A stretch of 64,000 bases of DNA, from assembly GCA_965248255.1 (NCBI GenBank), contig CBDFIW010000003.1, forward strand, positions 993,239 through 1,057,238, given 5' to 3'. Of this stretch, positions 1 through 64,000 are shown piece after piece. Source of the DNA: Bryobacterales bacterium. Lineage in GTDB: Bacteria; Acidobacteriota; Terriglobia; Bryobacterales; UBA6623. The first letter of the stretch is position 1. Each line of letters opens with the position of its first letter. A program made the position numbers and the translations under genes. The notes beneath the pieces were generated by a model, which searched no databases, was not told where the DNA came from, and saw nothing but the letters and a program-made list of their open reading frames with translations.

Positions 1-1
1 G

Positions 2-583
2 GCGATCGCGCACGTCTCGGGGCGGGCGCGGCGGCTGCTGACCCTTGAGCGCACGGCCTTGAACTTCCTGCAGCACTTGAGCGGGATCGCCACCCTTGCC
101 GCGCAATTCGTCGAGACCGTCGAAGGGACCGGTTGCCAGATTCTCGACACACGCAAAACGATGCCGGGATTGCGGCTTCTGGAGAAGCTCGCCGCGCGAG
201 CGGGCGGCGTAACGAACCACCGGATGGGCCTATACGACGCCATCCTCATCAAGAACAACCACATCACGGCGGCAGGTGGTGTTCGGGAGGCTCTGCAACA
301 GGCCGGCGGCCACGGTCTTCCCATCGAGATCGAGGTGCGCACGTTCGATGAACTGGACCAGGCGCTCGAAGCCAAAGCCGGGCACGTCATGCTCGACAAC
401 TTCAGTCCCGCGCAGGCTCGAAAGGCCGTCGAGCAGATCGCGGGCCGTGCCAAGGCTGAAGTCTCGGGAGGCATCACGCTTGCGACCGTGCGCGGCTATG
501 CCGAGAGCGGCGTGGATTCTGTATCCGCTGGAGCGATCACACACTCGGCGCCGGCGGTGGACATCGGCTTCCGGCTGGAGTAG
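2..583 (+). CDS. nadC: nicotinate-nucleotide diphosphorylase (carboxylating), C-terminal part; 5' end lies outside the window
   Basis: Frame 2 is open from base 2 (...ERTALNFLQHLSGIATL...). It contains TRKTMPGLR, NHRMGLYD..IKNNH and SGGIT motifs typical of NadC. The listed ORF start at 59 is only an internal TTG. Confidence 0.85.
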   Translation, partial: AIAHVSGRARRLLTLERTALNFLQHLSGIATLAAQFVETVEGTGCQILDTRKTMPGLRLLEKLAARAGGVTNHRMGLYDAILIKNNHITAAGGVREALQQAGGHGLPIEIEVRTFDELDQALEAKAGHVMLDNFSPAQARKAVEQIAGRAKAEVSGGITLATVRGYAESGVDSVSAGAITHSAPAVDIGFRLE

Positions 584-607
584 AGGTGTCGGGCGGCCCG
601 CAGGCTG

Positions 608-1423
608 ATGCCCGCGGCTCTGTCGGTGACTTTCGTACCACTGGTCATGCTCCACCATCGATTCGGCCGACCTCGTTTCTATTTCGAAAGCATCGATACC
701 ACTATGCGCGAAGCGACCGAGCGAGCCGAAGCGGGTGCGCCCGAAGGCACGCTCATCCTCGCCGACACGCAAACGGCCGGCAGAGGCCGGCTCGGACGGT
801 CGTGGGTTTCCGAACCCGGCACGGGGCTCTACTTCTCGCTGGTCCTGCGGCCACGGGTAGCCCCGGCACAGGCTCCCGTCGTGACCCTGGTACTCGGTCT
901 CGGGGTAGCTGAGGGGCTCGCCGAAGCCGCCGGCGTCCGGTGTGATCTGCGCTGGCCCAACGACGTCCTCGTCGGCGACAAGAAGTGCGCCGGCATTCTG
1001 GTTGAAATGTCTTCGGAAGGCGAATCAGTACGGTATGCCGTCGCGGGCATCGGTATCAACGTGAACCAGACAACCATGCCACCGGAGCTCGATGCCGTTG
1101 CGACGTCACTACGAATGGCAACGGGGCGTGAACACGACAAGGACGCCGTTCTCAATGCCGTGCTCGCGCACGCCGAGCGCTACTATGAGAAGTTCGTCAA
1201 GGAGGGCCCCGGTCCGATTGTCGGCGCCTTTTCACGAAGCTCGACTTATGTGCGCGGCAAGAGCATCGTTGTCGAGGGCGGCGAGTCGCGCCTCCACGGA
1301 ACGACGGCGGGCCTCGACGAGTCGGGCGTTCTGATGCTTGAAACTGGGCCAGGCCGGGTCGAGCCCATCCTTTCGGGTAGCATCCGCCCGTGGCGCGGCG
1401 ACACGCCCGAAGGCCCCAGCTAG
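608..1423 (+). CDS. birA: biotin--[acetyl-CoA-carboxylase] ligase (group I, no HTH)
   Basis: Contains the GRGRLGRSW biotin-ligase signature and KKCAGILVE. An alternative ATG lies at 647. The stop codon abuts the coaX start. Confidence 0.85.
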   Translation: MPAALSVTFVPLVMLHHRFGRPRFYFESIDTTMREATERAEAGAPEGTLILADTQTAGRGRLGRSWVSEPGTGLYFSLVLRPRVAPAQAPVVTLVLGLGVAEGLAEAAGVRCDLRWPNDVLVGDKKCAGILVEMSSEGESVRYAVAGIGINVNQTTMPPELDAVATSLRMATGREHDKDAVLNAVLAHAERYYEKFVKEGPGPIVGAFSRSSTYVRGKSIVVEGGESRLHGTTAGLDESGVLMLETGPGRVEPILSGSIRPWRGDTPEGPS

Positions 1424-2215
1424 ATGCTGTTCGCGGTCGATGTCGGCAACACGCACCTCACGCTCGGCGTGTATCGAGGCTCGGATCTCGCCGCTCACTG
1501 GCGTTTGAAGACCGATCCTTCGCAAACCGTCGACGGCTGGGGTGTGCTGTTTCGGAATCTCTTCCTGCTGGCGGATCTCAGTATCGACGAGATTCGCGGC
1601 ATCATCATCTCCTCTGTGGTGCCCCAGCTCAACTCATCACTGGAGGAAACCGCCCGCCGCTACCTGGGCGCGCGGCCGCTTTTTGTCACCGCCGAGATCG
1701 ATACCGGCATCACCGTCAAGACCGACAATCCCTCCGAGGTCGGCGCGGACCGCATCGTCAACGCCGTGGCCGCCTTCAGCCGTTACGGCGGGCCGTGCAT
1801 CGTGGTCGATTTCGGAACCGCCATTACGTTGGATGCCATCTCAAGCCAGGGTGGATACCTGGGCGGGGCGATCTGCCCCGGTATCTCGATCGCCTCCGAA
1901 GCCTTGTTCCGCAGAACGGCCCGCCTGCCGCAGATTGAGCTACGCGAGCCGAAGAAGGTGATTGGCTCGAACACCATCGCCAGTCTGCAAGCCGGTTTGT
2001 ATTACGGAACGGTGGGGATGGTCGACGCGATCTTGGACCGGATGATCGGTGAGCTGGGGGGCGGGGGGAAAGTGGTGGCGACAGGCGGTCAGGCCCACGT
2101 GATCTGCCCCGGATCACGATACATCGAAGAGATCGACGAGCACCTCACGCTCGACGGCCTGCGGATCATTTGGGATAGGAGCCGTGACGCAGTAGATACG
2201 GAAGCAACCGCCTGA
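1424..2215 (+). CDS. coaX: type III pantothenate kinase
   Basis: The N-terminus MLFAVDVGNTHLTLGVY and the motifs GADRIVNAVAA and VVDFGTAIT match CoaX/Baf. It shows the classic birA-coaX adjacency. Confidence 0.9.
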   Translation: MLFAVDVGNTHLTLGVYRGSDLAAHWRLKTDPSQTVDGWGVLFRNLFLLADLSIDEIRGIIISSVVPQLNSSLEETARRYLGARPLFVTAEIDTGITVKTDNPSEVGADRIVNAVAAFSRYGGPCIVVDFGTAITLDAISSQGGYLGGAICPGISIASEALFRRTARLPQIELREPKKVIGSNTIASLQAGLYYGTVGMVDAILDRMIGELGGGGKVVATGGQAHVICPGSRYIEEIDEHLTLDGLRIIWDRSRDAVDTEATA

Positions 2216-2353
2216 GAGAACGGCGGCCGTTGGCCCATTCAGAGCCGCTAGAACCGGTAAGGCGCGGCCGGCCCTGATGTGCTTCCAAGCTTGCAAGTTC
2301 GGCGCCTGGAACGCGCCGGCCACCGGAAAGTCGGGCTGGGATGAGCTTACGGG

Positions 2354-3188
2354 CTAGGGCGTGTTAACACTAACGTAGGGTATCGAAACGTAGAGCCTCG
2401 ACGATGAGGGCGAAGTGGAGGAAGGCGAGGAACATGACGTCGAGCTTGTCGAAGCGGGAGAAGATGCGGCGGAATCCCTTGAGCCGTCGGAAGAGTCTCT
2501 CGATCTCGTTGCGGCGGCGATAGAGCGCTCGGTCGTATTCCCACGGCTCCAGGCGGGTGCGCCGGGGCGGCACGACGGGAATCCATCCGAAATCCAAAGC
2601 CAGTTGGCGTGTCTGATCGTCCTCATAGGCGCCGTCCATCAGCAGCGGCAGCGGCTCGGGCAGTGGCCCCAGACCACCGAGCAGTTCGCGGCCCTGCTGG
2701 GCGTCGTGCGCTTGGCCGGGCGAGAGAGCGAAGGTTATCGCCGTTCGAGCATTTGCGGCAACCATATGAATCTTGGTGGTCCATCCGCCGCGGGATTTGC
2801 CGATCGCTTGCGGACCGTTTTTTTAACGCGCCCGTGCCGTCGGGATGAACCTTCACGATGGTCGAGTCCATTGACACGGCTTCGATTCGGATGCGGACCA
2901 GCTGCTCGCGCTGCAGTTTCTCGAAGACGGCGTCGAGCACGCCGTTCTTCGACCAGCGGTTCATGCGGGTATAAATGGTGTGCCAGTTACCGAAGCGTTT
3001 AGGCAAGCCGCGCCATTTGCAGCCCTGCTCGGCGACATACAACATGGCGTTCAAAACCGTGAGGTTCGGCAGGCTCACATTGCCGCGCTGGCGGGGCAGG
3101 ACCGGCTCGATGCGGCGGTATTGCTGCTCGGTGATCTCCATACCTCCGAGTATAGCAGCTTTTGCGACTTAGTGTTAACACGCCCTAG
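2354..3188 (-). mobile_element. IS5-family insertion sequence (IS427/IS1031-like), 835 bp
   Basis: Perfect 20-bp terminal inverted repeats: CTAGGGCGTGTTAACACTAA at 2354-2373 and its reverse complement at 3169-3188. They enclose a two-ORF DDE transposase. Confidence 0.9.
2370..3141 (-). CDS. IS5-family transposase in two overlapping frames (orfA 2623..3141, orfB 2370..~2826) joined at an A7 run
   Basis: orfA has a DUF4096-like N-terminus (LPRQRGNVSLPNLTVLNAMLYV...CKWRGLP). The orfB frame upstream of its M reads KNGPQAIGKSRGGWTTKIH, followed by DDE_Tnp_1 motifs (MDGAYEDD, RNEIERLFRRLK). The frames meet at the A7 run (plus-strand T7, 2818-2824). Confidence 0.85.
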
Positions 3189-3379
3189 TCTGTGTTTCTC
3201 ACCACGTGGCGAGGCCAAGTGCGTGAGAAGGCTGTCAGCACGAGGCGCGAGCCGCTTGGCGCCCCTGTCTTTGTCGGATTAAGGTGTACTTGACGGTACC
3301 AGGAGCACGGCAAGCAAGCGCAACGAAGTCATGGCGGTCTTATCGCGCCCTTCGACCGTCAGGTGGTGAGAAATGCTGG

Positions 3380-3907
3380 CTACGACGCGCGGGAAGACCG
3401 CACAGCCGTCGCCACCTTCTTCTCCGAGCGGACCAGCTTCTTGAGGGTCTCGTCCGCCGTCAACCGCTGTACCTGGTCGGTGACACAGACCGAGATGATC
3501 GGCTGCCGGGAATTCTTCAGGATGTCAACGATGTTCTCATGACTGTCTTCGAGGTAGATATTCTTGCCGTCGGTCAGCAGATGGACTTCTTCGCCATTAC
3601 GAACCGCCTCGAACAGCCCCTTGCCCAATTCCTTCTGCAGGAACCGAAGGACCCTGCGAATCTTTTGCAGAGAAATACCTTTTTGTCGAAGCTCAGTGAT
3701 CAGCGAAATCTCAACCAACTCGTGAAGCTGGTAGGTCCGCTTGTGCCCATGTTGAACCGGGCTTACCACACCCTGCTCATCCCACCACTGGAGTTGGCGC
3801 AGGCTGACTCCCGTGATCTCAGCGACATCTTGGCTGCTGAAGGTAGCAGCACTTTGGTCGAACTTGCGACGGAGCGATTTCTTGGTCTTCGACTTGAGCA
3901 TGGGCAA
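3380..3907 (-). CDS. MerR-family transcriptional regulator
   Basis: Contains a MerR HTH (FSSQDVAEITGVSLRQLQWWDEQGVVSP...RTYQLHELVEISLITELRQKGISLQKIR). Confidence 0.8.
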   Translation of the reverse strand: MPMLKSKTKKSLRRKFDQSAATFSSQDVAEITGVSLRQLQWWDEQGVVSPVQHGHKRTYQLHELVEISLITELRQKGISLQKIRRVLRFLQKELGKGLFEAVRNGEEVHLLTDGKNIYLEDSHENIVDILKNSRQPIISVCVTDQVQRLTADETLKKLVRSEKKVATAVRSSRAS

Positions 3908-4000
3908 GGGCTACTCTCGCTGGTGTGGGGGACACTGAAATTTTACGACAACCGGAGCCCTCTGGGGTAGTAGGCGTTTAACCCTATGAAAACAAGCCCA

Positions 4001-4273
4001 TTACCCGCCGCCCACGAATTGTACGATTTCCAACACGGCCCCGGGCCTAAGCTCAGTTGACTCCCATTGCGGTTTGTGTACGATCGAGCGGTCGAGTTCA
4101 ACGGCCACGCGATCGGGCTCCAGAGCAAGTTGTCCCAGTAATCCGAACACGGTCGTGCCGGCCGGGACACTTCGTTCTTCGCCGTTGACCCGGATCCGGA
4201 ATCCGGCGGAATCCGGCGGCAGGTCGGTCCGCGCCGCCTTGCTGCTGTTGCCATCCTGGGTGGGCCGGTCCAA
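4001..4273 (-). CDS. thiS: ThiS/MoaD-like sulfur-carrier protein (true start may be internal)
   Basis: The C-terminus ...RIRVNGEERSVPAGTTVFGLLGQL...VELDRSIVHKPQWESTELRPGAVLEIVQFVGGG ends in GG, as in ThiS. The 24-aa N-terminal extension is atypical. Confidence 0.6.
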   Translation of the reverse strand: MDRPTQDGNSSKAARTDLPPDSAGFRIRVNGEERSVPAGTTVFGLLGQLALEPDRVAVELDRSIVHKPQWESTELRPGAVLEIVQFVGGG

Positions 4274-4429
4274 GTCGGGCAGACCTCCTCGAATCCTCCT
4301 CGATTATAGAGCAATCATGCACAGACTCAATCAAGCCGTAGAGCTTCGCTGCTTCGCTGTACTCCCCACTTACGACCATCTTGATCCAATGCCATAATGG
4401 CCTACTGACTCATTCGACGGATTCTGCAC

Positions 4430-5596
4430 ATGAAAATCAAGGACGTCAAAACCTACCTGGTGGGCAACCCGTGGAAGAACTGGCTCTTCACCCGCGTCGA
4501 AACGGACGACGGCATTCACGGCGTCGGCGAAGGCACCTGCAACGCCTTCGGCAAGACTGTCGAAGCCGCGGTCCACGAGCTGTCGCCGTTCATCATCGGC
4601 ATGGACCCCTTCCAGGTCGAGATCATCTCGCAGCGCATGGTCCGCGACGTCTATTCCGAGGGCGGACAGATCCACATGTCGGCTGTCGCCTCGATCGAGA
4701 TCGCCTGCTGGGACATCATCGGCAAAGCCACCGGCCAGCCCATCTACAACCTGTGGGGCGGACGCTGCCACGAAAAGCTGCGCGCCTATGCCAACGGCTG
4801 GTACCGTGGTCCGCGCACGCCCGAGAGCTTCGCCGAGAAAGCCAAGAAGGTTGTCGAGCGCGGCTACACGGCGATGAAGTTCGACCCCTTCGGCGCGAAC
4901 TGGCGAACGATGTCGCTTGAAGAATTCGAGCTGTCGCACGACGTCATTGCGGCGGTGCGCGAAGCGGTCGGGCCTAGAGTCGATATCCTGATCGAAGTCC
5001 ACAACCGCTTCAACGTCGAGACGGCGGTCCGCTTCGCCCGTGCGATCGAGCGTTACAAGCCCATGTGGTACGAGGAGCCGGTTGCGCACACCAACATCGC
5101 CGCGCTGGTCGAGGTCGCTCGGCAGAGCCCCGTCCCCGTGGCAACCGGTGAGAGCTTCAGCAGCAAGCAAGAGTTCGCCGAGCTGGCCAAGCACGAGGTC
5201 GTGAGCATCTATCAACCCGAGATCCTGGCCGTGGGCGGCCTCTTCGCCGCGCGCAAGATCGCCGACATGGTCGACGCCCACTTCGGCGTCATCGCCCCCC
5301 ACAGCGCCCAAGGACCGATCTGCTCGGCTTCCTGCGTGCAGTTGAACGCCTCGATCCCCAACTTCCTGATTCACGAAATCTTCGACGAGTTCAACGAGCC
5401 CTGGGAGAAGCAGATCATCACCAACGCCGTGGAAGTCAAAGATGGCTACATCGAGATCTCCGACCGCCCCGGCCTGGGCGTCGATCTGGTGCTCGATGAA
5501 CTCCCCAAGTACCCCTACCAACAAGAGCACTACCTGCCGCTGTTCAAACCCGGCTGGGAGAAGCGCGAAGGCGACGAGTCGGAGCCCAGCGAGTAA
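4430..5596 (+). CDS. enolase-superfamily enzyme (mandelate racemase/muconate lactonizing family, galactonate/mannonate dehydratase-like)
   Basis: The N-terminus MKIKDVKTYLVGNPWKNWLFTRVETDDGIHGVGEGT, IEIACWDIIGK and the MR_MLE C-domain pattern (EVHNRF..WYEEP..ATGE) support the call. Confidence 0.85.
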   Translation: MKIKDVKTYLVGNPWKNWLFTRVETDDGIHGVGEGTCNAFGKTVEAAVHELSPFIIGMDPFQVEIISQRMVRDVYSEGGQIHMSAVASIEIACWDIIGKATGQPIYNLWGGRCHEKLRAYANGWYRGPRTPESFAEKAKKVVERGYTAMKFDPFGANWRTMSLEEFELSHDVIAAVREAVGPRVDILIEVHNRFNVETAVRFARAIERYKPMWYEEPVAHTNIAALVEVARQSPVPVATGESFSSKQEFAELAKHEVVSIYQPEILAVGGLFAARKIADMVDAHFGVIAPHSAQGPICSASCVQLNASIPNFLIHEIFDEFNEPWEKQIITNAVEVKDGYIEISDRPGLGVDLVLDELPKYPYQQEHYLPLFKPGWEKREGDESEPSE

Positions 5597-5796
5597 GCGA
5601 GCGGTGAGGCGCCGCTGTCGGTAGCTGACCTCTCGCCGCTGGGATCGAAGGGTGGAAGCTAGCGGGCCGCTGCTGATTATACTCCTGTAACCATTCCTCT
5701 ACATCTGCCTGCAACTCATCCAGGGAGGCTCAGAGGGTGAATCGGCGTTGCGAGGTGGTGCACCCCTCCATGGCTGTCGGGGCTCGGTTGCTCGGC

Positions 5797-7278
5797 CTAC
5801 GACGCCGAACGGTTCGTCAGGCGGTCGGCAGCTTGTTGCCACGGCTCTGTCTCGCCCGCGGGCTCGTAGTGGCTGAGATCCACCGAGCGGCGAACGAGCT
5901 CGCGGGCCTCTGCGGCGCCCGCAATGCGCCCGGCGGCGACGGCCTGCTGGAGGACGTTGCCGAGCGCCGTAGCCTCGACGGGGCCGGCTTCGACCGCTAC
6001 GCCCGTGGCGTCGGCGGCGTACTGGCAAAGGAGGGCATTCTTCGAGCCGCCACCAACGATGTGGAGCTTGCGGATCGCGGTCCCGGTGATCTGTTGCAGG
6101 TCCGCGAGCGCCAGCCGGTACTTCAGGGCCAGGCTCTCGAAGATACAGCGCGCGAACTGACCGGGCGTCTCGGGAGCGGGTTGGCCGTGGCGCGTACAAC
6201 AGTCAACGATGCATTTCGGCATGTCGCCGGGCGCTACGAACAAAGGATCGTCCACGTCGATGACGGACCGGAAGGGCTGCGCGGCTTCGGCGGCGCGGCA
6301 GAGGTCGTCGTAGTTGGTGTCGACCCCCTGGCGTGACCATTCGCGCCGGCACTCCTCGAGCAGCCACAGCCCGCAGATGTTCTTGAGCAAGCGTATTTTG
6401 CCCCAGGCGCCCCCTTCGTTGGTGAAGTTGCGCTCCAGCACCGACGGCGTCACGTGCGGCTCGGCGGCCTCACAGCCAAGCAATGACCACGTGCCGGAAC
6501 TCAGATACGCCCAGTCGTCGCCCTGCCCAGGGATGGCGGCGACCGCCGAGCCCGTGTCGTGGCTCGCCGGTGCGATCACCTGCATCTTCCCCGCCCCAAT
6601 GTTGCCTACCCCGCATTCGTCCGCCACCGCGGGCAACAGCTCACCTAACGGCGAACTCGGCGGCACGATCTCAGGAAGGATATCGACCGGCATGCCGAGC
6701 CTCGACAGCAGATCCGTGGCCCACACCCGGCTCCGAGGGTCGAGAAACTGCGTCGTGCTGGCAGCGCTGTACTCACACACCGCCCGCCCTGAAAACCAAT
6801 AGTGGAACAGGTCGGGCATCATCAACAGCGTCCGAGCACTGCCGAGCGCGGCGGAGTCTTTCATCGAGTACAACTGGAACAAGGTGTTGATCTCCATGAA
6901 CTGGAGGCCCGTCGCGTGGAAGATCTCCTCTCGGCTGACGTCGGCGAAGACCTGCTCGATGACGCCGTTCGTGCGGGCGTCGCGATAGCAGTACGGGTTG
7001 CCGACCAGAGCGCCGGAGTTGTCGAGCAGCGCGAAATCGACGCCCCAGGTGTCGACGCCGAGCGAAACCGGCTTATGAGGGGCGGCCTTGGCGAGCCCGG
7101 TCTTCATCTCACTAAAGAGGCGCAGCGCGTCCCAGTAAAGATGGTCGAGCAAGCGGACAGCGTTGTTGGAGAAACGGTGCAACTCTTCGAGCAAAAGACG
7201 GTCGCCGTCGAAACGGCCGAGGATGGCCCGACCGCTGCCGGCGCCAAGATCGAAGGCAAGGTAGTTTTCGGTGGCCAT
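5797..7278 (-). CDS. rhaB: rhamnulokinase-like FGGY carbohydrate kinase
   Basis: The N-terminus YLAFDLGAGSGRAILGRFDG..LEELHRFSN...YWD, LHIVGGGSKN and its 493-aa length match RhaB-type kinases. Confidence 0.75.
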   Translation of the reverse strand: MATENYLAFDLGAGSGRAILGRFDGDRLLLEELHRFSNNAVRLLDHLYWDALRLFSEMKTGLAKAAPHKPVSLGVDTWGVDFALLDNSGALVGNPYCYRDARTNGVIEQVFADVSREEIFHATGLQFMEINTLFQLYSMKDSAALGSARTLLMMPDLFHYWFSGRAVCEYSAASTTQFLDPRSRVWATDLLSRLGMPVDILPEIVPPSSPLGELLPAVADECGVGNIGAGKMQVIAPASHDTGSAVAAIPGQGDDWAYLSSGTWSLLGCEAAEPHVTPSVLERNFTNEGGAWGKIRLLKNICGLWLLEECRREWSRQGVDTNYDDLCRAAEAAQPFRSVIDVDDPLFVAPGDMPKCIVDCCTRHGQPAPETPGQFARCIFESLALKYRLALADLQQITGTAIRKLHIVGGGSKNALLCQYAADATGVAVEAGPVEATALGNVLQQAVAAGRIAGAAEARELVRRSVDLSHYEPAGETEPWQQAADRLTNRSAS

Positions 7279-7421
7279 AGCGGAGGGTCGAAGGGCGATT
7301 CTCTCTCAGACGGGGCCCCGGAGCAAGTTAGCCAACCGCGGACTCCCGTCCGAGGCTCTGTCGTTGTGGGTGGGACGGTCTTGGTGGGCCGAGCAGCAAT
7401 GACTCAATCCGTTGACTCGGT

Positions 7422-9010
7422 TGTTGAAGCCCAATGATAATGTCCCCTTGAGCGCCCAATAGAAATGTCCCCTAATCTGGACCTCTGCGAGGAGGTGAAA
7501 GATTGGGAAGGACATGGATGAGTGCCAAGGAGTTGAGGCGCGGCGAAGTGCTGAGCCGAGTGAAACGAGGGGAACTGAAGTTGACCGAAGCCACCGCACT
7601 GCTGGAGGTCAGCTACCGCCAAGCGAAGCGGCTCAACAAGCGTTACCGAGCAGGCGGGGTCAAGGCTTTAGTGCACGGTAACGTCGGCCGCGCTTCGAAC
7701 CGAGCCGATGACAAGCGCCGCGAGCAGGTTCTCGAGTTGGTGCACGCAAACTATGCGGGCGAGGGGCACGAGCGCTTCGGGCCGACGCTGGCGTCGGAAC
7801 ATCTGGCAGCCGATCAGGGCCTGGAAGTGCCGCGCGAAACGCTGCGGCGCTGGATGCTCGCGGCGGGCCTGTGGAGCCGGAGTCGCAAGCGCCCACCGCA
7901 TCGCAGCCGGCGGCAACGCAAAGCGCACTTCGGCGAGCTGATTCAACTCGACGGTTCGCACCACCACTGGCTGGAAGGACGCGGCCCGAAAGCCTGTTTG
8001 ATGAACTTTGTCGATGACGCGACCGGTCTTGCACTGTGCCGCTTCTCGGGCCAGGAAACGACCTGGGCCGCGGCCGATCTGCTCCAAGCCTGGGTGCGCC
8101 AACACGGCGTTCCCAAGGCGTTGTACTGCGACTGGAAAAACGTCTACCAGCGCCAGCCGACGTCGCGGGAAGCACTGGAAGGCATCAAGCCCGAGACGCA
8201 GTTCGGGCGCATGTGCGCGAAGCTTGGCATTGGCATCATTGCCGCATCGTCGCCGCAAGCCAAGGGACGTGTCGAACGCCATCACGGCACGCACCAGGAC
8301 CGCCTGATCAAGAAGATGCGGCTGCGGGGCATCGTTGATTACGAGGCGGCGAACCGTTACCTCGGCGAGGAGTACTTAGCCGAGCACAACGAGCGCTTCT
8401 GCTGCGAGCCGGCGGCGGGAGCGGACTTTCACCAGGCGCTACCCCGCGGCACCGAGCTGCGAGGGGTGTTCTGCTTGGAATACGAACGAGTGGTGAGCAA
8501 CGACCAGGTGGTGCGTTTCGAGAATCGTTGTTTGCAGTTGAAGCCGAAACGCAATCAGGGCGTGGGGGCGGGTGCACGGGTGACGGTCCAACAGGGGCGC
8601 GATGAGAGCTTGCAGGTGAGGTTTGAGGGGCACGAGATCGAGCACGAAGTGATCGCCACGCCGACGCCACGGCTGCGGACGAAGCCGGCACCGCAGGGGA
8701 ACGTGGTGGCCAGACGCAAGCCGGCGGCGAACCACCCCTGGCGGCGAGCTGTGCTGCGGAAAACACGAGCTGCGAATTCATAAGAGGGCTGTGGAAATGC
8801 CGGGTCGGATGGAAAGCGTGGAAAACCTTGTGGCGGCAGCCGTGCCGGGCTCGAGGAACCGTGGATGGTTTTCCACCCTTCCCACCGCCCCTTGGAAATC
8901 GCTGCGCGATTCCCACAGTTCCACAGCCCCGACGATGACGATTCTCTCCTATCACCAAGGGGACACTTCTACTGGGCTACCGAAGGGGACATTTCTATTG
9001 GGCCTTGACA
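7422..9010 (+). mobile_element. ISNCY/IS1202-like insertion sequence, copy A (apparently intact), 1589 bp
   Basis: The ends are TGTTGAAGCCCAAT... (7422) and ...ATTGGGCCTTGACA (9010). Each end carries two direct copies of a 19-bp motif: GCCCAAT(G/A)(A/G)(T/A)AATGTCCCC at 7429-7447 and 7454-7472, and the reverse complement at 8959-8977 and 8985-9003. CGGT occurs immediately outside both ends (7418-7421, 9011-9014). Two further copies lie in the window. Confidence 0.85.
7503..8783 (+). CDS. ISNCY-family (IS1202-group-like) DDE transposase, HTH + rve integrase core
   Basis: 426 aa. The N-terminal HTH reads ELRRGEVLSRVKRGELKLTEATALLEVSYRQAKRLNKRYRAGGVKALVHGNVGR. It also contains LIQLDGSHHHWLEGRGPKACLMNFVDDATG and an rve-like core. 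Confidence 0.8.
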   Translation: MGRTWMSAKELRRGEVLSRVKRGELKLTEATALLEVSYRQAKRLNKRYRAGGVKALVHGNVGRASNRADDKRREQVLELVHANYAGEGHERFGPTLASEHLAADQGLEVPRETLRRWMLAAGLWSRSRKRPPHRSRRQRKAHFGELIQLDGSHHHWLEGRGPKACLMNFVDDATGLALCRFSGQETTWAAADLLQAWVRQHGVPKALYCDWKNVYQRQPTSREALEGIKPETQFGRMCAKLGIGIIAASSPQAKGRVERHHGTHQDRLIKKMRLRGIVDYEAANRYLGEEYLAEHNERFCCEPAAGADFHQALPRGTELRGVFCLEYERVVSNDQVVRFENRCLQLKPKRNQGVGAGARVTVQQGRDESLQVRFEGHEIEHEVIATPTPRLRTKPAPQGNVVARRKPAANHPWRRAVLRKTRAANS

Positions 9011-9012
9011 CG

Positions 9013-9321
9013 GTCTGGCAGGGAGGCAGTGTGACAATTGATTTCGATGACTTCAACTACACCTCGGGACAGGACATCGGCGATGCCGTGATAGAAGATC
9101 CAACGAACGCCGGGGAGAACGTATTCAACGGCAACTCACCTGCCTCTATCGTGAGCCTTAGCGAGTGGAGAATAGACGCACCCCCGACGCCGACGATGCG
9201 GTTCAATTTGAGATGTGAAACCAGTCGACAACGGATGCTGATCAGATGGTCCATGCATGATCAAACGGGTACCGGCAGGGGATCCCCCTGGTCTCTCTAC
9301 TTCCTGGCGGTCGGGAACTAG
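9013..9321 (+). CDS. hypothetical small protein, 3' part of an ORF apparently interrupted by ISNCY copy A (5' seven codons at 7399..7421)
   Basis: Removing the IS plus one CGGT copy joins ATGACTCAATCCGTTGACTCGGT (7399-7421) in frame to CTGGCAGGGAGGC... This gives MTQSVDSVWQGGSVTIDFDDFNY... I recognise no family. Confidence 0.3.
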   Translation, partial: VWQGGSVTIDFDDFNYTSGQDIGDAVIEDPTNAGENVFNGNSPASIVSLSEWRIDAPPTPTMRFNLRCETSRQRMLIRWSMHDQTGTGRGSPWSLYFLAVGN

Positions 9322-9662
9322 AGAGCAGAAGCAACCCACTAGACTCGCTAGCAGCCCGTGGCGGACGTGCACGTTTTCAGGCGGATTAAACCGCAGGGGA
9401 AAAAGGCCTCGGCGCACCCACCCGGCTCCAAAGCAGTTGAAAGTGTCGCAATTTTTAGGCGAAAGACGACAGCTGGGGGTCGGAGCAGCTGATGTGGCCC
9501 CTGGCATGGTTCTTTGGGTAGATCGGCCGAAAAAACAAGGCCCAGAGAAGACGCTGGAGGCGCTCTCGGAGGAAAGTCGGGGACTTGTTGCCCGCCCAGG
9601 CAGGCGGCCCATCTCGCCACCGTTCTGGCCTAGCCGCGAAGCGGCGACCGGATGCCACCCGG

Positions 9663-9823
9663 ATCGTAGGGGTGGACCGCTGCGTCCACCCATCAGCCCG
9701 CCCTCGGCACGCTGCCCGGTCCCACCGCAACTCGCCCGCGGACCGAATCGTAGGGGTGGACCGCTGCGTCCACCCATCAGCCCACCCTCGGCACGCTGCC
9801 CGCCCCCACCGCAACTCGCCCGC
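9663..9823. repeat. two tandem copies of an 84-bp unit, each with a GGGTGGAC-CGCTGC-GTCCACCC palindrome
   Basis: Unit 1 starts at 9663 and unit 2 at 9747 (ATCGTAGGGGTGGACCGCTGCGTCCACCCATCAGCCC...CACCGCAACTCGCCCGC). The units differ at a few positions. Confidence 0.85.
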
Positions 9824-10193
9824 AGACGTGTCGCGCGCCCTCGGCGTACCGAGCCCCGCTCGGCTCTTGTCCCGCCCGGACCCCCTTGTGCCCCAACTCG
9901 GCGTAACACCGTCGGACCGCCACTCGGAGCCGCAGGCGTGAGCCTGCGTTGACCAACCGCCAACGACGCGCCAAACCCACTTGCAGCGCCACCGCCCGGC
10001 CCGCCACTTCAGAGGCACGGACGGAAGTCCGCGCTGGCTGCGCGCCTTCCACTCAACCACCCATTTCAGTCACAGAACTTTAAAAACACGATCTCCCGCA
10101 TTTACAACAACTTGCCCAACCAGGCCCCCTGTCACCCCAATCCCCAACGGTATCCTGAAAGTGAAGTACGCCGGTCCATTGGCCGGCGCTACG

Positions 10194-10225
10194 GCCGCGC
10201 GGTCCAACCGTGCGGCTTTTTATTT
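10194..10225 (+). terminator. intrinsic-terminator-like hairpin plus T-tract, 17 nt upstream of the next start codon
   Basis: GCCGCGCGG-TCCAA-CCGTGCGGC forms a 9-bp stem with one G.U pair, followed by TTTTTATTT. A second hairpin, CGCCGGTCC-ATT-GGCCGGCG, lies at about 10170-10189. Confidence 0.55.
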
Positions 10226-10241
10226 ACCGGAGGAAAAAACT

Positions 10242-11177
10242 ATGGCCACTGAGGCCCAACGGAAGGCGAACCGTCAAAACGCAAAGAAATCAACCGGCCC
10301 CCGCACCGCCGAGGGCAAAGCTCACAGTTCCAAAAACGCACTCAAGCACGGCCTCCTTGCACAAGACGCCGTCATGGCCGGCGAGGACCCGGCCGAGTTC
10401 GACCGTTGCTTCCAGCAACTCGAAGAGAACATCTTCCCCAAGAACGCCATCGAATTCGCGCTCGTGCGCCAGATCGCCGACGCCGAATGGCGCCTGCGCC
10501 GCATCGCGCGCCTCGAAGCCGGCCTCCTCACCCAGCACTGCACCAGCACCAGCCGTTTCACCCAGGAGCACTACCCCCAGACAGTCCTGCCCGGCCGCGA
10601 CGGCGAGAACCAACTCCTGGGCAAGAGCATGCAGGACCACACCCAATCCCTCGCCAACCTGGCCCGCTACACCACCCTGATGAGCCGCAACTTGATGCGG
10701 GCGTTGAACATGATCCGGCAGTTGCGCGCCGACGAAGCCCGCTACCGCGAGAACATCGATCCCAAGACCGGGGCCATCCACCGTCCGACCCTGACCGACC
10801 CGGACCCCTACAACACGCCCGACCCGCTGGAACCGCAACCGACGCGGTACGAGCCGCCCGCGGCGGCAGCGCAAACGTCAGGCCCCATCGGCTTCCGCGC
10901 GAACGAGCCCAGTGCTCAAGCCCGTAGCGCGGATCTCGGTTTTGCGATCCGCGGCCTTTCCTCCCAGCCCACGCCCAGCGGCCGGCCGAATCACGAATCA
11001 CGATTCACGAATCACCAAACACGCATCACCAATCACCCATCACGAAAGCAGGCCCGAAAAAACAAACGAACCCAAAGCCCCCTGAAATCAAAGGGTTTGA
11101 GCGTCGCCAAATCACGAAACACGAATCACGAAACACGCCCGCCGCCCAAGCCCCGAGCCGCGGCGCAGCGGAGGTGA
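10242..11177 (+). CDS. conserved hypothetical protein (N-terminal NRQNAKKSTGPRTAEGK...SKNALKHGL motif), low-complexity C-terminus
   Basis: The ATG at 10242 is preceded by GGAGGAAAAAAC. I recall the N-terminal motif as recurrent in hypothetical proteins of Planctomycetes and Acidobacteria. The part of ORF 9981.. upstream of this ATG looks non-coding. Confidence 0.55.
   Translation: MATEAQRKANRQNAKKSTGPRTAEGKAHSSKNALKHGLLAQDAVMAGEDPAEFDRCFQQLEENIFPKNAIEFALVRQIADAEWRLRRIARLEAGLLTQHCTSTSRFTQEHYPQTVLPGRDGENQLLGKSMQDHTQSLANLARYTTLMSRNLMRALNMIRQLRADEARYRENIDPKTGAIHRPTLTDPDPYNTPDPLEPQPTRYEPPAAAAQTSGPIGFRANEPSAQARSADLGFAIRGLSSQPTPSGRPNHESRFTNHQTRITNHPSRKQARKNKRTQSPLKSKGLSVAKSRNTNHETRPPPKPRAAAQRR
10989..11137. 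repeat. two arrays of degenerate heptamers (A/C)A(T/A)CAC(G/C): 8 units at 10989-11044 and 4 units at 11110-11137
   Basis: The arrays read AATCACG AATCACG ATTCACG AATCACC AAACACG CATCACC AATCACC CATCACG, then AATCACG AAACACG AATCACG AAACACG. They lie inside the 3' end of ORF 10242..11177. Confidence 0.8.
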
Positions 11178-11344
11178 TGGGGAGGTAACGGCCACCAACA
11201 ACCCAAAAACAACGTCGAGGCGAAGGTCAACATGAGACGCTACACCCCCAGTACGCCCAACAGTCAGCGCGCCCGCGGTCGAGGTAGCGCGGACGCCCAC
11301 GTCTGCCGCATCGACACTGATGCTCGGGCCAACTATGGCCGGCG

Positions 11345-11414
11345 TGTGGCGTAAGCCTCCAGGCTTGGCCCGTGGGAGATTCACTGACCGATTCCTCGGT
11401 TCTCAGGCCCTCGA
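11345..11414. repeat. partial copy of the palindromic intergenic element seen complete at 28332-28466
   Basis: TGTGGCGTAAGCCTCCAGGCTTGGCC...CGATTCCTCGGTTCTCAGGCCCTCGA aligns with 28332-28388. Confidence 0.6.
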
Positions 11415-12964
11415 TCCACCACCGCTGCCCGGTCCCCAGCACACCAGCCCCAGCCCCAGCAAAACCGTATGGGATAATCTCGGAAAAGGAACGGCATCGA
11501 CTCCCAAGCACAATCGTGACGCGTCGCCAGCCAACACCCAGCCCGCTGACCCGCCGGGAACTCCTCTTTCGCTCAGCTAACGGCTTCGGCGGCCTAGCCT
11601 TGGCGGCACTGTTGGCTGACAAGCAGGCATCGGCGGCCGCGGCAGACCGCGGCGTCAACCCGATGGCGCCACTGGCGCCGCACCACGAGCCTAGAGCCAA
11701 GTCGGTCATCTTCTTGTTCATGGACGGCGGCCCGTCGCAGGTTGACTCGTTCGATCCCAAGCCGCGGCTCGCAAAAGAGAATGGGCAGCCCATCCCGATG
11801 GAGACGCCCACCACGGTGTTCAACATCTCGAACCAAGTGTTCGCGTCTCCGTTCGAGTTCGGCCGGCACGGTGAGTCGGGTGCTTGGGTGAGCGAGCTGT
11901 TCCCGAACGTGGCGACGTGTGTAGATGACATGGCGATCATCCGCTCGATGGTTGCCGACCACTCCGAGCACACCGCCGCGAACTACTTCATGCACACGGG
12001 GTCGGGCTTTCAAGGACGTCCGTCGATGGGCGCCTGGGTGACGTACGGCCTCGGCAGCCACTGCGACAACTTGCCGGGTTTCGTGGTGCTCGATAGCGGA
12101 TTGATTCCGCCGGGCGGGTTGGATGTGCTGGGCAGCGGATTCCTACCGGCGGCCTACCAAGGGATGCTATTCCGCCGCGGCAAGCACCCCATCGCCGACA
12201 TCCGGTCGCGCGAGCAACGGCCCGACCTGCAGCAGGGCAAGATGGGTCTGTTGCGGCGTCTCAATCAAGGCGTGCTCGACCGTTTCGGACGGCTGACCGA
12301 GTTGGAGGCGACCATCTCGAACTATGAGTTGGCGTATCGCATGCAGTCCGCCGTGCCCGACCTGCTCGACCTCAGCAGCGAGAGCGAGGTGACCAAGAAG
12401 CTCTACGGCCTGGACGATCCGGAGACCGAGGAGTTCGGCCGGCAGTGCCTGCTGGCGCGGCGCATGGTCGAGCGTGGCGTGCGATTTCTGGAACTGTTGA
12501 CGCCCCAACGCCAAGGGCAAGATCGCTGGGACCAGCACACCCGACTCAACGAGGGTCACCGTATCAACTCCAAAGCCACCGACAAGCCGATTGCGGGCTT
12601 GCTAAAGGATTTGAAAGCTCGCGGGATGCTCGACGAGACGCTGGTCGTGTGGGGAGGCGAGTTCGGCCGGACGCCGACGGCGCAGATGCGCGGCGCCTCA
12701 CCCGCCGAGTGGGGCCGCGACCACAATCCGTTTGGGTTCACAATGTGGATGGCCGGCGGCGGCTCGAAGGGCGGTACGGTCTACGGCGCGACGGACGACT
12801 ATGGCTACTTCGCCGTCGAGAACAAAGTCCACGTGCATGACCTGCACGCCACGATCCTTCACCTGTTGGGCCTCGACCACAAGCAACTCACCTTCCGTTT
12901 CAGCGGACGGGATATGCGCCTCACCGACGTCGCGGGTGAAGTCGTCCACGACGTCCTGGCTTGA
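11372..12964 (+). CDS. DUF1501 domain-containing (sulfatase-like) protein with Tat signal
   Basis: Tat signal TRRELLFRSANGFGGLALAALLA, followed by AKSVIFLFMDGGPSQVDSFDPKP and a C-terminal GRDHNP..GGG.KGG. The more likely start is the in-frame GTG at 11516. Confidence 0.85.
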   Translation: MGDSLTDSSVLRPSIHHRCPVPSTPAPAPAKPYGIISEKERHRLPSTIVTRRQPTPSPLTRRELLFRSANGFGGLALAALLADKQASAAAADRGVNPMAPLAPHHEPRAKSVIFLFMDGGPSQVDSFDPKPRLAKENGQPIPMETPTTVFNISNQVFASPFEFGRHGESGAWVSELFPNVATCVDDMAIIRSMVADHSEHTAANYFMHTGSGFQGRPSMGAWVTYGLGSHCDNLPGFVVLDSGLIPPGGLDVLGSGFLPAAYQGMLFRRGKHPIADIRSREQRPDLQQGKMGLLRRLNQGVLDRFGRLTELEATISNYELAYRMQSAVPDLLDLSSESEVTKKLYGLDDPETEEFGRQCLLARRMVERGVRFLELLTPQRQGQDRWDQHTRLNEGHRINSKATDKPIAGLLKDLKARGMLDETLVVWGGEFGRTPTAQMRGASPAEWGRDHNPFGFTMWMAGGGSKGGTVYGATDDYGYFAVENKVHVHDLHATILHLLGLDHKQLTFRFSGRDMRLTDVAGEVVHDVLA

Positions 12965-13087
12965 AGCGGGTAGCGCGTGAAGGTGTCGGTGACACGAGCC
13001 GGTCCGAACTAGAGCGCGCCCAAGCAACGGCGCGGAGGAGGAGGCACGGCAACCTTCGCACGGCAGTGCCCGGTCCCTGCCCTTCGA

Positions 13088-14737
13088 CTACAGAGGCACC
13101 GATACCCGCAGATTCGATCCCTGACCCGGGTGGGATTCGAGACTGAGATCGCCGCCGAGCGTGCGGACACGCTGCTTGATACTCTGCGGGCCCATTCGCA
13201 TCAGGTCGAGCTCTTCCAGGCTGTAGCGACCGCCGCAGCGGAAGCCCCGGCCGTTGTCGTGAACCGTGACGTATAGTTGGCCGTTCTTTTGCTCCACTGA
13301 AAACAGCACATGCGTCGCGTGCGCGTGTTTGTGAATATTACTGAGCGCTTCGCGAATCACTTGCAGTAATTCGGTCGTCAGCTTGCCGCCCGGCGTTACG
13401 TCGGCTTCCTGCCCGTTCACGAAGGTGACGGCGACGCCGCTCTCCTTCTGAAAACCGTCAACAAGGCGCCGCGCTGACAGCATCAGCGACGAGCTGTCGG
13501 TCTCGACGTGCCTCATACGGTGAACGAACGTCCGCATTTCCGCGACCAGCTTGCGCGAGAACTGCTGCAGCGACTCGAGTTCGGTTTCCGCCACCTCGGG
13601 GTCGCGGTGGATCATACGGCGGATGATTTCGAGCCGCATCTCAAAGCTAATCATGCTCTGCAGCGCACCATCATGCAGGTCATGCGCGATGCGTTCGCTT
13701 TCGTACTCGCAGGCGGCCACCTCGGTCCGCTTCAGAGCCAGTAGGTGGCGAGCGACGGCGCTGAAGGACCGGCTCGCTTCCCGCAGCGCCTTACAGTCGG
13801 AGCGGCGTACGTTCGAAACACTGTTGTAGAGCAGCAGCCGACCCATCGGTTTCTTGCCATCGAAGAGACCACAACTCATGCAGTTGTAGATCTCGAACTT
13901 CTGAATCACGAAAGGGTGAAGATCCAGTTCGCGCGTTCCTCGGGCAGCGCCTTCGTCTTCGGAGAGTTGATTGGAATAGAAGTTAAGACGCCCAGGGCGC
14001 AGCCGGTCCCACTCAGGGTCGGCATCGAAGCGGGAGGACGGCTCGCCGTTCGACTGCCGGGGGTGGTGAACGATGGCGCTGTATCCGAGATCTTCGTCCC
14101 ACACGGCTAGGATCGCACCGGAACAGTGGAGCCAAGTCGCTAGCCGCTCCAGTGTGGACTCCACCGCCGACACGACGTCCGATTCGCCTCTGCTGGTCGC
14201 CGGGCTCAACAGAGCCGAGATTTCGCGCTCTTTTTGAAAGCTGCGATGGGACGTGTAGTAGGCCAGCGAACTCCCGACAAGCAGAAGAAGAAGAAGAAGG
14301 AATCCGTGGGGGAAAGGAGAGGCCACGAAATCACTTCGTGCGAGCCAGACGCCGTAGACCACGAGTCCAAGCACCGAGATGGCGATCACTTCGCGGGCGC
14401 TGTGAAGCAGAGTCGCCTCGGTCAGCAGGAAGTAGAACATCAACAGGGTCAAAACGGTCTTGCCGGAGTCACCCCACAGCACCAGCACCGAGATGGCCAC
14501 CAGGTCAGCCAAGAGAATGCGAACGGCATGATTGCGAATCAGCGAGCGGCCGCGTGGGCCCACGAGAATCGCCGTGTAGACGGCGAACAGAAGAGCCAGC
14601 GTCCACTTGCCGGCCTCGGCGTCGCGAGGGCTGCCGGCCACTTCGGCCACGATATAGGCCGCCGCCAGGAACAGACGCACGAAACCCAAGTGCCGCACGC
14701 GGCGATCACGAAAAGCGAGTTCTTCGCTAAACGGCAT
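13088..14737 (-). CDS. orphan sensor histidine kinase (multi-TM N-terminus, HisKA_3 + HATPase_c)
   Basis: H-box ERIAHDLHDGALQSM, HATPase motifs (EALSNIHKHA, DNGRGF, GGDLSLES) and several hydrophobic N-terminal segments. The ORF could start at 14845; I prefer the ATG at 14737 (MPFSEELAF). Confidence 0.75.
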   Translation of the reverse strand: MPFSEELAFRDRRVRHLGFVRLFLAAAYIVAEVAGSPRDAEAGKWTLALLFAVYTAILVGPRGRSLIRNHAVRILLADLVAISVLVLWGDSGKTVLTLLMFYFLLTEATLLHSAREVIAISVLGLVVYGVWLARSDFVASPFPHGFLLLLLLLVGSSLAYYTSHRSFQKEREISALLSPATSRGESDVVSAVESTLERLATWLHCSGAILAVWDEDLGYSAIVHHPRQSNGEPSSRFDADPEWDRLRPGRLNFYSNQLSEDEGAARGTRELDLHPFVIQKFEIYNCMSCGLFDGKKPMGRLLLYNSVSNVRRSDCKALREASRSFSAVARHLLALKRTEVAACEYESERIAHDLHDGALQSMISFEMRLEIIRRMIHRDPEVAETELESLQQFSRKLVAEMRTFVHRMRHVETDSSSLMLSARRLVDGFQKESGVAVTFVNGQEADVTPGGKLTTELLQVIREALSNIHKHAHATHVLFSVEQKNGQLYVTVHDNGRGFRCGGRYSLEELDLMRMGPQSIKQRVRTLGGDLSLESHPGQGSNLRVSVPL

Positions 14738-14936
14738 TCGTGAGTCTCGAGACGAAGAAGCGAAAAGGTGTTTCCTATCGCGTATTCTAACCCACCGCTG
14801 AGCCGAATCCTCTGGGATAAGAGCTGGAGGCTTGCGGCTCACCACTCTTTAAGGGCCCGGCACCACAACTGCTGAAGCAGCTGCTGCCTGACTGGCGGGC
14901 CGAACAGAGAACATCAAAGGGCGTACGGAGGGAAGG

Positions 14937-16199
14937 TCAGCCCAAGAACGGGCCGGTCACTTCGAAGGTGATCCCGTCTTCGGACTGGCCCGTTTCGCCC
15001 CGTTGCGAGCTGAAGTAGAGGCGGGCTCCGGACGGATCAAACACGGGACCGGTGATCTCGGAGCCGTCGTGGCCGACCAGGTGAACCACGGGTACCGGGC
15101 CGTGGCCGCGTGCAATGGTGCAGATCTGGTTGTCGCCACCGTCTTCGGCGACGAGGACGTCTCCGGCCGCGCTGACGGTGACGTTGTCTACGCCCGTCAG
15201 GCAGGCGTCCTCGAAGTGATTGTCATCGTAGACAATCTCGATGGTACTCGTCTCGACGTCGTAGGCCCAAACCCTCCCGTCCTGTGTGGTCGTGAAGAAG
15301 ACCATGCCATTGTGAAACCACATGCCTTCCCCACCCTTGAAGAGGGTCGCCTTCGGGGCCTGCAGCCGAGTGGGTCGACGGGATCCGCCGGGGTCCGGAA
15401 TGCGGTGCCAGACCACACGGCCTTCCTCCCCGCCGAGGACTTGGGCAGCTTCGAGACGTCCCGAGGAGAGATCGGGCGCGCCTTGGTCGTTGAGTGCGTC
15501 GGGCCCAAAACGGTAGAGGAGCCCGTCTCCGCGGTCCTCGGTCAGGTAGATATGATTGCGAACGGGATCGACAACCGCCGCTTCGTGCTTGAACACACCC
15601 AGGGCAGGCCAGACGATCGCACTGCGCTCCCCAAACGGGTCGCATTCCCAAACGCGGCCCTCATCAAACTCCTCGCAGGAGAGCCAAGTGCCCCAGGGCG
15701 TCGAGCCCCCGGCGCAGTTGGCGCTGGTGTTTTCGAGAATGGGGTAGGCGTTGACAACTTGTCCGTCGGCGTCGAAGCGAAGGGCTCCCGCGCCGCCCCC
15801 GCCTCCACCCACTTCGGCGTTAGAGACGTAGACCCAGCCGCCGTCCTTCCCAGTGAAGACCGCAGCTCCATCGGGAGCGGCGTGCCAAGGATAGCCACAG
15901 CCCGGGACCGGCTCTTGGCTGGAGCGCGCGATGACCCGCGACGTGAACCCCTGGGCAAGTCGTAGGCCGTTGGCGTCCGGCTCCTGGAGTCGACCGAGCT
16001 TGGCCAGGTTGGTCCCGAGACGATCGACGTGCCGTCCACTCGGTTTCTCCGCTGTGGGGGCTGTGGACTCCCGGCAACTCGAGAGCAGCGAGCCGGTGAA
16101 GAGTACACCCATGCCGGCCAGTCCATGGCGCAGGACTTCGCGCCTCCCGCGACGCGTGAGAGGCGGCGAGTGCTCTGTTGAGTTGGGGCTCCGGCGCAT
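14937..16199 (-). CDS. PhoX/DUF839-like secreted phosphatase-family protein with Tat signal
   Basis: Tat signal TRRGRREVLRHGLAGMGVLFTG and the motif STPWGTWLSCEEF typical of PhoX/DUF839 beta-propellers. Confidence 0.7.
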   Translation of the reverse strand: MRRSPNSTEHSPPLTRRGRREVLRHGLAGMGVLFTGSLLSSCRESTAPTAEKPSGRHVDRLGTNLAKLGRLQEPDANGLRLAQGFTSRVIARSSQEPVPGCGYPWHAAPDGAAVFTGKDGGWVYVSNAEVGGGGGGAGALRFDADGQVVNAYPILENTSANCAGGSTPWGTWLSCEEFDEGRVWECDPFGERSAIVWPALGVFKHEAAVVDPVRNHIYLTEDRGDGLLYRFGPDALNDQGAPDLSSGRLEAAQVLGGEEGRVVWHRIPDPGGSRRPTRLQAPKATLFKGGEGMWFHNGMVFFTTTQDGRVWAYDVETSTIEIVYDDNHFEDACLTGVDNVTVSAAGDVLVAEDGGDNQICTIARGHGPVPVVHLVGHDGSEITGPVFDPSGARLYFSSQRGETGQSEDGITFEVTGPFLG

Positions 16200-16479
16200 G
16201 CTGGCTGCGGCGACACCGAGGAGCTGGAGTTCTGAACTTCCCCGGTGTAGGGTGATTATAACGGATGATAATGACAGTACGCATCAGGTAGTCCTTCAGC
16301 CTGAGGTGCGCGGCACGGTAGGAGCAGCTCGTCAGCGCCCGTCGATGATTCGCCGGCGTACTGTCGCAATGAGAGCTAGAACAAAGAGCCACGGCAGGAC
16401 CGCGATCAGAACGAGGCGTGTGACGACGTCCTTGAGCGATGTGAGGGTGAACTCGCGGTACGTCATGGTCATTGCCCCC

Positions 16480-16755
16480 TTAGCCTGAAGGCGTGTGGGC
16501 CGGCGGCAGCCGGGCCGAGGACAGCTTTGCCACGATGGTCGCCACGATTCGTTGAATTCCCAGCTTGGCGTCGGCGGCAGTGAACCGGCCGCTGGCGAGG
16601 ACGACGCCGGTTCGGCGGTCGGTTAGCTGGTAGGTGAAGTCGAAGGTGAAGACTGGCCGCCCGACTCGTAGCATCAGATCCGCACGGGACGGCCGATCCA
16701 CGAAGACGATGCCTAGTTCCTGAAAGCCTTTGTTCTCGCCAAAGCCCTCTTGCAC
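16480..16755 (-). CDS. hypothetical protein or C-terminal domain; the frame is open upstream to 16918 without a canonical start
   Basis: The ORF reads ...FVDRPSRADLMLRVGRPVFTFDFTYQLTDRRTGVVLASGRF... The same frame continues upstream (…DPAILLREARSLYVHSGTTRFRVEAV) with no ATG, GTG or TTG. Confidence 0.35.
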   Translation of the reverse strand: MQEGFGENKGFQELGIVFVDRPSRADLMLRVGRPVFTFDFTYQLTDRRTGVVLASGRFTAADAKLGIQRIVATIVAKLSSARLPPAHTPSG

Positions 16756-17012
16756 GGCCTCGACTCGAAAGCGAGTGGTTCCGGAGTGGACGTACAGGGA
16801 ACGGGCCTCCCGCAGCAGGATCGCCGGGTCCCGCGAACCGCCAGCCGACGGCCGGACACGGCCTAGACGGGAGATGCGCTGAGATCGGGCGGCTTGTGAT
16901 CCGAAAAGGTGCCTGTTTCAATGCATAGGTAGTGGCGAAGAGGAATCCTCCCGGGGGCAAAATGCTGAGAACGACCAGCCGGTCGGCTCAGAGCCAATCC
17001 CAGGAGGATTCC

Positions 17013-18020
17013 ATGCATGAACTCTACTACATCGGACTCGATGTCCATAAGAAAAGCATCAGCTTCTGCATCAAAACGCAAGACGGAACCATCGTCGCCC
17101 GCGGTCAGGTCGCGGCCACCCGCGCAGCCCTCGAGCGCCCCTGGGTGGGCGCGCTCGAAGCCACGCTGTTCACGGGTTGGATTCACGATCACCTCCAGCC
17201 CTTCGCGCGCGAGTTGCAAGTCGCGCACCCGGCCATGCTCAAGGCCATCGCTTGTGGCAAGAAGAAGAACGACCGTCTCGACGCCACCAAGATCAGTGAC
17301 CTGTTGCGTTGCGACCTGCTGCCACGCTGCTACTTGGCGCCGCCCGCCCTGCGCGAGTTGCGGCGTGTACTGCGCTATCGCAATCTGCTGCTGGGCGAAG
17401 CCGTCCGCATGAAGAACAAGATCAGCGGGCTGCTGATGGAGGTCGGCGAACCCTACGATGCCCGGCGGCTGCACGGCCGGCGTTATTTCTATTCGTATCT
17501 CGACAGCTTGCGTGACACGCCCGAGTCGGTCATCGAACTGCTCGCCATCACCCGCGGCAGCCTGGAAATGTTCGATCGTTTGCAAGACGAGTTACTGCGC
17601 GGCTTGCGGCGCCATCCGCTGCTGCGGGAACGCGTCGAGCGCTTGCAGTCGATTCGCGGCGTGGGGGAGGTGACGGCGCTGAGTTGGGCGCTGGAGACCG
17701 TTGAGCCCGAGCGCTTCGGTTCGGTGGGCCGGCTGGTGAGTTACTGCGGGCTATGTGCGGCGCAGCGCGAGTCGGGGGGCAAAACGCAGCGCGGACCGCT
17801 GTCGAAGCAACGCAACAAGCATTTGCAGCGGGTGCTGATCGAGGCGGCGAAACTCGCGCCGCGCTGGAACCCGCAGCTGCACGACGTCCATGAGCGGGAG
17901 TTGCAGCGCGGCCCGCGCAATCGCGCGACGTTGGCCGTGGCGCGCAAGTTGGTGGCATATCTGCGGGCTGTGGACACCAGCGGCCGAGCGTTCGTGCCGC
18001 GGGTGGCGGCCGCGGCGTAA
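17013..18020 (+). CDS. IS110-family transposase/recombinase (DEDD_Tnp_IS110 + Transposase_20)
   Basis: MHELYYIGLDVHKKSISFC..., ...IRGVGEVTALSWALE..., ...YCGLCAAQRESGGKTQRGPLSKQRNKHLQRVL.. The listed ORF start at 16932 is probably too early. Confidence 0.9.
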   Translation: MHELYYIGLDVHKKSISFCIKTQDGTIVARGQVAATRAALERPWVGALEATLFTGWIHDHLQPFARELQVAHPAMLKAIACGKKKNDRLDATKISDLLRCDLLPRCYLAPPALRELRRVLRYRNLLLGEAVRMKNKISGLLMEVGEPYDARRLHGRRYFYSYLDSLRDTPESVIELLAITRGSLEMFDRLQDELLRGLRRHPLLRERVERLQSIRGVGEVTALSWALETVEPERFGSVGRLVSYCGLCAAQRESGGKTQRGPLSKQRNKHLQRVLIEAAKLAPRWNPQLHDVHERELQRGPRNRATLAVARKLVAYLRAVDTSGRAFVPRVAAAA

Positions 18021-27228: not shown

Positions 27229-28281
27229 CTAGACAATCAGCATGCAGTCACCGTAGGAGTAGAAGCGGTATCCCTCACGTACGGCATGCGCATAGGCGTC
27301 GAGTGTCAACTCGCGACCGGCGAAGGCCGACACCAACATCAACAGTGTCGACTGCGGCAGATGGAAATTGGTGAACATCAGGTCAACGGCCTTGAATTCG
27401 AACCCGGGGTAGATGAAGAGTTCCGTGTCCCCGGAGCAAGCCCTGAAACGCCCGCCGCCCGCTCTGATAACATGCTCGATCGTACGCACAGTCGTCGTTC
27501 CCACCGCGGCGACACGTCCAGCCTCGTTAAGCTGGCGCGCCGCCTGTTCTGACACCTCGAACGGCTCAGCGTGCAACTCGTGCTCTTCGACTTCCTCAGC
27601 CGCGATGGGCTGAAACGTGCCCAGGCCGACGTGTAACGTGATCTCGACGCGGCCGACTCGCCGCCGCTCGAGCTGATCCAGCATTTCCGGAGTGAAGTGC
27701 AGGCCCGCGGTCGGAGCCGCCACCGCGCCGGGCCGCCGGGCGTAGACGGTTTGGTATCGTTCCCGGTCTTCTGATTGGTCCGACCTCTTGATGTAAGGCG
27801 GCAACGGCGTGTGGCCGATCCGCTGCAGCGCCTGATCGAAGTCGTCCTCGGACTCGAATCGAAGAACGCGCAAACCCAGCTTGCCGTGTTCGATGATTTC
27901 GGCTTCCAGCCCGCCGGGAAACTGAATCCGCTCTCCAACGCGCAGCTTGCGGCCGGGCCGCACGAGCGCTTCCCATCGCAGGGGAAGGTCTGCGATCTTT
28001 CGCAACAGCAGCACCTCGACCAGGCCTCGGACGTGCGTCTTCGATGTGGTCGCGTGGACGCCGGCACGACGTCCGAACAAGCGCGCCGGGATGACTTTGG
28101 TGTTGTTGAGCGTCAGGCAATCACCTGCACGGAGGTAATTGGGGAAGTCGCGGAAACGGCGGTCCTCCCACGTCCCACTGGCTCGGTCTAGGACCAGCAT
28201 GCGCGCATCAGCGCGGTCTTCGAGGGGATGCTGAGAGATTCGCTCCGGCGGAAGCTGATAGTCGAAGTCGCGGACTCGCAC
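27229..28281 (-). CDS. queA: S-adenosylmethionine:tRNA ribosyltransferase-isomerase
   Basis: MRVRDFDYQLPPERISQHPLEDRADARMLVLDR..., ...TPLPPYIKR..., ...VAAPTAGLHFT... The protein is 350 aa. Confidence 0.9.
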   Translation of the reverse strand: MRVRDFDYQLPPERISQHPLEDRADARMLVLDRASGTWEDRRFRDFPNYLRAGDCLTLNNTKVIPARLFGRRAGVHATTSKTHVRGLVEVLLLRKIADLPLRWEALVRPGRKLRVGERIQFPGGLEAEIIEHGKLGLRVLRFESEDDFDQALQRIGHTPLPPYIKRSDQSEDRERYQTVYARRPGAVAAPTAGLHFTPEMLDQLERRRVGRVEITLHVGLGTFQPIAAEEVEEHELHAEPFEVSEQAARQLNEAGRVAAVGTTTVRTIEHVIRAGGGRFRACSGDTELFIYPGFEFKAVDLMFTNFHLPQSTLLMLVSAFAGRELTLDAYAHAVREGYRFYSYGDCMLIV

Positions 28282-28331
28282 GGTCTCATCTTAGTGAGGT
28301 CTTGGACCTCAAACCGACGAGTCGGGGTTCA

Positions 28332-28466
28332 TGTGGCGTAAGCCTCAAGGCTTGCCGAGTCCCGATTCCTCGGGACTCAGGTCTTCGAAATTTGCAAACT
28401 CGTGGCAGATAGCGATCCTGTCTCGCGACGAATCGCGAGACGGCAAGGCTGGAGCCTTGCGCCACA
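28332..28466. repeat. 135-bp palindromic intergenic element (MITE/REP-like) with about 23-bp terminal inverted repeats and internal hairpins
   Basis: TGTGGCGTAAGCCTCAAGGCTTG (28332-28354) pairs with CAAGGCTGGAGCCTTGCGCCACA (28444-28466), 19/23 complementary. Internal hairpins are GAGTCCCG-ATTCCT-CGGGACTC and GTCTCGCGA-CGAA-TCGCGAGAC. Confidence 0.7.
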
Positions 28467-28640
28467 TCTCACCTGGATACTAGCGCAAGAACTTCAGCTG
28501 TTTGCTCAGATCACACACCGAATAGACGGCCATTGACGTGCGGTAACGAAACCGTTGCGTTTCTGGATTCGCCGGTGGAAAAACCGCCCGGTTGAGATCG
28601 ACGCGGGGCCCATCTACCGCCAGGGCGTGCGCGGCCTGAG

Positions 28641-29783
28641 TTAGCGCAGGGCCCTTCCGCGTGGTAGTCGAGGGGGTTCCGGCGCGGGGGATGGCGCCAT
28701 CAGCGCGTCGCCTGGAGGCACGAAAACGATGCGCGGTGCAGGCTGCCCGTTGGACTCATGATCGGCGTCGAGCAGCATCACGGGAAAAGCCGAGGCGCCG
28801 GTAATGCGGAACACGGCATTCCCTGCAAGTGCCTTCAAACGGCTGGGTTGGCACTCGCACGTTACGAGGTTCGGCGAGTCACCGTTAGCGGGCAGGATCA
28901 CCACCTGGTTTGTCTGTGAGCTTGCGGCAAACACGCGTTCGTTGTCCGCCGAGGCAGCCACAGCCACCGGCCGCAGGATGCTTTCCCGCTCGCCGCCCAG
29001 TACGGTAGCCTGCGCTGCCCCTCGGACATCACGCACCAGCAACACCTCGTTTCGATCGTAGTCCGCAACCACGGCGTCCGAAGAGCCGTGCAAGAACGCG
29101 ATCGACGAAGGTCGCCCGACGGGCAGGATAGATCGAGGAGACTGCTGCGGCCCCACAAGATAAACCGAGCCGCCGCCTTCAGCCGATACACCGGCCAGGA
29201 CGGATTCGCCATCGTCGCTGATGGCGAGCGCCGCCAGTACACCTGGCACTGTCTCGACCGAAGCGCGGCCCCGCGCCTGAGGATCGTCGGGGAGGCCCGT
29301 CACGATTTGCACCTGCTTCGTCTGGCGGTTGTAGAGACCGGCGGCCCCACCGCTGGGGCTCAGCACAATGCGATCGATCCCGGTGTCGAGCCCGGAGGTC
29401 TCGATCTCAACCAGTTCAGCTCCGCTCAGATCGTAGAGATGCGCCTCACCCGTGCTGCTCTCGAAGCCGAACCCGTACTTTGGTTGGGACGAAACCTCTA
29501 GCCCGCCCAGATGCACTTCGAATGGGAACGCAGGCGCCATCTGTGACGCACCGGCGATACCAAGCAGCCGCCAAAGGAGCTGCGTTTGACGATCGAATAT
29601 GTAGCCGAGGACCGGGCCCTCGACCGGATTGCCGCTGTCCTCTAGCGAGGCGCCTTCCGCCAGAGCCTTAACTACGGCCGGCGCTGAAACTGCTACCTCT
29701 ACTTGCGCCGAGCAAAGGACCGGAGTGAGGATCAGCAGCCATCCAAGCCCACGGGCTGCCGGGGGTTTCCATGCCAGTTTCAT
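28641..29783 (-). CDS. hypothetical secreted protein (possible beta-propeller)
   Basis: Signal peptide MKLAWKPPAARGLGWLLILTPVLCSAQ, then repetitive beta-rich sequence. The ORF extends to 29852. Confidence 0.5.
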   Translation of the reverse strand: MKLAWKPPAARGLGWLLILTPVLCSAQVEVAVSAPAVVKALAEGASLEDSGNPVEGPVLGYIFDRQTQLLWRLLGIAGASQMAPAFPFEVHLGGLEVSSQPKYGFGFESSTGEAHLYDLSGAELVEIETSGLDTGIDRIVLSPSGGAAGLYNRQTKQVQIVTGLPDDPQARGRASVETVPGVLAALAISDDGESVLAGVSAEGGGSVYLVGPQQSPRSILPVGRPSSIAFLHGSSDAVVADYDRNEVLLVRDVRGAAQATVLGGERESILRPVAVAASADNERVFAASSQTNQVVILPANGDSPNLVTCECQPSRLKALAGNAVFRITGASAFPVMLLDADHESNGQPAPRIVFVPPGDALMAPSPAPEPPRLPRGRALR

Positions 29784-29960
29784 TTCGCTGTTGCAGCTCT
29801 CGTAGGCCGCTGGACGTGAGTTAGAACGCTCGTCTCCGGCGTGCGAGTTCACCGGGGAAGCGGTGCCGTGACAACCTAGGTAACGCCCCTCCGTCCTAGT
29901 TGAGTGCCCCGGTTGAGGTTACCACAAAGGCACCCGCGAAGCGCAGGATTCGAAGAGCCC

Positions 29961-31548
29961 TGTCAAGGCCCAATGAAATGTCCCCTTCGGTAGCCCAGTA
30001 GAAGTGTCCCCTTGGTGATAGGAGAGAATCGTCATCGTCGGGGCTGTGGAACTGTGGGAATCGCGCAGCGATTTCCAAGGGGCGGTGGGAAGGGTGGAAA
30101 ACCATCCACGGTTCCTCGAGCCCGGCACGGCTGCCGCCACAAGGTTTTCCACGCTTTCCATCCGACCCGGCATTTCCACAGCCCTCTTATGAATTCGCAG
30201 CTCGTGTTTTCCGCAGCACAGCTCGCCGCCAGGGGTGATTCGCCGCCGGCTTGCGTCCGGCCACCACGTTCCCCTGCGGTGCCGGCTTCGTCCGCAGCCG
30301 TGGCGTCGGCGTGGCGATCACTTCGTGCTCGATCTCGTGCCCCTCAAACCTCACCTGCAAGCTCTCATCGCGCCCCTGTTGGACCGTCACCCGTGCACCC
30401 GCCCCCACGCCCTGATTGCGTTTCGGCTTCAACTGCAAACAACGATTCTCGAAACGCACCACCTGGTCGTTGCTCACCACCCGTTCGTATTCGAAGCAGA
30501 ACACGCCTCGCAGCTCGGTGCCGCGGGGTAGCGCCTGGTGAAAGTCCGCTCCCGCCGCCGGCTCGCAGCAGAAGCGCTCGTTGTGCTCGGCTAAGTACTC
30601 CTCGCCGAGGTAACGGTTCGCCGCCTCGTAATCAACGATGCCCCGCAGCCGCATCTTCTTGATCAGGCGGTCCTGGTGCGTGCCGTGATGGCGTTCGACA
30701 CGTCCCTTGGCTTGCGGCGACGATGCGGCAATGATGCCAATGCCAAGCTTCGCGCACATGCGCCCGAACTGCGTCTCGGGCTTGATGCCTTCCAGTGCTT
30801 ACCGCGACGTCGGCTGGCGCTGGTAGACGTTTTTCCAGTCGCAGTACAACGCCTTGGGAACGCCGTGTTGGCGCACCCAGGCTTGGAGCAGATCGGCCGC
30901 GGCCCAGGTCGTTTCCTGGCCCGAGAAGCGGCACAGTGCAAGACCGGTCGCGTCATCGACAAAGTTCATCAAACAGGCTTTCGGGCCGCGTCCTTCCAGC
31001 CAGTGGTGGTGCGAACCGTCGAGTTGAATCAGCTCGCCGAAGTGCGCTTTGCGTTGCCGCCGGCTGCGATGCGGTGGGCGCTTGCGACTCCGGCTCCACA
31101 GGCCCGCCGCGAGCATCCAGCGCCGCAGCGTTTCGCGCGGCACTTCCAGGCCCTGATCGGCTGCCAGATGTTCCGACGCCAGCGTCGGCCCGAAGCGCTC
31201 GTGCCCCTCGCCCGCATAGTTTGCGTGCACCAACTCGAGAACCTGCTCGCGGCGCTTGTCATCGGCTCGGTTCGAAGCGCGGCCGACGTTACCGTGCACC
31301 AAAGCCTTGACCCCGCCTGCTCGGTAACGCTTGTTGAGCCGCTTCGCTTGGCGGTAGCTGACCTCCAGCAGTGCGGTGGCTTCGGTCAACTTCAGTTCCC
31401 CTCGTTTCACTCGGCTCAGCACTTCGCCGCGCCTCAACTCCTTGGCACTCATCCATGTCCTTCCCAATCTTTCACCTCCTCGCAGAGGTCCAGATTAGGG
31501 GACATTTCTATTGGGCGCTCAAGGGGACATTATCATTGGGCTTCAACA
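29961..31548 (-). mobile_element. ISNCY/IS1202-like insertion sequence, copy B (inverted relative to A and C), 1588 bp
   Basis: It has the same termini as copy A: TGTCAAGGCCCAAT at 29961 and ...GGGCTTCAACA ending at 31548. The doubled 19-bp motifs lie at 31498-31516 and 31523-31541. It is near-identical to copy A. Confidence 0.85.
30187..31467 (-). pseudogene. ISNCY-family transposase with premature stop
   Basis: The GAA (Glu) codon of copy A (...TSREALEG) is TAA here (plus strand TTA 30799-30801). This splits the gene into ORFs 30799..31467 and 30187..30759. Confidence 0.85.
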
Positions 31549-32054
31549 CAATTCAATACCGGACCCAATCGATTCCTCTGCGGATGTTGAAGCGTTTGGA
31601 GCCAGGAAAAGCTCTCGATGTCGGGATGGGCCAGGGCCGTAACGCGATCTACCTTGCGCAACAAGGTTGGGACGTGACCGGCTTTGATCCAGCCGTCTTC
31701 GCGCTACAGAAGGCTGACCAGAGGGCCTCCGAGCTGGGCGTCAAGGTGAACATCGTTGTTGCAGGCGAAGAAGACTTCGATTGGGGCGAGGAGCAGTGGG
31801 ACCTGATTCTCTTTAGCTACGCGGACGTAAATCAAAACGTGGAGCGAGCACGCCGCTCGCTTCGGTCCGGCGGCGTCGTAGTCGTCGAGGGTTTCCACGG
31901 GGCACGCGACGACAACAATGTATTCTTCGACGACAACGAACTCATTGAGCTTTTCCCCGATTTCCGCATCTTGCAGTACGAAGATGTGGAGGATGTGGCC
32001 GACTTCGGCTTAAAGCGCCTGAGGGTAGTCCGGATGCTCGCGCAGAAGCCGTAG
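31549..32054 (+). pseudogene. C-terminal part of a lipoprotein class I SAM-dependent methyltransferase (N-terminal part at 52898..53268, minus strand)
   Basis: It starts QFNTGPNRFL... directly at the IS end. The SAM motif LDVGMGQGRNAIYLAQQGWDVTGFD lies in the -1 frame, which implies an extra 1-nt lesion near 31575-31579. Confidence 0.7.
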
Positions 32055-32078
32055 GCCGTGCAATTTGGCACGGGCCTA
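32050..32078 (+). terminator. stem-loop overlapping the stop codon (no clear T-tract)
   Basis: GTAGGCCGTGC-AATTTG-GCACGGGCCTAC forms an 11-bp stem with one bulge. Confidence 0.3.
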
Positions 32079-32512
32079 CGCACAGTCGCGAGACTGGACT
32101 TCTGCGGCAACGACTCCTCGCAGCAAGCGATCTCGAGCGTTCCCGGCTCGCTTCCGGGATGGGGGGTGATCTCAATGGGTCGATGCAACACCTTTCCTGG
32201 AAGGAAGGGTGAAGTGTAAGCCTAAGAAATCAAAAGGGTAACGATGAGGACACCGCGCTTCCTGCTAGATCCTGTTGAAGTACAAGAGGTTACGCGGTTG
32301 CGGTTGGGGGCTTCGGATGATGGGTAAGCCACTAGTCCCTCTCGGCGTTCGGACACTCCAGCTAAAGGATTTGACGCGGGTGTTGCGTTGACCGGTTGAG
32401 CCGGCAGGGATTGTCGGAAGTGAAGCTTTACGGTGGGTCATATGCCGTTGCAGCAAGCCCAGCCCTACACTTTGCCCGGAACACCCATGACCGCCTACCG
32501 AACGCGGACGCT

Positions 32513-33988
32513 TCAACCTGTGCGGGCCGACTCTTGACCACGACCCGAGCGGAGTGGCAACTCAAGTCTGGCGATGCAGCCCGTCGTATCTTTGCGGTTC
32601 TCCAGCGTCAGCGCCCCACCGTGGTTCTCCGCGATCTTGCGGGAAAGGACCAGGCCGATGCCTGTTCCATTGGGCTTAGTGGTGAAAAATGGAACGAACA
32701 GATTCGCATCACTCGATAGCTCCGGTCCTTCGTCAAGCACGTGAATCCGGGCCGTCTTTCCATTCCGGCTCCAACCGATCTGAACGCTGCCGCCCGTCTG
32801 GGCCTCAGCCTCCGCCCCGTTCTGAACGAGGTTGATAAGCAGCTGCTCCAGTTGGGCTGAGTCGGCGTCAACTGTGAGGTCCGGTCCAGATTCGACGTGA
32901 ACGCCGAAGGCCTGCTTGATCTTCGCGACCCGTTCAACGCACTCACGAAGCTTCACGGCTTCAAAGTTCGGTGGCGGAAGCTTCGCAAGCCGCGCATACG
33001 CGCTCGTAAAGCGGCCCAGCGCCTCGGCACGTGACCCGATCGCCCCAAGACCTTGCTCCATGTCCTGCTGCCAATCCGGGTCAGACGTCGGCCGACGCAG
33101 CATCGATCGAAGACTGCCCGTAATCGACTGGATCGGCGCCAGCGAGTTGTTGAGTTCGTGGCTGAGGACGCGGACCAACCGCTGCCAAGCCTGTAACTCT
33201 TCTTCTCGAAGCTCCAGTGTTAGGTCGGCAAGCACCAAAAGCCGATGCGGTACACCCTGCTCGTGGAACTTCGTGCAAGTGATTCCCCAGCGCCCGGATC
33301 CGCCGGCGAACGACTTCTGCAGAGTCCGCGGTGCGCTCTTGTCAAGGCATTCCACCAGGTCAAGTTCACCGGCGGTGCGGCCCAACAGGCGCTCTTCGGG
33401 CGCTCCTAGGAGCTTAGCCCCCGCCCGGTTGACAAGACGCAGCCGGTCTTGGTTGTCGAAAGTGAAGACCGCGACATCAATCTCCTGCATGACTTTTCGG
33501 AGCAGGTGTGTCGCTTCGACGGCGCTGAGGCGTTGCTCGCGCAACATCTGCCCCATCAGGTTGACTTCGTCCATCACTTCGCCCAGTGCGTCTTCCCTGG
33601 CAACACGGGCGCGAAGCGAATAGTCACCTTCGCGCAGGGCTGCCAGCAAGTTGGCGAGCGTTCGTAAAGGAAACACAACTCGCTGCCGAACCGCAAAAGA
33701 AAACCCAAGCCAGGAAACCACGATGAGAATCAGAAACGTCCATTGAGCCTTGGGAGTGTAATCTCCGGTGAACAGGAAAACCATCGAGGCGACCACCGCC
33801 GGCAGGCCTGCCAGAAGGGAATACGCAAGCACGCGCCGTTCGTGTCGCGGCGGCTGCTTCGGGTCGTTGCGATGGAACAGCACGGATTCAGGTTCTCGCT
33901 CTAGAGGCCGTATTTTTGGAGCCGCCGGTACATGGCGCTGCGGCTGAGGCCCAGATCCTTCGCCGCACCGGTGACGCTGCCATTGCAT
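32513..33988 (-). CDS. NtrY-like sensor histidine kinase (TM-HAMP-PAS-HisKA-HATPase_c)
   Basis: LANLLAALREGDYSLR (HAMP), H-box SHELNNSLAPIQS, and NLVQNGAEA..DEGPEL..GTGIGLVLS. The annotated ORF overlaps the upstream regulator by 88 nt, so a later start (GTG near 33886) is likely. Confidence 0.8.
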   Translation of the reverse strand: MQWQRHRCGEGSGPQPQRHVPAAPKIRPLEREPESVLFHRNDPKQPPRHERRVLAYSLLAGLPAVVASMVFLFTGDYTPKAQWTFLILIVVSWLGFSFAVRQRVVFPLRTLANLLAALREGDYSLRARVAREDALGEVMDEVNLMGQMLREQRLSAVEATHLLRKVMQEIDVAVFTFDNQDRLRLVNRAGAKLLGAPEERLLGRTAGELDLVECLDKSAPRTLQKSFAGGSGRWGITCTKFHEQGVPHRLLVLADLTLELREEELQAWQRLVRVLSHELNNSLAPIQSITGSLRSMLRRPTSDPDWQQDMEQGLGAIGSRAEALGRFTSAYARLAKLPPPNFEAVKLRECVERVAKIKQAFGVHVESGPDLTVDADSAQLEQLLINLVQNGAEAEAQTGGSVQIGWSRNGKTARIHVLDEGPELSSDANLFVPFFTTKPNGTGIGLVLSRKIAENHGGALTLENRKDTTGCIARLELPLRSGRGQESARTG

Positions 33989-35250
33989 CTCTCGAGCGTC
34001 TTCTTGATGAGATAGCGCTCCACTTCTTCAAGGCTCATGTCCTCCAGCCGGGGTGCGCCGGCGGCAGGTGCGGCGAGGCCCAGGTCCGTCTCGGTGACCC
34101 CCTCGCCCTTGGCCATCAGCACACTCCGCTGGACTACGTGATTCAGTTCGCGCACATTCCCCGGCCATGGGTGGCGAAGAAGCGAATCCATCGCCGTGGC
34201 TTCGAACCCTTGCAGCCGCTTGCCATAGCGCTTGCCGGCTTCTTCAAGAAAGTGCGCGGCGAGCATGGGTATGTCCTCCGCACGCTCGCGCAACGGCGGC
34301 AGATGAATCTCTACCGTGTTCAGGCGGAACAACAGGTCATCTCGAAACCGCCCTTGGTCAACCGTACAAGGCAGGTCCGCATTGGTCGCTGACAGCACCC
34401 GCGCATCGACTTTGCGGGTCTTCGATGAACCGACACGTTCAACCTCGCCTGTCTCGAGAACACGCAACAGCCGAGCCTGCTGAGCGGGGGTGATGTTCGC
34501 GATCTCATCGAGAAACAGTGTCCCGCCGTGCGCAAGCTCAAACCGCCCGATACGGTCCGCGGCGGCCCCGGTGAACGCGCCTTTCGTATGTCCGAAAATC
34601 TCGCTTTCAAAAACGCCCTCGGCCAAGCCACCGATATTGACCGAAATCATCGCGTTCTTCGCTCGCGGCGAGATCTGATGCAGCGTCTGCGCCACGATTT
34701 CCTTCCCCGTTCCATGCTCGCCGGTAATGAGAACGTTGGCATCCGAAGGGCCGACCCGCGCGATCATCTCCAATACGGGTTTCATCGCCGCCGACTCTGC
34801 AATGAGCGTCGGGAGACCGTCGTTGCGCAGGATTTCGTTCTCGACCTGCAGGCGGCGCTCATTGCGAAGCGCCCGGGCCAGTTCGGTCTGTGCGCGGACG
34901 ATGCTAACGAGCCGGGTGTTGTCCCACGGTTTTTGGACGAAGTCGCGTGCGCCCCTCCTCATCGCTTCCACCGCGAGTTCGACGCTTCCCCAGGCGGTCA
35001 TCACGACCACTGGCAGTGTGGAGTCGATCGCCCGGAGCCTTGACAACAGGTCGAGCCCTTCGTGTCCCGATGTAGTGTCGCGTGTGTAGTTCAGATCTAT
35101 GAGGACGACATCGAACTCGTCCTTCGCAACGGAGCGCAGAACTTGCGCGGGAGATATTGCGGATTTCGTCTCATAGCCTTCCCCTTTGAGGAGAAGGCGC
35201 AGGGCGGTGAGTACGTCCTGTTGATCGTCGGCAATAAGGACTTTCGACAT
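33901..35250 (-). CDS. sigma-54-dependent response regulator (NtrC/NtrX family: REC + AAA+ + Fis HTH)
   Basis: [17 protein letters not shown]..., [14 protein letters not shown], the ESELFGH-like motif SEIFGH, and a C-terminal HTH ([21 protein letters not shown]). Confidence 0.9.
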
Positions 35251-35399
35251 GGTGGCGCGGCTACATGCTGAGCCTATCGCGCGGCGGCCCGGAAAACAAT
35301 GACTGGCGACCCTGTACTAAGGAGGCATTGTTGATGCCTGCGCCGTCGGGCAACCACACCTCGCAAACGGGCGAGAGATTGGTACTGCCGGCCATGGGC

Positions 35400-35620
35400 T
35401 AATCGTGCCGAAGTGCAACCAAGGGATCGACCTGCGTGGCCCGGTGGGCGGGAATGTGGCAGGCGAGCATGGCCAACCCAATGATCGCTAGTCCGGCGAC
35501 GGCAAAGGTGATAGGGTCGGTTGGTGTGACCCCATAAAGCTGATGGGAGATAAGCCTCGTCAATGCTATCGACAAGGCAACACCGACGCCGATTCCGAGA
35601 AGAGTTAGCCTATTGACTCC
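35400..35620 (-). pseudogene. last transmembrane segment / C-terminus of an ADOP-type (MacB/FtsX-like) permease
   Basis: ...LTRLISHQLYGVTPTDPITFAVAGLAIIGLAMLACHIPAHRATQVDPLVALRHD* is the canonical FtsX-permease C-terminus. It is separated from the N-terminal part by the IS630 remnant. Confidence 0.75.
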
Positions 35621-36345
35621 CGCATAATATAGAGTCAGTCAAAACAAAGAGAAGACTGTTTCCAGAAGGCCGTGATCAAACGCGGTTTGCGGTACATGCG
35701 GCGGAGTGCCTTGCGGGCCCGCTCGTTCAGCTCGCCGTAGTCTTTCGGACAGACGTTCGGCAACTCGTGCTGCTTCCAGTAAGCCCAGATGTATTCCACC
35801 GGATTCAACTCCGGCGCATAGGGTGGCAAGTACTCGGTTGCGATGTGGCCTTCGGAGAGTTCGATGAACTCTTGCACCAGGCGGCTACGGTGCGCCGGCA
35901 GCCGATCCCAGACGATCAGCAGCGGGCGATCGATATGACGTACCAACGCCTTGAGAAAGTCGATCACTTGCTCTTTGCCGATCGCACCGGGATAGAGCCG
36001 GAAGTAGAAGTTACGCAGCGTCAGCCCCGCCGAGACGGAAAGCTTCTCCCAGTTGAAGTTAAACTGCAGCACCGGTGTTTGGCCACGTGGCGCCCAGGTG
36101 CGGCAGCGATGCGGCTTCTGACTCAATCCGCTTTCGTCGATGAAGACGAGCGTACGGCCTTCGTTTTGGGCTTTTTTTTAATGCGCTTCCAGGTCTTGCG
36201 CTTCCAGGTGCGGATCCGCTCTTCGTTGCGCTCGCGCGCCTTTCCGGCCGGGCGTTGCGGGCTCCAGTCGAGCGCTCGCAGGATCTTCCAGGCGTGGCCT
36301 GCGTGGTATGCGACCCCGAACTCGTCTCCGATCATGCTTCACAAC
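35621..36345 (-). mobile_element. IS630-family remnant, 5'-truncated (boundaries approximate)
   Basis: The transposase lacks its N-terminal HTH region of about 100 aa. I found no matching inverted repeat at the upstream side. The 3' end lies about 15-20 nt beyond the stop (35635). Confidence 0.7.
35635..36335 (-). CDS. IS630-family transposase fragment with -1 frameshift site at an A8 run
   Basis: orfA is ...WKRKTWKRIKKK. The -1 frame reads KKAQNEGRTLVFIDESGLSQKPHRCRTWAPRGQTP...DRLPAHRS...YAPELNPVEYIW (DDE). The plus-strand T8 run lies at 36172-36179. Confidence 0.8.
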
Positions 36346-37896
36346 GGAATCCTGTTCACCCACTCGGCTCAGGTTCCTCGACCCCCCCCCCATCAGAGGC
36401 ATCCCTCCAGCAATCAACGCGGATTTGATCCCGGGCAGGGTCCTCAGCCGGCTCAAAGCGGACTCAGCGAATAACCTTCGCTCATCCGGACTCTGATATT
36501 TGGAGCCGGGAAGCATCGCCGCCATGGTCAATAGCTTTTCGTGGTTGAAACCAAACTCGGTGTGGCTCCCACCGCCCAACATGCTGAGGATCAGGCCCGC
36601 ACCGCCTAACAGGCCCGTCGTGAGCGCTAATTGCGACACCAGCAGCGCGTGGCGGAAACGCCGTCCTCCCTTACCGGTCGAAGCGCGCGTGCTCCCCTCC
36701 TTGAGGGTGTGGTTCACGTCCACCCGTGAGGCCTGCCACGCCGGCGCCAAGCCGAACAGGATCCCGCTGAGACAAGAGACGAGAAACATGAAGGTGAGCG
36801 CCTCCCCATCGAGCCGAAGCCCCCCGATGGCCTGCGTCCACTGCGCCGGCATGTAGCCCATCAGCCCCGCGACACCCAGGTACGCCACTCCGAGTCCGAG
36901 CACCCCTCCAAGTAGGGCGACAAGAATGCCCTCAATAAGGAGTTGGCGCACGATCTTGAATCGGCCGGCCCCCAGCGCCGTCCGCAGCGCCAACTCCTTG
37001 CGCCTTTCCAGCGCCCGCGCCAATTGGATATGCGAAACATTCGCGCACGCGATCAAGAACACGAAACCGACCGGCAACATGATGAGCAAGCCGTTCACAT
37101 TGAACCGCTGCGCGATCACGTCTCTCGGTGCCAGCATGTAAGAGCCCCAATCGCCGTTCGTTTCCGGGTACTCCTGCGCCAGCCGCTCCGCCAGCGTCGA
37201 GAACTCCGCCTGCGCCTCCTCAATCGTCCTGCCCGGCTTCAGCCGCGTCCAGACGCGCAAATCCCGCACGCCGCGGGACGAGGCGCTCATTTCCTCCTCG
37301 GTGAACACCATGGGAACCCACGCTTCCATTTCCCGCCAGAACCCGGTCGGCATCACGCCGACGACTGTGTACAGCTCGCTGTTCAGACGAACGCGCGAAC
37401 CGAGGACCTCCGGGTCGCGGCCCAGCTGCCGCGTCCAGAAGCCCTCGCTGAAAATCGCGACCTTGTCGTTGCCCCGCACGCCCTCGTCGGCGCGAAAAAA
37501 GCGTCCTTCGAGTGCTGGTACGCCAAGTATGGGGAAAAGATTCGTCGTGACTCGTTGTGCCCGCACCGGAAGCGCCTCGCTACCCCGATCCATGATGAAC
37601 TGCGAGTAGCGGAACGTCCCCATCGCTTCGAAGACGGTATTCTGCTCCCGGAAATCACGAAGGTCCGGCGCCGAGATGTTCCTCCGCCGGCCGTCTTTCT
37701 TGTTTTCAGCCTGGACGATTACCAGCGTATCGCGGTCCTTGTACTGGAAGCTGCCGACGAGCGACTGCCGCATCAGGCTGAAAATCGCGGTGTTGGCCCC
37801 GATCCCCAAGGCCAACGTCACTGCTGCCACCGCCGTTGTGAGCGGATTCTTGAACAGCATCCGCAGGCTGCACCTAAGGTCCCGGAGAAACCTCAC
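36346..37896 (-). pseudogene. N-terminal about 515 aa of an ADOP-family duplicated permease (MacB_PCD + FtsX), truncated
   Basis: Starts at a GTG (MRFLRDLRCSLRMLFKNPLTTAVAAVTLALGIGANTAIFS), followed by a periplasmic domain and 3 TM segments. The ORF then reads into IS630 sequence. About 270 aa (the second periplasmic domain and two TM segments) are missing. Confidence 0.8.
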
Positions 37897-38252
37897 TCAC
37901 GCACCTCCGATTTGGGACTGGTGCCGGGAAAGCAGGGGCGGCACTGGCTCTCGGAAAGAGACGTTCCCGGTTGGTGTAGACGTCGCTGACGGAAAAAAGT
38001 TCGCTCATACTCGAAAAAGATCAGGCACTCTGGTTCGCACCTTGTGCTCGCACAAGCAGACACGCAGCGCAAGATGCCCGGCGACTTGAACGCGATTGCC
38101 ACTCCCCTATTAAACCGGGAGCCATCGACGGACGGCAGAGCTCGCAGAATGATAGGTCCTGACGGACGGCGATCCGATGATCCAGCACGTCGGACCGTGA
38201 CGAGGGCGCTTCCGCGGACCGGAGTTCTCGGAAGTACTGCCGGAGCAAGCAT
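37893..38252 (-). CDS. divergent PadR-like transcriptional regulator (tentative)
   Basis: It sits directly upstream of and overlapping the ADOP start, as is typical for PadR-ADOP pairs. PIILRALPSVDGSRFNRGVAIAFKSPGIL...RCEPECLI loosely fits the PadR wHTH pattern. Confidence 0.3.
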   Translation of the reverse strand: MLAPAVLPRTPVRGSALVTVRRAGSSDRRPSGPIILRALPSVDGSRFNRGVAIAFKSPGILRCVSACASTRCEPECLIFFEYERTFFRQRRLHQPGTSLSESQCRPCFPGTSPKSEVRE

Positions 38253-39032
38253 GGTTGGCGGGAAGGCGATTATCGGCAGCTGCGAACGAGCGGTCCGTCG
38301 TGGCTTCAGCAGTTTCAGCCAGTTAACGTGCGAAACCAGGTTAGACTGCGGCCCACACCGCAACGTTCGGGTGAGGGATTACAGTGATGGAAGGATCCGA
38401 TTCGACCAGCCTGAATTCCGCAAGACGTTCCTCAAACTCAGTCCGCGGCAGAGAGCCCGCCTGGCCCAGGGCCGCCCCGACGGACTCAAAGCTCATTCGG
38501 TATAGCCGCTTCAGATCCGTGGAGTCATACTCGATCCCTGAGTCAGCACTAACCTGGGGGGGGATTCTGCTCCAGCCTCTCGGAATAGATGAACGAGCTC
38601 CTTTCCAATCAGGGGATGCGGAAACACCGCTGCCCACATTGCAGGAATCTGTTCGTACGCGGGGTTTGGTGGATAACAACAGCTAAATGCGAGGTCCGTA
38701 CCGGACGAAAAGGTCCGCGAGATGGCCCTGGAGCACCAGGAAGCCCTGGGCCTCCCGCTCACAGAGCCCACGCGGGGCGGAATCCCGGTTTCGGGGGAAA
38801 AGAAAGCTTGGCCCAGGGACATCTGAACCGGCGGCTGTTCGGTGACATGCTGCGTCGGATCTGGGCGCTGCCTGCGCCCGGAGGGTAACGCGGCGAGCGC
38901 GGGGCAGCCGGAGCGGGGAGTTGCCGAGAGGCAAGGCCGGAGCGGTGTCGGTAGAGTGGCCGCTGGCGTTGCCGGAACGCCTTGACCGGACCCGATCTCC
39001 TACAGGACCTAGGTATCGAGTAAATAAGGCAG

Positions 39033-39452
39033 TTGATAGGACAACTGGATTACGCGCTTAAGCACCTCCCGAAAGATCAAAATGGCAGTGAAGTGGCCGC
39101 CCGCGGCTACGAGCTTGTAAAACGAGCCGCGGAGGAAGCGGACCTGCAGAAGTTGGTGGAGCAGGCGCTGGTCAACAAGTCGGATTTGGACCGGAAGGTT
39201 AGCGCCAAGCGGAAGAAAGTCGTTCATAAGAAAGAAGCTGCCAAGAAAACTGTCAAGAAAGCCGCGAAGAAAGGTCCCCTTGAAGAGAGGAAAGGCCAAG
39301 AAGACAACAAAGGTGGGTGGAGGCCGAAGTCGAACAGTGCTTTGAGGAATAAGACAATCGGGCTAAAGGTCGGCCCGCATGTCAATGCATTGTGCAGAAG
39401 GCGCCCGAAAAGCTTGGGCAAGGGACATCCGCCGGACGCGCCACGTCGGTGA
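39033..39452 (+). CDS. hypothetical lysine-rich protein (tentative)
   Basis: The ORF has a histone-like tail KRKKVVHKKEAAKKTVKKAAKK and a lower-GC context. The C-terminal half looks non-coding. Confidence 0.2.
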   Translation: MIGQLDYALKHLPKDQNGSEVAARGYELVKRAAEEADLQKLVEQALVNKSDLDRKVSAKRKKVVHKKEAAKKTVKKAAKKGPLEERKGQEDNKGGWRPKSNSALRNKTIGLKVGPHVNALCRRRPKSLGKGHPPDAPRR

Positions 39453-39463
39453 TTTCACCTTAA

Positions 39464-39908
39464 TCAGGATGGAGTTCTTTGCGGCTTCCGCTCGGCCAAT
39501 TTCGTTCGCCCGCGTCTTTTCGAGATACATTGCGGCGATGTCAACTTATTGAATCCCGCTTCCGGACCCGTTGCGGTTCTGAAGTTGCCCATCACTCCCG
39601 AGCCTACCAGTTGCTTCCAGCCCAGGCGTTCATAGACCCGACGAGCGACAGGATTGTCCGTCGCCAGGAAAAGTGCCTCCCCGCCTTGGTCAAAGAATGA
39701 ATCCCGCGCCAGCCGACATAGCTCGGCCGCAATGCCGCGCCCCCGATAGTGCGCCGGCGTAACGACCTCACTCCCCCCCCCCCCAACCGCCGGTCCCCCT
39801 TTGGAACCGTTAGATGGGAACTGCCGGCTACCTCTTCTCCATCCCAGGCCAGATAATACGTGTCCTCATTGGAATGGCCCGAAAAGCGAGACCAGTAGAG
39901 AAGGGACA
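39464..39908 (-). pseudogene. GNAT-family N-acetyltransferase, frameshifted at a C12 homopolymer and N-terminally truncated next to the IS3 element
   Basis: The N-terminal frame reads ...YYLAWDGEEVAGSSHLTVPKGDRRLGGGG. The downstream frame reads EVVTPAHYRGRGIAAELCRLARDSFFDQGGEALFLATDNPVARRVYERLGWKQL. The frames differ by one nt at 39773-39784. Confidence 0.7.
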
Positions 39909-39937
39909 ATGAACCAGGGAACGGTAAGGAGGTTCGA

Positions 39938-40323
39938 TTGTCTCGAAGACGATTCACGAAGGAGTTCAAGCTGGCGGCCGTCCGGCGGCTCGAAGCCGGC
40001 GAGTCCGGCTCGGCTCTCGCGCGCGAGCTGGAGGTGAAGCGCGAAAAGCTCTACGACTGGCTGGCACAAGTCGAGCGCTACGGCGTCGAGGAAGCCTTTC
40101 CCGGCGCGGGGCGCGTCCCGGCGGCAGCGCCCGTGTCGAGCCCGGCCACGAAGCCCAGGCCCGCCTCGCGGAGCTGGAACGCAAAGTCGGCCGCCAGGCC
40201 ATGGAGATTGATTTTTTGTCCGCAGCCTTGCGGCGTGTCGAGGATCTGCGCCGGCCGAGCATCGTCAGTGGAACCGGCGCGTCGCTGAGGAAGTACGGGC
40301 CGCAAGGCGGCAAGGCAACATGA
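39938..40323 (+). pseudogene. IS3-family orfA, internally frameshifted
   Basis: The HTH part (MSRRRFTKEFKLAAVRRLEAGESGSALARELEVKREKLYDWL...AFPGAG) is in one frame. The leucine-zipper part (EAQARLAELERKVGRQAMEIDFLSAALRRVE) is in the -1 frame from about 40110. It ends with TGA overlapping the orfB ATG (ATGA at 40320). Confidence 0.65.
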
Positions 40324-41150
40324 GCACGCTGAGCACGCGCGATTTGTGCCGCTTGAGCGGACTGGCGCGAGCCAGCCTCTACCGCCAGGCCAAACCCGAC
40401 AGCGAGCAGGTCGGGGAACTGCGGCAGGCCATTGTCCACGCCGCCTTGGACCATCCGGCCTACGGCACCCGGCGGACGACCCAACAGCTGCGCCGTCAAA
40501 AGCTGCTGGTCAATCGCAAGCGCGTGCAACGGGTGATGCGCGAAGAGAAGCTCTTGCGGCGACGTCGCCGCACCGTTCCGCGAACGACCGATTCGAAGCA
40601 CTCGCTGCGGCGTTATGAAAACCTGACGCGCGATTTCCAACCCACGGGTCCCAACAAACTGTGGGGCTCCGATCTCAGCTACGTACGATTGGGAAACCAC
40701 TTCGTCTATGTGGCGGTGGTGTTGGACGTGTATTCGCGGCGCGTGGTGGGCTGGGCCGTGGGTCCGAACCTGAAAACCGAATTGCCGCTGGCGGCGCTGC
40801 AACAAGCGTTGAGCAGCCGGCGTCCGGCGCCGGGCTGGATTCATCATTCCGATCAAGGTTCGCAGTACGCCGCGGAAGCTTATGTAGCCACCCTGCGGCA
40901 AGCGGGCGCGAGGATATCGATGAGCCGCAAGGGCTGCCCGCAGGACAACGCGTACGTGGAAAGCTTTTTCAAGACTTTGAAAAGCGAGGAAGTCGACTGC
41001 AGCGAGTATGAAAGTTTGGCCCAGGCGCAGGCCGAGATCGGCGCTTATATTGAGCGGGAATACAATCGTACGCGATTGCATTCGGCGCTGGGCTATCGGC
41101 CGCCGCAAGAGTATGAGCGGCTGTGGGAAGAGGCGGCTAACGCCGCCTGA
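40320..41150 (+). CDS. IS3-family orfB (DDE integrase core)
   Basis: PNKLWGSDLSYV...VVLDVYSRRVVGW...HHSDQGSQY...NAYVESFFKTLKSEEV...YNRTRLHSALGYRPP. Confidence 0.9.
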   Translation: MSTLSTRDLCRLSGLARASLYRQAKPDSEQVGELRQAIVHAALDHPAYGTRRTTQQLRRQKLLVNRKRVQRVMREEKLLRRRRRTVPRTTDSKHSLRRYENLTRDFQPTGPNKLWGSDLSYVRLGNHFVYVAVVLDVYSRRVVGWAVGPNLKTELPLAALQQALSSRRPAPGWIHHSDQGSQYAAEAYVATLRQAGARISMSRKGCPQDNAYVESFFKTLKSEEVDCSEYESLAQAQAEIGAYIEREYNRTRLHSALGYRPPQEYERLWEEAANAA

Positions 41151-41322
41151 GTTTTCTTAAGGCATGAGCAGATCTATCGATCCGATGGCGCAGCACAAGG
41201 CGGGATGCGGCCTCAGTAGGCGAGCACCCCGCCCTCATCGTTGCGATGAGTCTGCGGCCGGGTATTCCTTGGTGGGTTGCTCTCCAGCAGAGCCCGCCTC
41301 CGCTTCCCCGGATGAGTTGATC

Positions 41323-41604
41323 ATGCCCCCATTGGGCTGGATTGGCTATCCTTTTTCAGTCAACCGCGACCCGTCCCTACTTTCTTGGCCTCGCCACAGG
41401 GGTCCACTCCACCAATACATCTCCTTCTACTGCGACGACATCCGCGAGACAGTCGCCGAACTGGCAGGTCGAGGAGTCGAGTTCACCGACGAGGTGGCGG
41501 ACCGAGGATATGGGCTGGCAACGCACTTCAAGGTACCGGGTGGCTTCACCGTTGAGTTGTACCAGCCTCATTACCAGCGCAAGCCACGCCTGTCAGATCG
41601 CTAG
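41323..41604 (+). CDS. VOC/glyoxalase-family protein, probably only the C-terminal half (fragment)
   Basis: ISFYCDDIRETVAELAGRGVEFTDEV..GYGLATHFKVPGGFTVELYQPHY matches the second beta-alpha-beta-beta-beta module. No convincing N-terminal module is present. Confidence 0.4.
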   Translation: MPPLGWIGYPFSVNRDPSLLSWPRHRGPLHQYISFYCDDIRETVAELAGRGVEFTDEVADRGYGLATHFKVPGGFTVELYQPHYQRKPRLSDR

Positions 41605-41781
41605 AGAGCTGTCTTGTGTTCGCCACCTATCAGTCGGATCTCGTTTACGAGATCAGAAAAGCAGACGGACAAACGTTCTTCGCGATGGCGTTCTTGAGGG
41701 CGAGAGTCTCGACAAGCGCATTGAGCAAGGCCGGCTCAAGATTCTCAAAGCGCTCGGCATTGCGTTTTTGGAGGAGATTCC

Positions 41782-43626
41782 TTGCCTGAGCACCTGCTCA
41801 TTGGCCTCACGCTGATTCTCGTTCTGGGAATCGCGGCGCGTTGGATCGCCTGGAGATTGCACCTTCCTTCGATCCTGCTGTTGCTTCTCAGCGGCATAAC
41901 GGTTGGACCCCTCACCGGCCTCTTGAATCCGGATGAGGTCTTTGGAGATTTGCTTCTCCCGCTGGTGTCGATGTCCGTTGCCGTGATTCTCTTCGAGGGC
42001 GGTCTCAGTTTGAGCCTCACGGACCTTCGAGAGATCGGATCGATCGTTCGGAACCTTGTGACGCTGGGGGTTCTGGTCACTTGGGTCATCACGACCGGCG
42101 CGGCCTACCTCATCCTAGGTTTTGATTTCGCTCTAGCGCTCTTGTTGGGTGCGATCTTGGTTGTGACCGGGCCGACCGTGGTCATTCCGCTGCTGCGTCA
42201 CGTGCGGCCCAAGGGGCAGATCGGAAGCATTGTCAAGTGGGAGGGCATACTAAACGACCCGGTCGGTGCGCTGCTGGCGGTTTTGGTCTACGAGGCGATC
42301 CTGGCGGGTGGGTTTCATGGTGGCCCGAGAGCGATTGCGCAGCAATTCTTTACTTCCGTGGCCGCCGGTTGCTTGGTTGGTTTCGCGGGCGCTGCGCTGA
42401 TGATCGTTCTCCTGAAGTACTACTGGATTCCAGACTTTTTGCAAAACGCTTTCTCTCTGATGATGGTGGTGAGCGTCTTTACGGTCTCCAACATCTGGGA
42501 GGCTGAATCGGGCTTGTTAGCCACGACAGTCATGGGGATTGCGCTGGCCAACCAAAAGATTTGTCCGGTCAAACACATTGTCGAGTTCAAAGAAAACCTC
42601 CGAGTACTGATGATCTCAAGCATTTTCATCATCTTGGCTGCGCGATTGCAGATTAGTGATTTAGTGGAGGTGGGATCCAGCGGAGTTCTGTTTCTGGCCG
42701 TCCTGATGGCGGTGGCTCGGCCGGCGGCTGTGGCCGTCTCCACCATGGGGTCGCAGCTTAGCTCGCCGGAGCGCAAATTCCTGGCGTGGATGGCGCCGCG
42801 CGGCATCGTCGCGGCGGCGGTCTCCTCCATTTTCGCTGCTAGGTTGAGCGAAGCCGGCTTTGCGCAGGCGGAGCGTCTGCTGCCGGTCACATTCTTCGTG
42901 ATCATTGGAACGGTGACAATCTACGGCCTGGGAGCTTTCCCCGTAGCGCGGATGCTCAAGGTGGCGCAACCCCATCCTCAGGGAGCGCTGATCGTGGGAG
43001 CGCACACGTGGACCCGCGCCATTGCCCGAGCTCTCGAACGGGAAGACATTCGCGTCGTGCTGGTGGACAGCAACCGCGCGAACGTAGCGACCGCTCGCCT
43101 GGCGGGGCTGCACGCACGCTATGGCGCAATCCTTTCCGAGCAGGTCCTCGACGAGATCGACCTGTATGGCATCAGCCGTCTGTTGGCTCTGACGTCGAAC
43201 GACGATGCCAATTCACTTGCGGCCTTGCACTTTTCCGAGATTTTCGGTCGTGCCGAGGTCTACCAACTCTCGCCCGGCAATGGTGACTCGGCTGGCAGGA
43301 AATCGACCTCTCCAGGGCATTTGAATGGCAGATTTCTGTTCGGGGCGGAGGCCACCTACGATCGCCTGTCGCGAATGTTCGATGCCGGGGCGACCGTAAA
43401 AACGACCCGGATCACTGAGAGATTCAACTATCGGGCGTTTCGAGAACTCTATGGGGACTCCGCGGTTCCAATGTTTGTGATCAGCGACAGAGGAGACCTG
43501 GCGGTCGCCACGGCAGCGAGTGCTCCCAAACCTCGCGCCGGACAGAGCCTCGTGAGCGCGATCATGCCTGATGACAACGAACAGGCTGGCGGAGGTCGGC
43601 AAGACAGTGATGCTTCTGGTCAGTAA
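41782..43626 (+). CDS. cation:proton antiporter (CPA1/NhaP-like) with C-terminal TrkA/RCK-like domain
   Basis: 614 aa with about 12 TM segments (LPSILLLLLSGITVGP...), followed by a soluble tail (ALIVGAHTWTRAIARALEREDIRVVLVD). Confidence 0.85.
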   Translation: MPEHLLIGLTLILVLGIAARWIAWRLHLPSILLLLLSGITVGPLTGLLNPDEVFGDLLLPLVSMSVAVILFEGGLSLSLTDLREIGSIVRNLVTLGVLVTWVITTGAAYLILGFDFALALLLGAILVVTGPTVVIPLLRHVRPKGQIGSIVKWEGILNDPVGALLAVLVYEAILAGGFHGGPRAIAQQFFTSVAAGCLVGFAGAALMIVLLKYYWIPDFLQNAFSLMMVVSVFTVSNIWEAESGLLATTVMGIALANQKICPVKHIVEFKENLRVLMISSIFIILAARLQISDLVEVGSSGVLFLAVLMAVARPAAVAVSTMGSQLSSPERKFLAWMAPRGIVAAAVSSIFAARLSEAGFAQAERLLPVTFFVIIGTVTIYGLGAFPVARMLKVAQPHPQGALIVGAHTWTRAIARALEREDIRVVLVDSNRANVATARLAGLHARYGAILSEQVLDEIDLYGISRLLALTSNDDANSLAALHFSEIFGRAEVYQLSPGNGDSAGRKSTSPGHLNGRFLFGAEATYDRLSRMFDAGATVKTTRITERFNYRAFRELYGDSAVPMFVISDRGDLAVATAASAPKPRAGQSLVSAIMPDDNEQAGGGRQDSDASGQ

Positions 43627-43925
43627 CCCTGTGCCTGCGGCTCACGCCGGTCAGTAAAAGATGTTCGGCGTTTTGACCGAAATCAGTGGTGAGACTAGCA
43701 GGAGTGGGTTTCCCAGCGGGTTGTCGGCCTGTGGCCCTCTGAGCAATGTAGAGACTCGAGACGCGCCGCGCCGTTGTGCTCAGATTCGCGAGGGCAGCTG
43801 TTCCGTTGCAAGTGTCCGGACAGCAGGTGAATCGCCTACTTCAGGAGTGACGGAGGTTGAAGACCGGAACGTAGGGCCCAGCGCCGTCCGGACGAAAGCC
43901 GTAGTTTCGGTTTCCTGACAGGTAC

Positions 43926-44498
43926 TTAGCGGGGGCCGCGCCCGCGCCCGCGACCCTGTCCACGACCGAGGCCGGGGCTAACCTGCCCTCGGATCTCACC
44001 TGTGGGGAACAAGTCACTGTGAACGTTGACGTAAGCGCTCCGTTGCTGGAGCGCTCGAACAAACTCATCGAACTCCTCGGTCATCACCCCTTGGTTGGCG
44101 GGCCCAACGATCTGTAGCGCCATAACAGTGCCGCTGACGGTCCCAGCAGGCGAGTCTGGGCAATCGGGCGTTCCAGCAGGGCCGTTGCCCAGGTCCGTGC
44201 AGAGAAACGCCATTACCCCTCCGTTCACGCCTGGCTGGCCGAGATGAATGTGAGCCTGAGTCACCTCCCCTTCCAGATCGGAATAGCTGAGCTCATAGCT
44301 GAGCGACATACCATCCGGGCTGAGTTGACCTTTGAAGGCTCCTCTCCCCGTCGTCATCACGACCGGTACTTCTTGCGACCCGCCCAGACGAGCACCCAGG
44401 TTGACTGGGCCACGGCCTTGAGCCGACATGGGGATTGCGGAGATAAGGGAGACGGCCGTTAAGAGAGCCCCGATTACCAGGTTCGATTGTGGTCTCAT
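43926..44498 (-). CDS. CHRD domain-containing secreted protein
   Basis: Signal peptide, then G.GAFKGQLS.DG..LSYELSYSDLEG.VTQAHIHLGQPGVNGGV, which is typical of CHRD. It has a GR-rich tail. Confidence 0.75.
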   Translation of the reverse strand: MRPQSNLVIGALLTAVSLISAIPMSAQGRGPVNLGARLGGSQEVPVVMTTGRGAFKGQLSPDGMSLSYELSYSDLEGEVTQAHIHLGQPGVNGGVMAFLCTDLGNGPAGTPDCPDSPAGTVSGTVMALQIVGPANQGVMTEEFDEFVRALQQRSAYVNVHSDLFPTGEIRGQVSPGLGRGQGRGRGRGPR

Positions 44499-44716
44499 TT
44501 GGTTTGCTCTAGAGTTAATGATTCAGTATCCAACTCTTCCCATGTACACTCCTTGGATTCGATTGTCAAGCTCAGGCTGTACTAGTACTTCTTGGGGGAA
44601 GTCGCCCGCCTGCTCCCTGGGGTTCTTCGCGCCGCCCAAACTTCGTTCAGTCTCGTGAGAATGGGAGGGTTCATGGGTCGTGTTAGTTTAATTCAACGAC
44701 ACTCGCTGACATTCCG

Positions 44717-46576
44717 TTGCCGTCGGCTTCCGCGGAACAGGAGAGGCCTCCAATGAGAACACAATACCGCTTGACGTATCCAATCGTTTGCCGAAGCTTC
44801 GCTGCGGTTGTGCTTTGTGTCTGCCGGCTCACGGGGCAAGCCGAGTCAGAGGTGGCCTTCCCCCCTTCCCGCCCGCCAAGTAATCACATCCAGGTTGAGA
44901 ATAGGGTCTCAATCCCGATGCGGGACGGCGCGATTCTGAAAGCTGACATCTACCGTCCCGCTGGGGAAGGCAAATATCCCGTGCTGGTCTCGCGCACACC
45001 CTACGGCACCGAGCGTGCAGGCAGACACCGGGCAGGTGTCTTCTTTGCGCGGCGGGGGTACGTGTTCGTGTTCCAGGACACACGCGGGCGGCATGAGTCC
45101 GACGGCGAGTGGTCGCCTTACCGACTCGAAATGCTCGACGGGCACGACGCGATTGAATGGGCCGCCAGTCAGCGCTGGTCGAACGGCAAAGTAGGCATGC
45201 AAGGTGCGTCCTACCTGGGGCATGTGCAGTGGCAAGCGGCCCGTACCGTTCCACCTCATCTGGTGACGATCTTTCCGGTTGTGGCAATGACCAGCTTCTA
45301 TCATCATGGCCTGACGACGAACGGAGCGTTTCGTCTGGCGATGCGGTTCGGCTGGGGCGCCGTCCGCAACGATGATCGACTCATGCAGAACACGGAGGCT
45401 CACTTCATGGAAGATGGGCCGGAGAGTGTCAGTTATGAGAAAGTGCTTTGGCATCTACCGCTGATCGACATGCCGCGTCTGGCCGGTCGCAACCCTACGT
45501 TCTGGAGGGACTGGGTGACCAGGTCCGACTACACCGATTACTGGAAGGTTCTCAATGCCGAAGAGGATTTCCACAAGATTCCTATCCCTGCGCATACCTT
45601 CGGAGGGTGGTTTGATGTCAACCTGATGGGAACGTTGAATGGATACGCCAAGCTGAGCAAACTTGGGAAGACGATCATCGCGCGAGAGAAGAGCCAGATG
45701 ATTGTCGGTCCGTGGGGCCACGGACCCGCACGCCGAGTCGGGCATCTTGACTTCGGTGATCACGCCAATGTGGATACTCGTTCCGTCGAGTTGCGCTGGT
45801 TTGACTACTGGTTGAAGGGCATCGATACCGGCATCCAGCAAGAACCCCCCGTCAAACTCTTCGTGATGGGGAAGAATGTCTGGAGGCAAGAGAACGAGTA
45901 TCCACTGGCCCGAACCGAGTACAGAAAACTGTATTTCCACAGTGGGGGTAAGGCCAACAGCTACCGTGGGGATGGAAGTCTTTCGTGGGACCCCCCTGCG
46001 GCCGATGCCGCGCCCGACCGTTATCGATACGACCCCAAGCACCCGGTCCCGAGCCTGGGTGGCAACAACTGCTGCGGGGCCGATACACCGATAGGGCCCG
46101 TGGATCAGCGTCCCATCGAAGGGCGCAATGACATCCTGGTTTATACATCGGATTTTTTGGAACAGGAGGTCGAGGTGACGGGTCCCGTCAAAGTCGTGCT
46201 GTATGCCGCGTCCGATGCGAAGGATACCGATTTTGTGGCGAAACTGGTCGATGTCTATCCGGACGGCCGTGCGGTCAACGTCGCCGAGGGTATTCTACGG
46301 GCTCGTCATCGCGAGGGCCTCGACCGGCCGAAGCTGATGGAGCCGGGTCGAATCTATGAGATGCCGATCAATCTCATTGGCACGAGCAACGCTTTTCTCC
46401 CGGGTCACCGCATCCGCGTGGATATCACGAGCAGCCATTTCCCACAGTTCAACCGAAACCTGAACACGGGCGAAACCATTGGGCTTGGCTCGAAGCCGAT
46501 CGTGGCCGACCAGACGATTCATCATTCCAAGCTGCGTCCGTCGCATATCGCCCTGCCGGTCATTCCACACGAGTAA
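44717..46576 (+). CDS. CocE/NonD-family hydrolase (peptidase S15, X-Pro dipeptidyl-peptidase-like)
   Basis: IPMRDGAILKADIYRP.GEGKYPVLVSRTPYG, GASYLG and a C-terminal PepX_C-like domain. The ATG at 44753 (MRTQYRL, after GGAGAGG) is a likely start. Confidence 0.85.
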   Translation: MPSASAEQERPPMRTQYRLTYPIVCRSFAAVVLCVCRLTGQAESEVAFPPSRPPSNHIQVENRVSIPMRDGAILKADIYRPAGEGKYPVLVSRTPYGTERAGRHRAGVFFARRGYVFVFQDTRGRHESDGEWSPYRLEMLDGHDAIEWAASQRWSNGKVGMQGASYLGHVQWQAARTVPPHLVTIFPVVAMTSFYHHGLTTNGAFRLAMRFGWGAVRNDDRLMQNTEAHFMEDGPESVSYEKVLWHLPLIDMPRLAGRNPTFWRDWVTRSDYTDYWKVLNAEEDFHKIPIPAHTFGGWFDVNLMGTLNGYAKLSKLGKTIIAREKSQMIVGPWGHGPARRVGHLDFGDHANVDTRSVELRWFDYWLKGIDTGIQQEPPVKLFVMGKNVWRQENEYPLARTEYRKLYFHSGGKANSYRGDGSLSWDPPAADAAPDRYRYDPKHPVPSLGGNNCCGADTPIGPVDQRPIEGRNDILVYTSDFLEQEVEVTGPVKVVLYAASDAKDTDFVAKLVDVYPDGRAVNVAEGILRARHREGLDRPKLMEPGRIYEMPINLIGTSNAFLPGHRIRVDITSSHFPQFNRNLNTGETIGLGSKPIVADQTIHHSKLRPSHIALPVIPHE

Positions 46577-46816
46577 GTGCAACCCGCCCAACGAAGCCCA
46601 TATGGCTGTGGTCGTCGTTCGAGCATGCCTAGAAACAGTGAAGGCGTGCAGCAGGTCCGCTACGATGACTTGTGGAGACCGTGGGCATAAGACTCGGCAT
46701 GTCGACCGCGCCACTCCCCCGCGGACTCCTGGCACAACTGCCCCAGTACTCCCCAGGCTGCTAGTTTATTCCACAGAGCCTGACCTATTTCGACCAGCGA
46801 CCCTGCGAGGTTCCCT

Positions 46817-48160
46817 GTGATGCCGGCAACAAAATCCGAACTTCTCTCCCTAGATCTCGAGCACCTGATCCACCCTCTTCACCGCAGGACGACTCACGAA
46901 GCCGGCCACGTGTGGGTGAAGGGCGACGGCGCAGTTCTGGTGGACGCCGATGGGAAGGAGTACATCGACGGCCTGTCTGGGCTATGGAACGTCGTGGTGG
47001 GCCACGGCCGTACGGAACTGGCTGAGGCCGCCGCCGAGCAGATGGAGGCCCTGGCCTACTGCTCAGGATATGCCGGGAGCTCGAATCCTCGAGCTATCGA
47101 GCTGGCCGAAAGACTCGCCGGCTTGACCTACTCTTCGATCAACCGCTTTTTCTTCGCGTCTGGCGGCGGGGAAGCCAGTGAGAGCAGCTTCAAGGTGGCT
47201 CGGTCGTACTGGAAGCTGAAGGGGTATCCAGGCAAGACGAAGGTCATCTCACGCCAGTGGGGCTACCACGGGGTCACACTGGCCGCGATGAGCGCCACAG
47301 GCATCTCCAGCTATTGGCCGCTGTTTGAGCCCCGCGTGCCCGGCTTCAGCCACATTCCCTCGCCGTATCCCTATCGCTACGAGGCGCCCGAGGGGATGAG
47401 CCAGGGTGTCGCCGCAGCGAACGAACTGGAACAGGCGATCTTGCGGGAAGGTCCCGAGACAGTGGCCATGTTCCTGGCCGAACCGGTGCAGGGAGGGGGC
47501 GGCGTCATCGTTCCCCAGGAGGACTACTTCCCTCGCATCCGAGAGATCTGTGATCAGTACGACGTGTTGTTGGTGGCCGACGAAGTGATCACCGGTTTTG
47601 GGCGGACGGGCCGGTGGTTCGCGCTGGAGCACTGGGGAGTCGAGCCGGACATGGTGCAGTTTGCCAAAGCCATTACCTCGGGCTACTTTCCCCTGGGCGG
47701 TGTCGGGGTCAACGATCAGATTGCCGAAGCCCTCGATCAGAGCGACTCACCTTGGATGCATGCCTACACCTACAGCGCCCACCCAGTCGGCTGTGCGGTG
47801 GCTCTCCGTAACCTGCGCATTCTCGAAGAAGAAGACTTACCCAATCAGGCCGCGGAGAAAGGGGCTTACCTGCTCGACGCGTTGAGATCATCACTAGCCG
47901 ATCATCCTCACGTCGGGGACATTCGAGGGAAGGGCCTGATGTGCGCGGTCGAGTTCGTCAAAGACAAGTCCACCAAGGCCGAGTTCGATCCGGCAGACCG
48001 GGTTGGCGCCAAGCTCGACAGTGAAGCTCAGAACAGGGGATTGTTCACCCGACTGCGCGGCGACGTGTTCTGCCTGGCTCCGCCGTTCGTCACGACCCGA
48101 GATCAACTGGACCGAATCGTCCAGATCTTGAGGGAGTCGGTCAGATCCGTACTGGGATAA
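46817..48160 (+). CDS. class III (omega-type) PLP-dependent aminotransferase
   Basis: GLWNVVVGHGR, LVADEVITGFGRTG and FAKAITSGYFPLGG (PLP lysine). The protein is 447 aa. Confidence 0.85.
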   Translation: MMPATKSELLSLDLEHLIHPLHRRTTHEAGHVWVKGDGAVLVDADGKEYIDGLSGLWNVVVGHGRTELAEAAAEQMEALAYCSGYAGSSNPRAIELAERLAGLTYSSINRFFFASGGGEASESSFKVARSYWKLKGYPGKTKVISRQWGYHGVTLAAMSATGISSYWPLFEPRVPGFSHIPSPYPYRYEAPEGMSQGVAAANELEQAILREGPETVAMFLAEPVQGGGGVIVPQEDYFPRIREICDQYDVLLVADEVITGFGRTGRWFALEHWGVEPDMVQFAKAITSGYFPLGGVGVNDQIAEALDQSDSPWMHAYTYSAHPVGCAVALRNLRILEEEDLPNQAAEKGAYLLDALRSSLADHPHVGDIRGKGLMCAVEFVKDKSTKAEFDPADRVGAKLDSEAQNRGLFTRLRGDVFCLAPPFVTTRDQLDRIVQILRESVRSVLG

Positions 48161-48457
48161 CGGAGAGTCGGCATCAGCGTAGACGCCGGTGTTCCGGGTA
48201 GCTCGCCGCGGATTCTGTCTTGCCCCTATCCTTGACGGCGGGCTCTCGCGGCTACTACCAATACCATGCGGTCCCGGGCAACACGGATCGGTTGGCGGTG
48301 CTACGGCTTCGGCTCCGACGGCTGTGGCGACGCGTCCTGTTTCGTCGCAGTCAAGAAGGGTCCAAGTCCTGGAAGCAGCTGAAGCGGCTTCTGGCCGCTG
48401 GATTTCACCGATTGGACCCACCACGCAACAGATTGACAGCCCTGATATCGCGGGCCC

Positions 48458-48964
48458 ATGCTATGCCCTATGCGATGGCCGACCCGGCGGCAAATCCTCT
48501 CCTCGATAGGCGCCCTCGGTGTCGGGGCAAGCGTCGAGGACTCCCTGTACTCCGCAACGGCCGCTGCGCCCGCCTCCGCCGCGACCATGCGCATCACGCG
48601 CTACGAGGTGATCCCCGTGCGCGTGCCTATGCACGAACGCATCCGTGAACCGTTCGGCGCGGCTTACCGCAAGCAGGGCATCTTTCGCGACTACTACGAC
48701 TCGACGCTCGTCAAGCTCTACACCGACGAAGGGCTCGTGGGCGTCGGCGATGCCCTGCTAAGCGTTGAGGGCTCACTCGGCAGTGTTGCCCTCGCCGAGT
48801 CGATTCTCAAGCGCTTGGTGGGCCGTTCGCCGTGGGAGTTTCTGCTCGAAGACTGCCTCGGCGGCATCTTGATGGCAATCTACGACCTAGTGGGCCAAGC
48901 TGCCGGGCTACCCGTCTCACGCCTCTTCTCCGCCAACCCCAGAAAGAGCATCATCCAGGCCTAC
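48458..48964 (+). pseudogene. Tat-signal leader plus N-terminal capping domain of an enolase-superfamily enzyme; truncated paralog of 49235..50359
   Basis: TRRQILSSIGALGVGA...MRITRYEVIPVRVP...LYTDEGLVGVGD...AIYDLVGQAAGLPVSRLF aligns with the N-terminus of the next gene. Similarity stops at ...IIQAY (about 48964). Confidence 0.7.
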
Positions 48965-48977
48965 AATAAAGTTCTCT

Positions 48978-49192
48978 ATGTCAGAGTCCGTAATCCATGG
49001 CTCGCCTGCCATCATGGGGGCACGCCAGTGTTCGCCGGCACCAGGGTTCCGGTCCAGACTCTCATCGACTACCTCGAAACCGGTGAAACGATTGACGGCT
49101 TTCTGGCAGATTTCCCTACGGTGGTCCGTGATCAGCTTCTGGAAGTGCCCGAGGCCGCAAAGAGGGCTCTCGTAGCTGAGAAATCAGGGTGA
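48978..49192 (+). pseudogene. DUF433-family (antitoxin-like) gene with a frameshift in a G5 run
   Basis: It starts MSESVIHGSPAIMG in one frame and continues GGTPVFAGTRVPVQTLIDYLETGETIDGFLADFPTV in the frame that is fused to the upstream fragment. The G5 run lies at 49016-49020, and six G would restore one ORF. The local sequence is AT-richer. Confidence 0.6.
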
Positions 49193-49224
49193 AGATCCTT
49201 CTCGACGAGTGCCCGTCGTCGTGA
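49189..49224 (+). pseudogene. 11-codon remnant of a DUF5615 (PIN-like) gene
   Basis: The GTG overlaps the DUF433 stop (GGTGA). It encodes VKILLDECPSS* and matches the usual MKxLLDENLP start of DUF5615 partners of DUF433. Confidence 0.45.
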
Positions 49225-49234
49225 TAGAGTCCAG

Positions 49235-50359
49235 TTGTCCATGTCAATTCGATCTCGGCGAGACCTGATCCGATCGCTTGGTCCGTTGAATGTCGCTGGC
49301 TCGACGGTCGCGGCCGCCGGCGCCGCCAAGATGCGGATCACGCGCTACGAGGTTATCCCCACCGTCGTTCCAATGGACGTCCGCGTTCGCGACGCCTGGC
49401 AGCGAAGCTGGTTCCTGCAGAACCGTTATCAGCAGCACCACGAGCCGGTCGCCGTCAAGCTGCACACCGACGAGGGGCTGGTGGGCATCGCCGACTCGAT
49501 GATGAGTCCGGCCGAGACCGACCGCGTCCTGCGAGGTATGGTCGGTCAATCCCCCTTGGACTACCTGCTGGACGACAGCATTCGCGGCATCCTCGTCGCG
49601 ATCTACGACCTGATCGGTCAGGCCAGTGGTCTTCCCGTCTCGCGGTTGTTCGCCCCGTCACCCAAGCAACGTATCGTGCAGACCTATTGGAGCCAGTGCT
49701 TCCATCCCGACTTGATGGCATCCGAGGCCAGGCGCGCCGAGAGCCTTGGCTACAAGGTCCACAAGGTCAAAGCGCGTCCGTGGGAGGACCCGATCGCACA
49801 AGCCGAGGCCATCTGTGCCGCCGTCTCGAAGGACTTTCGCGTGTGGGTGGACGCCAACGCCTGGTGGGGCTCGGTCGGCCGGACGCTCCACATCACCAAA
49901 CGCTTGGCAAAACTGCACAACTACTTCGCTATCGAGTCGCCCATTCGCCGCGAACGCATCGGGGGCTACCGGCAACTGAAGGGCAAGGTCGCTCTACAGG
50001 TCACCGAGCACATGCCTGCCGATCCTATGCCCTTTGTCCGAGAGGGCCTAGTGGACGCGTTCGTCGTCGGCGGCCCGATGGGAAAGACGCTCGTCCAGCG
50101 CGCCTTGATGGCCGAAGTAACCCGTATACCCCTCTGGGTCGAGCACAGCACGCGCTGCGGCATCAACCAGGTCTTCCAAGCCCAGCAAGCCGCAGCCTTC
50201 CCCGGAATTGAATACTGCATCAGCGTCACGCATATGCTCGAAGATGACCTGGTTACCGAGCCCTTCACGATGAAGGACGGTTTCTACGAAGTCCCGACCA
50301 AGCCGGGGCTGGGCGTTTCCCTCGACGAGGCGGCTGTGGACAAGTATCGGGTCGCGTAG
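49235..50359 (+). CDS. enolase-superfamily (MR/MLE) enzyme with Tat-type signal peptide
   Basis: The SRRDLIRSLGPLNVAGSTVAAAGAA leader precedes MRITRYEVIPTVVP. MR_MLE N- and C-domains are present (KVKARPWED, WVDANAWW, ESPI). The likely start is the ATG at 49241. Confidence 0.8.
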   Translation: MSMSIRSRRDLIRSLGPLNVAGSTVAAAGAAKMRITRYEVIPTVVPMDVRVRDAWQRSWFLQNRYQQHHEPVAVKLHTDEGLVGIADSMMSPAETDRVLRGMVGQSPLDYLLDDSIRGILVAIYDLIGQASGLPVSRLFAPSPKQRIVQTYWSQCFHPDLMASEARRAESLGYKVHKVKARPWEDPIAQAEAICAAVSKDFRVWVDANAWWGSVGRTLHITKRLAKLHNYFAIESPIRRERIGGYRQLKGKVALQVTEHMPADPMPFVREGLVDAFVVGGPMGKTLVQRALMAEVTRIPLWVEHSTRCGINQVFQAQQAAAFPGIEYCISVTHMLEDDLVTEPFTMKDGFYEVPTKPGLGVSLDEAAVDKYRVA

Positions 50360-50410
50360 ACCAAGGACCGAGCTCTCGAGCAGCCGCGCCACCTCTGGCA
50401 GCGCGGGCAC

Positions 50411-51268
50411 ATGTGGGCGCACCTCAGCGACCAGCCGAGTGACTTCCGCGTGCCGGTCCTGCTCTCCTCGGGCGCACCGGCGACCGTCCCAATCATCAAC
50501 CCGGACCCGGGCGATGCCATTGACTACCTGAACCCCTTTCGCAACTCGGTGGGCTACTGGATCCCGCGAAGCAAGGCCGTGATCGCCAACACCGCGCATC
50601 CGGTGATCAAAGCGATGGGTCTGAAGCTCGGCGACGAAGTGCCTGGGCAATGGGGCGGCGAAGTGGACATCCTCTACGAGCCGCACGCCTGGGACATACT
50701 CATCCGTTCCGACCGAGCGGCGCCCGCCGGACGCGAATTCGGCATCGACGCCTTCGACCCCACGCCGATTCACCGCGTCGGCCTCGCGATCCACAAGAAC
50801 CTGCGCCTCGGCATGTTGACCGGCGAAAACTTCCCGAACATCCTGGGCGACAAGCGCAACGAACGCTACCGCGAGATTTACCGGCGAACCCTTCTGCACT
50901 TTCTGAGCAGGGCCAGAGAGCTTAGCCCTGAGAAGGATATGGCTCCATCTGCATCAGCAGGGGCTTCACAAATCTCCTGGGAAGACCCGGTGCGACTCGA
51001 GGCCTTGCGCTACGAGTTACCGGCGTTCATCGACTTTGATGATCGAGGTTGGCACCGAGGACCAGCTTCGTTTGCTCACTATGTCGTGGAGGGATCGAAG
51101 AACGCAGAGGACTGGTTCCCGCTGGCGGACCGCCGACACGGACCGTGGCGCGGAGTGCAGACCGATTTCTTCGAACCCGTGCAAGTCCGCTATGTTCGCT
51201 GGCGGGGCACGTTCTCGAACGGTGAGCCATTTCGCGTGCGAAACCCCCAAGTATTCCGCGCGGAGTAG
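50411..51268 (+). CDS. hypothetical protein with C-terminal F5/8 type C (discoidin)-like domain
   Basis: The C-terminus ...HYVVEGSKNAEDWFPLADRR...VQVRYVRWRGTFSNGEPFRV fits the galactose-binding-like fold pattern. The start is uncertain. Confidence 0.5.
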   Translation: MWAHLSDQPSDFRVPVLLSSGAPATVPIINPDPGDAIDYLNPFRNSVGYWIPRSKAVIANTAHPVIKAMGLKLGDEVPGQWGGEVDILYEPHAWDILIRSDRAAPAGREFGIDAFDPTPIHRVGLAIHKNLRLGMLTGENFPNILGDKRNERYREIYRRTLLHFLSRARELSPEKDMAPSASAGASQISWEDPVRLEALRYELPAFIDFDDRGWHRGPASFAHYVVEGSKNAEDWFPLADRRHGPWRGVQTDFFEPVQVRYVRWRGTFSNGEPFRVRNPQVFRAE

Positions 51269-51332
51269 ACTTGGACTGGACGTCGATACTTACGTAGTAG
51301 CGCTACGCACCTTGCCGAGCCGCCTGGGCTCA

Positions 51333-52897
51333 TGTTGAAAGGCAATGATAATGTCCCCATGAGCAGGCAATAGAAATGTCCCCTAATCTGGACCTCCACG
51401 AGGAGGTGAAAGATTGGGAAGGACATGGATGAGCGACAAGGAGCTGAGGCGTAGTGAGGTGCTAAGCCGGGTCCGGCGGGGGGAGTGGAAGCTGAACGAA
51501 GCGGCGGCGCGGCTTGAGATCAGCTACCGCCAAGCCAAGCGCCTGTGGAGCCGTTATCGCAAGGGCGGGACTAAGGCGCTGGTGCACGGCAACGTCGGGC
51601 GCCGCTCGAACCGCGCTAAGCCGGTGGAGTTTCGCCGGCGTGTGTTGGCCTTGGTGCGGGAACACTATGGGGGCGACCGCAGCAGCGCTGCGGGCCGACG
51701 CTAGCCGCGGAGCAGCTGCAACAGGATCACGGCCTGGAGGTGTCGGTGCGCACGCTGCGGCGCTGGATGCTCGCTGCAGGCCTGTGGAGCCGGAGTCGCA
51801 AGCGCCCACCGCATCGCAGCCGGCGGCAACGCAAAGCGCACTTCGGCGAGCTGATTCAACTCGACGGTTCGCACCACCACTGGCTGGAAGGACGCGGCCC
51901 GAAAGCCTGTCTGATGAACTTTGTCGATGACGCGACCGGTCTTGCACTGTGCCGCTTCTCGGGCCAGGAAACGACCTGGGCCGCGGCCGATCTGCTCCAA
52001 GCCTGGGTGCGCCAACACGGCGTTCCCAAGGCGTTGTACTGCGACTGGAAAAACGTCTACCAGCGCCAGCCGACGTCGCGGGAAGCACTGGAAGGCATCA
52101 AGCCCGAGACGCAGTTCGGGCGCATGTGCGCGAAGCTTGGCATTGGCATCATTGCCGCATCGTCGCCGCAAGCCAAGGGACGTGTCGAACGCCATCACGG
52201 CACGCACCAGGACCGCCTGATCAAGAAGATGCGGCTGCGGGGCATCGTTGATTACGAGGCGGCGAACCGTTACCTCGGCGAGGAGTACTTAGCCGAGCAC
52301 AACGAGCGCTTCTGCTGCGAGCCGGCGGCGGGAGCGGACTTTCACCAGGCGCTACCCCGCGGCACCGAGCTGCGAGGCGTGTTCTGCTTCGAGTACGAAC
52401 GGGTGGTGAGCAACGACCAGGTGGTGCGTTTCGAGAATCGTTGTTTGCAGTTGAAGCCGAAACGCAATCAGGGCGTGGGGGCGGGTGCACGGGTGACGGT
52501 CCAACAGGGGCGCGATGAGAGCTTGCAGGTGAGGTTTGAGGGGCACGAGATCGAGCACGAAGTGATCGCCACGCCGACGCCACGGCTGCGGACGAAGCCG
52601 GCACCGCAGGGGAACGTGGTGGCCAGACGCAAGCCGGCGGCGAACCACCCCTGGCGGCGAGCTGTGCTGCGGAAAACACGAGCTGCGAATTCATAAGAGG
52701 GCTGTGGAAATGCCGGGTCGGATGGAAAGCGTGGAAAACCTTGTGGCGGCAGCCGTGCCGGGCTCGCGGATCCGTGAATGGTTTTCCACCCTTCCCACCG
52801 CTCCTTGGAAATCGCTACGCGATTCCCACAGTTCCACAGCCCCGACGATGACGATTCTCTCCTGCCACCAAGGGGACATTTCTATTGCCTCTTGACA
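51333..52897 (+). mobile_element. ISNCY/IS1202-like insertion sequence, copy C (mosaic variant), 1565 bp
   Basis: Its termini are TGTTGAAAGGCAAT... and ...ATTGCCTCTTGACA, with GGCAAT where A and B have GCCCAAT. The right end carries only one 19-bp motif. About 51782-52752 is near-identical to copies A and B, and the flanking parts are diverged. Confidence 0.85.
51414..52696 (+). pseudogene. ISNCY-family transposase, frameshifted
   Basis: The N-terminal 96 codons (diverged from copy A) end at TAG 51702-51704. The rest continues in another frame (GPTLAAEQLQQDHGLEVSVRTLRRWMLAAGLWS...). Confidence 0.85.
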
Positions 52898-53268
52898 GGT
52901 TCGGTATTGAATTGTCGGTTCGAGGTCAGTACTATGTTCCACTTGAGGTCTTTGGATCCCCGCACCCAACGTTCAAACGTCGCTATGTGATCATCCGCCT
53001 CAGACTCGGATACTCCCTGGGTGACCAAACGATCTCGATACTGATTGATCATCATGGGCATAGGCCTGAGCTCCCCAGCGCGGGTGAGCTCTCTTATGAA
53101 CTCGCCGAACTCTTCAAAGTTCTTGGCGGCCTCCGGCGTCGGCAGTTCTTGGGACCGCGCTTGGACGGCCTCCGTTGCTGGCGGAGAATCACCGCTCGAC
53201 GAGCATGATGCAAGCGTCATCGCCAGCAAGGAAAGGAACAGGGTGACGCGCCGACCTATTTGCAGCAT
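52898..53268 (-). pseudogene. N-terminal part of the lipoprotein SAM-dependent methyltransferase whose C-terminal part is at 31549..32054
   Basis: MLQIGRRVTLFLSLLAMTLASCSSSG (lipobox LASC) ...ERWVRGSKDLKWNIVLTSNRQFNT ends at the IS right end. The listed ORF 52882..53550 reads into the IS and starts too early. Confidence 0.7.
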
Positions 53269-53593
53269 CAACCGAATGGTAGCATCGCGCTTGAATTCAC
53301 ACCGGTAAACTCTGACATTGATCGCACCAAGGACCGACGAGCCTGATGGTATGGGCGTGCCGTAACAGAGCTGATTTGTTTCGGAGCGAACCGGATAGTG
53401 CTCGTTTTCCAGAGATATCGCTATAGATCGACCTCGCGCCACCAACACCCAGGTGGTCACTTCCGACATGTCCCGGATTGCGGAAGCTGCCCCGCCGAGC
53501 CGGGTTGCTTCCTCGATTCCCCCATATCGGAAGTTACTCCTGAGCTTCAATCTCCGGCGATGGAGGCGCTAGTCGTAGTATAATCGCGGTGCA

Positions 53594-54646
53594 ATGACCA
53601 GATCGCATTTCAACTCTGGCTTCCGCACATTTGGCAGCAACTGGTGCAGGTTTATGTGTGCCGGGTTCTTGATGGCATGCCCTGCGCCCCCTGCTTCGTC
53701 GCAACAAAGGCCTCCCATCATAGACGTGCACATGCACGCCAACCCGCTCGCGTTCTATGGGCCCCCTCCGGCTGCAGTGTGCACGCCATATGATTCCTGG
53801 CCGAGCCGAGAATCCGCACTGTCGTCATCTGCGTATCGCCGGAGGAACCCGCCCTGCGAAGACCCAGTTTGGATGCCAGGTACTGATCAAGCGGTTATGA
53901 CGGATTCGATAGCCGTAATGGAGCGATACAACATCTACGGTGTTCTCGGCGGACAATCCGAGCGGGTCGCCGCTTGGACCAAAGAGGCTCCCGAGCGCTT
54001 TTTGCCAGCGCTGGCGCTCGCCCCGACGTCGAAGAGGTTCGACTACTCCCTGGGGGATATCCGGGCACTTCACGCTCAGGGACGACTCGCAGTACTGGGA
54101 GAAGTCTTGACGGCATACGTCGGTATTGAGCCCGACGATCCGATCATGGAGCCCTACTGGGAGTTGATGGAGGAACTCGACGTGCCGGTCGGTATCCACA
54201 TTGGCCCAGGTCCTCCAGGACCCTTCCACGAGGGATACAAGATTCGAGCCCGCATGCACAGCGCGCTAACGCTCGAAGAAGTACTAGTGAAACATCCCAG
54301 CCTGCGCGTCTACATCATGCACGCCGGATACCCGATGCTCGACGATCTGCTGGCCCTGTTGTACGCTCACCCCCAGGTCTACGTCGAAGTGGGCTACATC
54401 GTGTGGGGACAGCCGCGTGCGGCGTTCTACCGCTACCTCGAAAGGATTGTCGAGGCCGGTTTCGGAAATCGCGTCATGTTCGGGAGTGACCAGATGGTGT
54501 GGCCGGGAGTGATAGAGCGATCGATCGCTTCAATCGATGACGCCGCTTTCCTGAGCGCGGAGCTGAAGAGGGACATCTTCTACAACAACGCCGCCCGGTT
54601 TCTTCGGCTGAGCGAGGAGCAGATTGCGGCACGCCATGGCCGCTGA
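53594..54646 (+). CDS. amidohydrolase-2 family metal-dependent hydrolase with signal peptide
   Basis: IIDVHMHAN, ...VGIHIGPG..., ...IMHAGYP..., ...VMFGSDQMVWP. Confidence 0.8.
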   Translation: MTRSHFNSGFRTFGSNWCRFMCAGFLMACPAPPASSQQRPPIIDVHMHANPLAFYGPPPAAVCTPYDSWPSRESALSSSAYRRRNPPCEDPVWMPGTDQAVMTDSIAVMERYNIYGVLGGQSERVAAWTKEAPERFLPALALAPTSKRFDYSLGDIRALHAQGRLAVLGEVLTAYVGIEPDDPIMEPYWELMEELDVPVGIHIGPGPPGPFHEGYKIRARMHSALTLEEVLVKHPSLRVYIMHAGYPMLDDLLALLYAHPQVYVEVGYIVWGQPRAAFYRYLERIVEAGFGNRVMFGSDQMVWPGVIERSIASIDDAAFLSAELKRDIFYNNAARFLRLSEEQIAARHGR

Positions 54647-54764
54647 GTCGAGTCCCGCGGGGTCGTGAACGAGTAACCTGAGTCTGCGCTTCCTAACTGC
54701 TCCAGCTCCGAGTCACTTCCGACAAGTCCGGTTGTCGGAAGGGAGCCAGTTTGCCCGACTTGCA

Positions 54765-55271
54765 TCAACGGATTCTGTCGCTTAGCGGCTGCCGGCGGCG
54801 GGACCAAAGCTGCCAGACCATCAGGGCTAGGGAAGTCCAGAGCACCGGAACGTAGAAGGTAAGAATCATCCAGGTGACGCCGTTGGCTACCACCATCATG
54901 CCCTCCCGCATGCCACCGGCCATGGCGTTCGATAAGTCAATGACCGTCTCCACGACGAAGACCCAGACTAGCGGGATTGCCAAGCTCGAGTGGTAACGCA
55001 AAGCAATCAGAGCGGCGACGGCAAGTGCCATGCCGAGCACGTCTCCATAGGCGATTTGGTCGCGAAGGTCGTTCGGAACAGCGAAACCCGCTTGCTGAGC
55101 GGAGAAGATTTGCAGCGCGACGTGCCGGAAGGCATGAAGCCACAGCAGCGACGCCAGGGCGGTCGCACGGTCTTGCGACTTCAGCCAAGGGACCACATAC
55201 CAGGCCGCGGCCATCACGCAGAGCACAAAGCTCAACGAGTTGGCAATCAGAGCTGCAAGGGTGGGGTCCAT
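54765..55271 (-). CDS. hypothetical integral membrane protein (about 5 TM)
   Basis: Hydrophobic segments run throughout. I recognise no family. Confidence 0.55.
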   Translation of the reverse strand: MDPTLAALIANSLSFVLCVMAAAWYVVPWLKSQDRATALASLLWLHAFRHVALQIFSAQQAGFAVPNDLRDQIAYGDVLGMALAVAALIALRYHSSLAIPLVWVFVVETVIDLSNAMAGGMREGMMVVANGVTWMILTFYVPVLWTSLALMVWQLWSRRRQPLSDRIR

Positions 55272-55280
55272 GGGAGGGCC

Positions 55281-55655
55281 CTATTCCATGACCCACGCAA
55301 GGGCTTCGTCTTCGCTCGAGCAGTATCGCTCGTCGTAGTTCTTGCCCTCGCTGCTCGGCTTCATGCTCGAAGTGTCCCCGGGCCATACCCAGGCCTGTCT
55401 CTGGACTCCGGCCTGGTTATACTTCGGGACGGTGACTTGGTCGCGCCAAGCCAGGATCTCGGATGACGGCCGGTGCTTGAACTCTCTCACGTCGATAATG
55501 AGCCGCTTCGCTCCATGCTGTTGCGCACTCTCGGCAAAGACCTCAAGGGTCTCGCGAAAATCCTCATCGGTCATCCCTTCCGTGCCGGACAACCACGTGA
55601 GACGGGCGAGCCTTTCGGGCTTGTGGTAGGTGATAGAGTACATCGGTTCGGTCAT
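55281..55655 (-). CDS. hypothetical protein (STAS/SpoIIAA-like fold possible)
   Basis: A clean 124-aa ORF (MTEPMYSITYHKPERLARLTWLSG...) immediately upstream of the membrane protein. Confidence 0.45.
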   Translation of the reverse strand: MTEPMYSITYHKPERLARLTWLSGTEGMTDEDFRETLEVFAESAQQHGAKRLIIDVREFKHRPSSEILAWRDQVTVPKYNQAGVQRQAWVWPGDTSSMKPSSEGKNYDERYCSSEDEALAWVME

Positions 55656-55791
55656 CAGCGTCCTCCTCGCAGTCGGTTCTGGACGTGTTTGGTTACGGTT
55701 TGCTTTGGGCCTGCTAGGCTAGAAACTGACAGGGTAGGGGAACTTAGTATATGCTGTCAACCAGGCACACTATAGTAACTAGGTATACACA

Positions 55792-56160
55792 ATGGACGAA
55801 GCCGTAAAGCGCGTCGAGGCCATCCTGAGCACGGTCGCAGCCAAGTGGAAGCCGGCCATCCTCTATTGCTTGGTCACAAAGGGGACGTTGCGCTTTGGCG
55901 AGCTGCGGGCGCTGATTCCCGAGGTGTCGCAACGGATGCTCACCCAGCAGCTTCGCGACCTCGAACGAAACGGGCTGGTCAGGCGAAAGTTCTACGAGCA
56001 GATCCCCCCGCGGGTCGAGTATTCCGTGACCGAACTCGGCTTGAGCTTGGACCCGATCTTCAAGTCGCTCTGCGGCTGGGCGACCGAGCACTACAGCCAA
56101 GTGAGCGCCGCCCAGCGCCGCTATGACCGGGTGCACTCTGAGAGCCGCCCGAGTGGCTAA
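55792..56160 (+). CDS. HxlR-family transcriptional regulator
   Basis: KWKPAILYCLVTKGTLRFGELRALIPEVSQRMLTQQLRDLERNGLVRRKFYEQIPPRVEYSVTELG. Confidence 0.9.
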   Translation: MDEAVKRVEAILSTVAAKWKPAILYCLVTKGTLRFGELRALIPEVSQRMLTQQLRDLERNGLVRRKFYEQIPPRVEYSVTELGLSLDPIFKSLCGWATEHYSQVSAAQRRYDRVHSESRPSG

Positions 56161-56270
56161 TCACCGGTACGCGGACGTGCGGAACGAAGACAGGGCAAAC
56201 GGCTGACGGGTTCAGCGGATGACGAATCGCGAAACACGGAACACAGGAGGGTGGACACGGCGGTCCACTC

Positions 56271-57113
56271 CTACAGCTTGTCGAGGCCCTCGGTCAGCTC
56301 GATGTAGGTACCCCAGGGGTCGGTGAGGAAGGCGAGGTTGAGGCCCAGGTTAGGGTGCTCTTCGTAGGAGCGGTCGAACTTCACACCCTGCGCTTCGAGG
56401 TTCTGGCAGAAGGCCTTGAGGTTCTTGATCTCGAAGCCGATGTGGTCGAGGACGCGGCCCTGGATGGGCTCGGTCGGCTCGGGGTTGGGCGAGTAGGTGA
56501 GATTGATGCCCGGCAGGTCGGCGGCCTGGAACGGTCCGCGCTGACCTGGGATCGCGCCGAACGTCTTCACGTACCATGCCTTCATCTCGTCGACTTGGTG
56601 GGAGAAGAAGTGAATGTGATGGTTCGCCAGCGGGGTCTTCAAGGAGCGGTTCTCGAACATCTCGATCTTCAGATTGTCGGGGGCCATGATGAACGCCAAG
56701 TAGACCCGTTGCGACGGACTGAAGAAGAGGTCGCCCTTGGCGCGGTTGCGGCTGATCTCGGTGCGGGTGACGACGGGCACGCCGGCGTCTCGCAGCTTCG
56801 ACACCATGGCCGGCACGTCGGGGAACTGGATGCCGATGTGGTTGACCGAGCTGCCTTTGCTGCCGTGGGTGGGTTTCTTCTCGCGAAGGGCAATCACGGC
56901 GTTGGGAAACTTGACGAACTCGATGGGCCCGAGCTTGCCCGGCGTGCCGCCCAACAAGTCGACCCAGAAGCGCCGATGCGCGTCGATGTCGCTGACGTTG
57001 AGGTGGTGATGGCCGATGGCGATGGGAGCATCCTTGGCGGCGATGAGCTGCGCGTTGGCGGTAAACGGCAAAGTGAGGGCGAGCAGCAGGGTGAGTAGAT
57101 AGATGAATCTCAT
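56271..57113 (-). CDS. secreted two-module VOC (glyoxalase/dioxygenase) family protein
   Basis: Signal peptide MRFIYLLTLLLALTLPFTANA, then HHHLNVSDIDAHRRFWVDLLGG and a second module HIHFFSHQVDEMKAWY. Confidence 0.75.
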   Translation of the reverse strand: MRFIYLLTLLLALTLPFTANAQLIAAKDAPIAIGHHHLNVSDIDAHRRFWVDLLGGTPGKLGPIEFVKFPNAVIALREKKPTHGSKGSSVNHIGIQFPDVPAMVSKLRDAGVPVVTRTEISRNRAKGDLFFSPSQRVYLAFIMAPDNLKIEMFENRSLKTPLANHHIHFFSHQVDEMKAWYVKTFGAIPGQRGPFQAADLPGINLTYSPNPEPTEPIQGRVLDHIGFEIKNLKAFCQNLEAQGVKFDRSYEEHPNLGLNLAFLTDPWGTYIELTEGLDKL

Positions 57114-57294
57114 GAGGGTTTCCCTTCCCGGTATCAAGCTCACGCGGCCCGCGATCAATGGGGTGAACGCGTGGATTTTACAACGGATGGAGGGTGCCGA
57201 CCCGAGACTCGCCGAGCCGGCGCCATGTGATCAGCCCGCTTACCGCCATCAAGCCCGAACGGCAACGCGCGACCTTCGAGGGCCGCCCCAACCC

Positions 57295-57600
57295 CTACCC
57301 GTACTTGTTCACCGCGGCCTCGATGGCCGGTCCGGCTTTCGCGAGGTCTTCCGGGACCATCGCGGGCGTCGCTTCGACGTCGGCGTTGAAAGCAAGGAAC
57401 CACGGTTCGGCGATGGCCGGCAGATCGGAAGGCTCGTCCATATTGAGGATGGGGATGATCGTCCGTTTGCCGTTTTCGGCAATGCAGTAGACAGCTTCGG
57501 GCTTCTGTTCGTCAAGAATCGATTGAAGGTGCTGAAAGCCGCCTTTCGCAGCGGCGTTGCCGGCTTCGACCGGCATCGTAACCTTGACCATGAAACGCAT
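57295..57600 (-). CDS. small conserved protein of unknown function (DUF3303-like)
   Basis: MRFMVKVTMPVEAGNAAAK...IAEPWFLAFNADVE. The family assignment is from memory only. Confidence 0.5.
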   Translation of the reverse strand: MRFMVKVTMPVEAGNAAAKGGFQHLQSILDEQKPEAVYCIAENGKRTIIPILNMDEPSDLPAIAEPWFLAFNADVEATPAMVPEDLAKAGPAIEAAVNKYG

Positions 57601-57740
57601 GTGTTGACCTCCGGGCTCTGGGAAGAGCGTTCTTGAAGTGTTGCGAATGATACTACGCTTCTGGCGGTGTCGGCAACCCGGGTGTTGGCAACCGGCGTTG
57701 GCAACGTAGGTTGCCGCGTGCTGCGCCTAACGGGACCGTT

Positions 57741-58688
57741 CTATTTCTGCACCAGCCTCACGAACAGAAACTTCCGCCCGTCCGCCGTGACATCATACTT
57801 GTGAAGCCAAGGCGCCTCGTCTTGAAAATTACCCCGCATGCTGGAGTAGTGGAACAACTTCTTCGCCTCGCCGAAGGTGAATTCGCCGTCGGTCTCGACG
57901 GGCAGGTAGGCCAGCGTATCCTGACCCATGATGTAGTACAGTTCCTTGCCGTCCCCGCGCCAGCGTGGCTGACCGCCGCCGCCCACCCAACCGGACCGCA
58001 GCTCTGTCGAGACCTTCCACTTCGTCGACGGGTCGGCCGTCTCGCAGACGTAGACCTCCCACGTCCCGCCTTCGTTCGATGAATAGGCGAAGTATTCACC
58101 GTTGGGTGAGAACTTGCCGCCGTCGGCCCAGACGCCCGGCCGCTTTGGGATGAAGGGCTCGGGCGTGGCACCGGCGCGATCGAGCGCGAGCTTCCATAGG
58201 GTCCGTCCGTCGTCCTCGCGCTTAGTGTAAATGAGCGTCTTGCCGTCGGGCGAGACATCACGGGGGTACTCGGATGTGCCCTCGGCCTTGAGTATACGCA
58301 CCGGCGACTCCAACGGATCGATGCTGACCCGGAATAGGTCGTAGCGCGGCACCCGGCTGCTGGTGAAGACGATACTGCGGCCGTCAGGCGTCCACAGCGG
58401 GAAGTTGTCGTTGCCTTTGACCTTGGTGATACGGCGCTTGGTCCCCGCAGCGATATTGTGAATCCAGACGTCGCGATCGTTAACCTCGCCGTTGCGCGAG
58501 GAGAGGGCGATGAATTTGCCGTCGGGCGAAATCTCAGGGAAGAAGATCGAGTTCTGGACCGCCCCGACGGTCCCCAGCACATCGCCCGAGCGATCGAGCC
58601 ACGCCATCTGTTGAGGCATGTCCCTGGGCCCGGGCTGCTGGGCGGAGGCGATGAGTGCCAGCGAAACGGCAAGGATAGCGACGCGCAT
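57741..58688 (-). CDS. PD40/WD40-like beta-propeller repeat protein (TolB-like), secreted
   Basis: Repeated SPDGK/TPDGR/SPNGE motifs with a signal peptide MRVAILAVSLALIASAQ. Confidence 0.8.
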   Translation of the reverse strand: MRVAILAVSLALIASAQQPGPRDMPQQMAWLDRSGDVLGTVGAVQNSIFFPEISPDGKFIALSSRNGEVNDRDVWIHNIAAGTKRRITKVKGNDNFPLWTPDGRSIVFTSSRVPRYDLFRVSIDPLESPVRILKAEGTSEYPRDVSPDGKTLIYTKREDDGRTLWKLALDRAGATPEPFIPKRPGVWADGGKFSPNGEYFAYSSNEGGTWEVYVCETADPSTKWKVSTELRSGWVGGGGQPRWRGDGKELYYIMGQDTLAYLPVETDGEFTFGEAKKLFHYSSMRGNFQDEAPWLHKYDVTADGRKFLFVRLVQK

Positions 58689-58769
58689 GAGGGTATGGTA
58701 AGGGATTTAGGTGCGTGGGTGCCCGGGCTTGGCGCCTTGAGCACCTTGGTATGATCCCGTCAAGAGTGT

Positions 58770-59042
58770 ATGAGTGACAGGGGCCTTGGGAGCCGCGACA
58801 TAGCAAGTCTGGACATCAACAAGGAGATCGACCTGGAACTCGACCGCGTGGCGGCCGACGACAAACGGAGCGTGCTGGAGTTTGCCCGAGCCCTGAACTG
58901 CCCGGGCGGCAAGGGCGAGTCCGGTAAGCGCTTACTCCGGTATGCCGGCATGCTCGACCCCGAGAGCGCGCGTGTGATGGCCGAAACGATCGAAGCAGGT
59001 TGCGAACGCATCGACCCGAAGTCTGAAAACCAGGTCTGGTAG
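58770..59042 (+). CDS. hypothetical small protein (antitoxin-like?)
   Basis: A 90-aa ORF with no confident family and no partner toxin gene nearby. Confidence 0.35.
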   Translation: MSDRGLGSRDIASLDINKEIDLELDRVAADDKRSVLEFARALNCPGGKGESGKRLLRYAGMLDPESARVMAETIEAGCERIDPKSENQVW

Positions 59043-59074
59043 CCGTCCAGCCTTTTGGCACGGCGTCTCGCGGC

Positions 59075-60373
59075 TCACGCTAGCGCGTTCAAGAACCGAT
59101 CAAGATCCGCGTCATTGTTGTAGATCGAGGGGCCGATGCGCACACCTTTGATGAGGTGCGTCTCACCCGAGGGGTGCGTGAACTCCCAGCGCTTCAGTGC
59201 CACCACAAAGTAGCCGAAGGCCTTGTCGAGCTTGGCGCGGGTCTCATCCTGGTTGGGCGTGAGGAAGCTGACCACCGGTGTTGGGTTGCCAGGGGGCGTA
59301 ATCGCCGGGTAGCCGAGCTTGGGCATCTCTCGCTGCAAGCGGTCGACGTGCCGCTTGTTGTGAGCGAAGATGTTGGCGAGGCCGACCTGGTGGATGTACT
59401 TCAACGCGGCGTGGGCGATCATTCCCTGCACCCAAGGCAGCGTACTGCTGCTTTCGTAGATCACGGCACCCGGCCTCAGGTCGAACTTTGAATCGGCCTG
59501 CGCGCGGTTGGGGTTCGAGAACTGGCGCGTCCCGTAGCGCGTACGCTTAACGACCGTGCCCTGCAGGTCGTCCTTGACGTAGAGGAAGCCGAAGCCCATG
59601 TCGCCTTGCAGCCACTTGTAAGTGCCCGCCGCGGCGAAGTCGATGCCCAGCGCTTTGACGTCGATGGGGATGGCGCCGGCGCCCTGGATGATGTCGGCAT
59701 AGACATAGGCGCCGTGGGCGTGGGCGGCGTCGCTGGTGGCCTTGGCGTCGTGCAGGAAGCCGTTGATGTTCGAGACCAGCGCCATCGAGACCAGCAGAGT
59801 GTTGTCGTCGATGGCGGCGACCATGTCTTTGGGATCGGTGCGCCAGTAGCCGTCCTTGTGGCTGCGTACGACGCGTAGCTCGATGTCCCCCTCGCGCTCG
59901 AGCATGTGATAGATGAACTTCGACGCTTGATAGTGCAGGTCGTCGAGGACGATGTTGCCCTTCTTGCGGACGAGGTCCATGCCGGCGACGACGATGTTCT
60001 CGCCCTCGGTGGTGTTGTGAATGAAGGCGATCTCTTCGGGCTTGGCGTTGATGAGCCGACCGAACATCTCTTTCGTCTCGCGCTGCATCTCGCCCGAGAA
60101 GCGCGAGCCGCCGCCGTTGGGCCCACCGACGCGCCACTTGTAATAGGTGTCGACCATCTGTTGCGAGTAGACGCTGAGCGGGTGGAAGTCGCAGCCGCTA
60201 ATCCAGAGCGAGTTGTGTATCCAGGGGAAGTCGTTGCGGACGGCGTCCCAGTCGACCTTGCCGTTCTTGATGACGGGACCTGCATCGGCGGCGGCGGCCG
60301 GTGAAGCGGATGAGGCCGCGAGCGCCGTGGCGGACGCGGCGGAACTGAGAAACTGTCGGCGATTGCGTTTCAT
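59075..60373 (-). CDS. class V PLP-dependent aminotransferase/desulfurase-like enzyme with Tat signal
   Basis: MKRNRRQFLSSAASATALAASSASPAAAA leader, then an aminotransferase class V pattern (..AAGTYKWLQG..). Confidence 0.75.
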   Translation of the reverse strand: MKRNRRQFLSSAASATALAASSASPAAAADAGPVIKNGKVDWDAVRNDFPWIHNSLWISGCDFHPLSVYSQQMVDTYYKWRVGGPNGGGSRFSGEMQRETKEMFGRLINAKPEEIAFIHNTTEGENIVVAGMDLVRKKGNIVLDDLHYQASKFIYHMLEREGDIELRVVRSHKDGYWRTDPKDMVAAIDDNTLLVSMALVSNINGFLHDAKATSDAAHAHGAYVYADIIQGAGAIPIDVKALGIDFAAAGTYKWLQGDMGFGFLYVKDDLQGTVVKRTRYGTRQFSNPNRAQADSKFDLRPGAVIYESSSTLPWVQGMIAHAALKYIHQVGLANIFAHNKRHVDRLQREMPKLGYPAITPPGNPTPVVSFLTPNQDETRAKLDKAFGYFVVALKRWEFTHPSGETHLIKGVRIGPSIYNNDADLDRFLNALA

Positions 60374-60522
60374 GGCGTTCTCTCGAAGACGTGCCCGATC
60401 GTCTGGACTATCGCTCGGACGGCCTCAGCGTACCACGCCTCGTGGTGGTCCTCCGAGAGTTCCGCACAGGGCCTCCCATAGAGCCGACCGATCAGATATC
60501 CTCTCCTTGGGGAGAAGAATCG

Positions 60523-60960
60523 ATGGCCGAACACGCGAAGGACACTACTGCCACCGTCATTCCGGGGATGCGCTATCGGGATGCGCCTGCCGCCATCGAG
60601 TGGCCATGCCGTGCCTTCGGTTTCGAAAAGGGTCTGGTTGTACCCGGTCCCGACGGGACCATTGCCCACGCACAATTGACCTTTGGCAACGGTATGGTCA
60701 TGCTCGGCTCGGCGCTCGATGATAAGTACGGGCAACTGATAAAGGTGGCGGGCGAGTCCGGCGGAACCGTTACGCAGAGCGCGTACGTTGTCGTCGACGA
60801 TGCCGACGCGCACTACGCCGCGGCTGCTGGCGCCGGCGCGGAGATCGTCATCGATATCCACGACGAGGACTACGGCGGGCGCGGCTATTCGGTCAGCGAC
60901 CCGGAGGGCCATCTGTGGTATTTCGGGACCTACGACCCGTGGGCGGAACATCAATCTTGA
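60523..60960 (+). CDS. VOC family protein (glyoxalase/PhnB-like)
   Basis: IPGMRYRDAPAAIEWPCRAFGFEK...AHAQLTFGNGMVMLGS...YGGRGYSVSDPEGHLWYFGTYDPW. The ATG at 60523 is preferred over 60391. Confidence 0.8.
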   Translation: MAEHAKDTTATVIPGMRYRDAPAAIEWPCRAFGFEKGLVVPGPDGTIAHAQLTFGNGMVMLGSALDDKYGQLIKVAGESGGTVTQSAYVVVDDADAHYAAAAGAGAEIVIDIHDEDYGGRGYSVSDPEGHLWYFGTYDPWAEHQS

Positions 60961-61115
60961 GCCGGCGGTGCCCGGCACGCGGATGGCTGCCAGGATCTCC
61001 CGCGACGCGTCGGGCGGCGCCAGGCATGTCTCGCCCTGCCAGAGCCTCGACCGACTTGCCAAGTCTACACACGGTTGAAACCGTGGGCTGTCATCTCTTG
61101 CCCCTCCGGAGCGAA

Positions 61116-63782
61116 ATGTGCAAACGACTCCTTTCACTCCTTCCCTTACGAGTGGCCGTAGGCTTCATCTTGCTAGCCGGGGCACTCCACGCCCAACGCC
61201 CGACCTCGAATCAACTTGCCTCGTTGCCCGCGCCCGTAAAGAAGGTCATCGAGTTCTCAACTGACGTCCGCCCGATTCTTGAGCAAAAATGCCACGGCTG
61301 CCACGGGCCCGCTGTGCAGCAAAGCGGCTTGCGGCTCGACAACCGCGCCGACGCGCTCAAGGGCGGATACTCGGGCGCTGTCATCAAGCCGGGCGACAGC
61401 GCCGCGAGCCGTTTGATTCACCTTGTGGCCGGGTTCGAGCCGGAACGGCGCATGCCCATGGGCGGCGACACGCTGAGTGGGCTCGAAATCAGCTTCCTGC
61501 GGGCTTGGATAGAGCAAGGGGCCCAATGGGGCCAAGTCGCCCAGGTGGATGCGGGACCGAGCCGGGCCGCCGTTGCCAAACCGGACTCCGAGGAGAAGAC
61601 GAAGCACTGGTCGTTCGTACCGCCGAAGCGGCCGCCGATTCCCGCGGTTCGCAAACAAGACTGGGTGCGCAACCCAATCGACTCGTTCATCCTGGCGAGG
61701 TTGGAAGCCGAGGGTATCGAGCCGTCAGCCGAGGCGGATCGGGCGACGCTGTTGCGGCGGCTGAGCTTCGATCTGATCGGCCTGCCGCCGACGCCCGCGG
61801 AGGTCGAGGCGTTCCTTGCCGACACAAGTCCCGAGGCCTACAAGCGGTTGGTCGATCGGCTGATCGGCTCCGAGCACTACGGGGAGAAATGGGCGCGGCA
61901 GTGGCTCGACCTGGCGCGCTACGCCGACAGCGACGGTTACGAAACCGACCAGCTTCGTCCCTGGGCGTGGCGCTGGCGGCACTGGGTCGTGGAAGCACTG
62001 AACCGCGACATGCCGTTCGACGAGTTTACGATCCAGCAGCTCGCAGGTGATCTGTTGCCCGAGGCGAAGGTGGGCCAAAAGGTAGCCACGGGCTACCACC
62101 GCAACACGGTGAGCAACCGCGAAGGCGGCGCCGACCTCGAAGAGTTCCGCGTTGACCAGATCGTCGATCGCGCGGCCAACACCGGTGTGGTGTGGCTCGG
62201 GCTCACGGTGGGCTGCGCGCGGTGCCACGACCATAAGTACGACCCCGTCAGCCAGCAAGAGTTCTATCAGCTCTACGCTTTCTTCAACGGTACGGACGAG
62301 GTCAACGTCGACGCGCCGCTGGCGGGCGAGATTGGTCCGTACCTGGCGTCGCGGCGGGAATACGAGGCCAAGCGCGACGAACTGTTGGCGCCGGTGCGGG
62401 CGGATCTGAAACGGTTGCAGGCTCAGTGGGAGCCCAAGCTGCTCGAAGCCGATGCCAACCCGGGGCAAACCCATGTCTGGGACCGCGCTTGGGAAGTGCT
62501 GGGACTGATCTGGGGTGGCAACTGGGGCGAGGGACAGCTCGAAGGCCAACGAATCGTCAAGATCGAGCCGGCCAAGCGCACCAAGGATCAGAACGACCGG
62601 CTGCTTGATTACTTTCTCCAGCGTGGGAGCAAGATCAGTCCCGAGTGCTTCGAGGAGTGGGGAATCAAGGAGCTGCGAGCGAAGATCGAGGAGCTGAAGA
62701 AGCAGTATCCCAAGCTCACGCGGGCCCAGATTCTCGTCGAGAGCCCTGAGCCGCGTCCCTCGCATATCCACGTGCGCGGTGACTTCAGGAGTCCGGGCAT
62801 TGCAGTCACGCCGGACGTCCCGGCTGTGCTGCCGCCATTGCCGCAAGGTGCGGGGCGTGACCGGCTGGCGTTGGCACATTGGCTGTTGGCGGCGGAGAAC
62901 CCGCTGACGGCTAGGGTCGTCGTCAACCGTATGTGGCAAGAGTTCTTCGGACGCGGGCTGGTGGCCACCTCGGACGATTTCGGCAAGCAGGGAGAGAAGC
63001 CGACCCACCCTAAGTTGCTCGACTGGCTGGCGCTGGAATTCATCTCGCAGGGCTGGAGCATGAAACAGATGCACAAGCGGATCGTGATGTCGGCGGCGTA
63101 TCGCCAGTCGTCGCAAAAGCGTCCCGAGCTGGCGTCACGCGACCCGGACAATCGTCTGCTGGCGCGGCAATTTCGCGTGCGGCTCTCGGCCGAGTTGGTG
63201 CGCGACGCGGCCTTGGCCGTCAGCGGCCTGCTCGATACGAGGGTTGGCGGGCCCAGTGTCTATCCGCCACAGCCCAAGGAGGCGGCGTCTTATGGGTACT
63301 CCACGCCCTGGGAGGAGAGCCCCGGCGGCGACCGTTACCGGCGAGGCCTCTATACGTGGATCCAGCGCACATCACCTTATGCGCAGTCGGTGACGTTCGA
63401 CCTGCCCGACCCGAACCAAGGGTGCACGCGGCGTGAACGGTCGAACACACCACTGCAGGCGCTGACGTTGTTGAACGACCCTGTGTTCTTCGAGGCGGCC
63501 CAGGCGTTGGCGGTTCGGGTTGTGACCGAGGAGACGGGAGGCGTCGAGGAGCGCATCGCGCACGGTTTCCGGTTGTGCTTGGCGCGTGGTCCGTCGGAAG
63601 AGGAGCAGGGAAGACTCGGGCAGTACTATCGGCGGCAGGTGGCGATTCTCGAGCGGGAACCGGCGCGGGTCGAGGAGATGATGCCGTTCCCGTTGGAGGG
63701 AGTAAACCCCGTCAAGGGGGCGGCTTGGGTGGGGCTGAGTAGTGTGTTGTTGAATCTAGACGAATTCATCACGAGGGAATGA
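61116..63782 (+). CDS. PSCyt (planctomycete cytochrome c) + DUF1549 + DUF1553 protein
   Basis: Signal peptide, CHGCHG...GLRLD, ...WSF.PPKRP.IP..., ...RCHDHKYDP..Q.EFY and a DUF1553 tail. A DUF1501 gene follows, which is the classic pair. Confidence 0.9.
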   Translation: MCKRLLSLLPLRVAVGFILLAGALHAQRPTSNQLASLPAPVKKVIEFSTDVRPILEQKCHGCHGPAVQQSGLRLDNRADALKGGYSGAVIKPGDSAASRLIHLVAGFEPERRMPMGGDTLSGLEISFLRAWIEQGAQWGQVAQVDAGPSRAAVAKPDSEEKTKHWSFVPPKRPPIPAVRKQDWVRNPIDSFILARLEAEGIEPSAEADRATLLRRLSFDLIGLPPTPAEVEAFLADTSPEAYKRLVDRLIGSEHYGEKWARQWLDLARYADSDGYETDQLRPWAWRWRHWVVEALNRDMPFDEFTIQQLAGDLLPEAKVGQKVATGYHRNTVSNREGGADLEEFRVDQIVDRAANTGVVWLGLTVGCARCHDHKYDPVSQQEFYQLYAFFNGTDEVNVDAPLAGEIGPYLASRREYEAKRDELLAPVRADLKRLQAQWEPKLLEADANPGQTHVWDRAWEVLGLIWGGNWGEGQLEGQRIVKIEPAKRTKDQNDRLLDYFLQRGSKISPECFEEWGIKELRAKIEELKKQYPKLTRAQILVESPEPRPSHIHVRGDFRSPGIAVTPDVPAVLPPLPQGAGRDRLALAHWLLAAENPLTARVVVNRMWQEFFGRGLVATSDDFGKQGEKPTHPKLLDWLALEFISQGWSMKQMHKRIVMSAAYRQSSQKRPELASRDPDNRLLARQFRVRLSAELVRDAALAVSGLLDTRVGGPSVYPPQPKEAASYGYSTPWEESPGGDRYRRGLYTWIQRTSPYAQSVTFDLPDPNQGCTRRERSNTPLQALTLLNDPVFFEAAQALAVRVVTEETGGVEERIAHGFRLCLARGPSEEEQGRLGQYYRRQVAILEREPARVEEMMPFPLEGVNPVKGAAWVGLSSVLLNLDEFITRE

Positions 63783-63852
63783 TCTATTCTGGGGACGTGA
63801 AAGGCGTTTCTTGCAAAGACGCTAAGGACCGCCAAGGAAGCAAAGAGTTTCG

Positions 63853-64000
63853 ATGACGGTTGGGGAATTGGCCGGTGTTCAGTCAAGACGGGGGTTCCTG
63901 GAGCGGTGTGCTTCGGGGATGGGCATGGCTGCGCTTTGGCGATTGATGGCCGAAGAGGGACGGGCCGCGACCGGTCCGGCGCTCGGCCCGCACTTCGCGC
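63853..64000 (+). CDS. DUF1501 domain-containing protein, N-terminal part (3' end outside the window)
   Basis: MTVGELAGVQSRRGFLERCASGMGMAALW... Tat leader, followed by ...GPHFA. Confidence 0.75.
   Translation, partial: MTVGELAGVQSRRGFLERCASGMGMAALWRLMAEEGRAATGPALGPHFA

Follow-up and report, generated by a model that had tools for sequence, protein, structure and literature searches.

The window analysed in this study (the whole stretch of DNA, 64 kb in length) carries three copies of one IS, termed A, B and C, and two parts of a methyltransferase gene, one abutting B and the other abutting C. The question raised by this locus is how the two parts came to be separated, and whether a single inversion of the segment between B and C, as put forward in the original prediction, is sufficient to account for the arrangement. 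The elements and the gene halves are located as follows.

7422-9010, plus strand: IS copy A, with A-type ends; transposase intact, 421/426 aa
29961-31548, minus strand: IS copy B, with A-type ends; right end at 29961, left end at 31548
51333-52897, plus strand: IS copy C, a mosaic element with C-type ends
52898-53268, minus strand: N-terminal half of a lipoprotein SAM-methyltransferase gene; ATG at 53268-53266, lipobox LASC
31549-32054, plus strand: C-terminal half of a lipoprotein SAM-methyltransferase gene; Rossmann SAM-binding domain, stop at 32052-32054

Two halves of a methyltransferase gene

The N-terminal half, read from 53268 to 52898, translates as MLQIGRRVTLFLSLLAMTLASC...WNIVLTSNRQFNT, and from 31549 onward frame 0 reads QFNTGPNRFLCGC followed by a stop, with the SAM motif LDVGMGQGRNAIYLA lying in the frame that begins at 31551. 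The SAM domain matched Methyltransf_25 (8.9e-13), Methyltransf_11 and TehB, and the motif DVGMGQGRN was invariant in the homologue alignment. When joined, the two halves matched more than 3,600 proteins, mostly of 270-300 aa and with the same two-part layout, and alignment to intact, full-length homologues of 276-285 aa covered the joined sequence over 98-100%. Uninterrupted copies of the gene in other metagenome genomes (L001-L003) aligned to 53299-52898 and to 31548-32056, and these alignments overlapped by 18 query nt, which corresponds to the 17-mer and one further base that agrees by chance. In the intact gene the 17-mer is present as a single copy, exactly at the junction. Because the joined halves match full-length homologues and the 17-mer occurs once in the intact copy, both halves are one gene that was once interrupted by this IS with a 17-bp duplication, as had been predicted.

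The rebuilt gene was colinear with the copy in L001, the sole frame-breaking difference being one 1-nt gap; a second gap reflected an in-frame 30-nt duplication on the L001 side. Set against the intact homologue, the gene has lost a single G between 31578 and 31579 (FLVRML; CTC GTG CGG changed to CTC TGC GG), and the additional frameshift that had been suspected in this gene is thereby real. Split, minus one G and with a changed codon within one copy of the duplication, the methyltransferase gene is dead. Its two-part layout and conserved DVGMGQGRN motif are those of class I SAM-dependent methyltransferases (TehB-like/Methyltransf_25, with an N-terminal lipoprotein extension), whereas the gene here, unlike those, is split, frameshifted and non-functional. 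No flanking synteny was found with the intact-gene relatives L001-L004, which have the gene alone in common with the window.

An interpretation of the frameshift as an adaptive fusion of the gene to an IS-borne start (the 199-aa call P0002) was also considered and was rejected, because the GC-rich IS leaves both frames open and because no outward promoter was found in the IS, where the lone promoter-like site reads into the element.

Family assignment of the IS copies

The transposase matched NF033594 (ISNCY family) with 383 bits against a cut-off of 250, and its N-terminus matched Pfam HTH_28/HTH_32. The motifs QLDGS, VDDATG, YCDW and VERHHGTHQ, with Q at E+7, could be read from the sequence, and all three copies start with TGTTGAA... 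and finish with ...TTGACA (TGT/ACA in each). [quoted passage not shown] Since the four motifs and the TGT ends match this signature, A, B and C are assigned to the IS1202 family, and they resemble its ISTde1 subgroup, which was formerly filed under ISNCY. This subgroup is known from Acidobacteria and other soil phyla and makes 15-17 bp target duplications, and copies without duplications were put down by the family paper to intra-replicon recombination (bioRxiv 10.1101/2022.12.17.520857).

Related copies elsewhere also have TGT ends, and 15-17 bp duplications were present in 10/10 of them, comprising L085, with a perfect 17-bp target duplication, and L086-L094, with target duplications of 15-17 bp in 9/9 copies. 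The likeness to IS1202/ISTde1 is one of features: a length of ~1.6 kb, TGT repeats, a single transposase with an N-terminal HTH and D..DD..D..E, the Q at E+7, and 15-17 bp duplications. Unlike the ISTde1 subgroup, the window holds two coexisting end and HTH variants that share a nearly identical catalytic core.

Structure of copies A, B and C

Copy A has the only intact transposase within the window; it lacks a 15-17 bp duplication, its flanks having only CGGT in common. Copy B differs from copy A by 7 substitutions and 1 indel and is identical to it over 445 nt at the left end; its transposase is cut off by TAA at 30799-30801, which leaves the ORF in two parts (30187-30759 and 30799-31467), and its right terminal repeat has a 1-nt deletion. 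The left ~445 nt of copy C show just 62-74% identity to A/B, its right ~155 nt are diverged (about 7%) with a 26-nt slip deletion, AGGC replaces GCCC in all three of its terminal repeat motifs (left-outer, left-inner and right-outer), and its transposase has a frameshift near 51677. The core shared by B and C extends over 990 nt with ~99.5% identity, and each of the two elements now has end types that match within the element, A-type in B and C-type in C. When single-base differences in the core were polarised with two outgroup IS, support for A+B and for B+C was interleaved and no crossover point was found. No further ends of this IS and no partner 17-mers were found elsewhere in the 64-kb window.

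Flanking repeats

The sequences immediately outside B and C were compared across the two copies.

31549-31565, plus strand: copy 1 of the 17-bp duplication, abutting the left end of B; one change (GAA to GGA) against the intact homologue
52898-52914, plus strand: copy 2 of the 17-bp duplication, abutting the right end of C; 17/17 against the intact homologue
29944-29960, minus strand: right-end flank of B, GGGCTCTTCGAATCCTG on the minus strand; its duplicated partner is absent from the window
51316-51332, plus strand: left-end flank of C, CGAGCCGCCTGGGCTCA; 64 nt downstream of the 285-aa gene

All coordinates and sequences on which the original prediction had relied were present as given. The flank beyond the left end of B (reverse complement of 31549-31565, GGTCCGGTATTGAATTG) matches the flank beyond the right end of C (52898-52914, GGTTCGGTATTGAATTG) at 16/17 positions, and at <=3 mismatches the 17-mer occurs at these two sites only in 64 kb (0.05 expected); for a random flank pair, a 17-nt match with <=1 mismatch has P ~1.5e-5. 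Since 10/10 related copies have duplications of 15-17 bp, the 17-mer is a genuine target duplication.

The shorter match across the other two flanks was likewise found as described (29954-29960, AGAGCCC, against the reverse complement of 51326-51332, TGAGCCC; 6/7), with P ~0.002 for random flank pairs to reach 6/7, or 0.005 if any repeat length is allowed. Its reading as the target duplication of a second IS did not hold, however. The flank pair formed by C-left and B-right reaches 6/7 only, with nothing matching at 15-17 nt, and a duplication of 7 bp is not expected of an IS lineage that makes duplications of 15-17 bp, as seen in every related copy. By this comparison, the 7-bp match is not a duplication made by this element. 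No 17-bp partner of the C left flank was found in the window, where just the last 7 nt of this flank resemble the first 7 of the B right flank. An IS-free site in relatives (CCCGCTGGGCTCT) resembles the C left flank (CCGCCTGGGCTCA), and as the likeness goes no further it was judged to be chance.

Synteny with related genomes

Two larger intervals are needed for the comparison with relatives.

31549-51332, unstranded: segment bounded by the left ends of B and C, which face inward; 19,784 nt, inverted relative to the N-terminal gene half
52898-54728, unstranded: N-terminal gene half and divergent amidohydrolase gene; strain-specific end of the block

The segment carries genes for a histidine kinase/sigma-54 regulator, MacB/FtsX fragments, a Na+/H+ exchanger, a CHRD protein, an S15 peptidase, an aminotransferase, enolase-superfamily members and the 285-aa protein, as well as one element of the IS3 family and what remains of two other IS.

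Five contigs from relatives (L098-L102, ~97% identical) are IS-free here and match from 29960 to 19061, with homology stopping exactly at 29960, beyond which they run into a cobalamin adenosyltransferase/cytochrome c region that is absent from the window. The sequence ancestrally joined to 29960, as read from these IS-free relatives, is ...AAAACCCGCT followed at the junction by GGGCTCTTCG..., and not the 51332 side. Flipping 31549-51332, as had been proposed, would therefore rebuild the interrupted gene but would not restore the ancestral left junction at 29960, so another event is needed and the claim that one inversion suffices fails on this synteny check. Relatives L107/L108 match from 4351 to 7421, ending exactly at the left end of A, and at copy A, too, synteny with close relatives is broken. 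At the other end of the window, relatives L104/L105 match from 64000 to ~54712 only, and colinearity with relatives picks up only at ~54712-54728, where there is a hairpin and no IS.

Among the relatives searched, no genome was found that carries the segment the other way round or has the segment ends free of IS. The 285-aa protein had no cluster mate at >=90% identity, and three loci at 64-70% identity conserve only the pair of enolase-superfamily gene and 285-aa gene and give no information on the junction; similarly, L103, a relative identified via the response regulator, has only the regulator-kinase pair in common (84%). No relative of the 403-aa protein was found in the species-representative genomes or in JGI metagenomes, and the best queA match in the species-representative genomes was only ~51% identical, too distant to serve as a relative. 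GC skew across the segment showed no clean reversal, and no tRNA gene was found at the island borders.

Probable exchange between dispersed IS copies

The reading that we favor, with a probability of roughly 0.6, is that of one IS1202-family insertion followed by rearrangement by exchange between dispersed copies. An ISTde1-like element of the IS1202 family inserted once into the lipoprotein SAM-methyltransferase gene and duplicated 17 bp, a step that is recorded directly in the flanks. Exchange between dispersed IS copies, through the 990-bp core of ~99.5% identity, would presumably then have separated both junctions and turned them opposite ways. Each IS half would have kept its own flank through the exchange, leaving four half-elements readable: the left half of B with the C-terminal gene half, the right half of C with the N-terminal gene half, the right half of B at another insertion site, which lies upstream of the 403-aa gene and whose other side would be outside the window, and the left half of C at a third insertion site, downstream of the 285-aa gene. 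The partner of the B right end would be a left end preceded by ...CCCGCTGGGCTCTTCGAATCCTG, and the partner of the C left end would be a right end followed by CGAGCCGCCTGGGCTCA.

A permutation of three insertion sites would have taken two exchange events or more, and on the sequence evidence at least two IS-mediated events are needed. One of these may be an inversion between B and C; a ~21-kb inversion between the inverted copies that flank 31549-51332 would figure in two of the three minimal event orders, and the third would have a large inversion and then a deletion instead. As B (nonsense codon) and C (frameshift) are both defective, further movement would need transposase in trans.

A substrate for recombination is present in the inverted B and C and their common core. 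As in other inversions by recombination between scattered copies of an IS, the segment has an inverted copy at either end, the duplication is found across copies, and every IS copy here lies at a synteny break. In classic recombination between IS copies the partners exchange their target duplications. The present case differs from it in that only one of the two expected cross-matches is present, three sites are permuted by at least two events, and the ends around the shared duplication come from different IS lineages. To our knowledge, homologous recombination never parts an IS end from its own flank; since the end stays with its flank, the element that was inserted would have had the left part of B and the right part of C, and would have been a hybrid of two lineages. 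This weighs against exchange, as the left part of B is identical to A and the right part of C has AGGC, the 26-nt deletion and the divergence of about 7%, and the end-pure look of the present B and C would then be a coincidence only.

Alternative explanations

A possible but considerably less probable explanation, drawn by analogy, is an inversion made by transposase from two elements through an IR-IR junction of the B left end and the C right end, similar to an IS30 dimer. Copies B (A-type) and C (C-type) would once have lain in direct orientation with these ends synapsed; the junction would have attacked the intact methyltransferase gene ~20 kb off in the same molecule, and a single reaction would have inverted C together with the segment and made the 17-bp duplication, one copy per attacking end. 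Such a reaction would yield a single duplication bounded by left and right ends of different lineages while the present elements are end-matched, and would require one insertion fewer than recombination and no hybrid element; a 15-17 bp duplication between the B right and C left flanks would not be expected, and none was found.

IR-IR junction reactions occur in IS21 and IS911 as well as in IS30. The precedent in IS30 is that the ends of two copies, in some cases distant ones, are joined, and that the junction gives inversions and deletions, the inversion having its target duplication split between both ends (PMC9333248). An (IS30)2 dimer, as would be the case here, brings a left end and a right end together from two different copies, with the target in the same molecule, and the TGT ends of the IS1202 family are like those of IS3 and IS481 (bioRxiv 10.1101/2022.12.17.520857). 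However, IS1202 is a different family, which is not known to form joined-end intermediates, circles or IR-IR junctions, and the junction proposed here is hypothetical. Moreover, B and C must once have been neighbours, with the intervening DNA lost; an earlier event would still be needed to bring the strain-specific block beside the 29960 flank, given that the genes found there in relatives are different; and the transposase must accept both end types, which is equally so if the inserted element was a hybrid.

It is quite improbable that the arrangement is an assembly artefact, in which wrong flanks were joined across the 1.6-kb repeats and the inversion is not present in the cell. The assembly is a metagenome assembly, and near-identical copies of this IS are numerous in the genome, with clusters of 41 and 89 member sequences. 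However, B and C differ strongly in the outer 445 nt and 155 nt, so that only the 990-nt core is ambiguous, and the elements are end-matched as assembled, whereas the alternative join would make two hybrids. Furthermore, the contig extends over 2.59 Mb, the naming of contigs in related samples suggests assembly from long reads, and a mis-join would not account for the synteny breaks at 29960 and 7421, exactly at IS ends.

Least probable of all, and only marginally credible, is a single homologous inversion between two ordinary insertions (17-bp in the gene and 7-bp upstream of the 403-aa gene), for although the copies are inverted with a long near-identical core in common and a 6/7 match would seldom arise by chance in one pre-specified pair (P ~0.002), duplications of 15-17 bp are the rule in the related copies and in the ISTde1 subgroup, the IS-free relatives contradict it with sequence past 29960 that leads to genes the window lacks, and each restored element would come out as a hybrid. 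In the interrupted gene, the flip would rebuild an element that pairs a left end of A-type with a right end of C-type, and such a pairing is not predicted by a simple inversion of two ordinary insertions.

Implications

In conclusion, the event overall is ordinary bacterial genome shuffling, which has left 21 kb between the gene halves and turned them in opposite directions. The locus serves chiefly as an example of how IS-rich genomes can be interpreted. A target duplication common to two IS copies proves that their flanks were once joined, not that one flip restores the ancestor. All three copies in the window lie at synteny breaks or orphaned junctions, which points to a lineage that has been heavily reshuffled by a recently expanded IS1202-family element, and such reshuffling has to be reckoned with in binning, in annotation that relies on synteny and in the appraisal of metagenome assemblies.

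The 17-bp duplication lying between ends of two lineages might, as a tentative suggestion that we hold well below exchange between dispersed copies, be the footprint of a two-element IR-IR junction reaction. If this were true, one transposase-catalysed step would have broken the gene and inverted ~21 kb, A-type and C-type ends could be synapsed together, and IS1202-family elements would resemble IS30 and other copy-out-paste-in elements in their behaviour. The mismatched end pair around one duplication is a modest scientific point, and it bears on the movement of a little-studied IS family.

Structure and family of the insertion sequence copies

Three copies of one insertion sequence (IS) are present in the window, each starting with TGT and finishing with ACA:

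7422-9010, plus strand: IS copy A
29961-31548, minus strand: IS copy B
51333-52897, plus strand: IS copy C

All three carry repeated subterminal motifs, AAT(GAT/AGA)AATGTCCCC, and no other ends or fragments of this IS were found in the 64-kb window. The transposase of A (421/426 aa) matched the ISNCY family model NF033594 of NCBIfam with 383 bits (cut-off, 250 bits), has HTH domains, and contains in order the motifs QLDGS, VDDATG, YCDW and VERHHGTHQ: a DDE core that includes an additional DD and has Q at position E+7. This combination is the published signature of the IS1202 family, and the duplication length of its ISTde1 subgroup agrees with 15-17 bp (bioRxiv 10.1101/2022.12.17.520857). In its TGT ends, in the signature of its transposase and in the length of its duplications the element agrees with the IS1202 family, of which it is a new member, and it resembles the ISTde1 subgroup.

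Seven substitutions and one indel separate A from B, and B has a nonsense codon at 30799-30801. Compared with A and B, C is a mosaic. Its left ~445 nt share 62-74% identity with A, which puts them further off than either outgroup IS; the 990-nt core is ~99.5% identical to A and B, and the final ~155 nt contain roughly 10 substitutions plus a 26-nt slip deletion. The reading frame of C is broken by a 1-nt deletion near 51677. All three terminal repeat motifs of C (left outer, left inner and right outer) have AGGC where A, B and L085, a related copy in another genome, have GCCC; L086, a more distant copy, has ACCC at one end. The two ends of C therefore form one matching set, and those of B likewise. 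A site at 31529-31556 on the minus strand, promoter-like by consensus match only, has a -35 element (TTGAAT) in the duplicated flank and a -10 element (GATAAT) inside the left end of B, and points toward the transposase gene.

The interrupted methyltransferase gene and its target duplication

The flank sequences and translations on which the original prediction was based were all correct when the sequence was read again, and the proposal that a single lipoprotein SAM-methyltransferase gene is split between B and C was borne out. When 53268 to 52898 was joined to 31566 to 32054, a 286-aa protein was obtained that matches SAM-methyltransferases of 276-285 aa over 98-100% of its length. The gene is present on four contigs from other metagenome genomes (L001-L004) with 81-93% nucleotide identity, uninterrupted in L001-L003 and broken elsewhere along its length by an unrelated element in L004. 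In L001-L003, positions 9652-10083 correspond to window 53299-52898 and positions 10066-10575 to 31548-32056; the 18 nt common to both alignments are the 17-mer plus one chance-matching base. Aligned to the intact reading frame of L001, the rebuilt gene is colinear, and the sole frame-breaking difference is one G missing between 31578 and 31579, which is the additional frameshift expected in the C-terminal half.

The 17-mer beside C is identical to L001, that beside B has one change (GAA to GGA), and no third site was found in the window (0.05 expected). It occurs once at the junction in intact L001-L003, as predicted for a target duplication. The 90%-identical element L085 is flanked by a perfect 17-bp duplication, and the nine copies L086-L094 of another element, 78% identical, by duplications of 16, 16, 15, 17, 17, 16, 17, 16 and 17 bp. 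Because related copies make duplications of 15-17 bp, the 17-mer is a normal target duplication of this IS. The 7-bp duplication proposed for the other pair of ends did not hold: the ends match at six of seven positions, yet this IS lineage makes duplications of 15-17 bp. For the same reason, a 4-nt match (CGGT) around A was rejected as a target duplication. Nominally, chance would seldom produce either short match (P about 0.002-0.007). No target duplication flanks copy A.

In L004, a ~600-bp insert (10335-10943) with a Y1 (IS200/IS605-type) transposase breaks the gene at another position and is an independent inactivation of it. The L001 gene has its own 30-nt tandem duplication. Homology to these 8.5-Mb genomes extends from ~30 nt before the start codon to just past the stop codon, with 81% identity in the N-terminal half, 93% in the C-terminal half and wholly unrelated flanks; judged from sequence, the gene looks horizontally exchanged or placed in scrambled contexts.

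Synteny with close relatives

Five contigs encode 98%-identical relatives of the 403-aa protein left of B. Their match to the window covers 19061-29960 with ~97% nucleotide identity and stops precisely at 29960, the outer edge of B. These relatives have no IS at this site, where GTAAGTAAAACCCGCT is followed directly by GGGCTCTTCGAATCCTG, and run on into genes for a cobalamin adenosyltransferase, a cytochrome c and others, no counterparts of which were found in the window, even at the protein level. Since the IS-free relatives carry window-absent genes past 29960, the 51332 side was not its former neighbour, and the single flip originally proposed does not restore the ancestral junction there.

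On the right flank, relatives match from 64000 to about 54712 and diverge at a hairpin, with no IS. On the left flank, relatives (L107/L108) match 4351-7421, ending precisely at the outer edge of A, and continue into metK and ahcY, both absent from the window. In one relative, a single 4.56-Mb contig carries both the A-edge and the 29960 sites, 228 kb from each other. A large IS-bounded inversion in the lineage of the window would fit this layout. Because the matches stop at 29960 and about 54712, the block from 29961 to about 54728 (B, the segment 31549-51332, C, the N-terminal half of the gene and an amidohydrolase gene) has no counterpart beside either flank in these relatives. For the 285-aa protein encoded at the segment end, no cluster mate was found at ≥90% identity.

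Other features of the window

Within the segment, an IS3-family element (39938-41150) contains an OrfB-like ORF (40320-41150) with rve, rve_3 and HTH_21 domains, and an IS630-like remnant (35609-36334) is 86% identical to an element adjoining the 4351 boundary in L107/L108. At 38815-38989, 175 nt share ~77% identity with DNA that borders IS4-type (DDE_Tnp_1_4) transposase genes in relatives; this stretch probably represents a solo IS end. The start of the ORF at 48458-49192 resembles the leading member of a tandem pair of enolase-superfamily paralogues in contigs L096/L097 (residues 5-169, 70% identity), and the ORF then changes to a DUF433-like tail. In the window this first paralogue seems to be truncated or fused.

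A ~190-nt repeat (3185-3380) is 81% identical to an insert immediately past queA, on its downstream side, in relatives (in L098, one of the five contigs, at 12527-12706); the window has no such insert at 27226-27229. The repeat may be small and mobile. A pair of identical 300-nt direct repeats, 645 nt apart, occupies 17770-18714, and since the relatives' alignment skips 16920-19060, this stretch is a window-specific insertion or duplication. The GC-rich region right of A (9136-11177) has overlapping proline/arginine-rich ORFs on both strands, for which no family match was found, and internal repeats (GGPLRPPISPPSARCP twice), and may be non-coding or repeat DNA.

Origin of the present arrangement

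The cross-matching flanks were confirmed, and their original interpretation was supported in part. The best-supported reading, to which we assign a probability of roughly 0.6, is one insertion into the gene and at least two IS-mediated exchanges among three sites. A single IS would have entered the gene first, followed by at least two exchanges among the gene, 29960 and 51332 sites. Of the three minimal orders of events, two would include as one step the predicted inversion, in which the 19.8-kb segment flips between inverted copies; the third would proceed without it, and the inversion is not sufficient alone. The predicted partner ends are a left end preceded by AAACCCGCTGGGCTCTTCGAATCCTG, beside the cobalamin adenosyltransferase gene, a right end followed by CGAGCCGCCTGGGCTCA, and a right end followed by CAATCCGTTGACTCGGTCCGGTTGGG, beside metK.

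Recombination between IS copies loses or redistributes target duplications, which is textbook behaviour, and homologous exchange inside an IS never parts an end from its flank. Therefore, the unit behind the 17-bp duplication must have combined a left end of A type with a right end of C type, and under recombination the element that inserted would have to be a hybrid. Such a hybrid is plausible, though unproven, because the two lineages have an identical core in common. Loss or redistribution of duplications by recombination is explicitly anticipated for the IS1202 family (bioRxiv 10.1101/2022.12.17.520857).

Alternatively, though this is rather unlikely, the transposase itself may have made the arrangement, the left end of B and the right end of C acting on the intact gene as a joined-end junction and giving duplication and inversion in one step, as documented for IS30 (PMC9333248). 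This would account for the matching ends of present-day B and C and for the absent second duplication; however, it leans by analogy on a joined-end mechanism not known for the IS1202 family and would still need a prior event. An assembly artefact is highly improbable, since alternative joins give two hybrid elements and the synteny breaks would be left unaccounted for. The single inversion with a 7-bp duplication is highly improbable too, being contradicted by the duplication lengths and by the synteny of close relatives. With exchange between IS copies as the preferred reading, the non-matching pair of ends around one duplication is the single point worth pursuing.
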